Origin: Mytilus trossulus | Lineage: Eukaryota | Assembly (NCBI RefSeq): GCF_036588685.1 | Contig: NC_086386.1 | Location: 21,886,001-21,950,000 of the forward strand | DNA: 64,000 nt | Reading direction: 5' to 3' | Shown here: positions 1-64,000 of the stretch, one piece after another | Position numbering within the stretch: position 1 is the stretch's first letter | Layout of the letters: each line of letters starts with the position of its first letter | Translations under genes and position numbers: made by a program | The notes under the pieces: model-generated | What the model saw: only the letters and a program-made list of their open reading frames with translations | Told to the model about the DNA's origin: nothing | Database searches by the model: none

Positions 1-390
1 AGAAGGTCACCAACAGGTCTTCATACAACTATTTATACCACTGGGTTGATGCCACTGTTGGTGGACATTTCGTTTCCGAGGGTATCACCAGCCAAGTAGT
101 CAACACTTTGGTGTTGTTGACATGAATATCAATAACGTGGTCATTTTTATAAATTTCCTGTTTACAAAACATTGAATTTGTCGAAAAACTAAGGATTTTT
201 TTTTTATCCCAGGCATAAATTACCTTAGCCGTATTTGGCACAATTTTTTTGGCATTTTGGATCCCAAATGCAATTCAATTTCGTACTTGTTTGGCTTTAT
301 AAATATTTTGATGTGCACGTCACTGATTAGTCTTATGTCGACAAAACGCGCTTCTGGCATACTAAATTATAATCCTGGTACATTTGAGAA
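1..390 (+). repeat. Interspersed repeat of the hammerhead-bearing family (degenerate core at ~316-360), preceded by a fragment of a second repeat
   Basis: Similar to 43700-43940 and to the reverse complement of 58295-58500. The core reads CTGATTAG...ACAAAAC, mutated from CTGATGAG...ACGAAAC. Confidence 0.7.
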
Positions 391-929
391 CTATTGGATG
401 AACACTGATTGATATTTTAGTCTTTAATAGATGAATTTTGAATAAGTTGTTATTTGCTTTGAACTTGCTCTCCGTAACTGTGAGTATTTTCGGATCTGTA
501 CTTATTATTTGTGAGGATATTGCCATGTACACTCTGTGTTTTTGTAAGTTAGTTTTCTTCTTTGTATCGATCTGTCGAGTTATTCTATAGTTTGGTCTTA
601 TATTGTGATTTGACACTACTGTACCATTTAATCAATAATAGATAAAGTTCATATAGTTCATAATCAAAGGTACCAGGATTTTAGTCTAGCTCAATACGCC
701 AGACGCGCGTTTCGTCTACACTAGACTCATAATTCCAAAACAGCTGTGTCAAATACGGCTATGGTAATCCATTCTGTGGATAAGAAAAATGTAATCTTTA
801 GTTTTTCGAAAAGTTCCAAGTTTTGCAACAATATATTGTGATTAAAAACTTGCTGAATGGCGGTCATATGTGTGCTGAATTCACCGTTCCCCCAAAAGGT
901 ATTTTCAGTGTCTATAAACACCTACTATA

Positions 930-1811
930 ACGTATAAATGTTATATAATGACTTTATTACGATGTTTTTTTTATGGGTTCAGTGTAAAGACGTCATAAAC
1001 AGCCAGGGAAAACGTGATGTGCAATGCCAAGTTACAGGTATCGACAGATTGAAGATCCATGAGTATGTATATGTATATAACATACTAGTTATATTTAGTT
1101 AGCTTTTAATTTACTGATATCAAAATCAATATTTATAAAAAAAAAAATATATATTCAATGATCTTATTACAGTGTTTAATAGGTAACCTTTTAGAAGTTT
1201 ATTTAATGGAGCGACAAGTTTACATGGATCATTTCTAAACGGACACGATTAACAACATTTCCGTAAAAATGAGGATGTGCTATCGCGTTTGAAATAAGTT
1301 TTCTACAGCTACAGCCAAACTTCAAAACCGAATCTTTATATCGATGGAAAATTTTGGTAAAGATTTTAAGTAATTCATGGTAACGATATCCCTGGTTTGA
1401 TAATTTACCAGTAATACATAGATTGCGTTCATTAAACTCAAAAACGGCACAACAGACACGTGCATAGCGAACAAGCTGTGAAATATAAACACCGTAAGAT
1501 GGTGCCAAAGGAACATCACCATCTAAAAATGGAAAATTAACAACAGGGAACGAGAAGTCGTCTCTTTTGTCGTACATTTTTGTGTGGAGTTTTCCGTTTA
1601 CAATCGAAATATCTAAATCTAGGAAAGGACAGTTATTACCGAATACATTTGATTTATTTAAAGTAAGTTCATTGAGATAAATTTCAGCAGTATATTGAAA
1701 AAATTCTTGATTATTTAACGAAAAAATATCATCAAGATTACAGTAAATGTTGTTGAATTTATCATGATCAATTAAATGCAATTTCGACGGGTCTTTACTG
1801 AGTTCATCCAT
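930..1811 (-). mobile_element. 5'-truncated Penelope-like retroelement: C-terminal RT/thumb region (ORF 1203-1811) plus 3' non-coding part
   Basis: The translation has a degenerate NLDD catalytic motif, then FLDLDI, YDKRDDFSFPVVNFPFLDGDVP and SYGVYISQLVRYARVC, typical of Penelope-like RTs. The RT N-terminus is missing. Older relics of the same family lie at ~30040-30870 (+) and ~31680-32400 (-). Confidence 0.8.
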
Positions 1812-2060
1812 TCATCTAATATTTACGCTTCCGTTGAAAACTTTATTGTAAACTATAGACATTGTCATACATAATTGTTTTTATGATATCTTTATTTGTA
1901 GTGGCAGTATACGCAGTTATTATGCTTTAATCACAAATCAGAAAAAAAACATTAAATTTAAAAGTTGATTTTATTCAAGTTTATAATTAAAACAGAAAAC
2001 AAATGCGCAGAGTACAAATTTAAAAACGCTAGTAACTACAACTGTATACACACGTTATTC

Positions 2061-5000
2061 CTATATGATGTCTTTGTATGCTGGCGGATTTTCTTTGGGT
2101 ATAGATGTTGTATCGTCTGCTAAATTAGTTACAGCGCCGTTATGTACGTCAACTACTGTGTGTGTTCTTGGATCAGAGGAAACATTCAGTTTGGCAGCTG
2201 TATTTCGATTTATAATATCTTCGTATGCTGGTGGATTCAAAGTGGGAGTATATGCTGTATCGTTTGGAAAATTAGTCTCACTGTCATTACCGGAGGTAGC
2301 ATTGGCAAGACTTTTCCAACCATTTCGACATCCAGTCTGTGTCTCAGGATTTGAGATAATAGCAGGTGAATTCCCATTGTCATGGTACAAACCTGATGTA
2401 AGAATTGTTTAGCATGATTATTTGTTGGTATACACATTCAAAATATCAAATGAGTAGATTTGGCGAAGTAAGTCTTTATATTTGAAAACCACTGACAAAA
2501 ACTAAGATCTATTAAGTTCATAAATTTTGTGATGGTTTAAGATTAAATAAAATGACTATACATAAATTCAAAATTAAGACCCTGTTCAAGGCAGACAATA
2601 CACGCATTATTTGATGGACTTTATGGTATTGAAACGTAGTACAAATAGATGTCACCCGTGCTTACAAATGACACAATAAACAAATTAATTAACGAAACTT
2701 TCGTGCTTCAATTGCAATGCAGATTCTACTTTATCAATTTAAACAACAGTTGTTATTCTATAGGATAATGGCAGTGAATACGGTTGTTAAACATTATATG
2801 CCTCTCACAGTAAATAATCCAATACAGATCGTAATTTGTATGTTTGCATCAACGTTTGCATAGTATTTACTTTTTCGAAATTGTTTTCCTCGAAACTGTT
2901 TTTGGCTTGGTTTGAATGATTGCCTTGTTTCGACTTGTTTTTCTTCTTTCACATCGTAATTTCCCAATTAAGTGTTAAACTGCAATCAGTAAAATAATTG
3001 ACGCTTGTAGCGCAAACAGTATCTGTTATTATAATTTTCGGGGGAAATAGGCCTAGGGGGACACACTTTATATGAAATTCACTTACACATACATGCAATT
3101 TGAAATATTCAGATCTTGAATTACTGATTATAAACGATTATCGTTTGGTCGCGTAATATATTATACTATAAATGTTATCTATTTAGCTACACCAGAAGTG
3201 CATTTTGAAAATAAGCATGTCATCAATGCAGCTTGAGACCATTTTTGTTGTTGGTAAAATCAAACCTTGAGCAATATTTTACTTGGTGTTTAAGCCACAA
3301 AATAACCTTAAAGTATATCCAAATACGAACATCTTACCAATAATACGATATTGTAGCTGTTCATTGGTTAATTGTGAGGTCCTTGATTGTTGAAAGCGTC
3401 TGATATTTTTTAGTTTCTTTGCATTTTTGTTTCTCATATAGTATCGACAGCAAGACAGGCAACATGAAATGGTAACTGCAAAAGGCAAAACAATTGCCCT
3501 GAAACGAAATACAATATAAAAAGAAGATGTGGTATGATTGCCATGAGACAACTATCCACAAAAGACCAAAATAACGCAAACATTAACAATTATAGGTCAC
3601 TGTACGGCCTTCAACACTGAGCAAAGCCCATATCGCATATAGTCAGATAAAAAAGGCCCCGATAAGACAATGTAAAACAATTCAAGCGAGAAAACTAACG
3701 GCCTTATTTTTGTAAAAAAATGAAGTATATTATTTGTATACAACAAACTTAATATCAAAATAAAAATAATGTTTCTGAAACATTTATTTATAGTTTTAAT
3801 AGGACTACCGTAGTTCAAATGTACCTCTCTGTGAAAATAATCAGATACAAAAGATGTGACATTATTTCATTTCTTCTATAGCGTCTAAATAGTATTCACT
3901 GTCTCATATATCTTTTTCCGAAAATTATAGCCTTTTATTCCATGATACAATGCATCAAAACTATTTTATGAGAATATGTTTGTCAATTACTCACATGCAG
4001 ACACACGTTAACAAAAGCTGGTGCTTCGCAGTGAAAAAAAGTAGTACAATCCAGTTCAAAACAACTGGTTTTTTTATTAAAATCTTTTGCGTTAATCGAA
4101 TTAAATATTTAATACATATGGTGTGTCCGAAACGCTTTTGGGATTTACAAAAATCTAAGCATTAGAAACCAACGAATTTGTTAATTCGCTGCAACTTCAA
4201 AAGCTATACGTCTAACCAAAAATCAAAAACGGCAAATGTATGTAAGTAGATATAAGAAGCTGATTATGAGTGCCTATTAGACAACTCTCTATCCAAGTCA
4301 CGATTTATAAAAATAAACCAAAATAGGTCAAAGTACGGTCTTAAACACGGAGCCCCTGCTCACAGCAAACATCAAACTCGGTCAGCTTAGCTCAATGAGG
4401 TTTGGGTGCCTGTAATGCGTAAATACAATACCAGCCTCTTTTTATCTAGTTTTACTAATTAATAGTAATAAACGGAGTTGGTTTTTCTATCTAATAAAAT
4501 TCTAGCTTGATACCAAAAAACATATTTAATCAATTTTAATGTTTTACTCGTTCCTTACGCAATAGCTCCAGAATTTGTTTCCGTCTCATTAGAGTTATCC
4601 ATTAAATATGCGTGTATCCAATTTCCTGTTTTCCCTCTAGTATATCTTGAAAAATCTCTTGACAGTGTCGGTTTTCTGAAATCAAGAATTTCATATTTCA
4701 GTTTACAAATGTATGGCGTTTTTCAATCGATATCTTTCACAAAAATAAATTCAACAACGACAACGAAGGTGAAATAAAAGCCATTGGTGGTATTGAAGTT
4801 CAAATACTACGACATGAGATAAACGCAAGGTAAATCATGCGTTTCACATGTGAATTTACAAACAAAATGCGTTTTTCAATTGATATCTTCCACACAAAAA
4901 AAACATAGGCGGAAATAAAAATGACCTTTGTTAGCCTTATAACATAAGTTCTAAGAAATGAGATACATTTAAAGTAAGTATAGTTGATATGTATAAACAA

Positions 5001-7568
5001 CATGTTAACTGTCAGAAAAAAACAAAATTCAAAATATACATAAATAAACAATGACTGTTTAGAGTTTTGATAAGTCACTACCAAAATTTTCCTATATGTA
5101 TTAGTAAATACATAATTGCCAAACACCTGACGTATGTGTAATGATTGTTATTGAAATCATCGACGTGGTCCAAGAATTGTATACATCCCAAGAGTACAGT
5201 TAAAAAAATAATATATCTGTGAATATCATATATCTCCCCAACAGAGGCGTAGTTTAAATCAGCTGTATTTACAAAGTGCAACCTAAAATATTATTAAAGG
5301 CAAAAAGGTGATGGAAGCGCAATGATTTTAAACTGCATTATTCAGCAGGACATTCCTTAAAACAAAACAAAAAGAACAATGGTGTAGTTGATACGACAGT
5401 TTATTGATTACACTTAATAATTGATCATTGGAAGGTTGGTTGAATTTGAGGACATCATTACACCACAACGTAATAGTAAAACATTATAATACTGAATAAC
5501 GTTCAAAGCACATGATCGTTTGGAGAGGTTTATCGTGAGACCCGAATCTACCAAAAATCTATAAACCGTCATGACAATAAAACCAACAAGTCAACAATAA
5601 TTAAATCAGTATAAAACAAAATAACTGAAATACAAAAGGAATGCAACACTAAACGAAAACAGAAGGGCAATCAATGAACAAAAGGCAAACCGATGAACAG
5701 ATAACACACAAAAGCGACATACAATAAGACATATACATGATATACATGTAACATTAAAAAACTCAAAATAAATAAGAAACATATATTCTAAAAAAAACAG
5801 GGGCAGTGCTCGTGGGAGAACAGAACTTGCTTCTTGAAATCAATTTTATTTAAATTTTATACATGAGGCATTCGCCTCAATGTAGTTACGGCCCTGTTGA
5901 ATAAAAGTCAGGTTAGTGTTCCTTAGACAATAGACCTCAAGTTGAATGAAACCAAATTTCAGACATTTCAAGTTCAAGTATATCTAAAAAACATTTATAA
6001 ATTTATTAGTAAAAGATTTGGGAAGTGACTCTTTTTTGTTGAAAAAATATGAATTTTATGACGAATCTAGTTCATCCCATACTTTTGGAAAATATTTATG
6101 AAATAGCTTAAAAGACCTGCCGAGTTATTTATTTTTGATACAGTGTAAGTCAGGTTATTTATTTTCAAATTACCACAGAACAAACCATTCATTGTTGTGA
6201 TTATCAAGGCTGAGTTATTTGTTTTCAAATTCCTCCTCCCTCCTCCGGAATATCAATTGGTCGTCCAAATTGCAGACGTGTGTTTCTAAATCATGCTCAT
6301 CTCTGTCTAATCCAAATCAGAACATGTAATTTAGTTTTGTAATCATTGTTTTTGTTTTTTTGCTGTACTGTTTTTTTTCTCGTTTTTTTCCTTTTTGTTT
6401 AAATTTCTTTGACATCAATCGAACTTCGTTTTTCACGTTTTGTCATGTCGAGGCCATGTGTTGTTTTAAACGGGATATATAGTTTGCTCGTTGTAAATGT
6501 TCGTATGGTGACCAAAAGTCGATAAAATGTAATCTTAGGGTTATTATTTTGTTATTTATCTAACATTAAAGAAATAAAAGACGATAACTGAAAGGAAAAG
6601 GTATGATAAGGGCCGTTTCTGGCCCCCCTTTTTTCGAGAATTTCAATGCCTGTTATTTTCTTGTTTGAACGTAATACATACACACATGCAAAGAGAGAAA
6701 GTAAAATGTCGTGCCAGTAGCTTTTTAACATGTTGCTTCCAGTAGCAGCTACTTCATACATTTCATGTAACCCATTTAATATGTTTATTCAGTATAATGG
6801 TAAATAATTTCAACGGGCATTTTATTATTGGGTTACAATGACAGATCTTTCCTTCTTGAAATTATGTATTTGGCGTTTACGTATAAGATTTTTTTAAAGT
6901 GTATTTCATACTTGATGATCATAAATACGTTTAAAATCTAAATAGTCGTCTACAAGTATTTGATACCAATACTTCAAGTATTTCGAGAAAGGAGGGAAAA
7001 GCTTTTAGTTTTTTTTTGGGTAAAGATGAATATTATTCAAGCAAGCAATAACTGATTGAAAAAAAAAACAGATAATGTTAGCTAGAACAATTTGTTTTAT
7101 GTTATCTACTGTTAATCAACAAAGCTCTTTTAAATGCGTTTGATGAACTATGCCTAAAATAAAATTACGCCAATTGGATTTCGCTTTTCAATGAAAAATA
7201 CCTAGTAAGAAAACATATTGCTTTATAATCCAATATAGTACTGACATTAATTATTTAATTAAAATATTCCCTGTAGATGGGTTATACGCCTATACATGTT
7301 ATATCCCTCACAATCGAAGAAATGGTTGATTATGGTTACAGAATATGTTGGAACAACATTCTTTACCCACAGCCGACCGAGATTGGTATCTTGTGATACA
7401 TTGCGTTATATTAGGATTACATCTATTGATTAATTAACAACTATTCGAGATGCATATATAAGCCTTATACATTAATAAATACACTAATAAATGCAAGTCT
7501 CACTTACCAGATGATGAATAAATCACCAACAAATGTAAAGAAAGTGTTGAAACTATATAACGCTCCAT
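2061..7568 (-). CDS. Gene A: single-pass membrane protein, Shisa/WBP1-like with PPxY tail, 268 aa; complement(join(2061..2392,3338..3498,4559..4675,5127..5262,7508..7568))
   Basis: Exons of 61+136+117+161+332 = 807 nt give an open frame; all introns are GT-AG with phases 1,2,2,1. Signal peptide MERYIVSTLSLHLLVIYSSSA, TM GAIAAIVLPFAVTISCCLSCC followed by RYYMRNKNAKKLK, tail with NPPAYEDI and NPPAYKDI. Exon 2 lacks the family Cys pattern and is the least certain exon. Confidence 0.8.
3515..3722 (+). repeat. Abundant interspersed repeat (AAGAAGATGTGGTATGATTGCC(A)ATGAGACAAC family)
   Basis: Further copies or fragments at ~4250-4370, 14100-14280, 49255-49565 (-), 50340-50680 (+), 55103-55165 (-) and 59700-60340 (-). 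Confidence 0.8.
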
Positions 7569-7591
7569 CGCCTTTAACAAGTCTGATAATT

Positions 7592-7765
7592 ACAGGAAGT
7601 TTCTTAGGAGGGATTCCATTTTATTTTTACTGCACCAGGAACAGTTCCTGTTATCATATTCTAAAGAAAGGTGTAATACGTAAACAATATCATATTTATA
7701 AAAAAAAACTTCATTCTGAATAGGGAGCTTATAAAGGGAATGCATGTAGATTATGTGTAAATATT
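7592..7765 (-). promoter_or_regulatory. Putative proximal promoter/5' UTR of gene A with an ETS-type site (ACAGGAAGT, 7592-7600)
   Basis: The blocks ATCCCTC(C/A)TAAGAAACTTCCTGT and CTCCCTATT.A.AATGA are conserved with the region upstream of gene C (37010-37142), while neighbouring non-coding DNA is not. Confidence 0.5.
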
Positions 7766-8398
7766 TGCATAGATATTATTGTAGCCTTTCATAGATGACG
7801 TATAGAAATGATGATTTGTCTGATAGTATCAGCTTCTTTCTTTTTAAAAGGAATTGATAAAAAATTAAAGTTAACGACGCCCACACCAGTCTAGGCCTCA
7901 TACACAATTTAGGTTTTTCCTGATATTGACCTTAGATTTCTTTTCTTCTGTGGTGCTTGTACAATAAACCTGTATTCTAAAGACCTCAAATTAAATCGTT
8001 AGTGATATCAGTCATCCATAGCTAAAACGGAAAAACCCGAACTATTATTAAATCAAAACAATGTTTATTTTAAGGTAGTTCGCTTGCTTTTTCCTTTTTT
8101 TTTCAAAGGAATTCTATTTTGTCTTGACCTTATTTTGTATGTATGTCCAAACAATGTCTTTTACATATCATATGCACCTTTTATGTACCTTGATTAAACT
8201 ATACGATGTTTGTGAAGTTAGGAGCTGGCTGCTTATTCGTCGTCCGATAATTTCAATATCAAATGAAAATTTTAAAAACCATGAATAATTCAAAACATTA
8301 ATTTAAATATTGACTATATTCAGAAAGTTTATATAAATAATTACAACATATTGATATATTTGGCTTCAATAGACAATCGCATAACCTCATACATTACT

Positions 8399-8718
8399 CA
8401 CGGGGGGGGGGGGGGGTCTCAACATGGGATTTTGGGTACAGGTGTGCAGCTGGGATTTTAAAAACACCCCCCATTCATATATTGAATAATTGTGAAATCC
8501 CTACCTATACATATATTTCACAGCGAAATCATAACCCATTCATATATTTATGACCCATTGATATATCACAATCGGTCAATTACTACCTATTGATATATTT
8601 CCTCGGTAAAATTGCACCCCATTGATATATTTGACGGATCAAAAAAGGGACCCATTCCAGCGGCACATATGTATATACCTTTATATAGGAAGAGACCCCC
8701 CCCCCCCCCCCCCCCGTG
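8399..8718. mobile_element. 320-bp MITE, hAT-like
   Basis: TIRs CACG(n)TCTC / GAGAC(n)GTG; perfect 8-bp TSD ACATTACT (8391-8398, 8719-8726); internal short repeats CCCATT(C/G)ATATAT. Confidence 0.85.
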
Positions 8719-9928
8719 ACATTACTCTTAGTTAAATACAGATATCAGTTTTTCAATCTTAAACGATAGAAATGAAGAAAAAAAATATTACGTGACGAAC
8801 CCCAAATTCAAAGCAGTAAGTAAATATTTCTCTTCCCAGTTTCTAGTCCTCATCCAAAAATACAAAAATACGGCGATATTGACCTAAAATTTCAGTTTAA
8901 TTGTACTTGTGCAATAAACCGATATATTGAAAGACATACCATAACATCGTTAACGATAACATTAAATCAAAGTTAAAACTATAACCGAACCCATATTTTC
9001 ATAAAAACTTAAATGTGTTTATTTTTCAATAGTTTGCTTTCGAATGTTTTTAAAAATAGTCATCTCCTTATGCTTTTGCCTTATTTTGTATGTATTCATA
9101 CAATGTATGTGGATGTTATAATATGTACAATATATGAATTAGCGCAATAAGTGAAGTAAGACATTAAGGTTAAAACCTAGGCAATACGATAAATGAAGGT
9201 ATGACATTATTGCAGGCAATAAGTGAAATTCAAGATTTTTGTTTTGTCTTCAACATACACAACATTCAATGAAAATATTCTTGAGCGACGAATTCTGTTT
9301 AAATTGTCTTCCAAGTTTTAATATATTCATAAGTTGATATCGTATGTAAAGGGGGGATAAGAGAAATTTAAAAAAACTTGTATTTTTCTAGTGTTTTTGG
9401 AAACGCTCGTAAAGAAACAGGTAAATTAATGTCTACAGAGATCGTACATGTATGAAAAGAAATAAATAGTGTTTATCTATAGAGGACAGTAGCATGCCAT
9501 ACGACCAATATTAGGAGTGAATGGTGATACTCTTTGGACTGAGTTGCCCCATATCTCAGTATGCACATCGAAGCTTTCACAAGAATATCTAAGATAGTAT
9601 GTCATGAAAGATATAAATTAAGATGCATCGACTGTAAACAGTAGTTATAGTAATAAGGTTTAAACTTAAAATTTGTATTGGTATCATTATGAATGTAATT
9701 AGAAATACTTTTAATTAAGAAACCAACCTTTATGAAACAGAAACAAAACACACCAAAAAATCACTACTCTTTTATAAGAAGTCAACAAAGTTATTTCTTA
9801 ATAGTAACAACTGAATATAAAGGAAAAACACCTTATATATTTTTGAATGATTCGAAGGAACTTAGAGTGTCATAGTGTGCGTTATCTTTTAAGAGTTAAT
9901 AGGTATATCTAATGCATCTTTCATATAA

Positions 9929-11775
9929 AACAAGAGGCTCTTTTTTCTTCAAAAGCAAAACAAAAATCATTTTCTCCTATGTTCTATTTTAGCAATTGGA
10001 GCTATGTTTCTTTACATACAGGGAAATAAAATTTATACTAGATACTCTGAAACTCATTTAGCCTAAGTTTGGCCGAAACTGATACAACAGTTTCAAAGGA
10101 GAAGATTTTTTTAAAGTAAGTCAACATGATGAACAAATTGTAAAAAAAAGTCTTTTAAGGGCAATAACTCCTTAAGGGGTCAATTGACAATTTTGGTTAA
10201 ATCAACTTATTTGTAGATCTTACTTTGCTTAACATTTTTGCTATAAACAGTTTATCTGTATCTATAATAATATTCAAGATAATAACCAAAAACTTCAAAA
10301 TTTCTTTAAAATCATCATTTCAGGGGCATTATACTGCAATCAGCTAGTTTACTGTACAGATAAAGGTATACGTATAAACGTTAGCTTTATACGTCAATGA
10401 CCCCAACTGACGTATAAGCCCCGCCTCCTTATTGTATTTCATCAACAACATCACGTCACGACCATGACAACGTAAAGTAACAATGGTCAAACTTTTTTTC
10501 AATTTAAACTTTTATGTCTTCAAATTGGTTATTCATATCTCATGTTTATCAAATGTTATTAATTAAGTTCATTTTCCCTTTCTAATTCCTTAATACGCCA
10601 ATGTCTTACCACCTGGACTACGCTCATAGGGAAATACCCCAAAATGGTACCTCAAGAGGGAAATTCCAAACACTTTTTTTAACAATTTTTGTTACATGTT
10701 TTTTTTCATTTTTCTTTTTTTTTTTTGGATTTCAGTATAAAAACAATATACGTACAGTATCTTGAAATATGAAATTTATTTGTATTTGGCACGAAACGGG
10801 AAAATGCTCGGTAGAACCTCGCATTTTCCCGTTTCTAAGCCTCATACAAATAAATTTCATATTTCAAGACACTATACGTATATTGTCTGATTATACCTGA
10901 AAAACCAGTTACCCAATTGGGCTGAAAATTTCAGGACAGGTAGACCTTGACCTAATACATACTTTAACTTCGTGTCTTATTTGCTCTAAATGCTGGAGTT
11001 TTTGAGATATAAGCCAAAAACTGCATTTTACCCTGTGTTTTATTTTTAGCCATGACGGCCATGTTTTTTTTACGAAATAGCAAATAAAGCACAAACTTTA
11101 TTTTATACACACTACTGATCATTCAGTTGAAGTTTGGTTGTATTTGGTTGAGTAGTTTTAGAGAAGATTTTTACAAATTGTGAAAAATTGTCATTAAAGG
11201 ACAAAAGCCCCTTAAGGGGTCAATTGATAATGTTGGTCATATTAACTTATTTGTAGATCTTACTTTGCTGATCATTTTTGTTGTTTACAGTTTATCTTTA
11301 TCTTTAATAATATTCAAGATCATGACCAAAAACTGCAAAATTTTCTTAAAATTACCAATTTTAAAGTGGCAGCAATCCAACAATTGGTTGTTTGATTCAT
11401 CTGAAAATTTCAGGGCTGATAGATCTTTACCTAATGGACATTTTAACTTCACGTCAGATTTGCTCTAAAAGCTTTCGTTTTTGAGATATAAGCCAAAAAC
11501 TGCATTTGACCCCTATGTTCTATTTTTAGCAATGGCGACCATGTTTGTTGATAAATCAAAACTTCGGATACAATTTATAAACTAAATACCCTAAGGAACA
11601 TTCAGTTAAATTTTGGAAGTATTTGGCCTAGTAGTTTCAGAGGAGAAGATTCTTGAAATAGTTTACGACGACAGACGACGAGTACGACAGACGACAGACG
11701 ACGTACGACGGACGACGACGGACGCCAAGTGATGGCATAAGCTCACTTGGCCCTTCGGGCCAGTTGAGCTAAAAA
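9929..11775 (+). mobile_element. Non-autonomous Helentron/HINE-type element with internal tandem repeats, interrupted by a nested insertion at ~10329-10896
   Basis: Starts AACAAGAG; internal ~480-bp unit repeated; (GAC/GACA)n microsatellite at 11665-11725; 3' hairpin AGCTCACTTGGCCC-TTC-GGGCCAGTTGAGCT followed by an A-run. Confidence 0.65.
10329..10896. mobile_element. Nested ~570-bp insertion with a long subterminal hairpin (10743-10886)
   Basis: Flanked by the direct repeat (A)TTATAC; absent from the second repeat unit of the host element; ~65-bp imperfect stem. Confidence 0.6.
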
Positions 11776-11893
11776 TGTACATAGGATATTTCATTACGAA
11801 TCACAGACTTAGAAGTAGGTAAATGTATATAAATTCAGTTTGTCATTGATGCTCTTCAGCTTTGTACTTGGTTTTCTAACCATTTTGATTTTG

Positions 11894-11937
11894 GCGTCAC
11901 TGATGAGTCTTTTGTAGACGAAACGCGCTTCTGGCAT
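11894..11937 (+). ncRNA. Minimal type I hammerhead ribozyme motif (slightly degenerate)
   Basis: GCGTCA-CTGATGA-GTCT tttgt AGAC-GAAA-CGCGC-TTC-TGGCAT. The core is intact but the cleavage triplet is TTC instead of GTC. Confidence 0.65.
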
Positions 11938-12219
11938 ATCAAATTATATTCCAGTTCCTGTTGTTTCATCCGAATAAGGCAGGATTAATTTCCCTTGTAA
12001 ATGCTTCATTCACTGGTTGTCAAATTCTACTTGAATTAAACAAATATTCGAAGTCTTTTTCAACAACAAGTCAAACAATTACAAATAATAATGGTGATAG
12101 TGATTTCAAGTAATAAAATATAACTTACAAGCGGACAAAAGTGTCAAGATTGAAAAAAAGCTATCAAAGGTACCAGGATTATAATTTAGTACGCCAGGAC
12201 TGCTGAACTGATGATATCC

Positions 12220-12640
12220 TCAATAAAGGCAACAGTAGTATACCGTTGTTCGCAAGTCATAAATTGATTGGGTGAAAACAAACCAGGAACACAAACTGAA
12301 ACCGAGTGAAACACATAATCTATAAGAGGGAAACAACGAAATAGCAGAAACACTGATGTGCAACAACAAAAAAAAAGACAATGCAACACACACAGAAACG
12401 AACAATACGGTTACAATTGCCATTTTCCTGACTTGGTACATAATATTTTAAGAAACAATGTTGGGTTGAACCTGATTTTTTTGGCTAACAAAACATCGCG
12501 TTTTTATAGCAATGCTAAATATCATACTAAAATGACACATTACATGACAGGAATACAATAATAGATACAAAACCATTCAGGACAGAGAAATACACAAATA
12601 AACAATGCAAAAGTACATTTCGACTTGCTAACCACAGAAT
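12220..12640 (+). repeat. Interspersed repeat (AATAAAGGCAACAGTAGTATACCG family)
   Basis: Homologous to ~43940-44336 (-) and ~47030-47400 (+). Confidence 0.7.
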
Positions 12641-13103
12641 AAAAGCGAGAAGTTTTCTAGCAGCGATGCTGACCAAGTGCCAGAAAGCCTGAAAACCACA
12701 TTTTACATTCGATTTGTATGACGTACTCATTTTGATAAACCGTCATCTAAAACCCAAATGTTGGAAGCAAATGAACTAAAATTTCCATTTCCGTTTGTCT
12801 AGTGTTACCTTTCCATGTTAGTAGAGCCTAGATTTGTAACACAGAATATGGAATATTAGGCATGGGATCAGTATTTAGGGTATTTTTGAATATAAAATGT
12901 GTTTTCATCCGTGTGCTACCTCCAATGTTGATCCAATAGAAGGATTTGTCATATAAAGGAACAGCCGAATTCATCTGAGATGAACTTTGGTTACCACTAG
13001 ACTTCTTTATTTTCATTAAAAAAAGAGATAAAAACAGAGACACTTTATAAATTGTTTGAAATCTATATCCTAGCAACATTTGTCTACAATCACTATCTTC
13101 AAT

Positions 13104-13369
13104 ATATTTGATTTTCGATATTTTGTGTTTTATCGCCACTTTTAAGCACCGCATAAAGCTATTTCGTGGCGGTTATTTTTTATTGGTGGAGGAAGACGGA
13201 GTGCCCGGAGAAAATGCACCGACCTTTGATAGGAAATCTGACAATCCTATTCAATTAATATTGTAGTCGAGTGCACCCACACGAGCGGGGTTCGAACTCA
13301 CAACTTCAGTGTTTACTGGCTAGTGATTACAGTAGTAAATACTAAGACACTCGGCCACCGAAGCCCCTT
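13104..13369 (-). mobile_element. tRNA-derived SINE with a V-domain-like core
   Basis: Minus-strand head GGGGCTTCGGTGGCCGAGTG (A box) ... GAGTTCGAACCCC (B box); central TTTTCTCCGGGCACTCCGTCTTCCTCCACC resembles the V-SINE domain; 10-bp TSD TATCTTCAAT (13094-13103, 13370-13379). Confidence 0.8.
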
Positions 13370-13724
13370 TATCTTCAATTAACCAATCGAAATTAATTCA
13401 GCTGTGTTAATGATATGTTGTAAATTGTCTGTTTATTTTTTTTAATTTTTTATCTATTGTATAAAAAATGCATATAACCTCTATTAAGTTCATGCATTAA
13501 AAAAATCAAGAAATTAATTATGAACAAAAACCTTTGCTCTCGTGAAATAGGCATCGTACATTTGAGAATTTACCAGCTATCATTATTTAAAGATATCAAA
13601 ATGAACTGAACGTCCGTTGCATTTAGAAACGCCGAATAATCAATCAACACAAATAAATGTGTGATGAACCCTAATTGAATCTGCAAGTATGCACGATAAA
13701 GTCGATATAAATATTGAATGTGTA

Positions 13725-15022
13725 TATGTTAGAGTCTTTAACGACATTCGTTCCTCAAATCAAGTCCAAAATCTCACGTCACAGTAAAATAAGATTCCAA
13801 ATCGATAGCCAATGTTATGTCTCTCTAATCAACGTCCAATCTTTGGTCCTCTAATCGACGTCCAGTTTTCAGCTGCTCAATTAACGTCCATTTTGGACAC
13901 AGAATACAAAATCGAACTAAACCGATAGCAGCTGAAACATTAGAGCTTTAAGCATGTTATGTGTTACAAATAAGATCTGTTTAAAAAAAACAATAATTTA
14001 TATAAAAAAAAAAAAAAAAAAAAACTAGACTAAGTATGTTAATAGGACGTAATATCAAATTTTGAATATTAGAAATTAAATAAAAATAATAGGCAGATGT
14101 CAAAGTGGTCTGATTTCCACAAGCTAACCACCAGAGTTCAAATAAAGTGGATGTGAGCACTTTAAGGCAACCGTACGGCTTTCGACAATAAAAAGATCAT
14201 ACCACAAAGGCTTTAAAAGGTTATGACATGAATAATGTAAACAATTCAAATTAAAATATTAACGGTCTTATTTATAAAAAGAAACACCCAAACAATTTCG
14301 AATACACCATATGACAAACAGAAGCCATCAAACACCCAGGACAGCAGCACAACATATAAACATAATAACAATTTTTGCGTATTCAATTTCAAGTGTAAAA
14401 CTCAGAAATTTGATACGAATTTATAACAGAGAGTTCAAATTATAATAATGTCAAATCAATTAGGTGTATTTCTTTATTTTATCTATTGTGGGAGATTAAA
14501 TAATGCTTCTAGATGTCGTTTGGTTTTCTTTGTCGTTGGGTTGCTTTCTCATTGACATACACATACATGCATACTAGTATCATTTATTATTATGAATAGG
14601 AAAGATACACTAGTTTGTAGATCTGTTGGATTAACTTTTCATTAAGATAAACATTAAACTAACAAATGTACAGATTTTAATAAATATGATAAATTAAAAA
14701 AAAATAAAATAAAAAAATAAACATTTATTAGCATATTTTATGGAAACTATGTATAAATGTTGGAAACTTTAGTTGTTATAAAAACCCTACAAAACATATG
14801 CATGTATAAGTGTTAATTAAGCCAAGTCATTTATTATTTATCGATATTGAACATGAATTAAAGACGACTAAAATCAATCGGATGTGGTTTTTGCAATACA
14901 GGACGTCGGATTATAGTATCACTATATTGGACGTCGATTTGAGATTGTGATGTCATATTAAGATGTCGATTTGAGGAACAGACGTCGATTAAAGGCCGTA
15001 AGTAAATCTGAGTCTAACATAT
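13725..15022. mobile_element. Old non-autonomous TIR element with subterminal AATCGACGTCC-type repeats
   Basis: 13725-13900 and 14860-15022 are imperfect inverted copies, each with several (A)ATC(G/A)ACGTCC units. Confidence 0.55.
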
Positions 15023-15291
15023 TTAAAATTTATCTTTATTTTTACACTATTCATATTGGCAGCGTAACATTCTTTGTGTTTTAATTACAATGATAATACT
15101 ACAATAAAAGAGAAAATAGAAAAGTCCAAAGGTAAATTCATTTAAGTCAATGTCCAACAAAAAAAGATGACAAAAAAAAATGATGTCTAAATGCAAAGAT
15201 TAAAACGTGCACTCGATCTCGATATGTTTATACATATAATGTTCGTATTATGGGGATTTGTTGTGCACGTAGATGTCGATGTTGGATCGTC

Positions 15292-18200
15292 TTATAAATG
15301 AGTAACAGTACCGTCATTCGCAATATAATTGGCAAGCCTTTCCTCGTTGTCTTGTGTGTGTGTTCCTGGATTATATGAAACAATTGCGGCTGCATTTTCT
15401 TTCATGATATCCTCGTATGCTGGTGGACTAACTGTGGGCATATATTTTGTATCGTCAATGAATGTAAATACTGTGCCGTTATTTGGTATATGCTGGGTGT
15501 GTCTTTTCTCAACGTCTCCTGTGTATGTCCTTGGATTATATAAATCAATAGCGGTTTTATTGCCATTATTGATGATAGCTTCATATGCTGGTGGGTTAAC
15601 TGTGGGAAGAGATGCTGAACAGTCAGATGTAGAATTGATGAGCCTTTCCAAATCGGCTCCATAGCTCAGCTGTGTCCTTGGATAAGTAACACCGGCAACA
15701 GCATTTCCATTGTCATAGTACAAACCTAGTGTTAATAAATACACATCTGTTATACAAGATATTTACATTAATGAATTAAAAGCACAAAGATTATTTCGTA
15801 TCCCGATAGTGTGTTATTCTTATTTAATGTTTTCTTATTAACATTCTTTATTTTGAATTTTGATATTTCAATAACGGTCTTGTTTGTCCTTTTATTATAC
15901 TTTTGATTGTTGAATGTGTTTTTCGATATTTTTTGAGGTTTCAGCATTTCCAAGGTAAGAAGACAAACATATTTATTTTTAAGTAACGTTTTTTTTGTAT
16001 TGTTTTTTTGGGAGATTTTGTTTCAGGTTGATTTTTAAAATCTTACCTATAACGCTAAACTGTTGTTGTTCATTTGTCTGTTGTAAGGCCCTTGATTGTT
16101 GAAGACGTCTTCTATTTTTAAGTCTCATCCTACGTTGTTTCCTGTCGTTGTTTAAACAGCAACATACACAGACGAAGATTATCATTGCCACTACTATTAC
16201 TCTAAATTAATTGAAATAGAATTTTTAGCCGCACAAAGATTTCATAGGTTTATCTCACCATCGTTCGGGCATAAATAATCACGAATATAATGCCTACCCA
16301 TGTTAAAACTACTATAAAGTTTATCTTGCATCAGTTATTTCTTAACTGAATTTGACCAAGTATGGAATGTTTTTGAAACGAATATGTGATTATTTACAAT
16401 AGAGATAGGGATGTAACCATTGCGGTTTTTTTTATTTTGTTTTCTTTTTTGTTTTTTTTTTGTTTGTTTTTTTCTTCCCTATTGTAAATATTTAAATTTT
16501 ATTTTTCTTGATCTTTTTAATAGAATGTCATGAACAAATGTATATCTTGTAATTGTTTGAAATAAAAAAATTAAAAGTAAAAAAAAAATACGCTTACATG
16601 TATGTTACAGTAATTTACAACACTAACATCAAGACACCTTGAGGTAAAAATAGGCTTTGCCATAATGTGTTTAACATCAAACCGTACAGAGTAGAGAAAA
16701 GTGGTGATTGAAATGAGTTGTCTTGTGTTTACTATATTGGAGTTGCTTTTATTTCAAACCGATATGTACTTATCTTCAGAATGAAGGATGTAGGTTTGTA
16801 TTTCAATTAATATGTTTTGGGTATTTATTTACACGTTTTAAGTATTAAGTATACGATTTTCTTACGCTGGAAGAATTCGGAACAGGTTGACCTCTGAAGT
16901 AGGTTCGTATTCTGAATATCTGTACTCTGTTGTGCTTCTTATATATCTTGGAAATCTTCTGGACAGTATATTAGTTCTAAAATAAATATCATATAACTGC
17001 TAACATTTTTGTTCTTATTTTCCAAGTGACATCTTATAAAAATCTTTCATCAAATATAGATGAAAGTAACAATATTTTGTTTAAAATAAGATTAAAAAGC
17101 AGAACAAACTTATGTACAATTTCGTTACAAATGAAGGAAATATATTTAGCAAAAAAAAATAATTTATGAATTAAAACGTGCTTTTAGCTGTGTAGTAACC
17201 AAAGACCTTAAGCCACATCTGAAATATGCATATGACGGTTTGTTTTAAAACAGATGTTTACAACGACAAGTATAATTCAAGAAAAAAATATGCTGTTTCT
17301 ATTTATGACACCAAAAGCAAGTGACTACTACTTGTATTGTTGTCCATCTTAAAATCATGGTGAGGCAGAAGCTCTCATTTTATATTCTTGCCAGATCAAA
17401 GGCTTACGTAATGTGAAAGTTTCAACTTTATTGTCATGGTTAAAAACACGCCAAACGAATAACCCGAATTCGAAAAGCCTTGACGCCCAAACAAAGAGTG
17501 GATTTATATTTATTATCATATCAATGATAATTCATGTCAACACAGAATTGATAGTTCGATGCTCATCTTATGCGGAATGAGTGTTCTGTTCATTCGTTTG
17601 TCAGTTTTATATTTTTATAGGCAACTAGTGTAACGAGTTACTGTTTCTTTGCATACGAATCTTTTACAGTTGAAACGATATCGCAGGTGTTTTATTTCCT
17701 ACAATGATTTCCACGAAGGATGGCTTCTGATCACAAGGAAACTATAAAACTAAGAGTTTCTAGTGGTGCCGTTGAACTTATTTCCTTTACAGTCAACATT
17801 CAGATTTGGTTAACAGTTATGGAATATCCATTGAAAAGATAATAGATGTTGTTTTTATCTAATTGTTGTAATTACCGTCCAGTCCGCCGTTCCCCGAACG
17901 CGACCTACCGAGTTAGAGATGTAATACCAATATTTTATAGTACGTCACATCCGATTGCATACGTGAAATTGTCAGACACAACATTCCCTTGAAATTGGCA
18001 GTTAATCTTTCATATCATTGCAGAAAGAAGAAAAAATCATAAATATATAGCTTGGGTGGATTGAAGGACCATTATTCTTCCATTTAGTGTTTCTATAGAA
18101 TATATTGAACACTCGTCTTTGCATGGTTACTGAAGCTTGTAAACAGAAAAAAGGTGGACATTTGATTGGTTAACTTCCAGTGATGTTTTTGTTTCGTACA

Positions 18201-21200
18201 TGCAATAAATTATTATATGACATTTTGTCTATAGTACTGAAAATTTCAAAACTTCAATACTCATGCAATATATTTCTTTATTTGAAAACAAGATACTTTG
18301 TGTACCATTTTTTTTTCATTTTATATAAGAGTTAAAGGGGAGAATTGATGGTGGTATAACAACTAGAATGATTACTGGGTTTGTTGTTATGTACGCAAAC
18401 CAACGGGTCCCACATGAGGGACAGGACCTACTTTCTCTTCTGGAGCACATCAGAATCTCAGCGGTGTTTGACGTGGTTCATATTGTTCTGTCTTCTATTG
18501 TTTATCTCAATGTTTTTGAGCCATGACGTTATTTTTAACTAATGAATATCCCTGTTGGTATCTTTTGCTACTCGTTTACACACGTATTGTTTTTGTCTGA
18601 TTGTGCAATACCAAGTGACGCATTTTCAGTTCCATCCATGTTTTACACTCTGGTTTTCTAGTTATTGTAAGTAGACAAACAAGTGATTGATGGTAAATCT
18701 GATGTGACTAGGTATAAATGCAAGTCTCCATTTAAAACTTCCGTGTAAACTTCTCTGTTAAAATTCAGAACGTTAGAGTATCCGTTTTTTTCAATTTTTC
18801 AGTGTTAATTTTAATACCGCATCCATTTGTTTCGTTCTGAATATGGTAATGCATATATAAAAGGTCTAGTTAGGAACTTAAACTATTTATGATTTAAATT
18901 GATGTTTATAAGTATAAATATCGGGTTTTCTACACATTGATATCGTAAAATATCAGCCGAGAGCCACAATGAGAATCTGTTTTGAGAGTGAGGACAGCAA
19001 ACGAGCTAAAAGGTTTCACATTGTGTGGAGCGGCTGATATTTCACAATATCTATACGAAGAAAACCCGATTATCTGTTTATCGTTCTATCACTAGTCTTT
19101 CCCCACTTCCTAAGATATTTTTACGCTTGACGAAAGTCAGCTTGATAACGTCTTATCCTCTCACATTGTGTTGTCGCTGAAAATGCTTGGTCTCGTTTTT
19201 AGGTCTTGATACGAGAATTACGGAGCGACAGAGCAGAGTGATATAGGTAAGAAGGACGATAAAAAGTAAAATCACAAAAATAGTGAGCTCCAAGGAAAAT
19301 TTAAAACGGTAAGTCCCTAATAAAATAGCATGATCAAATGATAAAACACATTAAACGAATGGACAGCAGCAGTCATATTCCTAACTTGGTACAGGCATTT
19401 TTAAATGAAGAAAATTGTGCATTGAACCTAGTTTAATAGCGCTAAACCTCTCACTTGTATGACAGCCGCATCAAATTCTATCATATTTATAACAATGTGT
19501 ATAAGTACATTTAAAATTTTACAAAAAAATTACATTTTACAAAAAAATACATTTTACAAGATTTTTTAAAAATAAAAATAAATAACAAAGAAAACTGTGA
19601 TTTCATATAATCAAGGCTTCTTTATAAAGTATGATATAATCTAAATGTTGCTAAAATAAAATATTGATTTAAAAGGGCGAATTCTAGATAAAAAATGTAC
19701 TAAAATAGTGTTTTTCCAATTTAATTATGATGACTACGTATACATATCCGTAATCAAAATATATACTTTTGGTGAAGAAAAATATTTGTCTTTTCCCAAA
19801 CGGAAATGATATTTTCTATTACTATCGGTTTCGAATATAATACGTTAATTATAAAATTTCTACACTGATTTCCATACATATTTATATGTACCTTAGAGTT
19901 TTGTAAGAGTTTTTACCAATGTTCATCCTATTCATGTTTCTATTTCTTTGTCGTCGGTTATAAGTTGTCTTGATATAGGCTGGTAAAGTAGTTGTATACG
20001 TCTGATGTCGTGTTCTCTTGATCTTTTTATAAGAGTTGGACCTTCAAATACAATTATGTTGCATGAGTGTAATGCTCGCATACATAAGAGGATTAACTTG
20101 TAATATTTTGCAATCATTGAAGTCATGTGTATCAAATATCACAGTTTCTTAAATCCAATTTTTATGAATGAATTTGCTTTCGTATAATTTTTAACGAGTA
20201 GCACGTGGCAAAAGATCACTCCACCAGAAATTTAATGTAAACGAAATTAACATAACAAATGAAAAGAACGGGATAAAGTGCTAAGAAATTGAAACTGCTC
20301 AATCTATACAGATAGCTCGTGTGAGAAAAAGATAAGATATATATGGTGTTATGTATAAATATATTGATGGATTATAGTTAATTACATTTTACATAGATAT
20401 ATGTTGCCTAAAATGCAAGTATTTCTTCATTTGACCATGGAAGTATTATATTGACAGGAACTACAACGATTAATTAGCATTTATTTATAACCCGGGTTGC
20501 CCTGTAGAAAAGATATGGAAACTGTCTAATTAGCACGCTGTCGTTAATTTCTTTTGTGATTATCTGCGATGCCGCGGTCATCAATTGACCAGAGATGCTT
20601 CTTATCAATCACGTGGTTTTAATCGAGACAACTTAACAATATTACCTGTCGGAAAACACCTTTACATATCTCAATCGCGTCGGTAGACCTTTATTCGTGA
20701 ACAATTTATTCAAACAAATCGACTGATGCATAAAAAATGAAAATCGGCCCAGAATTAATTATTCTACAACGATTTGAAATAGTGAGCGACATTATTTTAT
20801 TAGTTTGTGGGTGAAGTTTAAATCTCGATTAAGGTGTGTTCCGGGTACCGCCGGTTAAAAATAAATATATTTGATAAATATTAAAACTGTGAAGTTGATA
20901 GTAATATATATAGTTAAGTTACTGGATAATCTTGAAAAGTAGAAATTTCGAGTTTACAATACGAAAATTAATCGAGCAAGTACCAATCAACAAAATACAG
21001 CATAAGAAAACAGAGATCTAACAACGCTGTATAGCTATTTATATAATACATTTCTGTCCCCTAAAATTTATCACTATCCGACAAAAAGAAACCGTTTAAA
21101 TAATACTGGTAAATATTATTGAACAGTCGCACAAGAATTTGTATAATGTCACTATACAAATCATCGAGTCGCAGTACTAAAAAAAATCAACGCTTCGGCG

Positions 21201-24200
21201 GGGTTCAGCTGAACATTCGTATAATATACCAACCAATGATCTTACCCTGGATTTAGAACGAAGCTTAATAATTCCTACATTTATCTAAAATCTCTTTGAT
21301 CTTTTGATTTTATCAGAACGATAATTTACAATAGTCTTAAATATGCAGGAAATGTGTGCCACTCAGTGGAGTAAACAGTTGTTAAAATATAATCACAACT
21401 TGCGATATATATATTACATCTAGTGCAAAAATCTATAAAAATGGGGCATTTATTCATTAAATTTGGTTCAAATTTCCATCTTCAATGTTTTTGCGTATAT
21501 AATTAATGATAACTCGCGTTAATCCATCAATCACTCAATCGGCACACATTAGCCTGGGATCCGACCCAATCTAGCTGCGCGTCGTATACTGACAAGATTA
21601 GCAAGGACCCCAGGCTAGGCACACATATGCAGATGTAAGGTAACGGAATCCGCCGAGGTTTGCCGATTGCTGTTTCCTAAGAATTTATCACAACTTTCGA
21701 TTTCTTCGTTTATTTCCGTAATCCCGAAAGCAACCGAGAATGACAATATTGTAAGGCACCGCACGCTGGTATGTAAATAACGTGCCATGTTTCAAGCTAA
21801 TTAACATGTCATTAAATTGCGCGCGGCATCGCAGACTAAACGTTTGAAGACGGGTCGTAGTACTTCCTGTCAATATAATACTTCCATGATTTGACTAAAA
21901 ATTATTGACCGGCATTGAATTTTTTGTACTTTTTATAGTTTAGAATACAGTAGTTGTTTTCATGATATTTTAAGAGTGTCAGAGAAATCATACTAAATTT
22001 TATTCGCATTGTTTAAAATAACCAAAATTAGTCTTTTTTTGTTAAAAATGATGCTATTTTATTTGAAATTTTTTGAGAATTAAAATACATAAAACTTTTA
22101 TTTTTGGGGAATTAGAATGCAGTTATTGATTTATTTTGATACAAATTATTAACCGTCATATAATTTCAGTACTTTTTGTACATCAGGATTGGCTGTTATT
22201 AAAAAAATATGCCTACTTTAAGGAAAAAAATATTAAAGTTTTGTATGCGTTGCCTAAAATGCAAATATTCCTTCATATTACAAAAAATTATTGACCGCCA
22301 TTGGATTTTTGTACTTTTTATAGATTAGAATAGGTTTTTTTTTCATGAAATTAAAAGAGTGTCAGATAATCTTACTTTAATTTTATTTGCATTGTTTGAA
22401 ATATCCAAAATTAGTCTTCTTATTATAAATTTTTTTAAAACTTCGATTGTGACAGGAATATAGAAAGTCTGTGATTATGATAAGAATTTATGATGATAAG
22501 GATACAAAAATTTTAAATATTGAAAAAAACTAAACATCTTTCATTAACTGATCTTTTCATTTTACTTTTCCCCGAGTATGTTTGTCAAATAATAAAATCA
22601 AAATCGCGATGTAGACACCGTTTTAGAACCCGACGGGTTTGAAAATATATAACCTAAATAAAACAAAAAGACCATTCTTTTATAATAATATTTATGTTAG
22701 GTTTTATCTGTACATTTCTTTTCAATAAAACTTTGCTAAATAATTACTAATAAGGCAAAATGTATCATCATGATCATTGAACGTTCGATTATCTCTAGTC
22801 GCCATTTTAATTAAACTAAACGAAACTTAGATTCTCTAATTTGTATTAGTTTATCATGTGACGTATTACAGGTCAATCCGTCACCAAGGTCGATCGGTTC
22901 TATCCGTCCGATCAGTCAATTACTTTTACTATGATCTGACGGATTGCTGGCGTGAGTTTGACGCGAATTTGACTGATCGGTGACTGATCGATGACCGCTG
23001 ATTGATCGCTGAAATAGTAACGCCTAAGGTTGCAAGTACTGTAGTTGTAAAATAAATGTTGATTGTTGATAATTGATTTTTTTTTTCTACATTTGCTTTT
23101 TCTGTGACAAATTAGACGGTACGATGTTAAAATCGTTATGATCCCTTGTTTGTTTTTCTGCGAAACTCACGCTTAATGCAATAGAGGATAATTAATAAAA
23201 TATGTATAAACTAAAAAATAAAACATTTCTATGAAAAAGCTGCTCAAAACTCAAAAGTATGACAGCTCTTGTCAGAACCTAGAAAAGTCAAGAATCTGTT
23301 CACTTCAGTTACCTTACTATTTTTGTATGAATTGTTTTACATACGTTTTTGTCAGTACAGTGACCTGTTTTCGTTACTTATATTACATCAACTCAATTAA
23401 TCTCTGGTGGATAGTTTTGTAGTATAGGGATTTTTTCCTTGTCAAAGTTTGGACTTAAATAAAAGAAAGTATTTTTCCTACCACTCATTAAAACCCCTTT
23501 TGTTACCTCAGTTTTAATAGCAGAGTTTTGAATATTGACATGATCAATATTGTGAGTAGTAAGAAACAGATACTACATGCAAGACCTGTTGGTGACCTTC
23601 TGCTGTTGTTTTTTCTATGGTCAGTTTGTTGTCTCTTTGACACATTCCCAATTTCCATTCTCAATTTCAATAACATAGATCCAAAAACCAACAAACGAAT
23701 AATCAACAACTTAAAGGTTACATTACTGCATTGGATAGTGATAAAACCAGAGTAAGATATAACAGGAATGCGTAGATGTGAAACAGAGAGCAAGTATTGA
23801 CAATAAATTACATACTCCTAAATTGAGTGACATACACATTAAAAGATAACACAAACGTTATCGGTTAAACAGTTTGTTATGAAAGTGTAGTAAACATTTA
23901 AAAACGCAAACAAATATCTTATTTTGTGAAACTATTGAAAAGTACAGCAATTTTCAATAAACAGACAGATGGTAACTAACAAAATAATACAAAGAACATA
24001 ATAAAACGTTCCTCCGGTATCCGATGAGAATGACAGTAAAAGCAATAAAAATATGATGTAATAGCAATAAACGAACCTTCCATAAAATTTGCATCTGTGT
24101 GAAATGTACCAAGCGTCATGTTCACCAATTGTTTCTGTGCATTTCCATCCACTATCGATGAGACAACACGCTTTCTTTATCCCGCAAAACGAATAATAAG

Positions 24201-27200
24201 ATGCCAAAGGTCCAAAACTGTGCTTGCACTCTGTTTGACTTGATTTATTGGCTAAATATTGTAAATAATAGTTATTTAACACATATAGGTTATATTATAA
24301 GGAGATATTAAATAAGTTACGTATAGAAAAAGAAACATATGGAACAAACGATACATTTTGCGAAGCATATTTTTCCAATTTTAGTGTTGCCACATGGTCT
24401 GCATAACGGTTAAAGATTCCCAATCTTCAACCCCAAATTAAAGAAAGAAGAAAATAGAACACCTTTGTATGGTAAGAGATAAAATTTAAAGACCATTATG
24501 AATAAACAAATTAGTTGAAAATCATGTGTTATAAAGGGACAGGTCAGCATATCTAACTCCTTATAAGACAGAAAAAGATCAAGAAATCAACGACAAAGAG
24601 ACAAGTATATTGGTTTTTTTTTTTGGTAACGGATTCTCTATAACACCCAATGTATTCTCTATAACACCCAAACAGTATTGACTTTTCGTATTGACTTTTA
24701 CTAGGAATTTAGTATTTTGTGATTTTGCTGTTCCAAAAAACACTCTAATGAAATGTTTCTAAAATATGCATCCCTTGAGAGACAATAATTGTTAAAATAC
24801 TAATAAAGCACATCATCAAATAGTACTGTTTATGTTTGCAGTTCATTATGGAAACACCTACTCTTTAACATGGTATCTTACAACAGAGTAGTCCCTTGTA
24901 ACTATATAATCGTAATGGCCTTTTATGACATTTGAATCAATACCCTTTTACCCCTTCCACAATTGAATGTGACTCGAAGATTGGTTAAGAAAAACAAACT
25001 ATTGCTGACGGACAGAAGTACTGTCACCACGTGTCTTTCGCAAATTTCATCAATTTCATTACAAAAATAAATAAATAGATATTGGCATGTGACTCAATCT
25101 GCATTGACAGACTTTCCTATCTTAATACTCACATACTCATAAAATTGTGGATGAAAAAAGTCATATTACGAAAACGATGTGAATTTATTTCCGTAATTAT
25201 TTACTGTAAATTTTAGTAAACTGAACATGTTACTAGAATGATATACAAAAGAGATATCTTTACTTTTAAATGAGAAGACCTCATTTTGAGAAGACCTCAT
25301 TTTGTGTATCGCTTCTATCACCTCCACAATAAATTATTCATTATATCTCTGTGTCATGTAGGTACCAAGCGTAGTCGCATTTGTCATCCATTCTAAGGAT
25401 TATTCAGTTTGGTTTTTTTAGGGGGAGAAAAGCGAAAAAAAGGCGTACATATATTGTTTCCGTCATCGGACTGACTTTTAAGTCATAGACGGGTCTCCCG
25501 CTTAGGACCATTTTCAAAGGGCTGTAATAAAACAAAGTGCACCACCATATGATGTTTTCTTCTCCAATTACTTTGTTATAGTCTTATAAACACAAAAATC
25601 AGGTTAAGAAAAATTGTTAAATTCTAGAAATGTTTGGCTCCTCAGAGGTGTTTATCCTTAAATCTACAAACAAAATAAATCCCTGACTGGGATTCAAACT
25701 CGTGCAATACTAACAAAAATAACCATTGACAGAAGCCTGACACAAATATTGTTTAGTTTGAAAAATAGTTGTTTTTTCTATACAAAAAATAATGAAATTA
25801 TTGTGTTATTTCATTCCACAGATTATTATACCTCAGTATGTTTTTTCTTTATAAGAAAATAATGAAATAGTTGTGCTATTTCATTCCACAGCATTCCACA
25901 GACTATTTGCCATTCAAAAGTTTCAAAGACTATAACCCCGGTTAATAGTTTCATAATCATCTTTCCCGTACTTTTTCATACTTATTTTTCATTGGACAAT
26001 TTCACTATTTTCACTATTTTGCTCTGCAACGTCAAACCCTAATATTGTAAACAGTATAATCTGTTTGTGTCGATTTTACTACAATAAGCAATTACATCTA
26101 TAAAAGAGAAAAATCTTCTCGCGCATTTTTAAATATCTAAAATATAGAACCTTAATCATAATATGGATTCGGTCGTAATATTCTAAAAGTGATTTTGTGT
26201 TTGGTGTGCTTTACTTTTTCTTTTGTTAATTGCAATTAATGAAATATTTTCAAATACAATAATAACTATAATGTGATGTTCAGTATAATAAAACACCTAA
26301 TGACTGTTTGTGCTGGTAAGAGCAATATTTGGTATCTGAGGGACAACGAACTTGATATTACCCTCACACCCAGTCAATAGGTGTATACTATTTGCAAGCC
26401 AATAGTTTCAAAGACAATACCCCGGTTAATAGTTTCATCAACATATTTCCCGTACTTTTTCATACTTATTTTTCATTGGACAGTAATGACGTCACAAACT
26501 TTTTCACTTGAAATTTTGCACTTGGCAACGTCAATATGATATCGTTTGTTTTTTTAATTCTTCTGTGTCCGTTCTAGTTTAAAATTAAATATCACTTACC
26601 ATAGGCAGTAAAAAAAAAGAATAAGAAAAATCTTCATGACGAATTCTTTAAAGATCTAAATATATAGTAAACTGTATTATATCATTTAGGGGTCTGTGTT
26701 CAGTACTTTAGCTAGTCTAGAAGAATTCATTTTCTTACATGGGAGTTTTTTCTAGTCTTGACTCTTGATTAAAGGAAATGAAATATCTATAAATAAAACA
26801 ACCAAAACTATAAAAACAAAATATTGTTCATCATGTGCGGAATGTTTATGTGACATTTTTCTTTTCTTTCAGACGAGTTATGTAAACCTTTTCTTAAAAC
26901 TGATTTGTTCAATATAATAAAACATCTAATGACTGGTTGTGTGGGTAATAGCAAGTTGTTTGTCCCTTATCATACCAGGTATCTTAAGACAACAAAGTTG
27001 CTATTACCCACACAATAAGTGTATAATATTATACAGAAAAAAATATCTGCGTAACATGAATTTTCTAAAATTTTAAACAAAAATTAAACTTGCTTTGATC
27101 GTTTGATTATAATTATTATTTGATTATCTTACGTATATATATAACTACCTAAACTATTCATGGTAATGATAATTTAATATAATGTGATAACTTGTTTCAA

Positions 27201-27600
27201 ACCATTGATATACTTCCTTGAAACGAGATGAATAGTAAATATTGAATACCAGAATTACCATTCTAAGGAAGAACAAAAACATAAGGCTATGTCCTGCATA
27301 GTAGCGATTTAACATTTAGTAGATCTCGTATCTGTGAATCCTAAGTGTTATTTATTTTCAACATTGCAATTAACAGTTCAGAGGACAAACATATGTACGT
27401 GCATGTAGTATATAGTATACCAATTAGCTATTCCAAAGTTAAAGGCAATGTTAGCTACCGTTAAATTTATTTTTATGTTGTAACACTCCTATTTATACAG
27501 TACAACTTATAATTTACTTGCATATGTATTCATTCAATAAAAGTTAATGCTTACCGTTGGCAGTGAAGATTATGCAGAGAATTACACATTGTAGAAACAT
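15292..27600 (-). CDS. Gene B: single-pass membrane protein, six-Cys ectodomain, PPxY tail, 306 aa; complement(join(15292..15725,16047..16201,16866..16976,24077..24251,27555..27600))
   Basis: Exons of 46+175+111+155+434 = 921 nt give an open frame; GT-AG introns, phases 1,2,2,1. Signal peptide MFLQCVILCIIFTANA; ectodomain C-x13-C-x5-CC-x7-C-x15-C; TM LFRILPAVIVVAMIIFVCVCCCL; basic RKQRRMRLKNRRR; NPPAYEAI and SPPAYEDI. Confidence 0.85.
19260..19500 (+). repeat. Interspersed repeat (AAAAGTAAAATCACAAAAATA family)
   Basis: Homologous to 45207-45400 (+) and 50870-51010 (-). Confidence 0.75.
20436..21888. mobile_element. 1453-bp non-autonomous DNA transposon, possibly P-superfamily, in intron 2 of gene B
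   Basis: Perfect 25-bp TIR CATGGAAGTATTATATTGACAGGAA (34 bp with 2 mismatches); 7-bp TSD ATTTGAC (20429-20435, 21889-21895); a paralogous empty site lies at ~22245-22320. Confidence 0.85.
25915..27030. repeat. Diverged local tandem duplication (~490 and ~620 bp units) in intron 1 of gene B
   Basis: 25921-26000 matches 26406-26482, and 26275-26390 matches 26905-27030. Confidence 0.75.
26600..26637 (-). other. Candidate alternative signal-peptide exon 1 of gene B, out of frame by one T as assembled
   Basis: ATGAAGATTTTTCTTATTC-T9-ACTGCCTATG|GTAAGT. With T8 it reads MKIFLILFFTAY plus a phase-1 donor; its 3' end resembles exon 1 of B (TTCACTGCCAACG|GTAAGC). Confidence 0.45.
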
Positions 27601-28974
27601 GGTTGATTTAGAAATGTTTTATTTTGTTCAAATACACATATATATTTAAACATAAAACATGATTATTCGGAAACATACTAATTGTAATTAATATGGATTG
27701 GTACATTAAAATACCTATCAACTGTTGCTATTATATATATTAAGGAGAACAGGATGTCCTTGTTGTTCAAAAGCACTATAAAGTCACGTGGATAATTTGT
27801 ATTTGTTTACAGTTATCATAAATACAGTCTCCATGAGAAGATAACAACGAGACATTCAAACACCATTACTCGAATAGAAACAGACCAATACCTGTGTATG
27901 ACAAAAACAAAAGCTAGTTGACAAACAGCAGTCATAAAAAACTGGACTATTGAGAATAGTAAATCCTATTAAACTCATTTAGTTCAAAACCCAACACATT
28001 AATATAAATGGTATTACCCTTGAACCGATAACATTTATATAAGTTAGTCAAAGATGTTATAAAATACATCAATCAATTTGTTAATGCTTATTTGTTGTTA
28101 AGATTTGCAGTTTTATAGACGCTATGTACAGTCACTGAAAAGAATGTCTTTTTAAAAAAAGTTATTTGTTTATGTTTTTTTTTGCATAAACAATAAACTG
28201 TATATTCCAAAGAATTTATCAAATGTATGCTTCAACAATGTACACAAATATGCCTAAGGTCTCGACAAGTATGTACGTGAATGTTTTTTTGTATTTAACA
28301 TTAAATTAGGATCGCCATTTCCAATTACACTCTAGGATATTGTCATCAATCTATTTCTACAATGTATGGAAACAGATCACTTTGCAAATGTTTCAATTAC
28401 ATTTTGCTTTTAAAATATATATGCTAGAACAATTTAGGCCAATTTGATTTTTTTTATTACCATTTACAGATTAATATTATGCTACAATTTCTGATCTCTC
28501 TTAAGAATGCTGCCGATTTCAAATTTATAAGTGTAATTAATAAAGCTTTGTTGACGGGGGTTTTGATTCATTATTTCAATCTACGTTCCGGTACATCCAT
28601 AGCGACAGTGGTCGTCAAAACGGAAACTCTTACTTGAACAATAATGTCATTTTATTGTCATACTATGCACTTGTAAACGAGGAAACAATTAGAAAAAATA
28701 TGAATCATTTTAAATTGTATGAAAACCCAATACTATGACAGGTATTGACGAATAAATATTCCAACATTCAAATGGCTTTATAATCGAACGTTTTGTAATA
28801 AAGAAAGAACCACATACACCTGAGGTCAATTTTGCTTTGGTAAACAGGAACATAGATTTCATAATAATTGTTGGATTACGTACAATTTAAATCAGAAAAG
28901 ATATGTTATCATGTCAGTCTAAAGCCCTTAACCTAACTGTAAGACTCGGGCAATCGATGTCCAACATCATAATT

Positions 28975-29532
28975 AGGAGAAGGTCCGGTAAGGGCCGATT
29001 TTAGCGTCATATTTCAGGTTCATATAACGAAAGATTTTGGACACTTTTAAAACATTTAAGAGTTTATTTCAATTGATTCAATTACTTGATGTGAAAGATT
29101 TTAACTGATTTAGTCATTACAAACGCTCCGATTCAAGCTCAAATATGACAAATCTATCAAATATGCAAAATACGTCATTTGTCAGATTGTTTTTGTTAAA
29201 AATGAAAGTGGCCGCGTTCGTGTTTATCCTCAACCTTAATATATGTCATGTATTATCGTCAAATACAACTAACATTTCAATATTATAAATGAACACGAAT
29301 GTGGCCACTTTCATTTAAGACGGAAATTCTCAAATTATGACGATATCAGTTTTTTAGCATGACATAATGATGCTAGTATCCGATATATGTACATTGTATT
29401 GTTAAAAACATCCCATATTTTTGTAGCAGAAGCATTATACTTTCCAGTAAATAGCTAAAAGATTACATTTTCAGAATTTTGTAAAACTGCTATATTTTTG
29501 GACCAAAAGGGGGTCTTACTGAACCAACTTTT
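28975..29532. mobile_element. MITE inserted in the left arm only
   Basis: Imperfect TIRs AGGAGAAGGTCCGGTAAG / CTTACTGAACCAACTTT; internal inverted repeat AATGAAAGTGGCC...GGCCACTTTCATT; absent at the equivalent right-arm site (~32835). Confidence 0.75.
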
Positions 29533-30039
29533 TTTCCCAGTGTTAGAAATCAAAACAAACTTAATGAATATAGTGCATATTTTTAGAATAACATTAACTA
29601 TCGTTCATTTGTACTAAACAATTGAAATTCAGAGATGTATGGCTGCTTGAACAATTACACAAAAACATTTAGAGAAAAACCTTATGCATAATCAATCTTA
29701 GGTCAACTTTCTGGACCGAGTGAGAATCTTAGTTTCAAATATAAACTCATCTTCCCTTAGGAATAATTTAAGAATAATGTTATAAATATTGGTATTGCTA
29801 GGCTCGCATTGTGCCTTTGCTTCGCTTTATGTATATTTTTATAAAATGAGTTAAAGAATATCAAGAGTGATTACGACCGATACATGCTTACTACAATAGA
29901 GATAACCATATAATATATTGACTTTAAATTATAAATAATCGTACAAGGTACAATATTCGACAGAAGTGATAAAATGTATCCATACGAAAAATATGAAAGT
30001 AGAGACAAAACTTATCCAGGTCATTCAGTGTATAGACAT

Positions 30040-30870
30040 AAGTACCGTAGAATTTTCTTGATATGCTGCTGAAATTAACCAAAAGGAACTAAGCAATAAC
30101 GGTCGTTTCAAGATATTTCAAATAACATCAGAAAATCTTCACAAACGTTTTCCAATAGATGGATGATTTTTCTTTCCCTATTGTCAAGTTCAGACCGTGA
30201 TTTTCCTCCTTAAGTCGGTATTTAGTATTTCCTTACTGGTTTGGTATGATTGTGTTAGTAGTGATGTTTTAGATTACAATGAGCGAAATCTCTGCATTAC
30301 TTGTAAATTTTAAATCGGGGATTTTCGTCACCATAACTTTTAAATTTTTTTAATAATTCTTCAATAGTTAAAAAGATTTTGTCTTCAAGTTTGGATGTTT
30401 CCGAAAAAATAACTTATTTCAAACGGATTAACACATTCTTAATCTCATGTTGATTTTGGAAACCAAGCCAGAAAATTTAAATACGATTGTTTTATTGTCA
30501 TAGACATTTATTTATAAAAAAAGAAGATGTGGTATGTATGTAATATGTAAAATGGTTCTAATTTTACTGATATTATCAGTAAATTAAAACCATTTTACAT
30601 ATTACATACATACCACAACTTCTTTTTTATATGCATACTAGTATGCACTTCCACTGTATCACAGTTATATCTTTGACACATATAGTTCGATATTGCACAC
30701 TATCGTGACTTGTACTATTAATGACGAATCCAAATACATTGGATGTTGTGAGCTGATATTTTGACATATTTTGTTGTTATTTGCTTTGATTTATCTTTCA
30801 GTTATTGCGAGTACACTGAGATATTTGATTACTGTCTTTTGTTGTGGAAATTTTTTATTGTTCTTTGTTT
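30040..30870 (+). mobile_element. Heavily decayed Penelope-like RT relic, mirrored at ~31680-32400 on the - strand
   Basis: GATGATTTTTCTTTCCCTATTGTCAAGTTC encodes DDFSFPIVKF, homologous to the 1203-1811 RT. Its 3' part matches 960-1140. Confidence 0.6.
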
Positions 30871-33800
30871 GTTTCTGGCACACTACTGTCGTCCTAGGTG
30901 AAGGTGTGATGAGATCGTACAAACATATTTACCCCGCCAGTAAAACAACCTACCAAGGATGAATTCGAACAATGCATAGGGACATAAGAACATGAGAAAA
31001 GAAGAAAGAAAAAAGTCTGTTGTTACACCCACAGTGTTATTCATTGTGTCAATGAGTTGAATTTGGGGATTTAACATCAGGGATTAGAAGATGTGTAAAA
31101 TATTGCTGAACAAATGAATAATCAATCAGTACATATAAATACATTTATTCTAATGCATAAGCAAACAATATATACTTTACAACTTAAGGTCATTACTATT
31201 TTTTAAATCATATTCATCTACAAAACAAAAAATTATGAAATTCAATGCTATTTAAACGATTTTCTTAATTTGATTATTATAAATATACATTCTAAATAAT
31301 TTCAACCACTTTTTAAACAAAGAGTTAAACATCTGATAGCTGTTTAGTTTCTCGTGGTCTAAGGAATGTTTTCATTGGTATTTTTTTATTTTGTAGATGA
31401 TTGTGATTTAAAATAATTATGACTTTAAGTTGTAATGTAGATTTTGTTTGCTTATGTATTAGATTAAGATGTAGTGATTGATTATTTATTTGTTAAGCAA
31501 TATTTAACGTTTACAAAAGACACATCTTCTAATTCCTGATGCCTCATCCCAAAGTGACACTCGTTGACGCATTGAATAACACTGTGGGTGTCACTACAGA
31601 CTTTAATATGTTTTGTGACCCCATCACACATTAACCTGGGACGACAGTAGTGCTCAGTAACAAAAAAATGAACAATCTAAAATTTCCACAACAGTAGGCA
31701 AATATCTCAGAGTACTCGCAATTACTGAAAGCTATATCAAAGCAAATAACAACAAAATATGTCAAAATATCAGCACACAACATCCAATGTATTTAGTGTA
31801 AAGACGTCATTAATAGTACAAGTCAGAGAAAAACACAACAGTGTGCAATACCGAACTATATGTCTCAAGATATTGTGGTACTGTGGAAGTGCATGCTAGT
31901 ATATGTAATATTAGAAATGGTTTTAATTTACTGATAAAGAAATAATTATTTATGACAATATTATAAAACAATCGTATCTAAATTTCCTGGCTAGGTTAAC
32001 AACATCTCCATGTTTTTTTTTCAGAAACATCCAACTTGAAGATTAAATCTTTGTACCTATTGAAGAAATAAGAAAAATTTAAAGAAAATTGTGGTTAGGA
32101 AAATCCCTAACATTTACAAGTAATGCAGATATTACGCTCATTGTATTCTAAACCATCACTACAGACACGAGCATACCGAACCATTTAGGAAACATCAACA
32201 CCAAATTAAGATGCCGGATAAACATTACGGTTGGATATTGACAATAGGGAAAGAAAAATCATCCATATTTTGGAAAACGATGGTGTAGATTTTCTGATAA
32301 TATTTTGCAATATCTAAATCTAGATAACAACAGTTATTGATAAGTTCATCTTAGTGAATGTCAGCAGCATATCAAGAAAATTCTACGGTACTTATATCTA
32401 CCACACTGCGTTTTTGTCTCTGCTCATTCATATTGTTTTTATGAAATACACTTTATCAAGTCTGTCTAGCTGGTACGATTACGATTATTCATAATTGAAA
32501 GTAGTTATATTAACTCCTTTTACTCAAAATAAACAGAGCAAAGGTAGAGGCAGTACTAGTGGCAATACCATTAAGTTTGACACTTTTCTTAAATTGTTCC
32601 GATGGGTTGATTAGTTGATAATTAAAAAAAAAGATTCTTACTCGGTCCAGAAAGTTTACCTTAGATGGATAAGGCATTAAGTATTTCTTTAAATGTTTGT
32701 TTGTTATTGTTCAAGTATCCATACCTCTCTGGATTTCAATTGTTTAGTACAAATGAACGAGAGTTAACGGTGAAGGTTATTCTAGGAAAACACACCATAT
32801 TAATTAAGTTTATTTTGATTTCTGACACTGGGAAGATTTCTATTGGACATCAATTTCCCGCGTATTACATTTAGCTTAAGGGCTTAAGACCGACATGATA
32901 ACATGATTTATAGTGTGCTAAATCCAACAATTATTAAGAAACATATGTTCCTATTTACCAAAGCAAAATTGACCTCAGGTATATTTGGCTTTTCTTTATT
33001 ACAAAACTTTCGGCCATAAACCCTTTTAACGTTGGAGTATTCATTCGTCAATACCCGTATAGTATTGGGTTTTCCTACATTTTGAAGCGTTTTATATTTT
33101 TCCAATTGTATCCTCGTTAACAAATGCATAGTGTGACAATAGAATAACATTATTGTTCAAGTAAGAATTTCCGTTTTGACAAACACTGTCGTTATGGATG
33201 TACCGGAACGTATTTTGAAAACATGGATCAAAACCCTCGTTAACAAAGCTTTATTAGTTACACTTAAAAATTGAAACCGGCAGCATTCCAAAGAGAGAAT
33301 AGAAATTGTAACATAAAAATAGTCTGTGCATGGTTATAAAAAAATCAATTTGTTCTATATATAGGTCGTAATTCAACTGAATTCTTATGTTTGTTCTAGC
33401 ATATATATTTTTTCAAAGCAAAATGTAATTGAAACATTTGCAGAGTGATCTTTTTCCATACATTGTAGAAATAGATTGATGATACTATCCTAGAGTGTAA
33501 TTGGAAATAGCAATTCTAATTTATGTTAAATACAAAAAATACATTCACGTGCATACTTGTCGAGCCCGTAGGCATTTTTGTCTATATTGTTGAAGCATAT
33601 ATTTAATAAATTCTTTGGAAAATACAATTAATTGTTTTTGCAAACAAAACATAAACATATAACTTTTTTTTTTAAAAGACATTCTTTTTCAGTAACTATA
33701 CATACCGTCTATAAAACTATAAATATTATCGGTTTAAGGGTAATACAATTTACTGAGTTTGCTTTTAAACTTAATGAGTTTAATAGGATTTACTATTCTC

Positions 33801-34037
33801 AATAGTCATGTAATTTTTATGACTGCTGCTTGTCAGCTAGCATTTTTTTTTGTCATACACAGGTATTGTTTTTTTATTGTTGAAGAAATGGTGTTTGCTT
33901 GTCTCGTTGTTATCTTGTCATGGAAACTGTATTTATGATAGCTGGAAACAAATACAAATTTTCCACGTGACTTTTCAGTGCTTTTGAACAACAAGGACAT
34001 ACTGTTCTCCTTAATTTATTAAATATCAACAGTTGAT

Positions 34038-36474
34038 TATAAGTTATCATGCTTTGACCCAACTAACATGGTTATTTAGACGGTGTCGAAAATTGTTGAA
34101 CGGTGAGGACTCCGTCTAAATAATCATGCTAGTTGGGTCAAAGCATGATAACATTTTTCTGTGATTATGCTAACCGTACTAGGTATATAATTAATGAAAC
34201 GTTTAATACACAAGTGTCCTAGATTTCACTACTCAATATTAACATGTTAACTCCGCCCACTGACCTCACTCTTAATGTGTATCGTGTAACCTAATGATCT
34301 ATTGATTTTCCATGTAGTGCATAGTTCATGTGTTTTTATGCCAACTGAAGATGGAGTCTGGTAATAGACGATTTGTTGATACTAGTGATGAAGAAATTGA
34401 ACAAAAACGTTTGAAAATGAGTGCTGACAAAACAATAAAGCAGAATATAGCAGCAGCCACTATTTTCAGGGAGTATTTAAAAGTAAAGAAAATGGATCCT
34501 GGATTTGAACAGTATGACACCTTAAAACTAGATGCAGTGTTGGGTCATTTTTATATGGATGTGTGTAAAGCTGATGGCAATCCTTATAAAACAAATTCAC
34601 TGCAATGCTTGAGATACTCATTGAATAGATATTTTAAGGCTCCACCGTACAATAAAAAAATTGACATCGTGAATGATGAAAGTTTTAGCGCTTCCAGAGA
34701 AAATTTTAAAGCGGCAATGGCAGAACTTAAACGCATGGGATTTGGAGACGTTGAGCATTATCCGTCTATTGACGAAGCTGAAAGAAGAAAAATGTATACC
34801 TCAATATATTTATCACCAAATACTCCATTTTGACTTCAAAATAAAGTTCAGTTTGATATTCGCCTGTATTTTTGTAGACGGGGAATGGAAAATATGCCAT
34901 AAATGACAAAATCCACGTTTTCTGTAAAAAAAATATCCAAAGACGGGGATTAAATATGTGGTTAAAACTTTAGATGAGTTGACAAAAAACCATCGCAGCA
35001 GTGACAAAGAAAAAACGTCAGGGATAATGCCAGAAAATTCCGGTTCTGAATATTGCCCTGTGTCCTCCTTTGAAAAGTATGTAAACAAATTAAATCCAGA
35101 GTGTGACAAACTATGGCAGAGACCAAAAGATCAGTTTGAGGAAGAGGACCCTTTGTCGTATTATAACATTCCTGTGGGCGAAAAAACGCTTGGCAATTTC
35201 ATGTCATACCTGAGCAAGAAGTGCAACTTGTCTGAAATTTACACTAACCATTCAATCCGTGCTATCGGGGCTACTGTTCTAGCTAAAAACTCATATTGCA
35301 ATACACAGATCATGGCCGTAACTGGACATAAGTCAGTAGCATCCCTTTCTTTGTATTAGCGGGTTGATAATGATGATAAGATACGTATGGGACAGACGTT
35401 AACAGAAAGCATCACTGAACCTTCTAAACCATTAGCTTTAATTGCTGGTGAAACATCATCAAATATTCGTGCTTTACCAAGCTCAGTGCCTCCTAAAACT
35501 TTAGCAATTGGTCCTTCTTCTACAGTTCTTCCTCTACCGAATATCACAACAGCCAGCACCACACTTATGAGCACAGAACGTAGTTCCTTTACTTAAAACG
35601 TTGGACAAAAGACCCTGTATACATCTGCTAAGGAACACAAAGCGCCGACGTTGCCATTTAGTGGACCGTTGCCATGCAATACGTTTAAGCCAAAACATTT
35701 AAGTACAACCCAACATGGAAACAACACACAGTCATTTAATGAATCGCTGCAAGGTGTTAATCTAAATGAACTGTTTAACGATTTTCCTGAAACTGCCGTA
35801 AACATAAATCGTACTACACTTTGTCCACACGTTTTCAAAAACTGTTCCGTAACTATTGTTTATAAAAAAGAATGACTTCATTTTTAGAAGAACAGATCTG
35901 ATAGTTTTAGAACATATTTTTTTTTTACCATTTTGTTAAATGTGATCGGGAGCATTTAACTTTGTGTCATTCCATCGTATATTTTTTTTCTTATTTATAT
36001 TTTTCAGAGTTTTCTGGACGAAAAACTTTTTTTTTAAATCTGTTATTACTGTTTAGTTTGTATAATATAATACACAGATGTATAATAAATATATTTTATT
36101 TGAATTTCTCTAGATTTATAGAGCCATTGATTGTGTCATGCATGCATAGATGTCAACCAGTGGAAAATTCCACAAGCGGACAGGCTAATCAGTCAACTGG
36201 CCTTATGTAGGGCAATACACGAAGGTTATCACAAGACAGCGTGTACCTTACTTTGTTCTTTTATAGCACACATGATTTCAGGTCAATAGTTTAAGCACAT
36301 TGGTTAAAGGTCAACATATTACAATGCGATTTCTGATTGGCTACAGGCACATGTTTTGTAAGAAGGTTTCTTCTATTGGGACAATTTGATTGGGTTGTGT
36401 ACGCCGAACATGGTTATTTAGCAGATGGCAAGGCAACCAGTAGAAATCAAGTTTACAACTGCATAACCACACAA
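34038..36474 (+). mobile_element. Crypton-type DNA transposon with a decayed DUF3504-like tyrosine recombinase (coding ~34330-35875)
   Basis: Catalytic signature RRG...YTNHSIRA...IMAVTGHKSVASLSLY (R...HxxR...H...Y). In-frame stops at 34831, 34899, 35357 and 35594 and a frameshift near 34930. Boundaries are defined by the empty site GTTGAT^AGGTAT in the left arm. No TSD; 41-bp hairpin at 34043-34152. Confidence 0.88.
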
Positions 36475-36592
36475 AGGTATTTTAATGTACCAATCCATGT
36501 AAATTACAATTAGTTTGTTTCCGAATAATCATGTTTTATTTTTAAATATATATGCGCATTTGAAAGAAATAAAACATTCCCAAATATCAACC

Positions 36593-39500
36593 ATGTTTCT
36601 ACAATGTATAATACTCTGCATAATCTACACTGCCCACGGTAAGCCTATATCAAATATAATGTTAATTGAATGGATAACGCAAGTAAATCATAATTTGTAC
36701 TGAATAAATTGGAGTATTACAAAATAAAAACTAAATTTAACGGTCGCTAGCATTGCCTTTAACTTTGGAAATAGCTAATTGGTATAATATATGCACGTTA
36801 AAAGCTATGATTGAATAATATTGTGAATAATTTTCAACAGAATAAAAATTAAATTGAATGTCAGGCCAGGTTTGTATGAGGCCAAGTCGCGATACTTACT
36901 TTTTCATTATCTGTTGCGTTCAAAATACAAAGAATTAATACTTGCAGACATTGATCAAGTAATGTTACTTTACTTCATTTAGATAAGTCTACAACTGATA
37001 TCTTTAAAGAGATCTACACACAACTTACATGTATGTGAAGTCCCTTAAAGATCTCCCTATTTAAAATGATTTTTTTTCAATAAAGCTTCCTTATTCTTTG
37101 TTAAAGACACAACAACAAAATCCCTCATAAGAAACTTCCTGTTACAGTAATTAAATCCGACTTGTGAAAGCAATGGAGACTAATATGTTTTCGGCAATAT
37201 TTTTTTTTTTACTTTTGTAATTTGATTTCTTTATCATCTGGTAAGTGAGACTACAATTTAATTCATGTCGTGTTCAAAACAAATGTAAATGATAATCGTT
37301 TATAGACATTTATTCGAGCGGTAATGTACTGCACTTTCTAGAAGATGTTAACATAGGTTTGGACTGTGTAAATAATTTGATTGCAACACATTATGCATAA
37401 TATACAACCATTTTTTATTAGTTGAGATAGATAAATTGGGTATTGAGTTATGCCACACACCAAACAAAACATGTTCACTCAAATAGTTATTCATTATGAT
37501 TACTATTTTCGAAAACATTTAGAAGTTGTCCACACAGAATTGCACGTATGAAAAACATCTCAAAACATATATTACTAATGTGGCAAATACAAGAGTCCGT
37601 AAACTGAAAGCTAATTTCTCGCGTTCTTTCAGTAGTCATCTTATCGCAATTAGCTTAAACATATTTATTTATAGTTGATTGGGAAGCAAGTTTTGCAACG
37701 TATAGTAATCCCTTTCCACTGTGCAGGTACGAGTGCTGCCTTATAGCGGCATCAGCCTGCTCATTTTCGAAATCTACAAGGGTGTCTTTAACGTGCAAGA
37801 GATATGGCTCTCTCTTAACACGGGTCAGTCATTTGTCGTCCCCTTCCGACGAACTATCATCGTTTCCTTAAGACCATACTTGCAGATGGTGTCAAAGGAG
37901 AGCCAAAAATTGAGTTCATGAAATTTTCATCCCGAACGGGAATCGAACCAGGAACCTTTGTGTTAGTAGTCCGATGCACTAACCTCTAAACCACGGCTCG
38001 CTATCTTATCACAATTGAATAGGGAGAGAATACATTTACTGTACGTTTACCCTTCAACATGTTTGTGCTGCTACAAAGTAAGCATCAGAAAGAGATCATC
38101 TTAAAATTGCTATCAGGAACGAAACTATCACTGACTTCTGTTTCAGAGGTTCACAATATTGAGCAGCTTTTTTATATTCTGTTTCGAAGCAGTGTTTGGA
38201 ATTTCTAAAATGTATTTTTGAAATTGCAATACGAAAGAAACTTCAAATACAAATCGAAAATATGGTTTGCAAAATGGTCACGTCTTACATATATTTATTA
38301 CCAAGGAATTCTGGACTTCATAACAACCTAACTTTCTACTTCCTTTTGCTATTTGCAGCTCAGGCGCCGGGTAGGATAACATTATGTGAGTACATATCGT
38401 CGACTGAATTATATTATTGTTCAATAATAGAAGAATGTTGTTACGTCAATGGTGAATGGAGATGCATAAACCAACTCAACAGCGCTTTCCATGGCGATTC
38501 TGGAAACCAACCAAAATGTGAAAAGTATAAAAAAAATCTTTTAATATTATCATACTTTCTAAAAAAAAATTTTACCATGAAACGAACTTTTTATTTAGTT
38601 CTCTCTTATTTTGTTCTTTCGTTAATTGATTTTATCGTGCTGGTCTGCAACATGCTTGTATGTGATAAGATATGAAGCATCCTTTAAAATAGCATTGTAG
38701 AATCCTCAAGACTCATTCTTTGTAATCCAATACTTTTCTGATATTAGCTATTTCTCTCAACACAAATTTTTTTATACTTGAGGGGTTACGTGAGCGATTG
38801 TGACAGGAGTAAAATGGTTGTGTTGGTAAACAATTTCAGGCAACTTCTCCAATTTTTGAATCACAAATTTTAACATGTCTAAAAGCGAACGTTATTTTTT
38901 GTTATCTATCTTGCAATGGATTATGAAATTACGAAATTACCATCCAGTTTTGGTATTTCAAAAGGATGAATATGATTTTGCCATAAGAGAAATAATAGTT
39001 TGCATTATTGAAGCAATCAAATCTTTCTAACACTCATTTGAATTTTAATTTTGACAATTTACATCTTTTACATACATATTATTCTAATCTAGATTTAATT
39101 GGATTACGTTTAAGTTCATCGCATGTCATAGTAATACAATTTTAAGACCATCAATGACAATTGTTGCATTTCATTTTTTGTTTAATTTATTTAACTTTCT
39201 AATTGGAAAAACACACTTTTTAAAACTGCAATTCAAATTTCATAATTTCAGAAAATCGACGCGGTCAATAGACCCTTCGACGATAAACACATATTCAAGA
39301 GATAACTCTGATGAGAAGACAAGTTCTGGAACTATTGTGTAAGGAAAGAGTTCACAAATCAAATTAGAAATACATTGGTTTTAAGCTAGAATTTAAATGA
39401 CGTGAAAAATATCGTAGGCTACACTACTTATAAGTACAACTCGATGCAGATATAAGCGCATTAACGCATCCCAGGCTTTCAAACTGTCCAAGTAAAGTCA

Positions 39501-41054
39501 ACCTTAGAAGATGTTTTTATTCCGTTTTGGTTCTCCCTTGTCCTTTGTCATATCGTTTCTAATGTTGCAGTGTATTTACAACTCACTGTGTTACAACTGT
39601 CACATTTACGAAACAATTATTAAACAAAGCTTTTTGATATAGTAACTACTTGTGTCGATCTGATTCAAGCCGTGTTTATATGGTTTTGCATGTATCTGTA
39701 TGTGAATGAAATACACACATACTCTCATAAAATAGAATTCTTTAAATTAGAAAAATACTGAACACCAAGGAAAATAAAATATAACGCTTTCCGGACGCAA
39801 TCTTATGTGACGTTGACGGTGAATGCTATTTTAAATGTTAATATCATTTTCATTAATGTCACATCTGTTATATCTGATTAGTGTCAAATAATGTATACTT
39901 GGACTATTTTCGGTCTTTTAAACCTAAACTATAATTTGAAGTTTTCAAACACAATAAGGATTTGGATAAAACAATGAACTTTTTTTTCGTTTTAGCCCGA
40001 TTGTGATTCCTTTCGTATTGATCATCTCCTGTGGTATGTCTTTCTGCCGATACTACGTGTGGAACAAAAAAGCCAAGAAACGAAAAATCATACGTTTACA
40101 ACAATCAAGGACCGTTAGACCAATCAGCGAACAAACACAGTACCGTATTTTGGGTAAGAGTTATTTGTTCTATACTTACAGGTTGGAAAAGTTTTTGTTT
40201 TAACAAAACATTTTGCTGCAATCTTTACTTTAGAGATATACACTGTCGACATGTGCATCTGGTTTCAGAACAATTGATACCTTTAATGTTATCATATAGC
40301 ACCAGAACTACAACCGATTACAATCAATACTACTATTGATCATTTTAGGTACACTGGTAATTTCAAAATACATCTATGTTTAAAATAATTGCATGTAATT
40401 TTATCCCTTTTTTTATCGAATACTTTTATAACAGATTACAGTTGTATGTTTATTATCATTTAAAAAAAGAAGATACTTTTATCGGTTCTTACGTAAATCA
40501 TACATCGAAGTAAAAGCAATTCATGAATGAGGACATTATTAATTGAAAAGTAACATAATAAAGGAAACAAGACCAAACAAAATAAACGTTTCTGAAATTA
40601 AAATCACAAAATAAAAAAACCCATTACAAACGAATATACAGAAGATACAAATACATTCATGCATATACATATAAGAAAGTATAGAGTAGCCAAATTTAGT
40701 TAAATAGTAATTATTCTTACATCAGATTTGTACCATGATAATGGGAATTCAGCTGCTATTATCGCAAATCCTGAGACACAGGGTGGGTGTCTAAATGATG
40801 GGGAAAGGCTTGACACTTCCACCTTAGAAAACAACAATGGAGATTACTTACAAGACGATACAACCTATACTCCCACTGTTAATCCACCAGCATACGAAGA
40901 TATTATAAACCGAAATGTAGCTGCCATTGATTCCGTTGATCCAAGGACACACAGATCAGTTGACGTAGAAGGGCTTGCCAATTCTACCATAAGCAACGAC
41001 TATGTAACTACAGCATCTATACCCAAAGTCAAGCAGCATACAGCTATCTTATAA
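36593..41054 (+). CDS. Gene C: single-pass membrane protein, six-Cys ectodomain, one PPxY; join(36593..36638,38359..38524,39252..39338,39996..40153,40726..41054) = 261 aa using the B-type exon 1
   Basis: 46+166+87+158+329 = 786 nt open; GT-AG introns, phases 1,2,2,1. Ectodomain C-x10-C-x5-CC-x7-C-x17-C; TM GTIVPIVIPFVLIISCGMSFC, then RYYVWNKKAKKRK; NPPAYEDI. Which first exon is used is uncertain. Confidence 0.8.
37010..37172 (+). promoter_or_regulatory. Putative native promoter/5' UTR of gene C with an ETS-type site (ACTTCCTGT, 37134-37142)
   Basis: Conserved with the region upstream of gene A (7592-7765). Confidence 0.5.
37173..37240 (+). other. Native (A-type) signal-peptide exon 1 of gene C, frameshifted by one extra T as assembled
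   Basis: Homologous to gene A exon 1, including the donor TCATCTG|GTAAGTGAGAC. T11 (37200-37210) gives TAA at 37218; T10 would give METNMFSAIFFFYFCNLISLSS plus a phase-1 donor. Confidence 0.75.
37652..38002 (-). mobile_element. tRNA-derived SINE with a Meta-domain-like core, in intron 1 of gene C
   Basis: Head GAGCCGTGGTTTAGAGGTTAG (A box) ... GGTTCGATTCCC (B box); internal CTTGCACGTTAAAGA; 14-bp TSD ATCTTATC(G/A)CAATT (37638-37651, 38003-38016). Confidence 0.82.
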
Positions 41055-41114
41055 AGGAATAATGTGTATGCACTTGTATTGCTTTACGATTTGGCATACT
41101 TTTGTGCGTATTTT

Positions 41115-42378
41115 GTTTTGTGTCTGAGTCATTAACTTTAATACAATCAATTTTCAAATTATAAATTGATTTTTTTCTAATTTTCTTTAGTACTCTAGTT
41201 ATATTAATCAAAATATATAAACTACTAAATATAATATTGTCATAACGGTAATTCTCTACAGCTAAGTTAATACATGTTATCTGATATTAACACACAAGTA
41301 TTCATAAACAAGTACAGCGTTTGTGGTTAATGAATGGACTAATCTACATTTATAATATTTCAGAAATAGACATATTGTCATCCTTTTTTTTTAGCAAAAT
41401 AGCATGAAACATATTGTGAAAATATAAATAGCAACCATTGAACAACGCCATGGCCAATATCTGATATAACGATAAAATCAAAACATGTGTCTTAATAATG
41501 CAACCTTCATTTTTATTTTTCGTTAAAATGCTTTTGTTGCATTTAAGCGAGTAATATTTGCCACTCGACGTTAAAAATAACAATCCTTTGATCTAAAACG
41601 GCCAATCAAAGAAATGATGATTTGATTAATTAGAATATAAACAACCTTTTACTGGATTACAAACATACATGTGCAGACCTGAAAGCTGATTATCCAAATA
41701 ACTCTACCTCTATCTAACTTTTGATTTTTGTTTACAGTTTCACAAGTTTTGTGTCTGAGTCATTAACTTTAATACAATCAATTTTCAAATTATAAATTGA
41801 TTTTTTCTAATTTTCTTTAGTACTCTAGTTATATTAATCAAAATATATAAACTACTAAATATAATATTGTCATAACGGTAATTCTCTACAGCTAAGTTAA
41901 TACATGTTATCTGATATTAACACACAAGTATTCATAAACAAGTACAGCGTTTGTGGTTAATGAATGGACTAATCTACATTTATAATATTTCAGAAATAGA
42001 CATATTGTCATCCTTTTTTTTTAGCAAAATAGCATGAAACATATTGTGAAAATATAAATAGCAACCATTGAACAACGCCATGGCCAAGATCTGATATAAC
42101 GATAAAATCAAAACATGTGTCTTAATAATGCAACCTTCATTTTTATTTTTCGTTAAAATGCTTTTGTTGCATTTAAGCGAGTAATATTTGCCACTCGACG
42201 TTAAAAATAACAATCCTTTGATCTAAAACGGCCAATCAAAGAAATGATGATTTGATTAATTAGAATATAAACAACCTTTTACTGGATTACAAACATACAT
42301 GTGCAGACCTGAAAGCTGATTATCCAAATAACTCTACCTCTATCTAACTTTTGATTTTTGTTTACAGTTTCACAAGTT
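41115..42378. repeat. Near-perfect tandem duplication of ~630 bp just downstream of the gene C stop codon
   Basis: I found only one substitution (GCCAATAT/GCCAAGAT) and one T-run length difference between the copies; GTT microhomology at the junction. Confidence 0.95.
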
Positions 42379-45300
42379 AAAATTACGTTTGATTATCTGA
42401 AATATAAATCAAATTATTCAACTTATTTTACTTAGTTCTATCATGAGTACTTTCAATTCAAATATTTCCAGTACATATTTTATTTTATGAAAAATGACAA
42501 TACAGGACAGGTATGGTTACTAGAAATGCATTTCTGTTGCTTATGATTCACAAGAAGTCATCAAGCGTTGACGGTCTTTTGTCACTATTAGAAAATGTGC
42601 ATATCTTCTGTTATCAATTTGTAAAGATCATAATTGTCTTACTGTCATGTTAGCGGTCCTTGGTAGTATTTCATGTTAAATGTTGTATATCAAACTGGTA
42701 CTTTATCCTTATGTACATATTCAACAAAAATAAAAATAAAACATTCTTGTTTATAGTTAACGTATTAACATTTTAGCATATATCATCGTTATAACATATG
42801 CCCAGCCTAACTTTAACATTCTCTCTATAGATCAGGAAGTTCTATGTTATTCAAGTGGCCAAGTGGTCCGCAGAAGTCTGTTACAACATACTTTAGTATC
42901 AAAATGGCACTTTGAGACCATCATACTAAATTAAAAAAACGGTTTGCTCAAATTCCTTTTATAAGTATCCGTACTTACAATCCAACTTACTTTGTTCTAA
43001 ATTCCATGAGAATTTGAAGATCATTCAGATCTATCTTACCCATCACTACCATTTCCGTTAATACTTTAAATTGATTGCAATCAAATATTATTGACTTTGA
43101 AAGATAATGATTGTGTTTGTCATTCTTAAGGTCACCGGTAGTCTGTTGCAACATATTTTGAAAATATACTTCATGCTATTCCTGTTTTTTTTTTTAATAT
43201 TTTGCATCAATATCTGAGTTTTAGTTCTGTTGTCTTTGTTTCGCTCAGCTTTGAACCTTATTGTTTTGTTTTCATTGGTTTAAAAAAAAAATTAAATAAC
43301 AAGAAAGAAGTCTCAAACCATAGTCGAAGAAAAACAGATGACAGCATGATCAAGGCGAAAAGTTAGGACACAAACAAAACGTCTTAAAATACTATACCGA
43401 AGTGTACGAATACTACATAAACAAGTAATGTGATTGCAGTTGACCAGGAATGGTATTCAATCTTAATTAATCTGAATCATTAATTTTCTGAAAATATTTA
43501 ATAAAACAACTTATAAAGTATATAATAATGCTCTAACATAACAAGGAATAAGACGGATTAGAATTTCAAACGTGACGTCACTTTGTGCGTTGAGGCTTCG
43601 GCTAACTCGTAGTATTTTTTGTGCTGGATTATGTTTTTGTATGTTATGTATCCGTTTTTATTCTTTAGTTAGTCACCACTTCAATTTTATCGTATTCAGT
43701 CATTTTATAAAATTTACTGTTTGCAAAAGTATGAATTATTCTAAATAATGAGGATGTTCTTATCCCAGGCAAAAGACCCTAGCCGTATTGGGCACAACTT
43801 TTTTGAACTGTTGGTCCTCAGTGCTGTTCAACTTTGTACTTGTTTTAGCTTTCGAACTTTTTTCATCCGAGCGTCACTAGTATGTGTTGTGTGGACTTAA
43901 CACACGTCTGACGTATTAAATTTTAAACCTGGTACCCTTTGTTAGCTATTATTCGTATATTTCTCAGGCCTATGTGTTTTCCCATTTATTTGAATTGTAG
44001 TCCCGTCATGTAATTTTGTTATTTTGATGTTATATTTAACATTGTCATAAATGCAGGAGGTTCGGCATGCCACAAAACCAGATTCAACCCACCATTTTAA
44101 GATTTTTTTTCTTTAAATGACCTTTACCAAGTCAGGAAAATGGCCATTGCTATATTATAGTTCGGTTTATTTTGTGTGTTACATTTTACAAATATTTATT
44201 ATTGTTTTCCTGTTGTGTCGTTGTTCTCTTCTTATATTTGATGCGTTTCTTTCAGTTTTAGTTTGTTACCCGGATTTGTTTTTTTCTCAAACGATTTATA
44301 CGTTTCAAACAGAGATATACTACTGTTGCCTTTATTTGATATCAAAAGCGCATGATACAAACAGTTATCATTTGAACATCGAACGAGAATAAACTTCGTT
44401 TCTTGTCTCTCCACATCGGAAAACTATTTTTTTTACAAATTATAGCTTTTCTATTCATTACACTTTCTTGTAAATATGGCTGAACATAAATATTATCCAA
44501 CCAATAAAAGCAAAATGATCCCCATTTACAGACGATGTTTTCATTATAAGGCTGCATTTTAACCTATATCGCATGAGAAGCAGTTTAAAATGGTAAAAAA
44601 GACCCTCGGCCTATAAACGATAAATCTATTTAATTTTTTACATCCAAATATTCAAACTTCAGAATATATTTAGAATGTATTTAAATTGTATGATTTTTTG
44701 GAAGTATGATATATATTATAACCGTATGTTAGGTGGGCTAGGCGTCTTTTTGAAAAATGTCAGTGTGTCATTATCTGCTAGAGTCAGAGAAACATTTCTA
44801 TTGCTTTCGTGTCTTTTTTTATATATACTATTTTTTTTACTATCAAGCTTTTCAATTGACTGAAAAGTTTTGAATATCTTGTGCTAACTTCGCACACATC
44901 GTTTAGATTAAAATACAGGTGTTTAGAATGTTAATATAATTTATCCAATACATATTATTTTCGCACACAAAATCTTGCAAAAACACAAATTGATTTCAAA
45001 AACACATTATTTTAAAATGACATGCGAACCACTTAATTAAAAGAAGTTGTTATCTAAACATGGGTTTGGTTTAACATTTTAACTTTGAAATCGATTATGA
45101 ATGATTTTATTAACAGTTTTTGAATTATCGGTGTGTTGCACTTAAACACTACAGAGAAAAATTTTGGGTCGTTTTAGGGAAATAAGAAATTGTTGTATAA
45201 TGTTTAAAAAAAGTAAAATCACAAAAATACTGAACTCCGAGTAAAATTCAATTGCAAAGTCACTAATCACATGACAAAACTCATCAAACGAATGGACAAC

Positions 45301-47747
45301 AACTGTCATATTCCTGACTTGGTACAGGCATTTTCAAATGTAGAAAATGGTAGATTGAACCAGGTTTTGTAGCTCTAAACCCTCTCTTTTACGACAGTTA
45401 CACCAACTTCCGATGAGATTTTTATTTTAATGTGCAGACATTATAGATGAAAGACGATGTTTACTGTTTGATTGGTTTTTTTATCGTTTAAGATTAGTAA
45501 ACTAAACAAACAAAATATCACTGTGAGGGGATACGATTTCTGCTGGATTTTGAATATTTTCCATTGTTTTATTCTTTACTTCAGCATGACCATCATTTAA
45601 AGAGTTCTATTATAAATTAAAATTTTATTTTTTTGAATTGATAAAATTTTAAATTTTAAAAGTCATAACCGAATTACGAAGCGACCACTAATTTCGCAAA
45701 AATCGATTTTTTTTTCAATAAGGAGGAACACCAAAGGTACATATAGTTTATCTAAAAACAATGGATGTATCCATCCACACAATAAGGTCAAGAACAAAAG
45801 GAGAATACTTTTTACAAAGATTTAAAAAAAAGGTACGCGACCTACCATAAAATCTAAACAATGATTTTAACATGGTTAGTTTTTTTTCATTTTAACTAGG
45901 AATGAATAGTGTCATGAATGATTCAATTATCAAGATGAACGAAATACCGGCTTATTGCACAAGTACTATATAAATTAAATTTTAGGTCAATGTCTGCATA
46001 AGTACTATTTTTTGTATGAGGTACACAATCGGGAAGGGTCGATGTTTACTGGCATTTTGGCAGTTCCGTTCTAAATTCAAAAACGTTAACATTTCAGACA
46101 TAGATTAAGTACATTTTACACCATCTTTGGCCGGCTACAACAACAAAACTTTTTAACACAACAGACATTGATTTCCAGTCCCTTAAAGCGCCTCCTATTT
46201 GGAGTGGAGTTTTTACACTTTTATTCAATTTTATGAAGGCCATAGTGATAACAGGAACTGTACATGTTCTTGCTGCAGTATACAACAAAATGGAATGCCT
46301 ATAAATAAAATTCCTGTTATATTAATTAAATCCGTTTAAAAGGCAACGAATATCAATGTAGTCTCATTATTTGTTTTATGTTAACATTTGTAATTTGATT
46401 TCACAATCTTGAAAGGGAGTCGAACATTTAATTGTCGATGCAACATCTATATATTTATGTTATTCTATGTTTAAGGCTGTCATATGCATTATGAATAGTT
46501 GTTTTGGACCTTTTATTGCAATGGTAAATACTAGTACGCAATTTTTGAAATCTTTTATAGATAAACTTAACCTTAAACGGCAAGCATAGTCAACAGCGCA
46601 AAATCAACAAATAAATAAATATCTCAAAAATCGTCGATACAGTCATTAGATGGGTTTCTGTACATAAAAGCTAACTCTTAAAGCTTTTATCTATTATCAT
46701 ATAAAACATTATTTGTAGATAGAGACTTTTAATGGTTAACAGGACAAGATCTCTATTTCATTTGAACAATTGGTGTTTAAGCCACTTCCAACACTAGTGT
46801 GCTATTTGGAGGCTGTCAGTAATTTTGACGGAAGAAGCCGGTGTTTACAAGACTTCTTCATTTTTGAGCAAGAGAACATTGTTTTGAAATAAACAGTGAA
46901 AAATGATTCTTAGTTCATACTTTGATGATAAGGTTGCATTTATTAACCCTAATATCCAAAACAATGTGCTTTTGGACAGGAGTTTGATTGATGTTGCATA
47001 AATCATTAGAAGCCAAAGTTATAGTTAAAAGTCAATAGTAGTATACAGATGTTAAAAAGTCTTTTATTGATTAAGAGAAAACAAGTCCGGGTTACACATT
47101 AAAACCAAGAAACAAATCATCTACAATTGGAAAATAACAAAACAATAAAAACACTCAACTGTAAACACAAACAAACACCAACATACATAGAAACGGGCTA
47201 TTTGATAACAACTGACTTCGTACAGGACATTGATAAACAATGGTCGGTTTAACCTGGTTTATGGCTAGTCAAAACTTCTACTTATACATGTTAAATATCA
47301 ATGTTAAAAACATAGACGGTGACAGAAATAATATAAACACGACACAAGAACACTCAGAACAAAGAATTTTATAAATAAATACTATAATAGTAAATGACAA
47401 CATGAAAACTGCAGAATAACAACGGACATCTTCAAAAAATAATGACAGCACAGAACACCACACACTGCATGTCTGATAATCTGTAACATGCAATTATATT
47501 GAACCGGATTTTAAAAATTAACAATTATTCCCACAATACAAGTCAAACTAAATATCATATTCATGATAGACCTTATCAAAATACTGAAATAGTTAAAGGC
47601 GTGTTTTATTCGAAAAGAGATAAATCTATATGCAACCAACGGTATCCCTCAGAAACAACGATATAGGTAGTTTAATAACGGACATTTTCCTTTTTTAATT
47701 TCAAAACACATTATTTGTAAATTTATATATAATTATCTTTGTTTCAG

Positions 47748-49690
47748 AAACCGACCAAGTCGATTGGATATTGGATATACAGACACAGATTTGAAATTCT
47801 GAAGAAAATAGCAAGCAATTAGAATAAGTAATAATTGACTCTTAATTAGGTTTTTATTTTTAAACATCAAATTATTTTGTAAAAATTACTTTGTTTCCGA
47901 CTATTCTTTTCAACTGGATTTGAAGAAAAGATGGCATTAAATACTCTTTAGACAAAGCATATGAGTAAAGTTGAAAGTAAAAAATACCATATACCACAAC
48001 AAGATAATGATTAAATGTATAAATCAGAGTCACACTAAAAATTAAATAAACCAGAAAGATTAATACAATATTTAGTAACTATGTTATGAAGGTCTCAGGA
48101 AAAATATTTAATATTAAATTTTTTTAAACATTTTTGTTCTTTTTTAGACTAATTGCATGGTCTGTTGTTAGTATCATCTCACTATTTCTGTATTGTTGTC
48201 GATATTTTCACCATTTACGGACCCATGATACTAAAACACTAGAAAATATCATGTACCAAGTAATCAAGGCCCTTACAACTTACCAACGAACAGCATCGTT
48301 CTATTGGTAAGATTTTCGGATTTGCCATACTTTAAGGAGTTATTTTTAAGTATAAACACCACGTAGAATTATACAAGCAAATGACCTCGAGCTTATTGAA
48401 ATGATATATTATGTCAAAATGCACATAAAGGCACAGTAATGTTGATTACGTTAATGTCATTATATCAGGACAAGACTATCACCAATTAGAACCAGTAACA
48501 TACTGGATCTTTTGATATATAATAGTAGGTCGATAAGGCCCTACAATGACTCCTTATCTAGCTTCAATTCAAATTGTTCTTATTACCAATATTACATCGA
48601 TTCATAGCTAAAACAGTGACTAGATACCAAATGAGTTTTTTTTTATGTTACTGTATTTTATTCATGACGTCACAAATAGTACTCGTTTTGATTTTCAATG
48701 ACAAATCAACGAAAATCACTAAATTATCATTGTAATTGGACAGGAAACATATAGCGCATACATCAACAAAAAAGAACTTTGAAAATGATGTTTTTAATAT
48801 ACTTAAATATTTATTTTGTCGATGTCTACGCTTTATGTTTCATGGTCCTAAATTTCGGCTGAAATATGGCTTATTTTGTCAAATTTGATTAGTATTCCTT
48901 AGTTTGACCTAATTGCAATTTGTAATGTAAAAATATTTCTTTTACAGAATTAATTCTATATAACATTATCACATGGCATTTATCGAATTTACTCTTTCAT
49001 GTGTTACTTCAAGTTTTTCTATTTTTCCAAATACTTTTATAACAGATACAATTTGTATATTTAGTTTTATTTTAAATACCAGATCCTTTTGTACGTTTTT
49101 TTTCCGTGTATTCGGTAACAAACCGAAAGATGAACAATACATCGGAAAATTTAAAGGCAAAAATAAATAATAGGAGACACAAGTCCATTAGTATTCAATT
49201 AAAACCAAGTACAATTTCAAAGAGACTTAGTGGAAGAACAGAATACTTCACAAAATAAGTCCCGCTAACATGTTTAACCCCGCCACATTATTTATGTATA
49301 TGCCTGTCCCAAGTCAGGAGCTCGTAATTCAGTGGTTGTCGTTTGTTTATGTGTTACATATTTGTTTTTCGTTCATTTTTTAAAATTTAAATAAGGCAGT
49401 TAGTTTTCTCGTTTGAATTGTTTTACATGCTCATATCGGGGCCTTTTTATAGCTGACTTTTTTGAAGGCTGTACGGTGACCTATACTTGTTAATGTCTGT
49501 GTCATTTTGGTCTATGGTGGACAGTTGTCTCATTGGCAATCATACCACATCTTCTTTTTCATATATGGCATATTAGTATAATATAGTACCCATTAGTCAA
49601 AATAATAACAATTAACATTTAAACATCAGGTTCGCACCATGGAAATGAGAATCCAGCTGCTCTTATTGCATATTCAATAAACAGGATGTA
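47748..49690 (+). pseudogene. Gene D: pseudogene paralogue (relics of exon 3 ~47748-47828, exon 4 48148-48306, exon 5 start 49630)
   Basis: TTTCAG|AAACCGACC matches the exon 3 acceptor of A. Exon 4 encodes LIAWSVVSIISLFLYCCRYF...SRPLQLTNEQHRSIG|GTAAG with a frameshift/stop. Exon 5 begins ACATCAG|G-SHHGNENPAALIAY and then runs into 3'UTR-like sequence. No exon 1 or 2 was found. Confidence 0.8.
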
Positions 49691-49765
49691 TTCCGTTTGT
49701 TTTTACATACTTTGGCTGTTTATTAAAGTCATAAATTTGAATAAAATTAACTTTCATATCATTGT

Positions 49766-50174
49766 TTTCATGCCCCACCTACGATAGTAGAGGGGTATTA
49801 TGTTTTCTGATCTGTGCGTCCCTCTGTCCGTTCGTTCGTTCGTTCGTCCGTCCGTCTGTCTGTCTGTCCCGCTCCAGGTTTAAGTTTTTGGTCACGGTAG
49901 TTTTGGATGAAACCAACTTAGACTTTTGATCCCAATTTCAAGGTCCACTGAACATAGAAAATGAGAGTGGGAGTTTAGGTTAAATGTTATGTGCAATGTA
50001 GTTTTTGATGAAGTTTAAGTCCAATCAGCTTGAAACTTAGTACACATGTTCCCTATGGTATGATCTTTCTAATTTAAATGCCAAATAAGATTTTTTACCA
50101 AACTTTACTAAACATAGAACATGGAAAAACATAGTGCGAGTAGGACATCCGTGTACTTTGGACACATTCTTGTT
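49766..50174 (-). mobile_element. HINE-like non-autonomous element with a (GTTC/GTCC/GTCT)n microsatellite
   Basis: Terminal hairpin at one end and TTCTTGTT at the other; a related copy lies in the opposite orientation at 60484-60752. Confidence 0.65.
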
Positions 50175-53100
50175 TTTTTTCTAATTTTCTTTACTTTTAT
50201 AATTATAATCAAAATATAAATACTGCGTATGCTGTTACAACTTATAATATTGTCCTAACAATAATTACACTCACTAATGTTTATAGATTACAAGTAAGTA
50301 TGTCTTAAAAACGGAACTCTGTTCTTAAATAGATGGGGGATATAAAAAACGAAGATCTGGTATGATTGCCAATAAGACAACCCATAACAAGAGACCAAAT
50401 AACACAGAAATTTCCAATTATAGGTCAATGTAGTGCCTTTAACAACGAAGAAAACCAATACCACATAGTCAGCTATAAAAGGCCCCCAAATGACAAATGT
50501 AAAACAATTCAAACAAGAAAACTAACGACCTAGTTAATGTACATAAAAATGAACAACAACAAATATGTAACACAACAACAAATGATAACCACTGAATTGA
50601 ATGTGACAGGCACGTGCATACATAATGTGGATGGATTGAACATGTGTGCAGGATCCCAAACCTCCTTTTTCCTTGGACAGTGAATTTAGTTTTTGTGAAG
50701 CCAGCTTAATGTTATCATATCTAAAGCGCATAGTATCTATACTGATGATAATAGTTTACTAATTGTAAACGATAAAAAAAAAAAAAAAACAATCAAACAG
50801 GAAGTAAACATCGTCTTTCATCTATAATGTCTGCACATTAAAATAAAAATCTCATCGGAATTTGGTGAAACTGTCGTAAAAGTGACGGTTTAGAGCTACA
50901 AAACCTGGTTCAATCTACCATTTTCTACATTTGAAAATGCTTGTACCAAGTCAGGAATATGACAGTTGTTGTGTTTTGTCATGTGATTTTGTCATGTGAT
51001 TAGGGACTTTATAAAAATGAGTAAAAGTGTAAAAACTTCACTCCAAATAGGAGGCGCGTTTAGGGAATGGAAATCAATGTCTGTTGTGTTGAAATGATTT
51101 TAGGTTTTGTTGTTGCAGCCGGTCAAAGATGGTGTAAAAAAGTACTTAATCAATGTCTGAAATGTTAACGTTTTTGAATTTAGAACGGAACTGCCAAAAA
51201 TGCCAGTAAACATCGACCCTTCCCGATTGTGTAACTCAAACAGAAAATAGGACTTATCAATACAATGTCTACTAGGCAAACAATGAACAATCTTTTTGTT
51301 TCGTATTAGACTACTTAAGTGTAAAAAAACAGAAATGGACAAATCAGTGGAAATGTATACATGTTTTCCAATGGTATCATAATGCTTCTACAGAGCATTT
51401 GGATGTTGAGCAAGCCATAACTGTTGTCCTAATAATCCAAAACGAATGCTGACAGATGATTTTCTTCAATTATGAAAAAATCTGTCTGTCAAAGTTGTTT
51501 TGATATTTCTAATTAATATTTCACAATTGTATACTGTCTAAAATTAGAACCTTTATAAATTACATGCCATGTACAGTTCCAAATTTAAAGAAACAAAAGT
51601 TTGACATATTGAACAACTCTTGAACTGTTGCTCTTGACAATTGCTATATATTTGTTTCAGAAAATATTTAGCAATCAGAAATACTAACATGCAACTTGTC
51701 AAATATAGTTCTATAGGTGTATTTAAAGAAAACACACGTTTGACATATGGAAAACACCTGTACTAACTTGCAGACTTGAGTGTTCTTAATTGTTTCAGAA
51801 ATGGTTTCACCATCATAAATGCTCATTTTATTTTTGTCTTGGTTCAACTTAATAAAATATATGAATTCTATACATTCTGATAATCTTCCATATATACCAA
51901 CCAAAACATTTTTGGTAGTATTTTTTGTGACTTCAGCCCAGTCAGTTGGTCAACTAAAAGTCAATCAGAACAATTTTGCATTTGTCCACAGATTTGACAA
52001 AACAAAAAATCAATGTCATTTATATAATAACATCTTTCAAAATGGTATTGAATCAAAATTCAAAGTAACTGTTAATAAACACATAACGATTTTGTCTAGG
52101 ATATTCTTGCACAGGATGATAACTCTATGCTATATATTTAAAATTATTTCTGCAAAGTTCTGCAGAAAAAATACTAAGAAATGCTGTTTGATAATTGACT
52201 TGTCATTATGGATATTGAATAGTGAAAACCATCAATTTAGGAATTAAATTACACGCATTTGGAAACTTACCTGCATGTAAAGAAGTCACAACTTGACTTC
52301 GACAAGACTAGATTTTTTTTGTACTCTTTGCTAATAATAAGCAAAAAAAAAAAAACCGTGACATTTTAAATTTAGATATTAACAAATGTCTCGCACTTAA
52401 CATAATCATGGCATTATCATATTCCATTGTACTTCCATGTATTAAGAGACTATTGAATGTTATTCGCTACTGTTAATTAGTCTTTTAAATAAATGGCTTT
52501 TCTTGTATTTTGTTTTTAGATTAACTGCTTATACACTGGTGCTAAAATTTGAGAACCAATTGAAAAATATATATGTATTCATTGGTACAATATGTAACCC
52601 AAACGACCTCTTCATTTTTCCGTATCTTGTAAAGACTCGATAAAAAGAAGCTATATATAAAGAGCTGTATTAGATAGTTCATTTTTCAGCTGTCTGATCC
52701 GATATAAAATCAAGGGGAAAAAATGTGTAGCAAATTGATTAGCTGTTTTTTTACTACCAATCTCACATTAAGATTGAAAACAGACCAAATGAATAAATCC
52801 CTTAAAGCAGAATTCGAATCTTGCTCAACTTGTTGGCTTTGCTTGTGAGAACTTATCATGTAAAGGCATAATTTTCTATCTTTAAAAGAGCTTCCAAAAA
52901 TCTTTCCCTTTCATGATTGGAAGATACATGTATTATTTGACAGCGATTCTCATATAGTGAGGGTAAAATAGACCTTATAGTCTTATGTTATCACTTTGTT
53001 TTGTGTACTAAACACAAAATAGCACAAGTATACATTCTGTTATATGCATTGACAATGTACAATCTGAATTATGTAATCAAAATGTCAGCAATTTCCCTGA

Positions 53101-53504
53101 ATGAGTCTTTGTGAAATGCATCAGGGCATCCCATAAACACATAATCCAAGAGACAATCTACTGTTAACTTAAAACATATCAAAGTCTTTTTTTTTCGTTT
53201 CGTTACTGCAGACAAAAACAATCAAATTTTCAAAGCAGTACATACTGATAATATATATGTTCGTCTTGTCAGTTGTAAACTGACCATGAAAATTAAAAAA
53301 TGGTAAACTGTCCGTTTTCACAAGCTATCAACTGGTTTTAGAACGGTGTACCCTTCTTACTGGCTCACCATATTAGTATTTTCGTAACATGACTGTAAGA
53401 GAATAATTTATCAGTAAAAAAAATATTTACAGCAATTTTCTGATCACATAAATCAATGTGCAACCAACGAATGAGCTACACTTGCAATTTTTTTTAAATA
53501 TAAT

Positions 53505-54180
53505 GAAGGTAGACCTAACGTTCCCTGGATGGAAGGATGTCCACAACAATCAGATAGACCTGGACTTAAATTCATTATTCTGGTTCTAATTAATTTTATT
53601 TTAATATGTCAAAACCTGAAGGTTTTTTATTTTTACTATAATGATCTATGCCCCATGAATATCAATTGCAATCAGTTAATACCTATGATTTATATGTAAG
53701 ATATAAAATCTGTATTATAGTAGAATGAATGCAACTTACAGATACAAATTCATGCATGTTGTTCTAGTTCCTATGTTTCCTGGATGAAACGATGTGAACA
53801 TTGATTAATCAGATAGACTTCAGCAAAATCCCTATTCTCATTTTTTTAATTTTATTTGTGATTCATTAAAAACGTTTTATTTTCAACAAATATGGTCTAT
53901 GTTCCCTGAATGAAAGGTTAACCATATAAACATAATCAGTTGTGGGTAAATTCCCTATTCTAATTGTGATTTATCATCAACTTTAAACAGTATTGATGTT
54001 GGTCTACGCTCCCTGTATGGAACGTTATCCAAATAAAACAATCGGATATTGGCAAAATCCCTTTTCTGAGTGAAATTTATTGAACCAATTGAGGTTCTAG
54101 TGACAATAGGGGTCTACGCTCCCATAAGGACGTTATCCAATTAAAATAATCAGATCTGGTCAAAATACCTATTCTGATTT
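53505..54180 (+). repeat. About six diverged tandem units of 110-130 bp
   Basis: Recurrent GGTCTA(C/T)G(C/T)TCCC...AATCAGAT...CAAAATCCCTATTCT near 53513, 53643, 53770, 53894, 54001 and 54112. Confidence 0.7.
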
Positions 54181-54608
54181 TAATATAGTGATGTGTTTAC
54201 ACAGTCTCGGTACATTCTTCAAATTTGTAAACAATAACTTATCAAAACCGTCCACTTGACCCATTTCGAAGACTGCTCTAAACAGCTAAAATTTCTGTCA
54301 TCGTGGAAGAAGAAATAAAACATGCGTTTATTTTTAAAAACGTAGCACTCACGTAACATGTCCGATTTTTACAGAAAAGTTCTGCCTTTCCTCGGACCGG
54401 ACTTAATGTTTGAAAAATGGCGGCTAAACAGAGGTCAATTTCTAGGTCGTCGTCATGGTCGTAGTTCCAGACTCGTAAGCTGTAAAAATTACGAGACGTG
54501 CATATCAGAAACTTAACAGAAGCGCTGTATTCACATTAAATTAATCGTAAACAATATTCCGAAAACAAATAATGTCTTTTATAAAACATAAGGATTTTCA
54601 ACAGTAAA

Positions 54609-55605
54609 TGTAAGCCAAAAAAGTGTCCCATGAAATTGTGTCCTCTAGAACATTATTTCACAGTTCAGCTATGAAATTTTGTTCATGGGACAAAATATCA
54701 CATTTGTAAACCATAAAATAGTGTCTCCCTTAGTGAAAAATTGTCCCTAGTACTTGCACATAATTTCATGGATGATTTATAAAATTATGTCACAAAGGAC
54801 AATATTTCATAGTGAAGCTTTTTTTTTCTGTCCCTTTAGAAGGGACATAATTTAGAAATCATTTAAATGTTTTAATCAATTAGTTAAATCATAATTGAAA
54901 ATTTAATAAAGACAACACAGATGTGAACAAAAATGGAAAGTGATGAATATAAACAGCTGTATAATTATGTGTCTGATGGTCAATACCCTCCAGAATTTGA
55001 AAATAATGATAGGAGATCATTTAGAAGGAAGACAAAGCAGTTTCAAATTAAAAACAATGAAATGTATTATATACATGTTGACAAAAAAACACAAGAGCAA
55101 AATCATTTTGGTATTTTGTGGATAGTTGTCTCATTGGCAATCATACCACATCTTCTTTTTTATATTAAAACTTGTAATTCATAAGGTCAAATTAAAACAA
55201 GTGTTATATCTATGTCATAATGAGAGTGGATGTCATCTTGGGGTCAACAAGACCTGTTATAAGATATCTGGGAAATATTACTTCCCAAGAATCACAGACA
55301 TTGTAAAGAAATATATATCAGATTCCTATTGCTTATTTAAATACAAATGTCAATTAAGTCTTATTATTTTTTGTTAAATATTTTTTTTGGTATTAGACAA
55401 GACTTTTATGCAATATATACATGATTTCACTATGAAAAAATGTCCAACGAAGGTCACAATAGTATCTCTTGTCAAGGGACACTTTTACATAGAGGTGGAC
55501 AATATTTTATAATAAAAGTATGTCCGGGACCAAATTTTATAGGTCATATCTGTGAAATTTTGTCCATGGGACATAATTTCATGGGGGACACTATTTAATC
55601 CTACA
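54609..55605 (+). mobile_element. Internally deleted Ginger (Gypsy-integrase-related) DNA transposon, 997 bp
   Basis: TGT...ACA termini with long imperfect TIRs and a 4-bp TSD TAAA. ORF remnant MESDEYKQLYNYVSDGQYP...RRSFRRKTKQF...MYY (YPYY motif), then CHNESGCHLGVNKT...KYYFPRITDIVKKYI (integrase zinc-binding domain), split by a repeat fragment at ~55103-55165. The DDE core is absent. Confidence 0.85.
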
Positions 55606-57160
55606 TAAACTGTTAAAAATCCTTGTCGACAAGAAACATGCGTTCTCTTGAACGCAAAAATTAATCTTACTATACCTTACACAGGTAAATTATGAAGTAG
55701 GTGAGTTCCTCTCATGGATGTAATTTTTAATCACCTAGTTAATTGCGATGAGAAAATGTTGTGAAAGCAAACTATATAATATAAATTTTATTTTAAGGTA
55801 AGTATATTTAACCAAATTCATATAAAATCAATGAATACTAGAAAGTTGAAATATTATTACTTGAAATCGTATATGAAATTTACCTTGATTGTACACGCTT
55901 TTGCACTCTAACATTGTTCGTTTTTTTTTATCTTAACTCTAACATATTTCTTGCTAAAATATGACAACTATTCTATTCAAACATTGTTCATTTGATAAAG
56001 TATTGCAAACTCATCTTTCCGTGTATAAATATGTAAAGTTTTAAGTTTTCTGACAAAGATACTAAATCCATTTCTCCTTTCCTTCTATTCATTTCACCTT
56101 TTCTCCAATCACCTTTGAAATATGTATGTAAAATTTCATATCATGCAGACAATTTAACAATTATATGTTAATATAATCTTGTACAGATACATAGTTATTA
56201 AAAGTTTCACTTTGATTTACATTATTTGTTAAATGAATATAAATTCAATACTTAATGTGTGAAATTTAAAGTACTAATTGTCTTCAAGATTAAATATTAA
56301 AGAAGTCAAAAATACCTACTTTACTAAATGATTTCTTAAAATACTAACTCAATTCCAAGTAATATACAGAACGCGATTAGAAGACTCTTTTTACAATATA
56401 TGTTGCAAGATAATAATTGTTGGAGAATAAAATAAAATTCATTTTTTTAGAACTGTTATAGGGTTTCAGACAAAACTTCAGAGCCAAATTCAACTCAATG
56501 TAAAACTAAAATAAAATTATGAAACACGGAGAAAATTATGTATATATTCATTTAAATCTAAATTAATTTTACAGTTTGCTAAACTGTGTTTCAGACACAA
56601 ATCTACAACAATTAAGTGTTGTTGCAAAAAATTTTAACAGCATATATCCTGTCATTGAAATAACATTACTTCCTCTGATTGATTAATCTATGTTTAAAAA
56701 ATAAGGTTAATTGTCTCATTAATTACACCCCAGCTCTATTGTTATACTTCATAGTTTCTATTTTTGAAACACGAGTAAATTGAATAGATCTATTGTTAAG
56801 AATAACAATGGATTTTGACCACAGGCTGTGACAAGCGGGGTTTCTGGAAACCCCTGCTTCTACATCCCGCAAACAAAGTCCATTGTTATTCGTAACAATA
56901 GAAATTGATTATTCTTTAAATAGCATGAACACAAGAAATTACCTACAGTGTTAACTACAAATTTTGTCAAGATATTAAAAAAAAAACATTTAAGGAAATT
57001 CCAATAGCGAAAATAAATTCAGCATTTATTTTGAATTAAAAAAAATTCTTCAATTACTCCTTTGCTGAAAGTAATATTTATTTATCCCAGTCGTATGTTT
57101 CTATTATAAAAAAAAAAGGGTGATTCTAACACTCGACCCCCCCCCCCCCCCCCCGTTATC

Positions 57161-57283
57161 CAGTGGCCGATCCGGGGTAGGGGCTCCGCGGGTTGGACCA
57201 GATTTAAAAGATCAATGTATTTAACTTATTTGAACCCCCGCACCTTTCTTTTGAGTTGGAAACCCCAGCTGGATCAGCCCCTC
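57161..57283. mobile_element. Short degenerate MITE (CAGTGGC(C)GATCC...GGATC(A)GCCCCT)
   Basis: Imperfect terminal inverted repeats; no clear TSD. Confidence 0.45.
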
Positions 57284-58324
57284 TTCCGCAAAAAAGGGAG
57301 TTACGCAATATTAAATCTGTATCTTTGTATTCTGAGCATGCCTGGAAGTCGGGTTTCTATTGCAGACACACTTATCCCTTTGAAGGTCCGAATATGAATG
57401 TTTATTCATTCTCGAGAAGAGGGGGGCTTTTTCCCCCATAAAACAGTAAGATAGAAAATATAGTTATGATTACCTTTATTAAACTGATACAGGTAAGTAC
57501 TTTGGGTTATAATATTGCCTTTATCTTTAAAATTAGTCTCATCTTCCAAATCCAACGCTTACTAAGAAATGTCGTCCGTCTCATACCCTTCCATATTGAC
57601 ATTTGCATACAAGGAGCATGACGTATTTTTTGTTTTTAATATGAATGCACGATACGGTCAACCTTGACCTGCTGATCCATATCAACCCAAGGATTTATTT
57701 GGAATATGAAAAACAACCTTGACATTGGTAAAACATACTCACTTGTCAAAGTGTGAACGAAGATAACAAAAAAAGGTTACTAGTGGGTTTTCATGTAATA
57801 ACAAAAAAATCTTATAAATAATGGTTTGATAGTGTCAATAAAATATATGCTATCGTTTTTTTTTCATTTTATAATTAATGTTAACAATATAGAGTTTAGA
57901 ATGGGGTGTAAGTTAGTTATACACCTCGGGATACGGCATGTCTGGATAAGAAACCCCTACGGCCTCCGGCCGACGGGGTTTCTTATCCAGACATACCTTT
58001 CCCTCGGTGTATAACTATTACATATTTCTTTCCGTAGTTTTACCTGGTTTATAATCTACCACGAAAAAAGAAAAGGTAAAAAACTGGTAAAAAAATACTG
58101 TCATATTTACTAAACGATTTAAACTATATATTATAAATTTTAACATATAAAATAAAATTTGACAATATTACACAATTAGTATGCTCAACCTAGCATGGGC
58201 ATATTCTTTCAAAAAAAATAAAAAAACACATGTTTTAACTTTTTTTTTAAATGGATTGATTTATATTAGAATATACTAAAAGTTTTTAAAATAGTTATCA
58301 AAGGTACTAGGATTATAATTTTGT

Positions 58325-58368
58325 ACGCCAGACGCGCGTTTCGTCTTCATAAGACTCATCAGTGACGC
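58325..58368 (-). ncRNA. Intact minimal type I hammerhead ribozyme motif within an interspersed repeat (58295-58500)
   Basis: Minus strand reads GCGTCA-CTGATGA-GTCTT atg AAGAC-GAAA-C gcgc G-TC-TGGCGT: full core, stem I with GU pairs, 5-bp stem II, palindromic stem III ACGCGCGT and a GUC cleavage triplet. Confidence 0.85.
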
Positions 58369-60483
58369 TTATATCAAAATATTTATAAAGCCAAACTAGT
58401 ACAAAGTTGAAGAGCATTGAGGATCCTAAATTCATAAAAGTTGTGCCAAATACATCTTAGGTAATCTTAGAAAATCCTTAGTTTTTCAAAAAATTCTTAT
58501 AAAATCATATAAAGTGAGACAAAAGTTATTCAGATTAGAAAGATACTGAGGTTTTTCGCATTAAAATAATAAATTTAAAACAATCGTCTCAAACATTGTA
58601 TGACTTTATTTGGTTGAACATAGAGTTAGCCATGTATTAACATTGGGTATACTCTTTTAAAACCTGACGAATACACGTATAAGTAATGAATCCTAGATAG
58701 TGTCGAAGTTAATAGTTCCTTTTTTTAAATTTTGTACAAATTACTAGGTATGAAACTTATACTAAATTTACAGTGTTTGTGCACGCATTAGCGCTCTAGT
58801 CTATGTTTAACCGGAAATGTTTTGGCTTTATTTCTATGTTACCTTGATATTCAAAAGAAGAATAAAGAAGAGCCACCTCCTTTACGAAAGCTTCATCTAT
58901 GGATGATAAAAAGGCATTTAAAAGATATCACTCCAAACGTTGGCATGCAAAAACTCCGGATCTTCACCTATAATATTTAGAGCATAATCACTTTGAAATA
59001 ACTTGTGTTGATACTTTTTAAATGGGTTGATCAGGTTTGTTCGGGTTTTTTTTAGGGGCGGGTGCCTTATCGTCGGTTTTTGGTTTTTTTTGCTAGTTTT
59101 TCAAATTTCTCTTCGATCTTAGTTTTGAATGTCCTTTGGTATCGTCTGTCGCTTGATTTCTTTAAAAATATCTTAATCGTCATTGAATGATCAGACACAA
59201 TCACTCAAAATGGACCTTCGTACTTGTTAATATTAACTTGAATTTGACAGGTCGTGGGAAATAAAATTCGATGAATAGTTGAACGCGAAAGGGTTAACAA
59301 TGTAAAATGTGTGTTACATAGAACTAGATATACATAGTATGCCATTTTTATGCACTTACAGATGATTTATGTGCTGCAGCATCAAAGATATTTATTGTGA
59401 CATCAATTTAAATCTAAACCAATGAATCAAGTTGGCAAGTCAGCTGCATTCACTTGGGTCCTAATATGACTCATATGCATGCAAATTAACATGATCTACA
59501 TCTTATATGTAAAGAACTTCAAGTTTCCTTGTAAACTTATCAATCCTTAAAATAAACTTATTATAAAAGGTTACCAATTCAACACTGTAATACTATCATT
59601 GAATATTGCTTTATTTGTATCAATATTGTTTTATCCGTTAATTAAAAATAAACTAAATATTATTGTTATATACATATTCACATTCATGGATTTACAATCT
59701 TTCGATACCTGTATCTTGGCTTTGCACAAAGTCGTGTTTTTCTCTGACTGTTTATGAAGTCTTTACTCTAACTCCATTGCATGTGTACTGATTGATAAGA
59801 CAGTCTTAGATGCATGATTTCTTTTATTAGTTGTAAGTGGTTTTGAACTAGCTGTCAGTGACTGCGAGTACTGTCATTTGTTGTTGGGATATACAGGTAG
59901 CCGGCTACGTCCACTATATGTGTTTTGTTAGATGTATTTCTATTTGTATCCATCTGATGGGTTAAGCCTTTTTTAACTGATTTTTAAAGTTCGTTCTTAT
60001 GTTGTTCTGTTACACTACTGCCACATGTAAGGGGAGGGTTGGGATCCGCATACTTGTTTAACACCGTTCAAAGTCAGGAGCCTGTAGTTCAGTGGTTGTC
60101 GTTTGTTGTGTTACATATTTGTTTTTCGTTCATCTTTTGTACATTACTTAGGCCATTATTTTTCTCCCTTGAATTGTTTTACATTTGTCATTTCGGGGCC
60201 TTTTGTAGCAGACTATGCGGTATGGACTTTGCGCATTGCTTAAGGCCGTATGGTGACCTATAGTTGTTAAATTTTGTTTCATTTGGTCTCTTGTGGAGAG
60301 TTGTCCCATTGGCAATCATACCACATCTTCTTTTTTATATTGATGAGGTTTGATGTACAACTTTACTTCACTCAACATTTTTTAACTTTTTGAACAGAGT
60401 TTAATTTGTGGAACATTTCGATAAAAAGCAACAAAAAATAAACTGAGATATATTGCACCTGTCGGCAGACAAATTTAAAAACA

Positions 60484-60752
60484 ACAAGAATATGTTCATT
60501 CTACACAGACGCCCTATCCGCATTATCATTTTCTATGTTCAGTGGACCGTGAAAATAGGGTAAAATCTCTAATTTGGCATTAAAACTAGGATAATTCATG
60601 TGTACTAAGTTTCAAGTTGATTGGAGTTTAATTTCATCCAGAACTACCTCGACAGAAAACTTTGACCTGAAGCGGGACAGACTGTCGGACGAACGAACGA
60701 ATGGACGGACGAACAGAGCAGAAAACATAATGCCCATAATTGGGGCATAAAA
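60484..60752 (+). mobile_element. HINE-like element with a GAAC/GGAC microsatellite and 3' hairpin
   Basis: AACAAGAA start, ATGCCC-ATAATTG-GGGCAT hairpin, then an A-run; homologous to 49766-50174. Confidence 0.65.
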
Positions 60753-61789
60753 AAACAATCTGATCATCAGCAACATACTTCCTGATTAATTAGAATAAGA
60801 AGTGCTTATCAAAAATTCAAAATTGCTTATAAAATTCATAACTCACCTGACCATGACCTCGGTGGTAGTGCCTCGAAATTCGACCAGCAAAAGTGTAAGT
60901 AGTTTGTGATTAGATTTATCGATTTTGTGACTTTCTTTCTCTCAAATTTTCTTAGGGGAAATGTCCACAGAAAGAGGTCGCTTTCAGGACCTGTACCATT
61001 GTCTAAAGACCCGATTGCTGAGCGAAAACGATGTGCACGTAGCAAAATTTCAAGATACATAAATTACATTTTGGAGTTTGAGTTTTAATGATCGAGGGAC
61101 GAGTGACGCATTGTGCGCCCTATGTTGCAATCATAACAATATAAGTGAGAGGAGAACTACAATGTAGATAATTGATAAAGCATTCAACATGTTTAATGTT
61201 ATCAAATTATAAAATATTTTTCATTTTCTGTTTCAAATCTAGCTAACAGATTTCCACAGGCCATACATAGGAGATGGAAATATCACGGAACTGTTGGATC
61301 AGTTCTCATAGTAACAGCTGTCTTCTGATGAACTAGCAACATATATAGTTTGTTGGGAGAAACGGAAACGATAATAGATGACATTTTAGATGACACTCTT
61401 TCAAAAGCTTGATAAGGTATTTTAGTTCAGCCAAATATCAATTCTGACTGTGAGATCGCATTTTCAATTATAAAGAAATTTACACTGAATCCTGATCAGA
61501 ACTCGATAATGATATAGTGTGTGCCTTTGCTTGTTATCAAGTAAATGTAACCAAACTGGCAGTTTTTTTTATATGTGCCAAGTGGTGTTGCTTTAAAAGC
61601 AACAAAACAGTTTAATGTAGAATATTATTTTTTAAATACTAATTTGTATAATGTAAAATTATGAAAAATGTTCATATTAAAAAGTCCGCATTTACGTCAC
61701 ACGTTTTCACACGCTATTTGACATGTAATGTAATGTCATGGCATGATTTCTCATTGTCAGAGGTTGACAAGTATGCCTCGAATTTGTCA

Positions 61790-64000
61790 TCATTACCTTA
61801 ATACATCCTGTTGAAAAGGTGCGTAATTCCGTCTTCAAGTGAATCCTCCTTCCTCGGCTGTTTCCGCGCTGTCCACTACAACCTCCAAAGATGCGCCGAC
61901 TGGGATGATCAAGTCCCAACCAGAAACCACATGGCTGTCCATCCCTGCCTCTTCACTTTACTGCTTCAACTGCTCAGACCTTTTCCTCCAGAACCACATT
62001 GATAATGTCTCTGCTTCTTTGCACAAGTAACCAATCAGCTTACTTCCTTCCCCTCCAAAAACAATACCAAGTGCTCTTAATGCCTTCCACATAGACTGTC
62101 CAACAAACCCTCTGCTTCCCACTTCCACTGGAAATAACCAAACCTTCTATCCATTGTCTCTGCATTCTGCAATAGGTCTTGATACTTAAATTTCTTTCTT
62201 TCGTTGGCATCTTCTATACGTTCTTCCATTGCACAGTTAGTTCCAATATATAGGATTGCCTGTTTTGTTAAAGCTGACCAAATGACGATGTCAGGTCTCT
62301 GGTTTTGTTACTGCAATCTGTGGTGGGAATTGTAACTTCTGCTTCAGATCAACCAACATTTGCCAATCAGTTACTGTTCCCAGTAAACCGCTTCCTTCCG
62401 CACTCTTCTTCTGTCCTTTCTCTCCTACCTTAACAAAATTGACAAATGTAAGGCCTTTCTTGTTCTTTCTTGGCTTCCTGATGTTTCTCTCTAGGGTGTC
62501 TGCTAATGTCCCAAATACCATGTCGTATCGCCATGTGTTCCTCCCGTCTTTCAAAGCACTCGAGCATGAAGATAGTATATGCTCCAAGTTGGCTGGCTTA
62601 CTGCAAAGGACACACTTTGGGTCATCTATCAATCCCCATGTTGTTAGATTGTTGGGCTTGGCAATACATCATATACTGACTTCAGCTTGAATTGCAACCT
62701 ATATGGCTCCATCTTCCAGATCTCATTCCATCCCGACTTCAGCTGCCTTGCTCCTTCCCAGTTGAACCAGCTTTCTTGTTTCTTCATACTCACTGCCTTT
62801 ACCATTCTACTATATTCTTCCATTGATCGTACCTCTTTCTGTACAAGGTGTCTTCTTTCTTCCACTGTTGCTGATCTCCATTTAGCTGTAGGTGTTACAT
62901 CCAGCCCCTGTCTTCCAACTAACTCTGCCAACTATATCACTGTTTTTATTGTGACTTAGCATCTTCTATTGTCTTCTTTGTCGACCGCTTTCTTCCTGTT
63001 CTTGTTTCTACTATTGCTGACCGTACTTTCTCATCCTAAACTGTATAGTTCCACACTGCTTAAAATACGTGGTACTTCAAGCCATCTACGTAAGTAACCG
63101 TTTGAAATTCTTTCCATTCTCTCTACCGTTGTTATTGGTACAGCATACACAAGAAGTGGCCACAGCAGCCGAGGCATTATCCCATGCTGGTAAATCCATG
63201 TCTTGTATTTCCGTGGTAATCCGCTATTATCTACTGCCTTAAACCAGTAATCCAACTGCTTATGTGTATCTTCCACATTGAACTTATCTGACAAAGTGTT
63301 GTTTAACCATTTGCCAAGGCAATTAACTGGCTTCTCTGAGACTGTTCTCGTCTCCTATTTTAGACCTTTCCTCCTTAACTTTACCATTCTTTACCACCAC
63401 ACTTCTGGATTTGCTTGGCTTCACTTTCATTCTTGCCTAGGTAATTATCTTATCAAGCTCTTGTAGTGTCAATCTGGCTTCAATCACTGTCTTTGTGCTT
63501 ATTGTCATGCAATCCATTAATGCCCTTCCTGGTGGTTGCCGTACTGCTGAATTTATCCATGGCCCCCTGCTCTTTTCTCTACTGACTTCACAATCCTAAT
63601 CATTGCTGCTGAGAAAATGATGACAGATATCGTGCATTTTGTCACTATTCCCACTTCTAAACGTTGCCATGATGTTGTATAATCTCCAACTTTAAATGGC
63701 TGAAGTATTCTTTTATCAGCTCTCGTATCCCGTCAGGTACATGGTATCGTTCCAGCATCAACTCAACTAACTTCTGTGGTACTGTCCCATATGCATTCGC
63801 TAAATCCAACCAGACGACTGAGAGCTCTCCCGTTGAATCTTTCGCTTCTCGGATTATCTGTGATAATACGCTTGTGTGTTCAATACAGCCTGATACACCT
63901 GGTACGCCTCCTGTCTCAGCATGTAGTTTGCCATCCTTTTGGCAACAATAGCAAGAAATATCTTTCCTTCCACATTTAACAGTGAGATTGTTCTAAACTG
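61790..64000 (-). mobile_element. Decayed RLE-type non-LTR retrotransposon (HERO-like), continuing beyond the window
   Basis: Minus-strand fragments: VVWLDLANAYGTVP, WQRLEVGIVTKCTISV and RALMDCMT (RT); CVLC...HILSSC (CCHC finger); RPDIVIWS...ELTV...EERIEDANERKKFKY (restriction-like endonuclease). Many frameshifts. Confidence 0.88.

What the first reader, a model, noticed from the sequence alone, without database searches (positions are those of the whole stretch)
2061..49690. Hidden cluster of four Shisa/WBP1-like membrane adaptor genes with divergent ectodomains and variable PY tails
Seen: three spliceable five-exon genes plus a pseudogene with identical intron phases, each exon matching one module (signal, Cys domain, stalk, TM plus basic stretch, tail). 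B and C share C-x10/13-C-x5-CC-x5-W-x-C-x15/17-C, but most residues between the cysteines differ, whereas the cytoplasmic QQSR...EQ, LYHDNGN and PPAYEDI motifs are conserved. Known: Shisa-like proteins (WBP1, VOPP1, TMEM92, CYYR1) combine a six-Cys ectodomain, juxtamembrane cysteines and PY motifs that bind NEDD4-family WW domains; their usual pattern ends in an adjacent CC, which differs from this one. Inference: a lineage-specific birth-and-death family of variable receptors or adaptors that couple diverse extracellular partners to ubiquitination and endocytosis, possibly immune-related. I cannot tell from sequence alone whether it has been described.
Basis: partly seen in the sequence, partly recalled or inferred. 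Interest (0 to 1): 0.85.

Follow-up and report, generated by a model that had tools for sequence, protein, structure and literature searches.

The report
Mussel-only PY-motif membrane protein cluster

Summary
The motifs and homologous exons are real (within-window E 1e-10 to 1e-33). The window is Mytilus trossulus, and the cluster is not hidden: RefSeq lists all four loci as "uncharacterized protein".

- Gene A has no Cys-domain exon. A transcript contig joins exon 1 directly to exon 3, out of frame, and the RefSeq ORF starts at an internal Met (178 aa: short stub, TM, PY tail).
- Gene B has six exons, not five.
- In gene C, the exon 1 that its M. edulis orthologue uses is frameshifted in a T11 run, and RefSeq gives a truncated 148-aa ORF.
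- D is a pseudogene, as claimed.
- The cluster extends left of the window, with an intact gene Z and a twin of D.

Homologues were found only in Mytilus. Pfam gives nothing significant: WBP-1 matches are sub-threshold and cover the TM region only, there is no Shisa_N match, and the tails are not proline-rich. Shisa/STMC6 resemblance is therefore architectural, and homology is unproven. WW binding is inferred; the complex prediction gave no answer and two AF2 models were unusable.

New lead: B's Cys domain and the adjoining stalk differ by about 27% between M. edulis alleles, while the other 233 residues differ at one site (p 8e-15).

The parts
7508..7568 (-). Gene A exon 1 (MERYIVSTLSLHLLVIYSSS + G, phase-1 donor). 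Homologous to exon 1 of Z and to C's exon 1a.
   Evidence: Alignment. AG/GT and frame. A contig of run X4 covers 7508-7638 and stops aligning at the donor; the X3 contig joins this exon to exon 3.
4559..4675 (-). Gene A exon 3 (stalk). Read from exon 1 it is out of frame and stops at TAA, overlapping the ATG of MDNSNETETNSGAI (TAATG). The RefSeq ORF starts at that ATG.
   Evidence: joint 3497->4558 in 4 runs; 4676->7542 in X3; P0041.
3338..3498 (-). Gene A exon 4: TM helix, SCCLSCC cysteine cluster, basic stretch, QQSR..TNEQ.QYRII.
   Evidence: Spliced joints on both sides in four runs from four studies.
2061..2392 (-). Gene A exon 5: tail with LYHDNGN and two PY motifs (PPAYEDII, PPAYKDII), then the stop codon.
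   Evidence: Joint 2390->3336 in four runs.
27555..27600 (-). Gene B exon 1 (MFLQCVILCIIFTAN + G), inside the left arm of the quasi-palindrome.
   Evidence: Identical to the N-terminus of RefSeq XP_063413811.1.
24077..24251 (-). Gene B exon 2: six-Cys ectodomain. This is the part that is hypervariable between alleles and species.
19892..20041 (-). Gene B extra stalk exon (SNSYKKIKRTRHQTYTTTLPAYIKTTYNRRQRNRNMNRMNIGKNSYKTL), phase 2/2. Present in 2-3 tandem copies in M. coruscus models. Missed by a five-exon model.
16866..16976 (-). Gene B stalk exon b (TNILSRRFPRYIRSTTEYRYSEYEPTSEVNLFRILP).
16047..16201 (-). Gene B TM exon (VIVVAMIIFVCVCCC, basic stretch, QQSRALQQTNEQQQFSVI).
   Evidence: Weak sub-threshold WBP-1 hit here only.
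15292..15725 (-). Gene B tail exon: LYYDNGN and two PY units (PPAYEAII, PPAYEDIM), then the stop codon.
36593..36638 (+). Copy of B's first exon in the right palindrome arm (MFLQCIILCIIYTAH + G, donor GTAAGC). A possible alternative first exon for C; its use is unverified.
   Evidence: (91% identical to the B copy).
37173..37240 (+). Gene C exon 1a (METNMFSAI...), the first exon used by its M. edulis orthologue and homologous to exon 1 of Z and A. It is 68 nt against 67 in Z, because of an 11-T run at 37200-37210, so the frame hits TAA.
   Evidence: The M. edulis orthologue P0027 uses this exon intact.
38359..38524 (+). Gene C exon 2: six-Cys ectodomain. It uses a weak GTATAA donor, because the donor position used by Z (AG|GTTCTT) is lost in C.
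   Evidence: The junction CEK|KSTRS is also used in M. edulis model P0027.
39252..39338 (+). Gene C exon 3 (stalk).
39996..40153 (+). Gene C exon 4 (TM, basic stretch, QQSR..EQ). RefSeq's 148-aa ORF starts at the Met inside this TM segment.
40726..41054 (+). Gene C exon 5: tail with LYHDNGN and one PPAYEDII, then the stop codon.
46294..46409 (+). Pseudogene D, exon-1 relic: ATG->ACG at 46346-46348, in-frame stops, donor GT->GA.
47748..47800 (+). Pseudogene D, exon-3 relic, truncated. No exon-2 relic was found.
48148..48305 (+). Pseudogene D, TM-exon relic with a frameshift and a stop in the QQSR motif. The twin relic left of the window has the same lesions.
49630..49690 (+). Pseudogene D, first ~20 codons of the tail exon (SHHGNENPAALIAYS). 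The rest, including the PY motifs, is deleted.

Best explanation
The region is part of a Mytilus-restricted gene cluster on M. trossulus contig C14. In chromosome order it reads D'(-) Z(-) A(-) B(-) | C(+) D(+).

The full-length form (B and Z; C on paper) has six parts:
- a signal peptide;
- a ~55-aa ectodomain with six cysteines, C-x10-13-(Y)C-x5-CC-x5-WKC-x15-17-C;
- a Ser/Thr/Asn/Arg-rich stalk made of one or two phase-2/2 exons;
- one TM helix ending in a cysteine cluster, which is a likely palmitoylation site;
- a basic stop-transfer stretch followed by the conserved QQSR..TNEQ.QY..G-LYHDNGN;
- a tail with one or two PPAYEDI units.

The most likely mode of action is inferred, not shown. 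The PPxY motifs would dock WW domains of NEDD4-family HECT ligases, which this genome encodes. The protein would then act as a membrane adaptor or substrate that routes itself and bound partners into ubiquitin-dependent endocytic sorting. The overlapping YEDI (YxxPhi) may add AP-complex sorting.

Gene status:
- B and Z are intact.
- A has physically lost the Cys exon. It is transcribed as exon 1-3-4-5 and can only make a stub-TM-PY-tail protein from an internal ATG.
- C carries lesions and may be decaying, or its T-run may be mis-assembled.
- D and D' are dead.

B's ectodomain is far more variable between alleles and species than the rest of the protein.
For: Gene family and models.
- Exon homology.
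- Splice-consistent models identical to RefSeq proteins of the same contig: P0045 = B, P0040 = Z, P0041 = A, P0022 = C ORF. Their contig length of 81,773,519 equals that of C14.
- Spliced contigs across A's introns 3 and 4 in four runs from four studies, and an exon 1->3 join in X3.
- mRNA-like Logan ORFs: P0036 is 364 aa in a 1,256-nt contig, and P0001, P0018 and P0019 are similar cases.

Restriction to Mytilus.
- Family members came only from Mytilus.
- In this genome, every match to the tail, Cys or TM exon lies in this one cluster.

Features.
- The hydrophobic scan finds one TM segment in B, Z and A, plus the signal peptide in Z. It also shows cysteine clusters at the cytosolic end of the TM, a +7/+8 net charge after the TM, and PPxY positions.
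- Invariant or near-invariant C, W, K, QSR, EQ, NGN, P-Y-E-I columns.

Ligases present.
- WW exons lie next to HECT exons at C4:26.23-26.25 Mb, C6:82.15-82.17 Mb and C7:64.54-64.55 Mb.

Established knowledge.
- PPxY tails of STMC6 proteins bind WW domains of NEDD4-family ligases and WWOX (PMC11399591, PMC6125347).

Constraint.
- dN/dS is 0.15-0.30 for the TM exon in the older paralogue pairs.
- A is 82% identical between M. trossulus and an M. coruscus-like transcript ORF, against 65% for B's 3' part in M. trossulus vs M. coruscus.

B hypervariability.
Against: - No binding, localisation or ubiquitination was tested. The WW-PY complex prediction gave no answer (0.23 against a mark of 0.34).
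- The tails are not proline-rich.
- C vs Z dN/dS is about 1 in exons 2 and 4 and 2.9 in exon 5. Counts are small, but this is compatible with relaxed constraint.
- A's main ORF sits behind a 44-codon upstream ORF. By my reading of the sequence, the upstream ATG has G at -3 and G at +4, a strong context, so translation of the main ORF may be poor.
- The runs used are labelled 'RNA? (a guess)'. Only the intron-less joints argue that they are RNA.
- The expression evidence for B, C and Z rests on RefSeq models and on Logan ORFs from other samples, not on reads laid here.
Confidence: 0.6

Rival explanations
1. The genes are true, highly diverged members of the Shisa-like/STMC6 superfamily (WBP1, WBP1L, VOPP1, CYYR1, TMEM92). 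They would be homologues, not look-alikes, and would work as those proteins do.
For: - Six cysteines in the order C*C*CC*C*C in B, C and Z. This matches the first six of Shisa's C*C*CC*C*CC*C (PMC10531659) and the defining 'conserved 6 cysteines' (PMC6125347).
- One TM helix with juxtamembrane cysteines and PPxY motifs.
- Recurrent weak WBP-1 (PF11669) hits in several members, and one CYYR1 hit at E 0.03.
- Shisa-like-2B appears at rank 12 among language-model neighbours.
Against: - There is no Shisa_N hit at all.
- WBP-1 hits are 10.7-18.5 bits against a 28.1-bit cut-off and cover only the TM and basic stretch, never the Cys domain.
- Atlas scores of about 0.8 are at chance level, and the ectodomain alone gave no usable hit.
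- Tails hold 5-7% proline.
- A 30-90-aa stalk separates the Cys domain from the TM.
- No PDB sequence match.
- AF2 models were too poor to compare folds.
Confidence: 0.3
2. The tails signal or sort through the tyrosine itself, independently of NEDD4 ligases. This would work through YEDI as a YxxPhi motif for AP-2/AP-1, or through phosphotyrosine docking. The PPxY would be incidental.
For: - Y, E and I of PPAYEDI are near-invariant along with the second P.
- The unit is repeated with a conserved context (TVNPPAYEDIIN..AAI).
Against: - The second proline of PPxY is near-invariant (P225), and every PY unit listed has both prolines. A YxxPhi motif does not need them.
- The residue at -2 is Pro, so the motif is not ITIM-like.
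- The ~50-aa spacing of the two units is not ITAM-like.
Confidence: 0.2
3. The cluster is mostly evolutionary debris. It would be a young orphan family drifting towards loss, transcribed but without a selected function.
For: - Two dead copies (D and D').
- A lacks its ectodomain and reads out of frame from its own start codon.
- C is frameshifted, and its M. edulis orthologue has a gutted exon 2.
- C-Z dN/dS is about 1.
- No homologues outside one genus.
Against: - B and Z keep intact ORFs with all six cysteines in M. trossulus, M. edulis and M. galloprovincialis; M. californianus and M. coruscus also have full-length B-type models.
- Z is 97% and A 96% identical between M. trossulus and M. 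edulis.
- TM-exon dN/dS is 0.15-0.30 in the older pairs.
- B's tail is 100% identical between two M. edulis alleles whose ectodomains differ by a third.
Confidence: 0.12

Closest known systems
STMC6 / Shisa-like single-pass adaptors (WBP1, WBP1L/OPAL1, VOPP1, CYYR1, TMEM92; Pei & Grishin 2012, as cited in PMC6125347 and PMC11399591)
   Same: Signal peptide, small six-cysteine ectodomain with an internal CC pair, one TM helix with cysteines at its cytosolic end, and multiple cytoplasmic PPxY motifs. In the known proteins these motifs recruit WWP1, WWP2, ITCH, NEDD4L or WWOX.
   Different: No significant Pfam match to Shisa_N, WBP-1 or CYYR1. A long Ser/Thr/Asn/Arg stalk lies between the Cys domain and the TM. 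The tail is not proline-rich and is built from a ~50-aa unit ending in PPAYEDI. Conserved QQSR..TNEQ and LYHDNGN motifs have no counterpart that I could find. The family is confined to Mytilus.
Shisa proper (Shisa1-9)
   Same: [quoted passage not shown]
   Different: Shisa has eight cysteines (C*C*CC*C*CC*C) and a proline-rich tail.
Cys-domain-less PY-motif membrane adaptors (TMEM207, NDFIP1/2, Commissureless/PRRG4)
   Same: Gene A's product (178 aa: 15-aa stub, TM, two PPxY motifs) has the layout of a minimal PY adaptor. TMEM207 is described as an STMC6 relative without the cysteine-rich domain (PMC6125347).
   Different: A arose by loss of an exon from a Cys-domain gene, and its ORF lies behind an overlapping upstream ORF. 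No homology to these families was detected; the Comm hit at E 0.055 is noise-level.

Membership tests
STMC6 / Shisa-like superfamily | N-terminal extracellular domain with six conserved cysteines in the order C*C*CC*C*C, after a signal peptide | tested here: met
   B, C, Z and their orthologues have C-x10-13-C-x5-CC-x7-C-x15-17-C. Five of the cysteines are invariant and the sixth is near-invariant in 12 sequences. A and D have no such domain. The canonical spacing could not be checked against the original paper, which is not held.
STMC6 / Shisa-like superfamily | Significant sequence-profile match to Shisa_N (PF13908), WBP-1 (PF11669) or CYYR1 (PF10873) | tested here: not met
   There is no Shisa_N hit at E<=10. 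WBP-1 scores 10.7-18.5 bits (cut-off 28.1) over profile positions 24-74, which is the TM region only. CYYR1 scores 15.1 bits (cut-off 31). Whole-genome family scans were uninformative.
STMC6 / Shisa-like superfamily | Single TM helix with cysteines at or near its cytosolic end | tested here: met
   One TM-type hydrophobic segment in B, Z and A. Cysteine clusters are CVCCC (B), SCMFCC (Z) and SCCLSCC (A).
STMC6 / Shisa-like superfamily | Proline-rich C-terminal region | tested here: not met
   Tail proline fraction is 0.049-0.069.
STMC6 / Shisa-like superfamily | Cytoplasmic [LP]PxY motifs | tested here: met
   One (Z, C) or two (A, B) PPxY motifs in the tail.
STMC6 / Shisa-like superfamily | PY-dependent binding to WW domains of NEDD4-family ligases or WWOX | tested here: inconclusive
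   Complex prediction of C's tail residues 35-70 with a WW domain from the C4 NEDD4-like gene scored 0.23 against a mark of 0.34, which is 'no answer'. A pull-down is needed.
STMC6 / Shisa-like superfamily | Shared fold of the cysteine-rich domain | tested here: inconclusive
   AF2 models had mean pLDDT 41.8 and 39.3, with the ectodomain at about 35-55, so no fold search was run. The profile found no PDB sequence match.
Mytilus LOC134696123/LOC134696298-type family (this cluster) | Conserved TM exon (QQSR..TNEQ.QY) joined in phase 1 to a tail exon starting LY(H/Y)DNGN and carrying PPAYEDI | tested here: met
   A, B, C and Z all meet it. D keeps only broken relics.

The most novel reading that the evidence does not exclude
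Gene B is a polymorphic recognition receptor. Its Cys domain and first stalk segment would persist as ancient, divergent allelic lineages: type I in M. trossulus and M. edulis, type II in M. galloprovincialis and M. edulis. These types are 65-69% identical, which is as far apart as either is from the M. californianus or M. coruscus genes. Recombination would keep the PY-motif signalling half nearly identical. That pattern is expected under balancing or diversifying selection on a ligand-binding surface (pathogen, gamete or self/non-self recognition) coupled to ubiquitin-dependent endocytosis.
Probability: 0.2. Interest if true: 0.8.

Novelty: new variant of a known kind. Interest (0 to 1): 0.5.

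Why it matters
If the inference holds, mussels have evolved, or kept in unrecognisable form, their own family of PY-motif membrane adaptors. One small locus would then show every stage of the family's turnover:
- an intact conserved member (Z);
- a member with a hypervariable ectodomain (B);
- a member reduced to TM plus tail (A);
- a decaying member (C);
- dead copies (D and D').

That makes it a compact natural experiment on how ectodomains and NEDD4-docking tails are mixed, lost and maintained.

The allelic dimorphism of B is a testable lead for recognition biology. It matters in a genus known for extreme heterozygosity and gene presence/absence variation (my own recollection, not checked here).

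For annotation, the work shows why RefSeq's ORFs for A (178 aa) and C (148 aa) look truncated. A has lost an exon. C has a T-run frameshift that needs checking against reads.

Tried and rejected
- **Pfam on exon peptides and on full-length natural proteins.** Only sub-threshold hits came back: WBP-1, CYYR1, TMEM171 (best 23.5 bits, cut-off 27), Comm, Hemotin and others. All were rejected as evidence.
- **Whole-genome scans with PF13908 and PF11669.** No matches, and the controls did not ring either, so they are uninformative.
- **ESM Atlas.** The whole protein gave chance-level scores of about 0.8 (PTTG1IP, EB, UL132, Shisa-like-2B at rank 12). The ectodomain alone gave no usable hit.
- **PDB profile search.** Nothing at E<=10.
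- **Two AF2 jobs with 8- and 12-row alignments.** Mean pLDDT was 41.8 and 39.3, so no fold search was run.
- **Complex prediction, WW domain against C's tail.** The verdict was 'no answer', which counts neither for nor against binding.
- **Candidate exon 2 for gene A.** The Cys-containing ORF at 7311-7433 is in a frame incompatible with exon 1's phase. The ORF at 5609-5839 looks repeat-derived, and no contig joined it to A's exons. Both were rejected.
- **Possible relic of an exon 1a upstream of B (~25,050).** The similarity is too weak to call.
- **Literature.** A search for PPAYEDI or LYHDNGN found no paper. The search for Mytilus with PPxY and NEDD4 listed nothing on such a Mytilus protein among its top ten. 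Pei & Grishin 2012 is not held.
- **Joined spliced proteins.** Searches used single exons by reference, or natural database proteins returned by the tools.

Full report
**What is in the sequence**

The window is AT-rich (about 31% G+C) and holds no N. PPAYE(D/A)I, LY(H/Y)DNGN and QQSR occur on three loci:
- the minus strand at 2.0-3.5 kb;
- the minus strand at 15.3-16.2 kb;
- the plus strand at 40.0-41.0 kb.

Translated self-comparison shows that the TM exons and tail exons of these loci are homologous (E 1e-10 to 1e-33). It also finds a fourth, broken TM exon at 48.1 kb. Two exons carry C-x10/13-C-x5-CC-x5-W-x-C-x15/17-C, at 24091-24228 (-) and 38385-38519 (+).

**Identity of the genome and existing annotation**

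The window is contig C14:21,886,001-21,950,000 of a 1.30-Gb assembly. Proteins returned by the searches carry RefSeq names from Mytilus trossulus. They sit on a contig of 81,773,519 bases, which is exactly the length of C14. All four genes are annotated as "uncharacterized protein":
- LOC134696298 is Z, just left of the window (284 aa, P0040).
- LOC134696623 is A (178 aa, P0041).
- LOC134696123 is B (356 aa, P0045).
- LOC134696205 is C (148 aa, P0022).

The cluster is therefore uncharacterised but not hidden.

I searched exon by exon by reference, then used these natural proteins. By eye they equal my exon-wise translations.

**Gene models**

*Gene B* has six exons, not five:
- 27555-27600;
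- 24077-24251;
- 19892-20041;
- 16866-16976;
- 16047-16201;
- 15292-15725.

All have AG/GT boundaries and phases 1,2,2,2,1, and the model is identical to XP_063413811.1. The extra phase-2/2 stalk exon is present in the M. edulis and M. californianus orthologues and tandemly repeated in M. coruscus models. A 364-aa B-type ORF in a 1,256-nt Logan contig (P0036) looks like a spliced mRNA.

*Gene Z* lies in L009 and has five exons. It is intact and equals XP_063414082.1.

*Gene C* is spliceable on paper as 36593-36638, 38359-38524, 39252-39338, 39996-40153 and 40726-41054. There are three problems with it:
- The first exon is the copy of B's exon 1 that sits in the right arm of the 9.4-kb quasi-palindrome. 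It is 91% identical to the B copy.
- The first exon that C shares with Z and A, and which its M. edulis orthologue P0027 uses, is 37173-37240. Here it has 68 nt instead of 67 because of an 11-T run, and it runs into TAA.
- C has lost the exon-2 donor position used by Z and would have to use a weak GTATAA donor.

RefSeq gives C only a 148-aa ORF that begins inside the TM segment and has no hydrophobic segment left. Whether the T11 run is a real lesion or a homopolymer assembly error could not be tested here.

*Gene D* is dead. Its start codon is now ACG, the exon-1 donor is lost, and there is no exon 2. Exon 3 is truncated, exon 4 has a frameshift and a stop in QQSR, and the tail is cut after about 20 codons. 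Window 41.8-50.75 kb, including D, is an inverted duplicate (85-91% identical) of the region downstream of Z. That region carries a twin relic with the same lesions.

**Gene A: the main correction**

A has an intact exon 1 (7508-7568). Between it and exon 3, no sequence is homologous to the Cys exon of C, Z or B. No stop-free, phase-compatible Cys-rich exon exists there either.

I laid the Logan contigs of four runs from four studies on window 2000-7700. They gave intron-less joints with GT..AG ends at 2392|3338 and 3498|4559 in all four runs. In run X3, one 342-nt contig continues from the start of exon 3 directly into an allelic version of exon 1. In run X4, a contig covers 7508-7638 and stops aligning at the donor. 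No listed joint links anything between 4677 and 7507 to A's exons.

Exon 1 ends in phase 1 and exon 3 expects phase 2. The junction therefore reads out of frame and stops after 44 codons at a TAA that overlaps the ATG of MDNSNETETNSGAI (TAATG).

Four lines of database evidence agree:
- RefSeq starts A's protein at that ATG.
- The M. edulis and M. galloprovincialis models do the same.
- The transcript-like Logan ORFs P0018 and P0019 do the same.
- An M. coruscus model (P0028) also reads exon 1 straight into exon 3 in that same frame.

So the exon loss is old and shared. A can encode at most a 15-residue stub, the TM helix and a tail with two PY motifs. A is 96% identical between M. trossulus and M. 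edulis and 82% identical to the M. coruscus-like ORF. B's 3' part is 65% identical between M. trossulus and M. coruscus. This hints at constraint on A but does not prove translation.

**Family range**

The following searches returned family members only from Mytilus (M. trossulus, M. edulis, M. galloprovincialis, M. californianus, M. coruscus and unnamed Logan contigs):
- a profile of the four tail exons against 1.84 billion representative proteins, which gave 13 hits, with the weaker ones being long repeat proteins;
- three word-index searches.

None of these proteins has a precomputed Pfam domain belonging to the family itself. Within this genome, every match to the tail, Cys and TM exons lies in this one cluster.

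**Is it Shisa/WBP1-like?**

Several features fit at the level of architecture:
- a signal peptide;
- six cysteines in the order C*C*CC*C*C;
- one TM helix with a cytosolic cysteine cluster;
- PPxY motifs.

Shisa proper has C*C*CC*C*CC*C (PMC10531659). STMC6 proteins are defined as single-TM proteins with six conserved cysteines and proline-rich, PPxY-bearing tails (PMC6125347, PMC11399591).

It does not fit at the level of homology tests:
- There is no Shisa_N hit.
- WBP-1 hits recur, but at 10.7-18.5 bits against a 28.1-bit cut-off, and only over the TM and basic stretch.
- The tails hold 5-7% proline.
- A 30-90-residue stalk intervenes between the Cys domain and the TM.
- The PDB profile search, the ESM Atlas and two AF2 models gave nothing usable.

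I therefore describe the family as working like an STMC6-type PY adaptor. I do not file it as a member.

**Mechanism**

Shown here:
- the genes, their splicing for A, the membrane-protein features and the PY motifs;
- NEDD4-type genes in this genome, with WW exons next to HECT exons on C4, C6 and C7.

Inferred from established PPxY-WW biology:
- the tails recruit NEDD4-family ligases;
- the proteins are sorted, with whatever their ectodomains bind, through ubiquitin-dependent endocytosis.

The only direct test I could run was a complex prediction, and it gave no answer.

**Divergence pattern**

Between paralogues, the ectodomain is the least conserved module and the tail the most:

| Pair | Ectodomain identity | TM-exon identity | Tail identity |
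|---|---|---|---|
| B vs C | 25% | 30% | 53% |
| C vs Z | 56% | 62% | 77% |

Per-exon Nei-Gojobori dN/dS gives the following (small counts, and dS is saturated in old pairs):
- 0.15-0.30 for the TM exon in the older pairs;
- about 1 for C-Z in exons 2 and 4.

More telling is the comparison of B across alleles and species. Two M. edulis proteins from syntenic positions (P0044 and P0043) differ at 28 of 105 aligned residues in the Cys domain plus the first stalk exon. They differ at 1 of 233 in the rest (Fisher p 8e-15).

There are two ectodomain types:
- Type I occurs in M. trossulus and in two M. edulis haplotigs.
- Type II occurs in M. galloprovincialis and in the M. edulis RefSeq assembly.

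The two types are 65-69% identical. That is as far apart as either is from the M. californianus or M. coruscus genes, although the 3' halves within the M. edulis complex are 91-100% identical. Z shows no such contrast: 2 of 60 against 6 of 224 residues differ, p 0.68.

It rests on gene models from different assemblies, so it needs nucleotide-level population data.

**Verdict**

This is a real, Mytilus-restricted, uncharacterised family of PY-motif single-pass membrane proteins undergoing birth and death.
- The gene models for A and B are corrected, and C's is questioned.
- Shisa/WBP1 homology is unproven.
- The function is inferred.

Interest is moderate. The best lead is the allelic dimorphism of B's ectodomain.

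Noticed in passing
window 27410-36792: A quasi-palindrome. The arms 27410-31235 and 31379-36792 are 78-89% identical.
   Followed up: partly
window 41802-50753 and L006 (C14:21866001-21876000): An inverted segmental duplication, 85-91% identical. It carries pseudogene D and a twin relic with the same frameshift and stop. The whole cluster is therefore roughly mirror-symmetric (D' Z A B | C D), although C and Z themselves are only about 74% identical.
   Followed up: partly
window 34330-35359 (+): Two ORFs with weak QRICH1, DUF3504 and Phage_integrase hits. They look like a Crypton-type tyrosine-recombinase transposon fragment inserted in the right palindrome arm, in the locally G+C-richer 34-36 kb stretch.
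   Followed up: partly
window 41115-41748 / 41746-42378: A 634-bp tandem duplication, 99.7% identical, immediately 3' of gene C's stop codon.
   Followed up: no
window 3512-3724; also 49372-49564, 50340-50553, 60129-60342: A ~210-bp repeat family (79-83% identical), with one copy in A's intron 3. It is covered at very high word depth in all four runs (tens of thousands) with many variant joints. It is probably an abundant transcribed MITE or SINE.
   Followed up: no
window 38166-38675 (+) and 23938-24288 (-): Stop-free frames of 170 and about 120 codons run through the exon-2 donors of C and B into hydrophobic, TM-like stretches. This is unusual for 31% G+C DNA but may be a T-rich-codon artefact.
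   Followed up: no
window 1206-1811 (-): A 202-aa ORF with no Pfam match. A 171-bp stretch within it (1275-1445) matches 30266-30436 at 74%, so it is probably part of a repeat element.
   Followed up: partly
window 62001-64000: G+C rises to 0.42 with a strong negative GC and AT skew, unlike the rest of the window. Not examined.
   Followed up: no
G000 C4:26230734-26248987; C6:82152673-82173643; C7:64538844-64554127: Three loci with several WW exons followed by HECT exons on the same strand. These are the candidate NEDD4-family ligases of this genome.
   Followed up: partly
M. coruscus proteins P0003/P0015: These gene models fuse a B-type gene, a temptin-like/Cu2-monooxygenase-C segment and an A-type gene. 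No temptin-like sequence lies between B and A in this window.
   Followed up: partly

Follow-up and report, generated by a model that had tools for sequence, protein, structure and literature searches.

An inverted duplication in Mytilus trossulus carries the first exon of one gene to the front of an adjacent paralogue

Can a gene acquire an additional first exon when the 5′ end of a neighbouring paralogue is copied, in inverted orientation, in front of it? The question is raised by a 64,000-nt window of the Mytilus trossulus genome (contig NC_086386.1, positions 21,886,001–21,950,000 of the forward strand; positions below count from the first letter of the window), in which two genes, B and C, are arranged head to head around a quasi-palindrome. 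Positions 52000–64000 were surveyed by script. Five colinear inverted BLAST blocks make up its left (27397–31232) and right (31378–36798) arms, with the following parts:

27397..31232, minus strand: left arm, comprising the gene B upstream region, exon 1 and 158 bp from the 5′ end of intron 1; probably the source
28971..29534, unstranded: 565-bp repeat, left arm only
31233..31377, unstranded: single-copy spacer, ~145 bp
31378..34037, plus strand: inner part of the right arm, a copy of the distal upstream region of B
34038..36474, plus strand: broken CryptonA-like element, right arm only, 2,437 bp
36475..36798, plus strand: outer part of the right arm, with CCAAT-like and TATA-like motifs, the copied exon and the 160 bp of intron 1 copied with it

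A piecewise alignment of 31232–27397 (reverse complement) with 31378–36798 gave 2,856 ungapped columns with 86.8% identity and 63 gaps; BLAST identity with gaps counted was 71–86%. The inverted, diverged arms and the spacer described in the earlier note were thus recovered, but its sizes needed revision: the sequence common to both arms is ~2.9–3.0 kb rather than ~3.3 kb, the spacer 145 bp rather than ~130 bp, and the substitution divergence 13% rather than ~20%. Past the exon-1 donor the arms run 158 bp (left) and 160 bp (right), in agreement with an end placed ~160 bp inside intron 1 of B. The outer part of the right arm, whose CCAAT-like and TATA-like motifs were identified by eye, was 90.6% identical to the left arm. 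Self-complementarity of the spacer was at shuffle level, with no residual signal. The 565-bp repeat showed high depth in all four RNA runs used here and is therefore multi-copy. The earlier note mentions neither this insertion nor the one of 2,437 bp in the right arm.

The exons of B and the copied exon are as follows:

27555..27600, minus strand: gene B exon 1, MFLQCVILCIIFTAN, phase 1, donor GTAAGC
24077..24251, minus strand: gene B exon 2, Cys-rich
near 20043-19891, 16990-16865, 16200-16045 and 15729-15295, minus strand: other B exons
36593..36638, plus strand: copied signal-peptide-like exon, MFLQCIILCIIYTAH, 46 nt, phase 1, donor GTAAGC

The MFLQ-type exon is the ancestral first exon of B: it is carried on a B-type exon 2 in three Mytilus gene models (M. 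coruscus CAC5370184.1, M. californianus XP_052076419.1 and M. edulis CAG2209386.1), and a contig of run X17 joins it to B exon 2. The copied exon is intact and in the correct phase for C exon 2, as had been proposed, its phase-1 end matching the phase-1 acceptor at 38359; measured from ATG to ATG, it lies 580 bp upstream of the native start of C at 37173, again as described. Its openness despite the divergence of the arms had also been pointed out, but proved to be weak evidence, the exon staying open by drift in 16–41% of simulations. Nor was its substitution rate lower than that of the rest of the arm (4/46 against 374/2,810 mismatches; Fisher p = 0.51), and three of the four differences between the copies alter a residue. 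When the differences were polarised against the three named B-type models, B exon 1 was derived at codons 6, 12 and 15 and the copied exon ancestral at all three polarisable sites, the fourth difference being ambiguous; at equal rates, all three changes fall on one copy with a chance of 1 in 8. A second first-exon look-alike in B (26600–26637) was not homologous to the A-type promoter (score 57–61 against shuffle maxima of 60–67), and an ancestor with two first exons was therefore rejected.

Gene C and its paralogues A and D comprise the following:

36839..37172, plus strand: A-type proximal promoter native to C, truncated upstream by the arm junction
37173..37240, plus strand: C native exon 1, 68 nt
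38359..38524, plus strand: C exon 2, six cysteines, phase 1 in and phase 2 out
39252..39338, plus strand: C exon 3, stalk
39996..40153, plus strand: C exon 4, hydrophobic TM-like segment and basic stretch
40726..41054, plus strand: coding part of C exon 5, PPAY motif
2060..7568, minus strand: gene A, with exon 1 at 7508-7568, stalk at 4558-4675, TM exon at ~3338-3498 and last exon at 2060-2392
45524..48369, plus strand (as C): remnant D, with an A-type upstream region, a decayed exon 1 (ATG and donor lost) and a decayed TM exon

The claim that C has an A-like body and native promoter held. The promoter and exon-1 region of C matched A with a score of 246 and the B region 26550–27400 with one of 57 (shuffle maxima 59 and 67), and identity to A and B was 31/52 and 14/46 residues in the TM exon and 59/105 and 49/96 in the last exon, respectively. 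Exon 2 could be compared with B only (12/51 identical), as no Cys-rich exon 2 was found in A. A and D are alike for ~880 bp upstream of exon 1, and the likeness of C to both ends at 36839–36842, ~40 bp from the end of the right arm; a further ~440 bp upstream that is common to A and D is absent from C and matches neither arm. The arm therefore replaced the distal upstream DNA of C, and at the DNA level the locus is a chimera in which a B head is joined to an A-type promoter and body, as the earlier note had it. Since C shares its strand with remnant D, the head-to-head orientation of B and C may be older than the duplication.

As assembled, native exon 1 of C contains an 11-T run (37200–37210) that shifts the frame by one base, a feature absent from the earlier note and either true or an assembly error; a TAA follows in frame, and there is neither a second in-frame ATG nor an open route to exon 2. 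By contrast with this exon, exons 2–5 are all open (P ~0.001–0.01 at the arms' indel rate) and are spliced in RNA, with the join of exons 2 and 3 present in RNA contigs.

A reading that we hold at evenly divided confidence is that an inverted duplication placed B upstream DNA, B exon 1 and 160 bp of intron before C, where the copy would offer C a second, optional first exon in certain animals or tissues. The duplication would be old and local, and likely arose by fold-back or template switching: synthesis would have turned back at the spacer, copied ~3 kb of the 5′ end of B in reverse, and rejoined ~370 bp upstream of the native ATG of C, replacing its distal upstream DNA. The Crypton-like element would later have entered the right arm, 118 bp before the copied ATG, or have vanished from the left arm; it parts the distal copy from the exon, next to which the CCAAT-like and TATA-like motifs remain. 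Splicing from 36638 to 38359 would skip native exon 1 of C and supply a B leader and a B-derived core promoter to essentially the same mature protein; any effect would therefore be on where or when C is made, and not on its structure. If this splice exists, the locus represents a clean natural swap in which conserved intron phase let one paralogue take over the promoter and leader of another. Public mussel gene models still show the ancestral state, and the case would tie mussel structural variation to altered gene regulation.

RNA depth and joints were taken from four runs (X15, X17, X21 and X24), of which X15 and X17 are only presumed to be RNA; such contigs cannot reveal the transcription start. 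The 36638–38359 junction, which the earlier note proposed to look for, did not occur among the 15 of 29 joints listed for these runs, with depth speaking against it in X17 and a hint in its favour in X15. Depth excluded the junction in X17, X21 and X24, of which X17 alone covers exon 2; in the raw runs X21 and X24 depth was zero at the copied promoter, on the copied exon and also on exon 2, and both therefore carry little weight on this point. In X17, C-like exon 2 had a depth of 13.6 and the copied-exon bin 1.95, the latter wholly explained by the B contig (24.3 × 46 / 574 = 1.947). The sole displayed first-exon join into C exon 2 came from the native exon in X17 (depth 8.2), one T shorter and in frame; comparison with gene models led us to reject it as C itself and to assign it to a diverged C-prime type. 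In X15, both MFLQ-copy bins had depth (0.91 and 1.18), and there was none on B exon 2 or at 37201 within native exon 1 of C. The X15 exon-2 contig has 33 letters 5′ of 38358, known by length alone; spliced to the copied exon, a contig of this length would begin at 36605, and the copy-diagnostic site 36635 lies exactly 30 bases further on. This reading is arithmetic on summary tables that assumes contig breaks of 31-mers and requires the two copies to be identical over 36604–36634 in that animal, whereas the window copies differ there; the length is a hint of the splice, short of an observed junction. Overall, use of the copied exon by C is about equally probable as its disuse.

The strongest competing account, which we rate somewhat below an even chance, is that the duplication is real and the copied exon inert, C using its own promoter and exon 1 and the 11-T run being an assembly slip or a rare null. 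Besides the drift and substitution results, it draws on X17, which expresses C-like exon 2 without room for the copied exon, on the transposon 118 bp upstream of the copy, and on the native exon, which starts all four named full-length C-type models (XP_063414082.1, XP_071125304.1, CAG2227685.1 and CAC5370190.1) as well as the one displayed join. The promoter and exon were more conserved than the rest of the arm (14/168 against 349/2,546 mismatches; p = 0.047, uncorrected), as is also expected from selection on the B copy alone. An inert copy sits poorly, however, with the finding that every polarisable exon change lies on the B copy, and with X15, in which the MFLQ bins have depth without B exon 2 or native exon 1. 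Nor does the shorter T run in X17 speak for a slip: at least one contig is one T shorter at 37201 among the 12 of 40 indel rows listed, and it is the C-prime contig (depth 8.2 of 92.8). No MFLQ head on a C-type body was present among the 19 proteins compared; weak protein searches with C exon 2 returned no match at 29–95 aa and 0 matches from 2 candidates at 96–2000 aa. A metagenome locus, the one retained from 379 pattern matches, had no DNA likeness to the window and was discarded as a chance match. If the copy is silent, the locus is an ordinary small inverted duplication.

An extension of the preferred reading, in which the copied exon serves C, seems unlikely to us: on this haplotype exon 1 of C would be genuinely disabled by its frameshift, and C could start only from the mirrored B leader, with other haplotypes keeping C-prime and its own leader. 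If so, two surface-protein genes would be divergently transcribed from sister copies of one core promoter, a fold-back copy having replaced the promoter and signal peptide of a paralogue.

We regard as improbable that the arms exchanged sequence later, by gene conversion or through an inversion whose crossover lay in the 160-bp intron stubs; the exon on the C side would then look ancestral through overwriting or swapping rather than through use. Mismatches are uneven along the arm (19–49 per 238 columns; chi-square p = 0.002) with identity highest at the outer end, and the residues C5, I7 and T13 are derived in both exon copies relative to the named B models, as exchange would predict; but no tract approaches 100% identity, and identity shows no significant trend along the arm (Spearman p = 0.18). 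The alignment of the X17 B exon to the right arm, which might also suggest exchange, presumably arises because a reference-type B exon is more like the less-changed copy, and this likeness made a flip of the whole block unnecessary as an explanation. That the palindrome is an artefact, through a fold-back read chimera or two haplotypes joined head to head, is very improbable despite the many hemizygous regions described for mussel genomes in the available text of PMC7653742, since the 13% divergence of the arms, their 63 gaps and the insertions of 2,437 bp in one and 565 bp in the other do not suit a read chimera, whose copies would be near-identical, the junction coincides with the onset of A-type homology in C, and 13 DNA or unlabelled runs (X2–X14), whose word shares were kept apart from the structural evidence, hold 0.47–0.49 of the words of 36480–41110, implying ~97.7% identity if even, a much closer match than that between the two arms.

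The duplication in which the copied exon lies can be compared with known systems, as far as the available text of each report describes them. Small inverted duplication with fold-back is a known kind of event, and the short single-copy spacer here fits such an origin of the arms. The fold-back events of Hermetz et al. 2014 (PMC3907307) likewise have inverted copies around a short unduplicated spacer and a second junction to other DNA with loss beyond it, here the absence from C of the ~440 bp common to A and D; they are megabase-sized, de novo and mostly terminal, with spacers of 766–70,466 bp and 2–8 bp of inverted microhomology, whereas the present arms are 3 kb, interstitial and 13% diverged around 145 bp. 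Partial gene copies and altered promoters also result from the kilobase inverted duplicates of single-copy DNA described in Drosophila mojavensis (Guillen and Ruiz 2012; PMC3355041); those duplicates flank a large inverted segment rather than 145 bp, and the staggered-break inversion route does not fit unless the spacer is the inverted segment. The Drosophila gene Hun (PMC1463047) is also a partial duplicate with the 5′ part of a gene joined to other sequence without an RNA intermediate; it relocated to a different chromosome, took up intergenic DNA and is shown to be expressed, whereas here the recipient is an adjacent paralogue, the leader alone would change, and the chimera is known from DNA. 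The literature searched contained, in its available text, no account of this locus or of such a chimera in Mytilus.

The element in the right arm has ORF pieces at 34318–34833 and 34928–35596, a 45-bp inverted repeat (34043–34087/34108–34152) and a 15-bp exact direct repeat (34065/36407). Its ORF matched DUF3504 (E = 2e-4), QRICH1 (E = 4e-4) and Phage_integrase (E = 2e-3), all below curated cut-offs. Comparison of its junctions with the empty site in the left arm gave no terminal inverted repeats and no long target-site duplication. CryptonA (Kojima and Jurka 2011; PMC3212892), in the text available, has a single tyrosine-recombinase/DUF3504-like ORF in an animal host, as the present element may have had, and animal Cryptons are reported there to have no terminal repeats and no clear target-site duplication; the present element differs in being broken and below Pfam cut-offs, in its subterminal hairpin of 45 bp and in the 15-bp repeat found close to each end. 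RNA contigs 5–7% different match it. The idea that it severed the copied exon from its promoter was weakened by the CCAAT-like and TATA-like motifs between element and ATG.

Homologues assign the locus to Mytilus and to a small family of Cys-rich PPxY proteins with a signal peptide and a probable single membrane pass; a hydrophobic exon 4 and a PPAY motif in exon 5, read from the translations, are present in A, B and C. The family, with fast-changing ectodomains, is nameless in the records examined, and its named relatives are all from Mytilus. It resembles the Shisa-like STMC6 proteins (Shisa, WBP1, VOPP1, CYYR1 and TMEM92; PMC5578492, available text) in its signal-peptide-like start, six-cysteine ectodomain, one hydrophobic segment and PPxY tail. 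The majority of STMC6 proteins have the pattern C*C*CC*CC, whereas C exon 2 has C*C*CC*C*C, its last two cysteines being not adjacent but 17 residues apart. No Pfam family reached its cut-off; WBP-1 matched two of four full-length relatives below cut-off (E = 0.006 and 0.064). Atlas neighbours of P0007, at 0.79–0.84 and thus leads only (<0.9), were WBP1-like, CYYR1, VOPP1 and Shisa clusters.

The window (31.6% GC, eukaryotic DNA) contains three related genes, A, B and C, and one remnant, D:

2060-7568, minus strand: gene A
about 15292-27600, minus strand: gene B
37173-41054, plus strand: exons of gene C
45524-48369, plus strand: remnant D

All named relatives of these genes are Mytilus proteins, which points to a mussel origin. 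A, B and C each combine a signal-peptide-like exon 1 ending in phase 1 with a hydrophobic exon and a PPAY tail, and a six-cysteine exon 2 is present in B and C. The layout resembles that of Shisa/WBP1/VOPP1-type adaptors, but the cysteine pattern differs and profile searches found no family at its cut-off, so Shisa-type membership is not claimed. In gene A (4676-7507, minus strand) the Cys-rich exon 2 is apparently absent, and the public A models of M. edulis and M. coruscus likewise hold only later exons. Within the last exon of B (15295-15723, minus strand) about 165 bp are repeated in tandem, so that two PPAY motifs are present; the M. edulis model shares this. A second signal-peptide-like exon look-alike with a GTAAGT donor lies in B intron 1 (26600-26637, minus strand); a 9-T run leaves it in phase 2, it has no homology to the A-type promoter, and no joint to B exon 2 was found among the joints listed.

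The quasi-palindrome described in the earlier note is real, judged from the sequence in its assembled arrangement. The left arm on the B side (27397-31232) and the right arm on the C side (31378-36798) flank a spacer of about 145 bp; aligned to each other they give 2,856 ungapped columns, 86.8% of them identical, and 63 gaps. Their divergence and private insertions (565 bp in the left arm, 2,437 bp in the right) argue against a read artefact. The right arm ends at 36798, 160 bp beyond the donor of the copied B exon 1 (36593-36638), and the similarity of C to A and D starts at 36839-36842. Similarity between A and D extends about 440 bp further upstream than C's, and this extra stretch had no match in either arm; B intron 1 past the arm end also had no match in 36799-38358 (score 40; shuffle maximum 49). 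The arm-to-C join is sharp. In the simplest history, read from the layout, synthesis would have turned back at the spacer, copied the 5′ end of B in reverse, and switched a second time into the C promoter with loss of the intervening DNA, resembling the spacer-flanked duplications of PMC3907307. With D sharing C's strand, the head-to-head arrangement may predate the duplication. Small inverted partial duplications like this one are a known kind of event; the unusual point here is an in-phase copy in front of a paralogue that is expressed and has a leader of its own that looks broken. Near D, two further pairs of inverted segments, each about 250 bp long and 88% identical (45998-46244/51001-51257 and 45256-45504/50752-51010), take in part of its upstream region and may represent another small inverted duplication in the cluster.

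The right-arm insertion (34038-36474) is CryptonA-like and carries a disrupted ORF that weakly matches QRICH1, DUF3504 and integrase. It has a 45-bp subterminal hairpin (93% complementary) and a 15-bp exact repeat near both ends (34065, 36407), which may be recombinase sites. Diverged RNA contigs and raw reads cover the element. Between its end and the copied ATG, 118 bp downstream, lie CCAAT-like and TATA-like motifs, read by eye and present in both copies, so the copied exon may have kept a core promoter.

The B-type models of M. coruscus, M. californianus and M. edulis open with the MFLQ-type exon (B's exon 1), and in X17 a contig at depth 24.3 connects an exon of this type to B exon 2. The native MET/MER exon starts all four named full-length C-type models; these show only 54-77% identity to window C in exons 2, 4 and 5, and their type is called C-prime. 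X15 and X17, sequencing runs guessed to be RNA, each express one version near-identical to window C and one more diverged, making C and C-prime paralogues or deep alleles. Residue identity between them (38359-38524 against P0007, a C-type relative) is 29/54 in the ectodomain exon and 83/108 in the tail exon; the much greater ectodomain divergence may reflect diversifying selection. In M. coruscus, the accession numbers of a B+A model and a C-type model lie close together and their contigs are equal in length, which suggests that the cluster is old.

As assembled, C's native exon 1 is 68 nt long with an 11-T run that puts it out of frame, with an in-frame TAA, and no other ATG offers an open path to exon 2. 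Exons 2-5 are open, an unlikely state at the arms' indel rate (P about 0.001-0.01), and they are spliced in RNA. The 11-T run may be an assembly slip: a C-prime contig in X17 has one T fewer and is in frame (one contig, depth 8.2 of 92.8, among the 12 of 40 indel rows listed).

Use of the copied exon by C, which we rate at even odds, was examined in four of the 24 listed runs (X15, X17, X21, X24) against 23900-41110. Joints 38524-39252, 39338-39997 and exon 4-5 were seen in X15 and X17, and exon 4-5 also in X24 (16 reads); one X17 contig (depth 5.1) joins 38524-39997, skipping C exon 3 with the frame kept. The 36638-38359 joint from the copied donor to C exon 2, by which the earlier note proposed to recognise such use, was absent among the 15 of 29 joints listed for the four runs, where the sole first-exon join into C exon 2 was X17 37228-38385, from the native exon and of C-prime type. 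X21 and X24 cover neither the copied exon nor C exon 2. An inert copy is somewhat less probable than a used one; the best evidence against use is X17, where the depth of the bin with the copied exon (1.95) equals the contribution of the B contig alone despite window-type exon 2 at 13.6. X15 leaves room for use: both MFLQ bins are covered, B exon 2 and position 37201 are not, and the contig with C exon 2 accounts for all depth in the exon-2 bin and extends 33 letters upstream. Should these letters be copied-exon sequence, the contig would begin at 36605, which lies 30 bases ahead of the diagnostic site 36635 and is what a 31-mer branch would produce; the X15 figures could also reflect filtered records, a truncated 5′ end or a B-like paralogue that has diverged. 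That the copy has fully replaced the native leader, a narrower case of use, is unlikely. In C intron 1, a multi-copy repeat at 37650-38003 is highly transcribed, with very high depth in all four runs; its 3′ part looks tRNA-like by eye.

The copied exon differs at 4/46 positions against 374/2,810 elsewhere in the arms (p = 0.51), so its substitution rate is not lower, and three of the four differences change residues. Simulated drift keeps it open in 41% of cases with half of the divergence on the copy and in 16% with all of it there. The proposed capture of B's promoter and leader by an A-type body is supported in part, its duplication and in-phase landing being confirmed; the argument from an exon kept open despite divergence is weak. 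The polarised sites give a hint different from that of the pairwise rate. At codons 6, 12 and 15 the differing base in three outgroup models is that of the C-side copy, placing these changes on B's own copy (codon 7 is ambiguous). All three falling there has a 1-in-8 chance at equal rates.

Just past the C stop codon, a tandem pair of about 631-bp copies at 99.7% identity (41115-42378) is either a very recent 3′-end duplication or an assembly artefact. The stretch 62001-64000 reaches 42% GC with strong strand skew.
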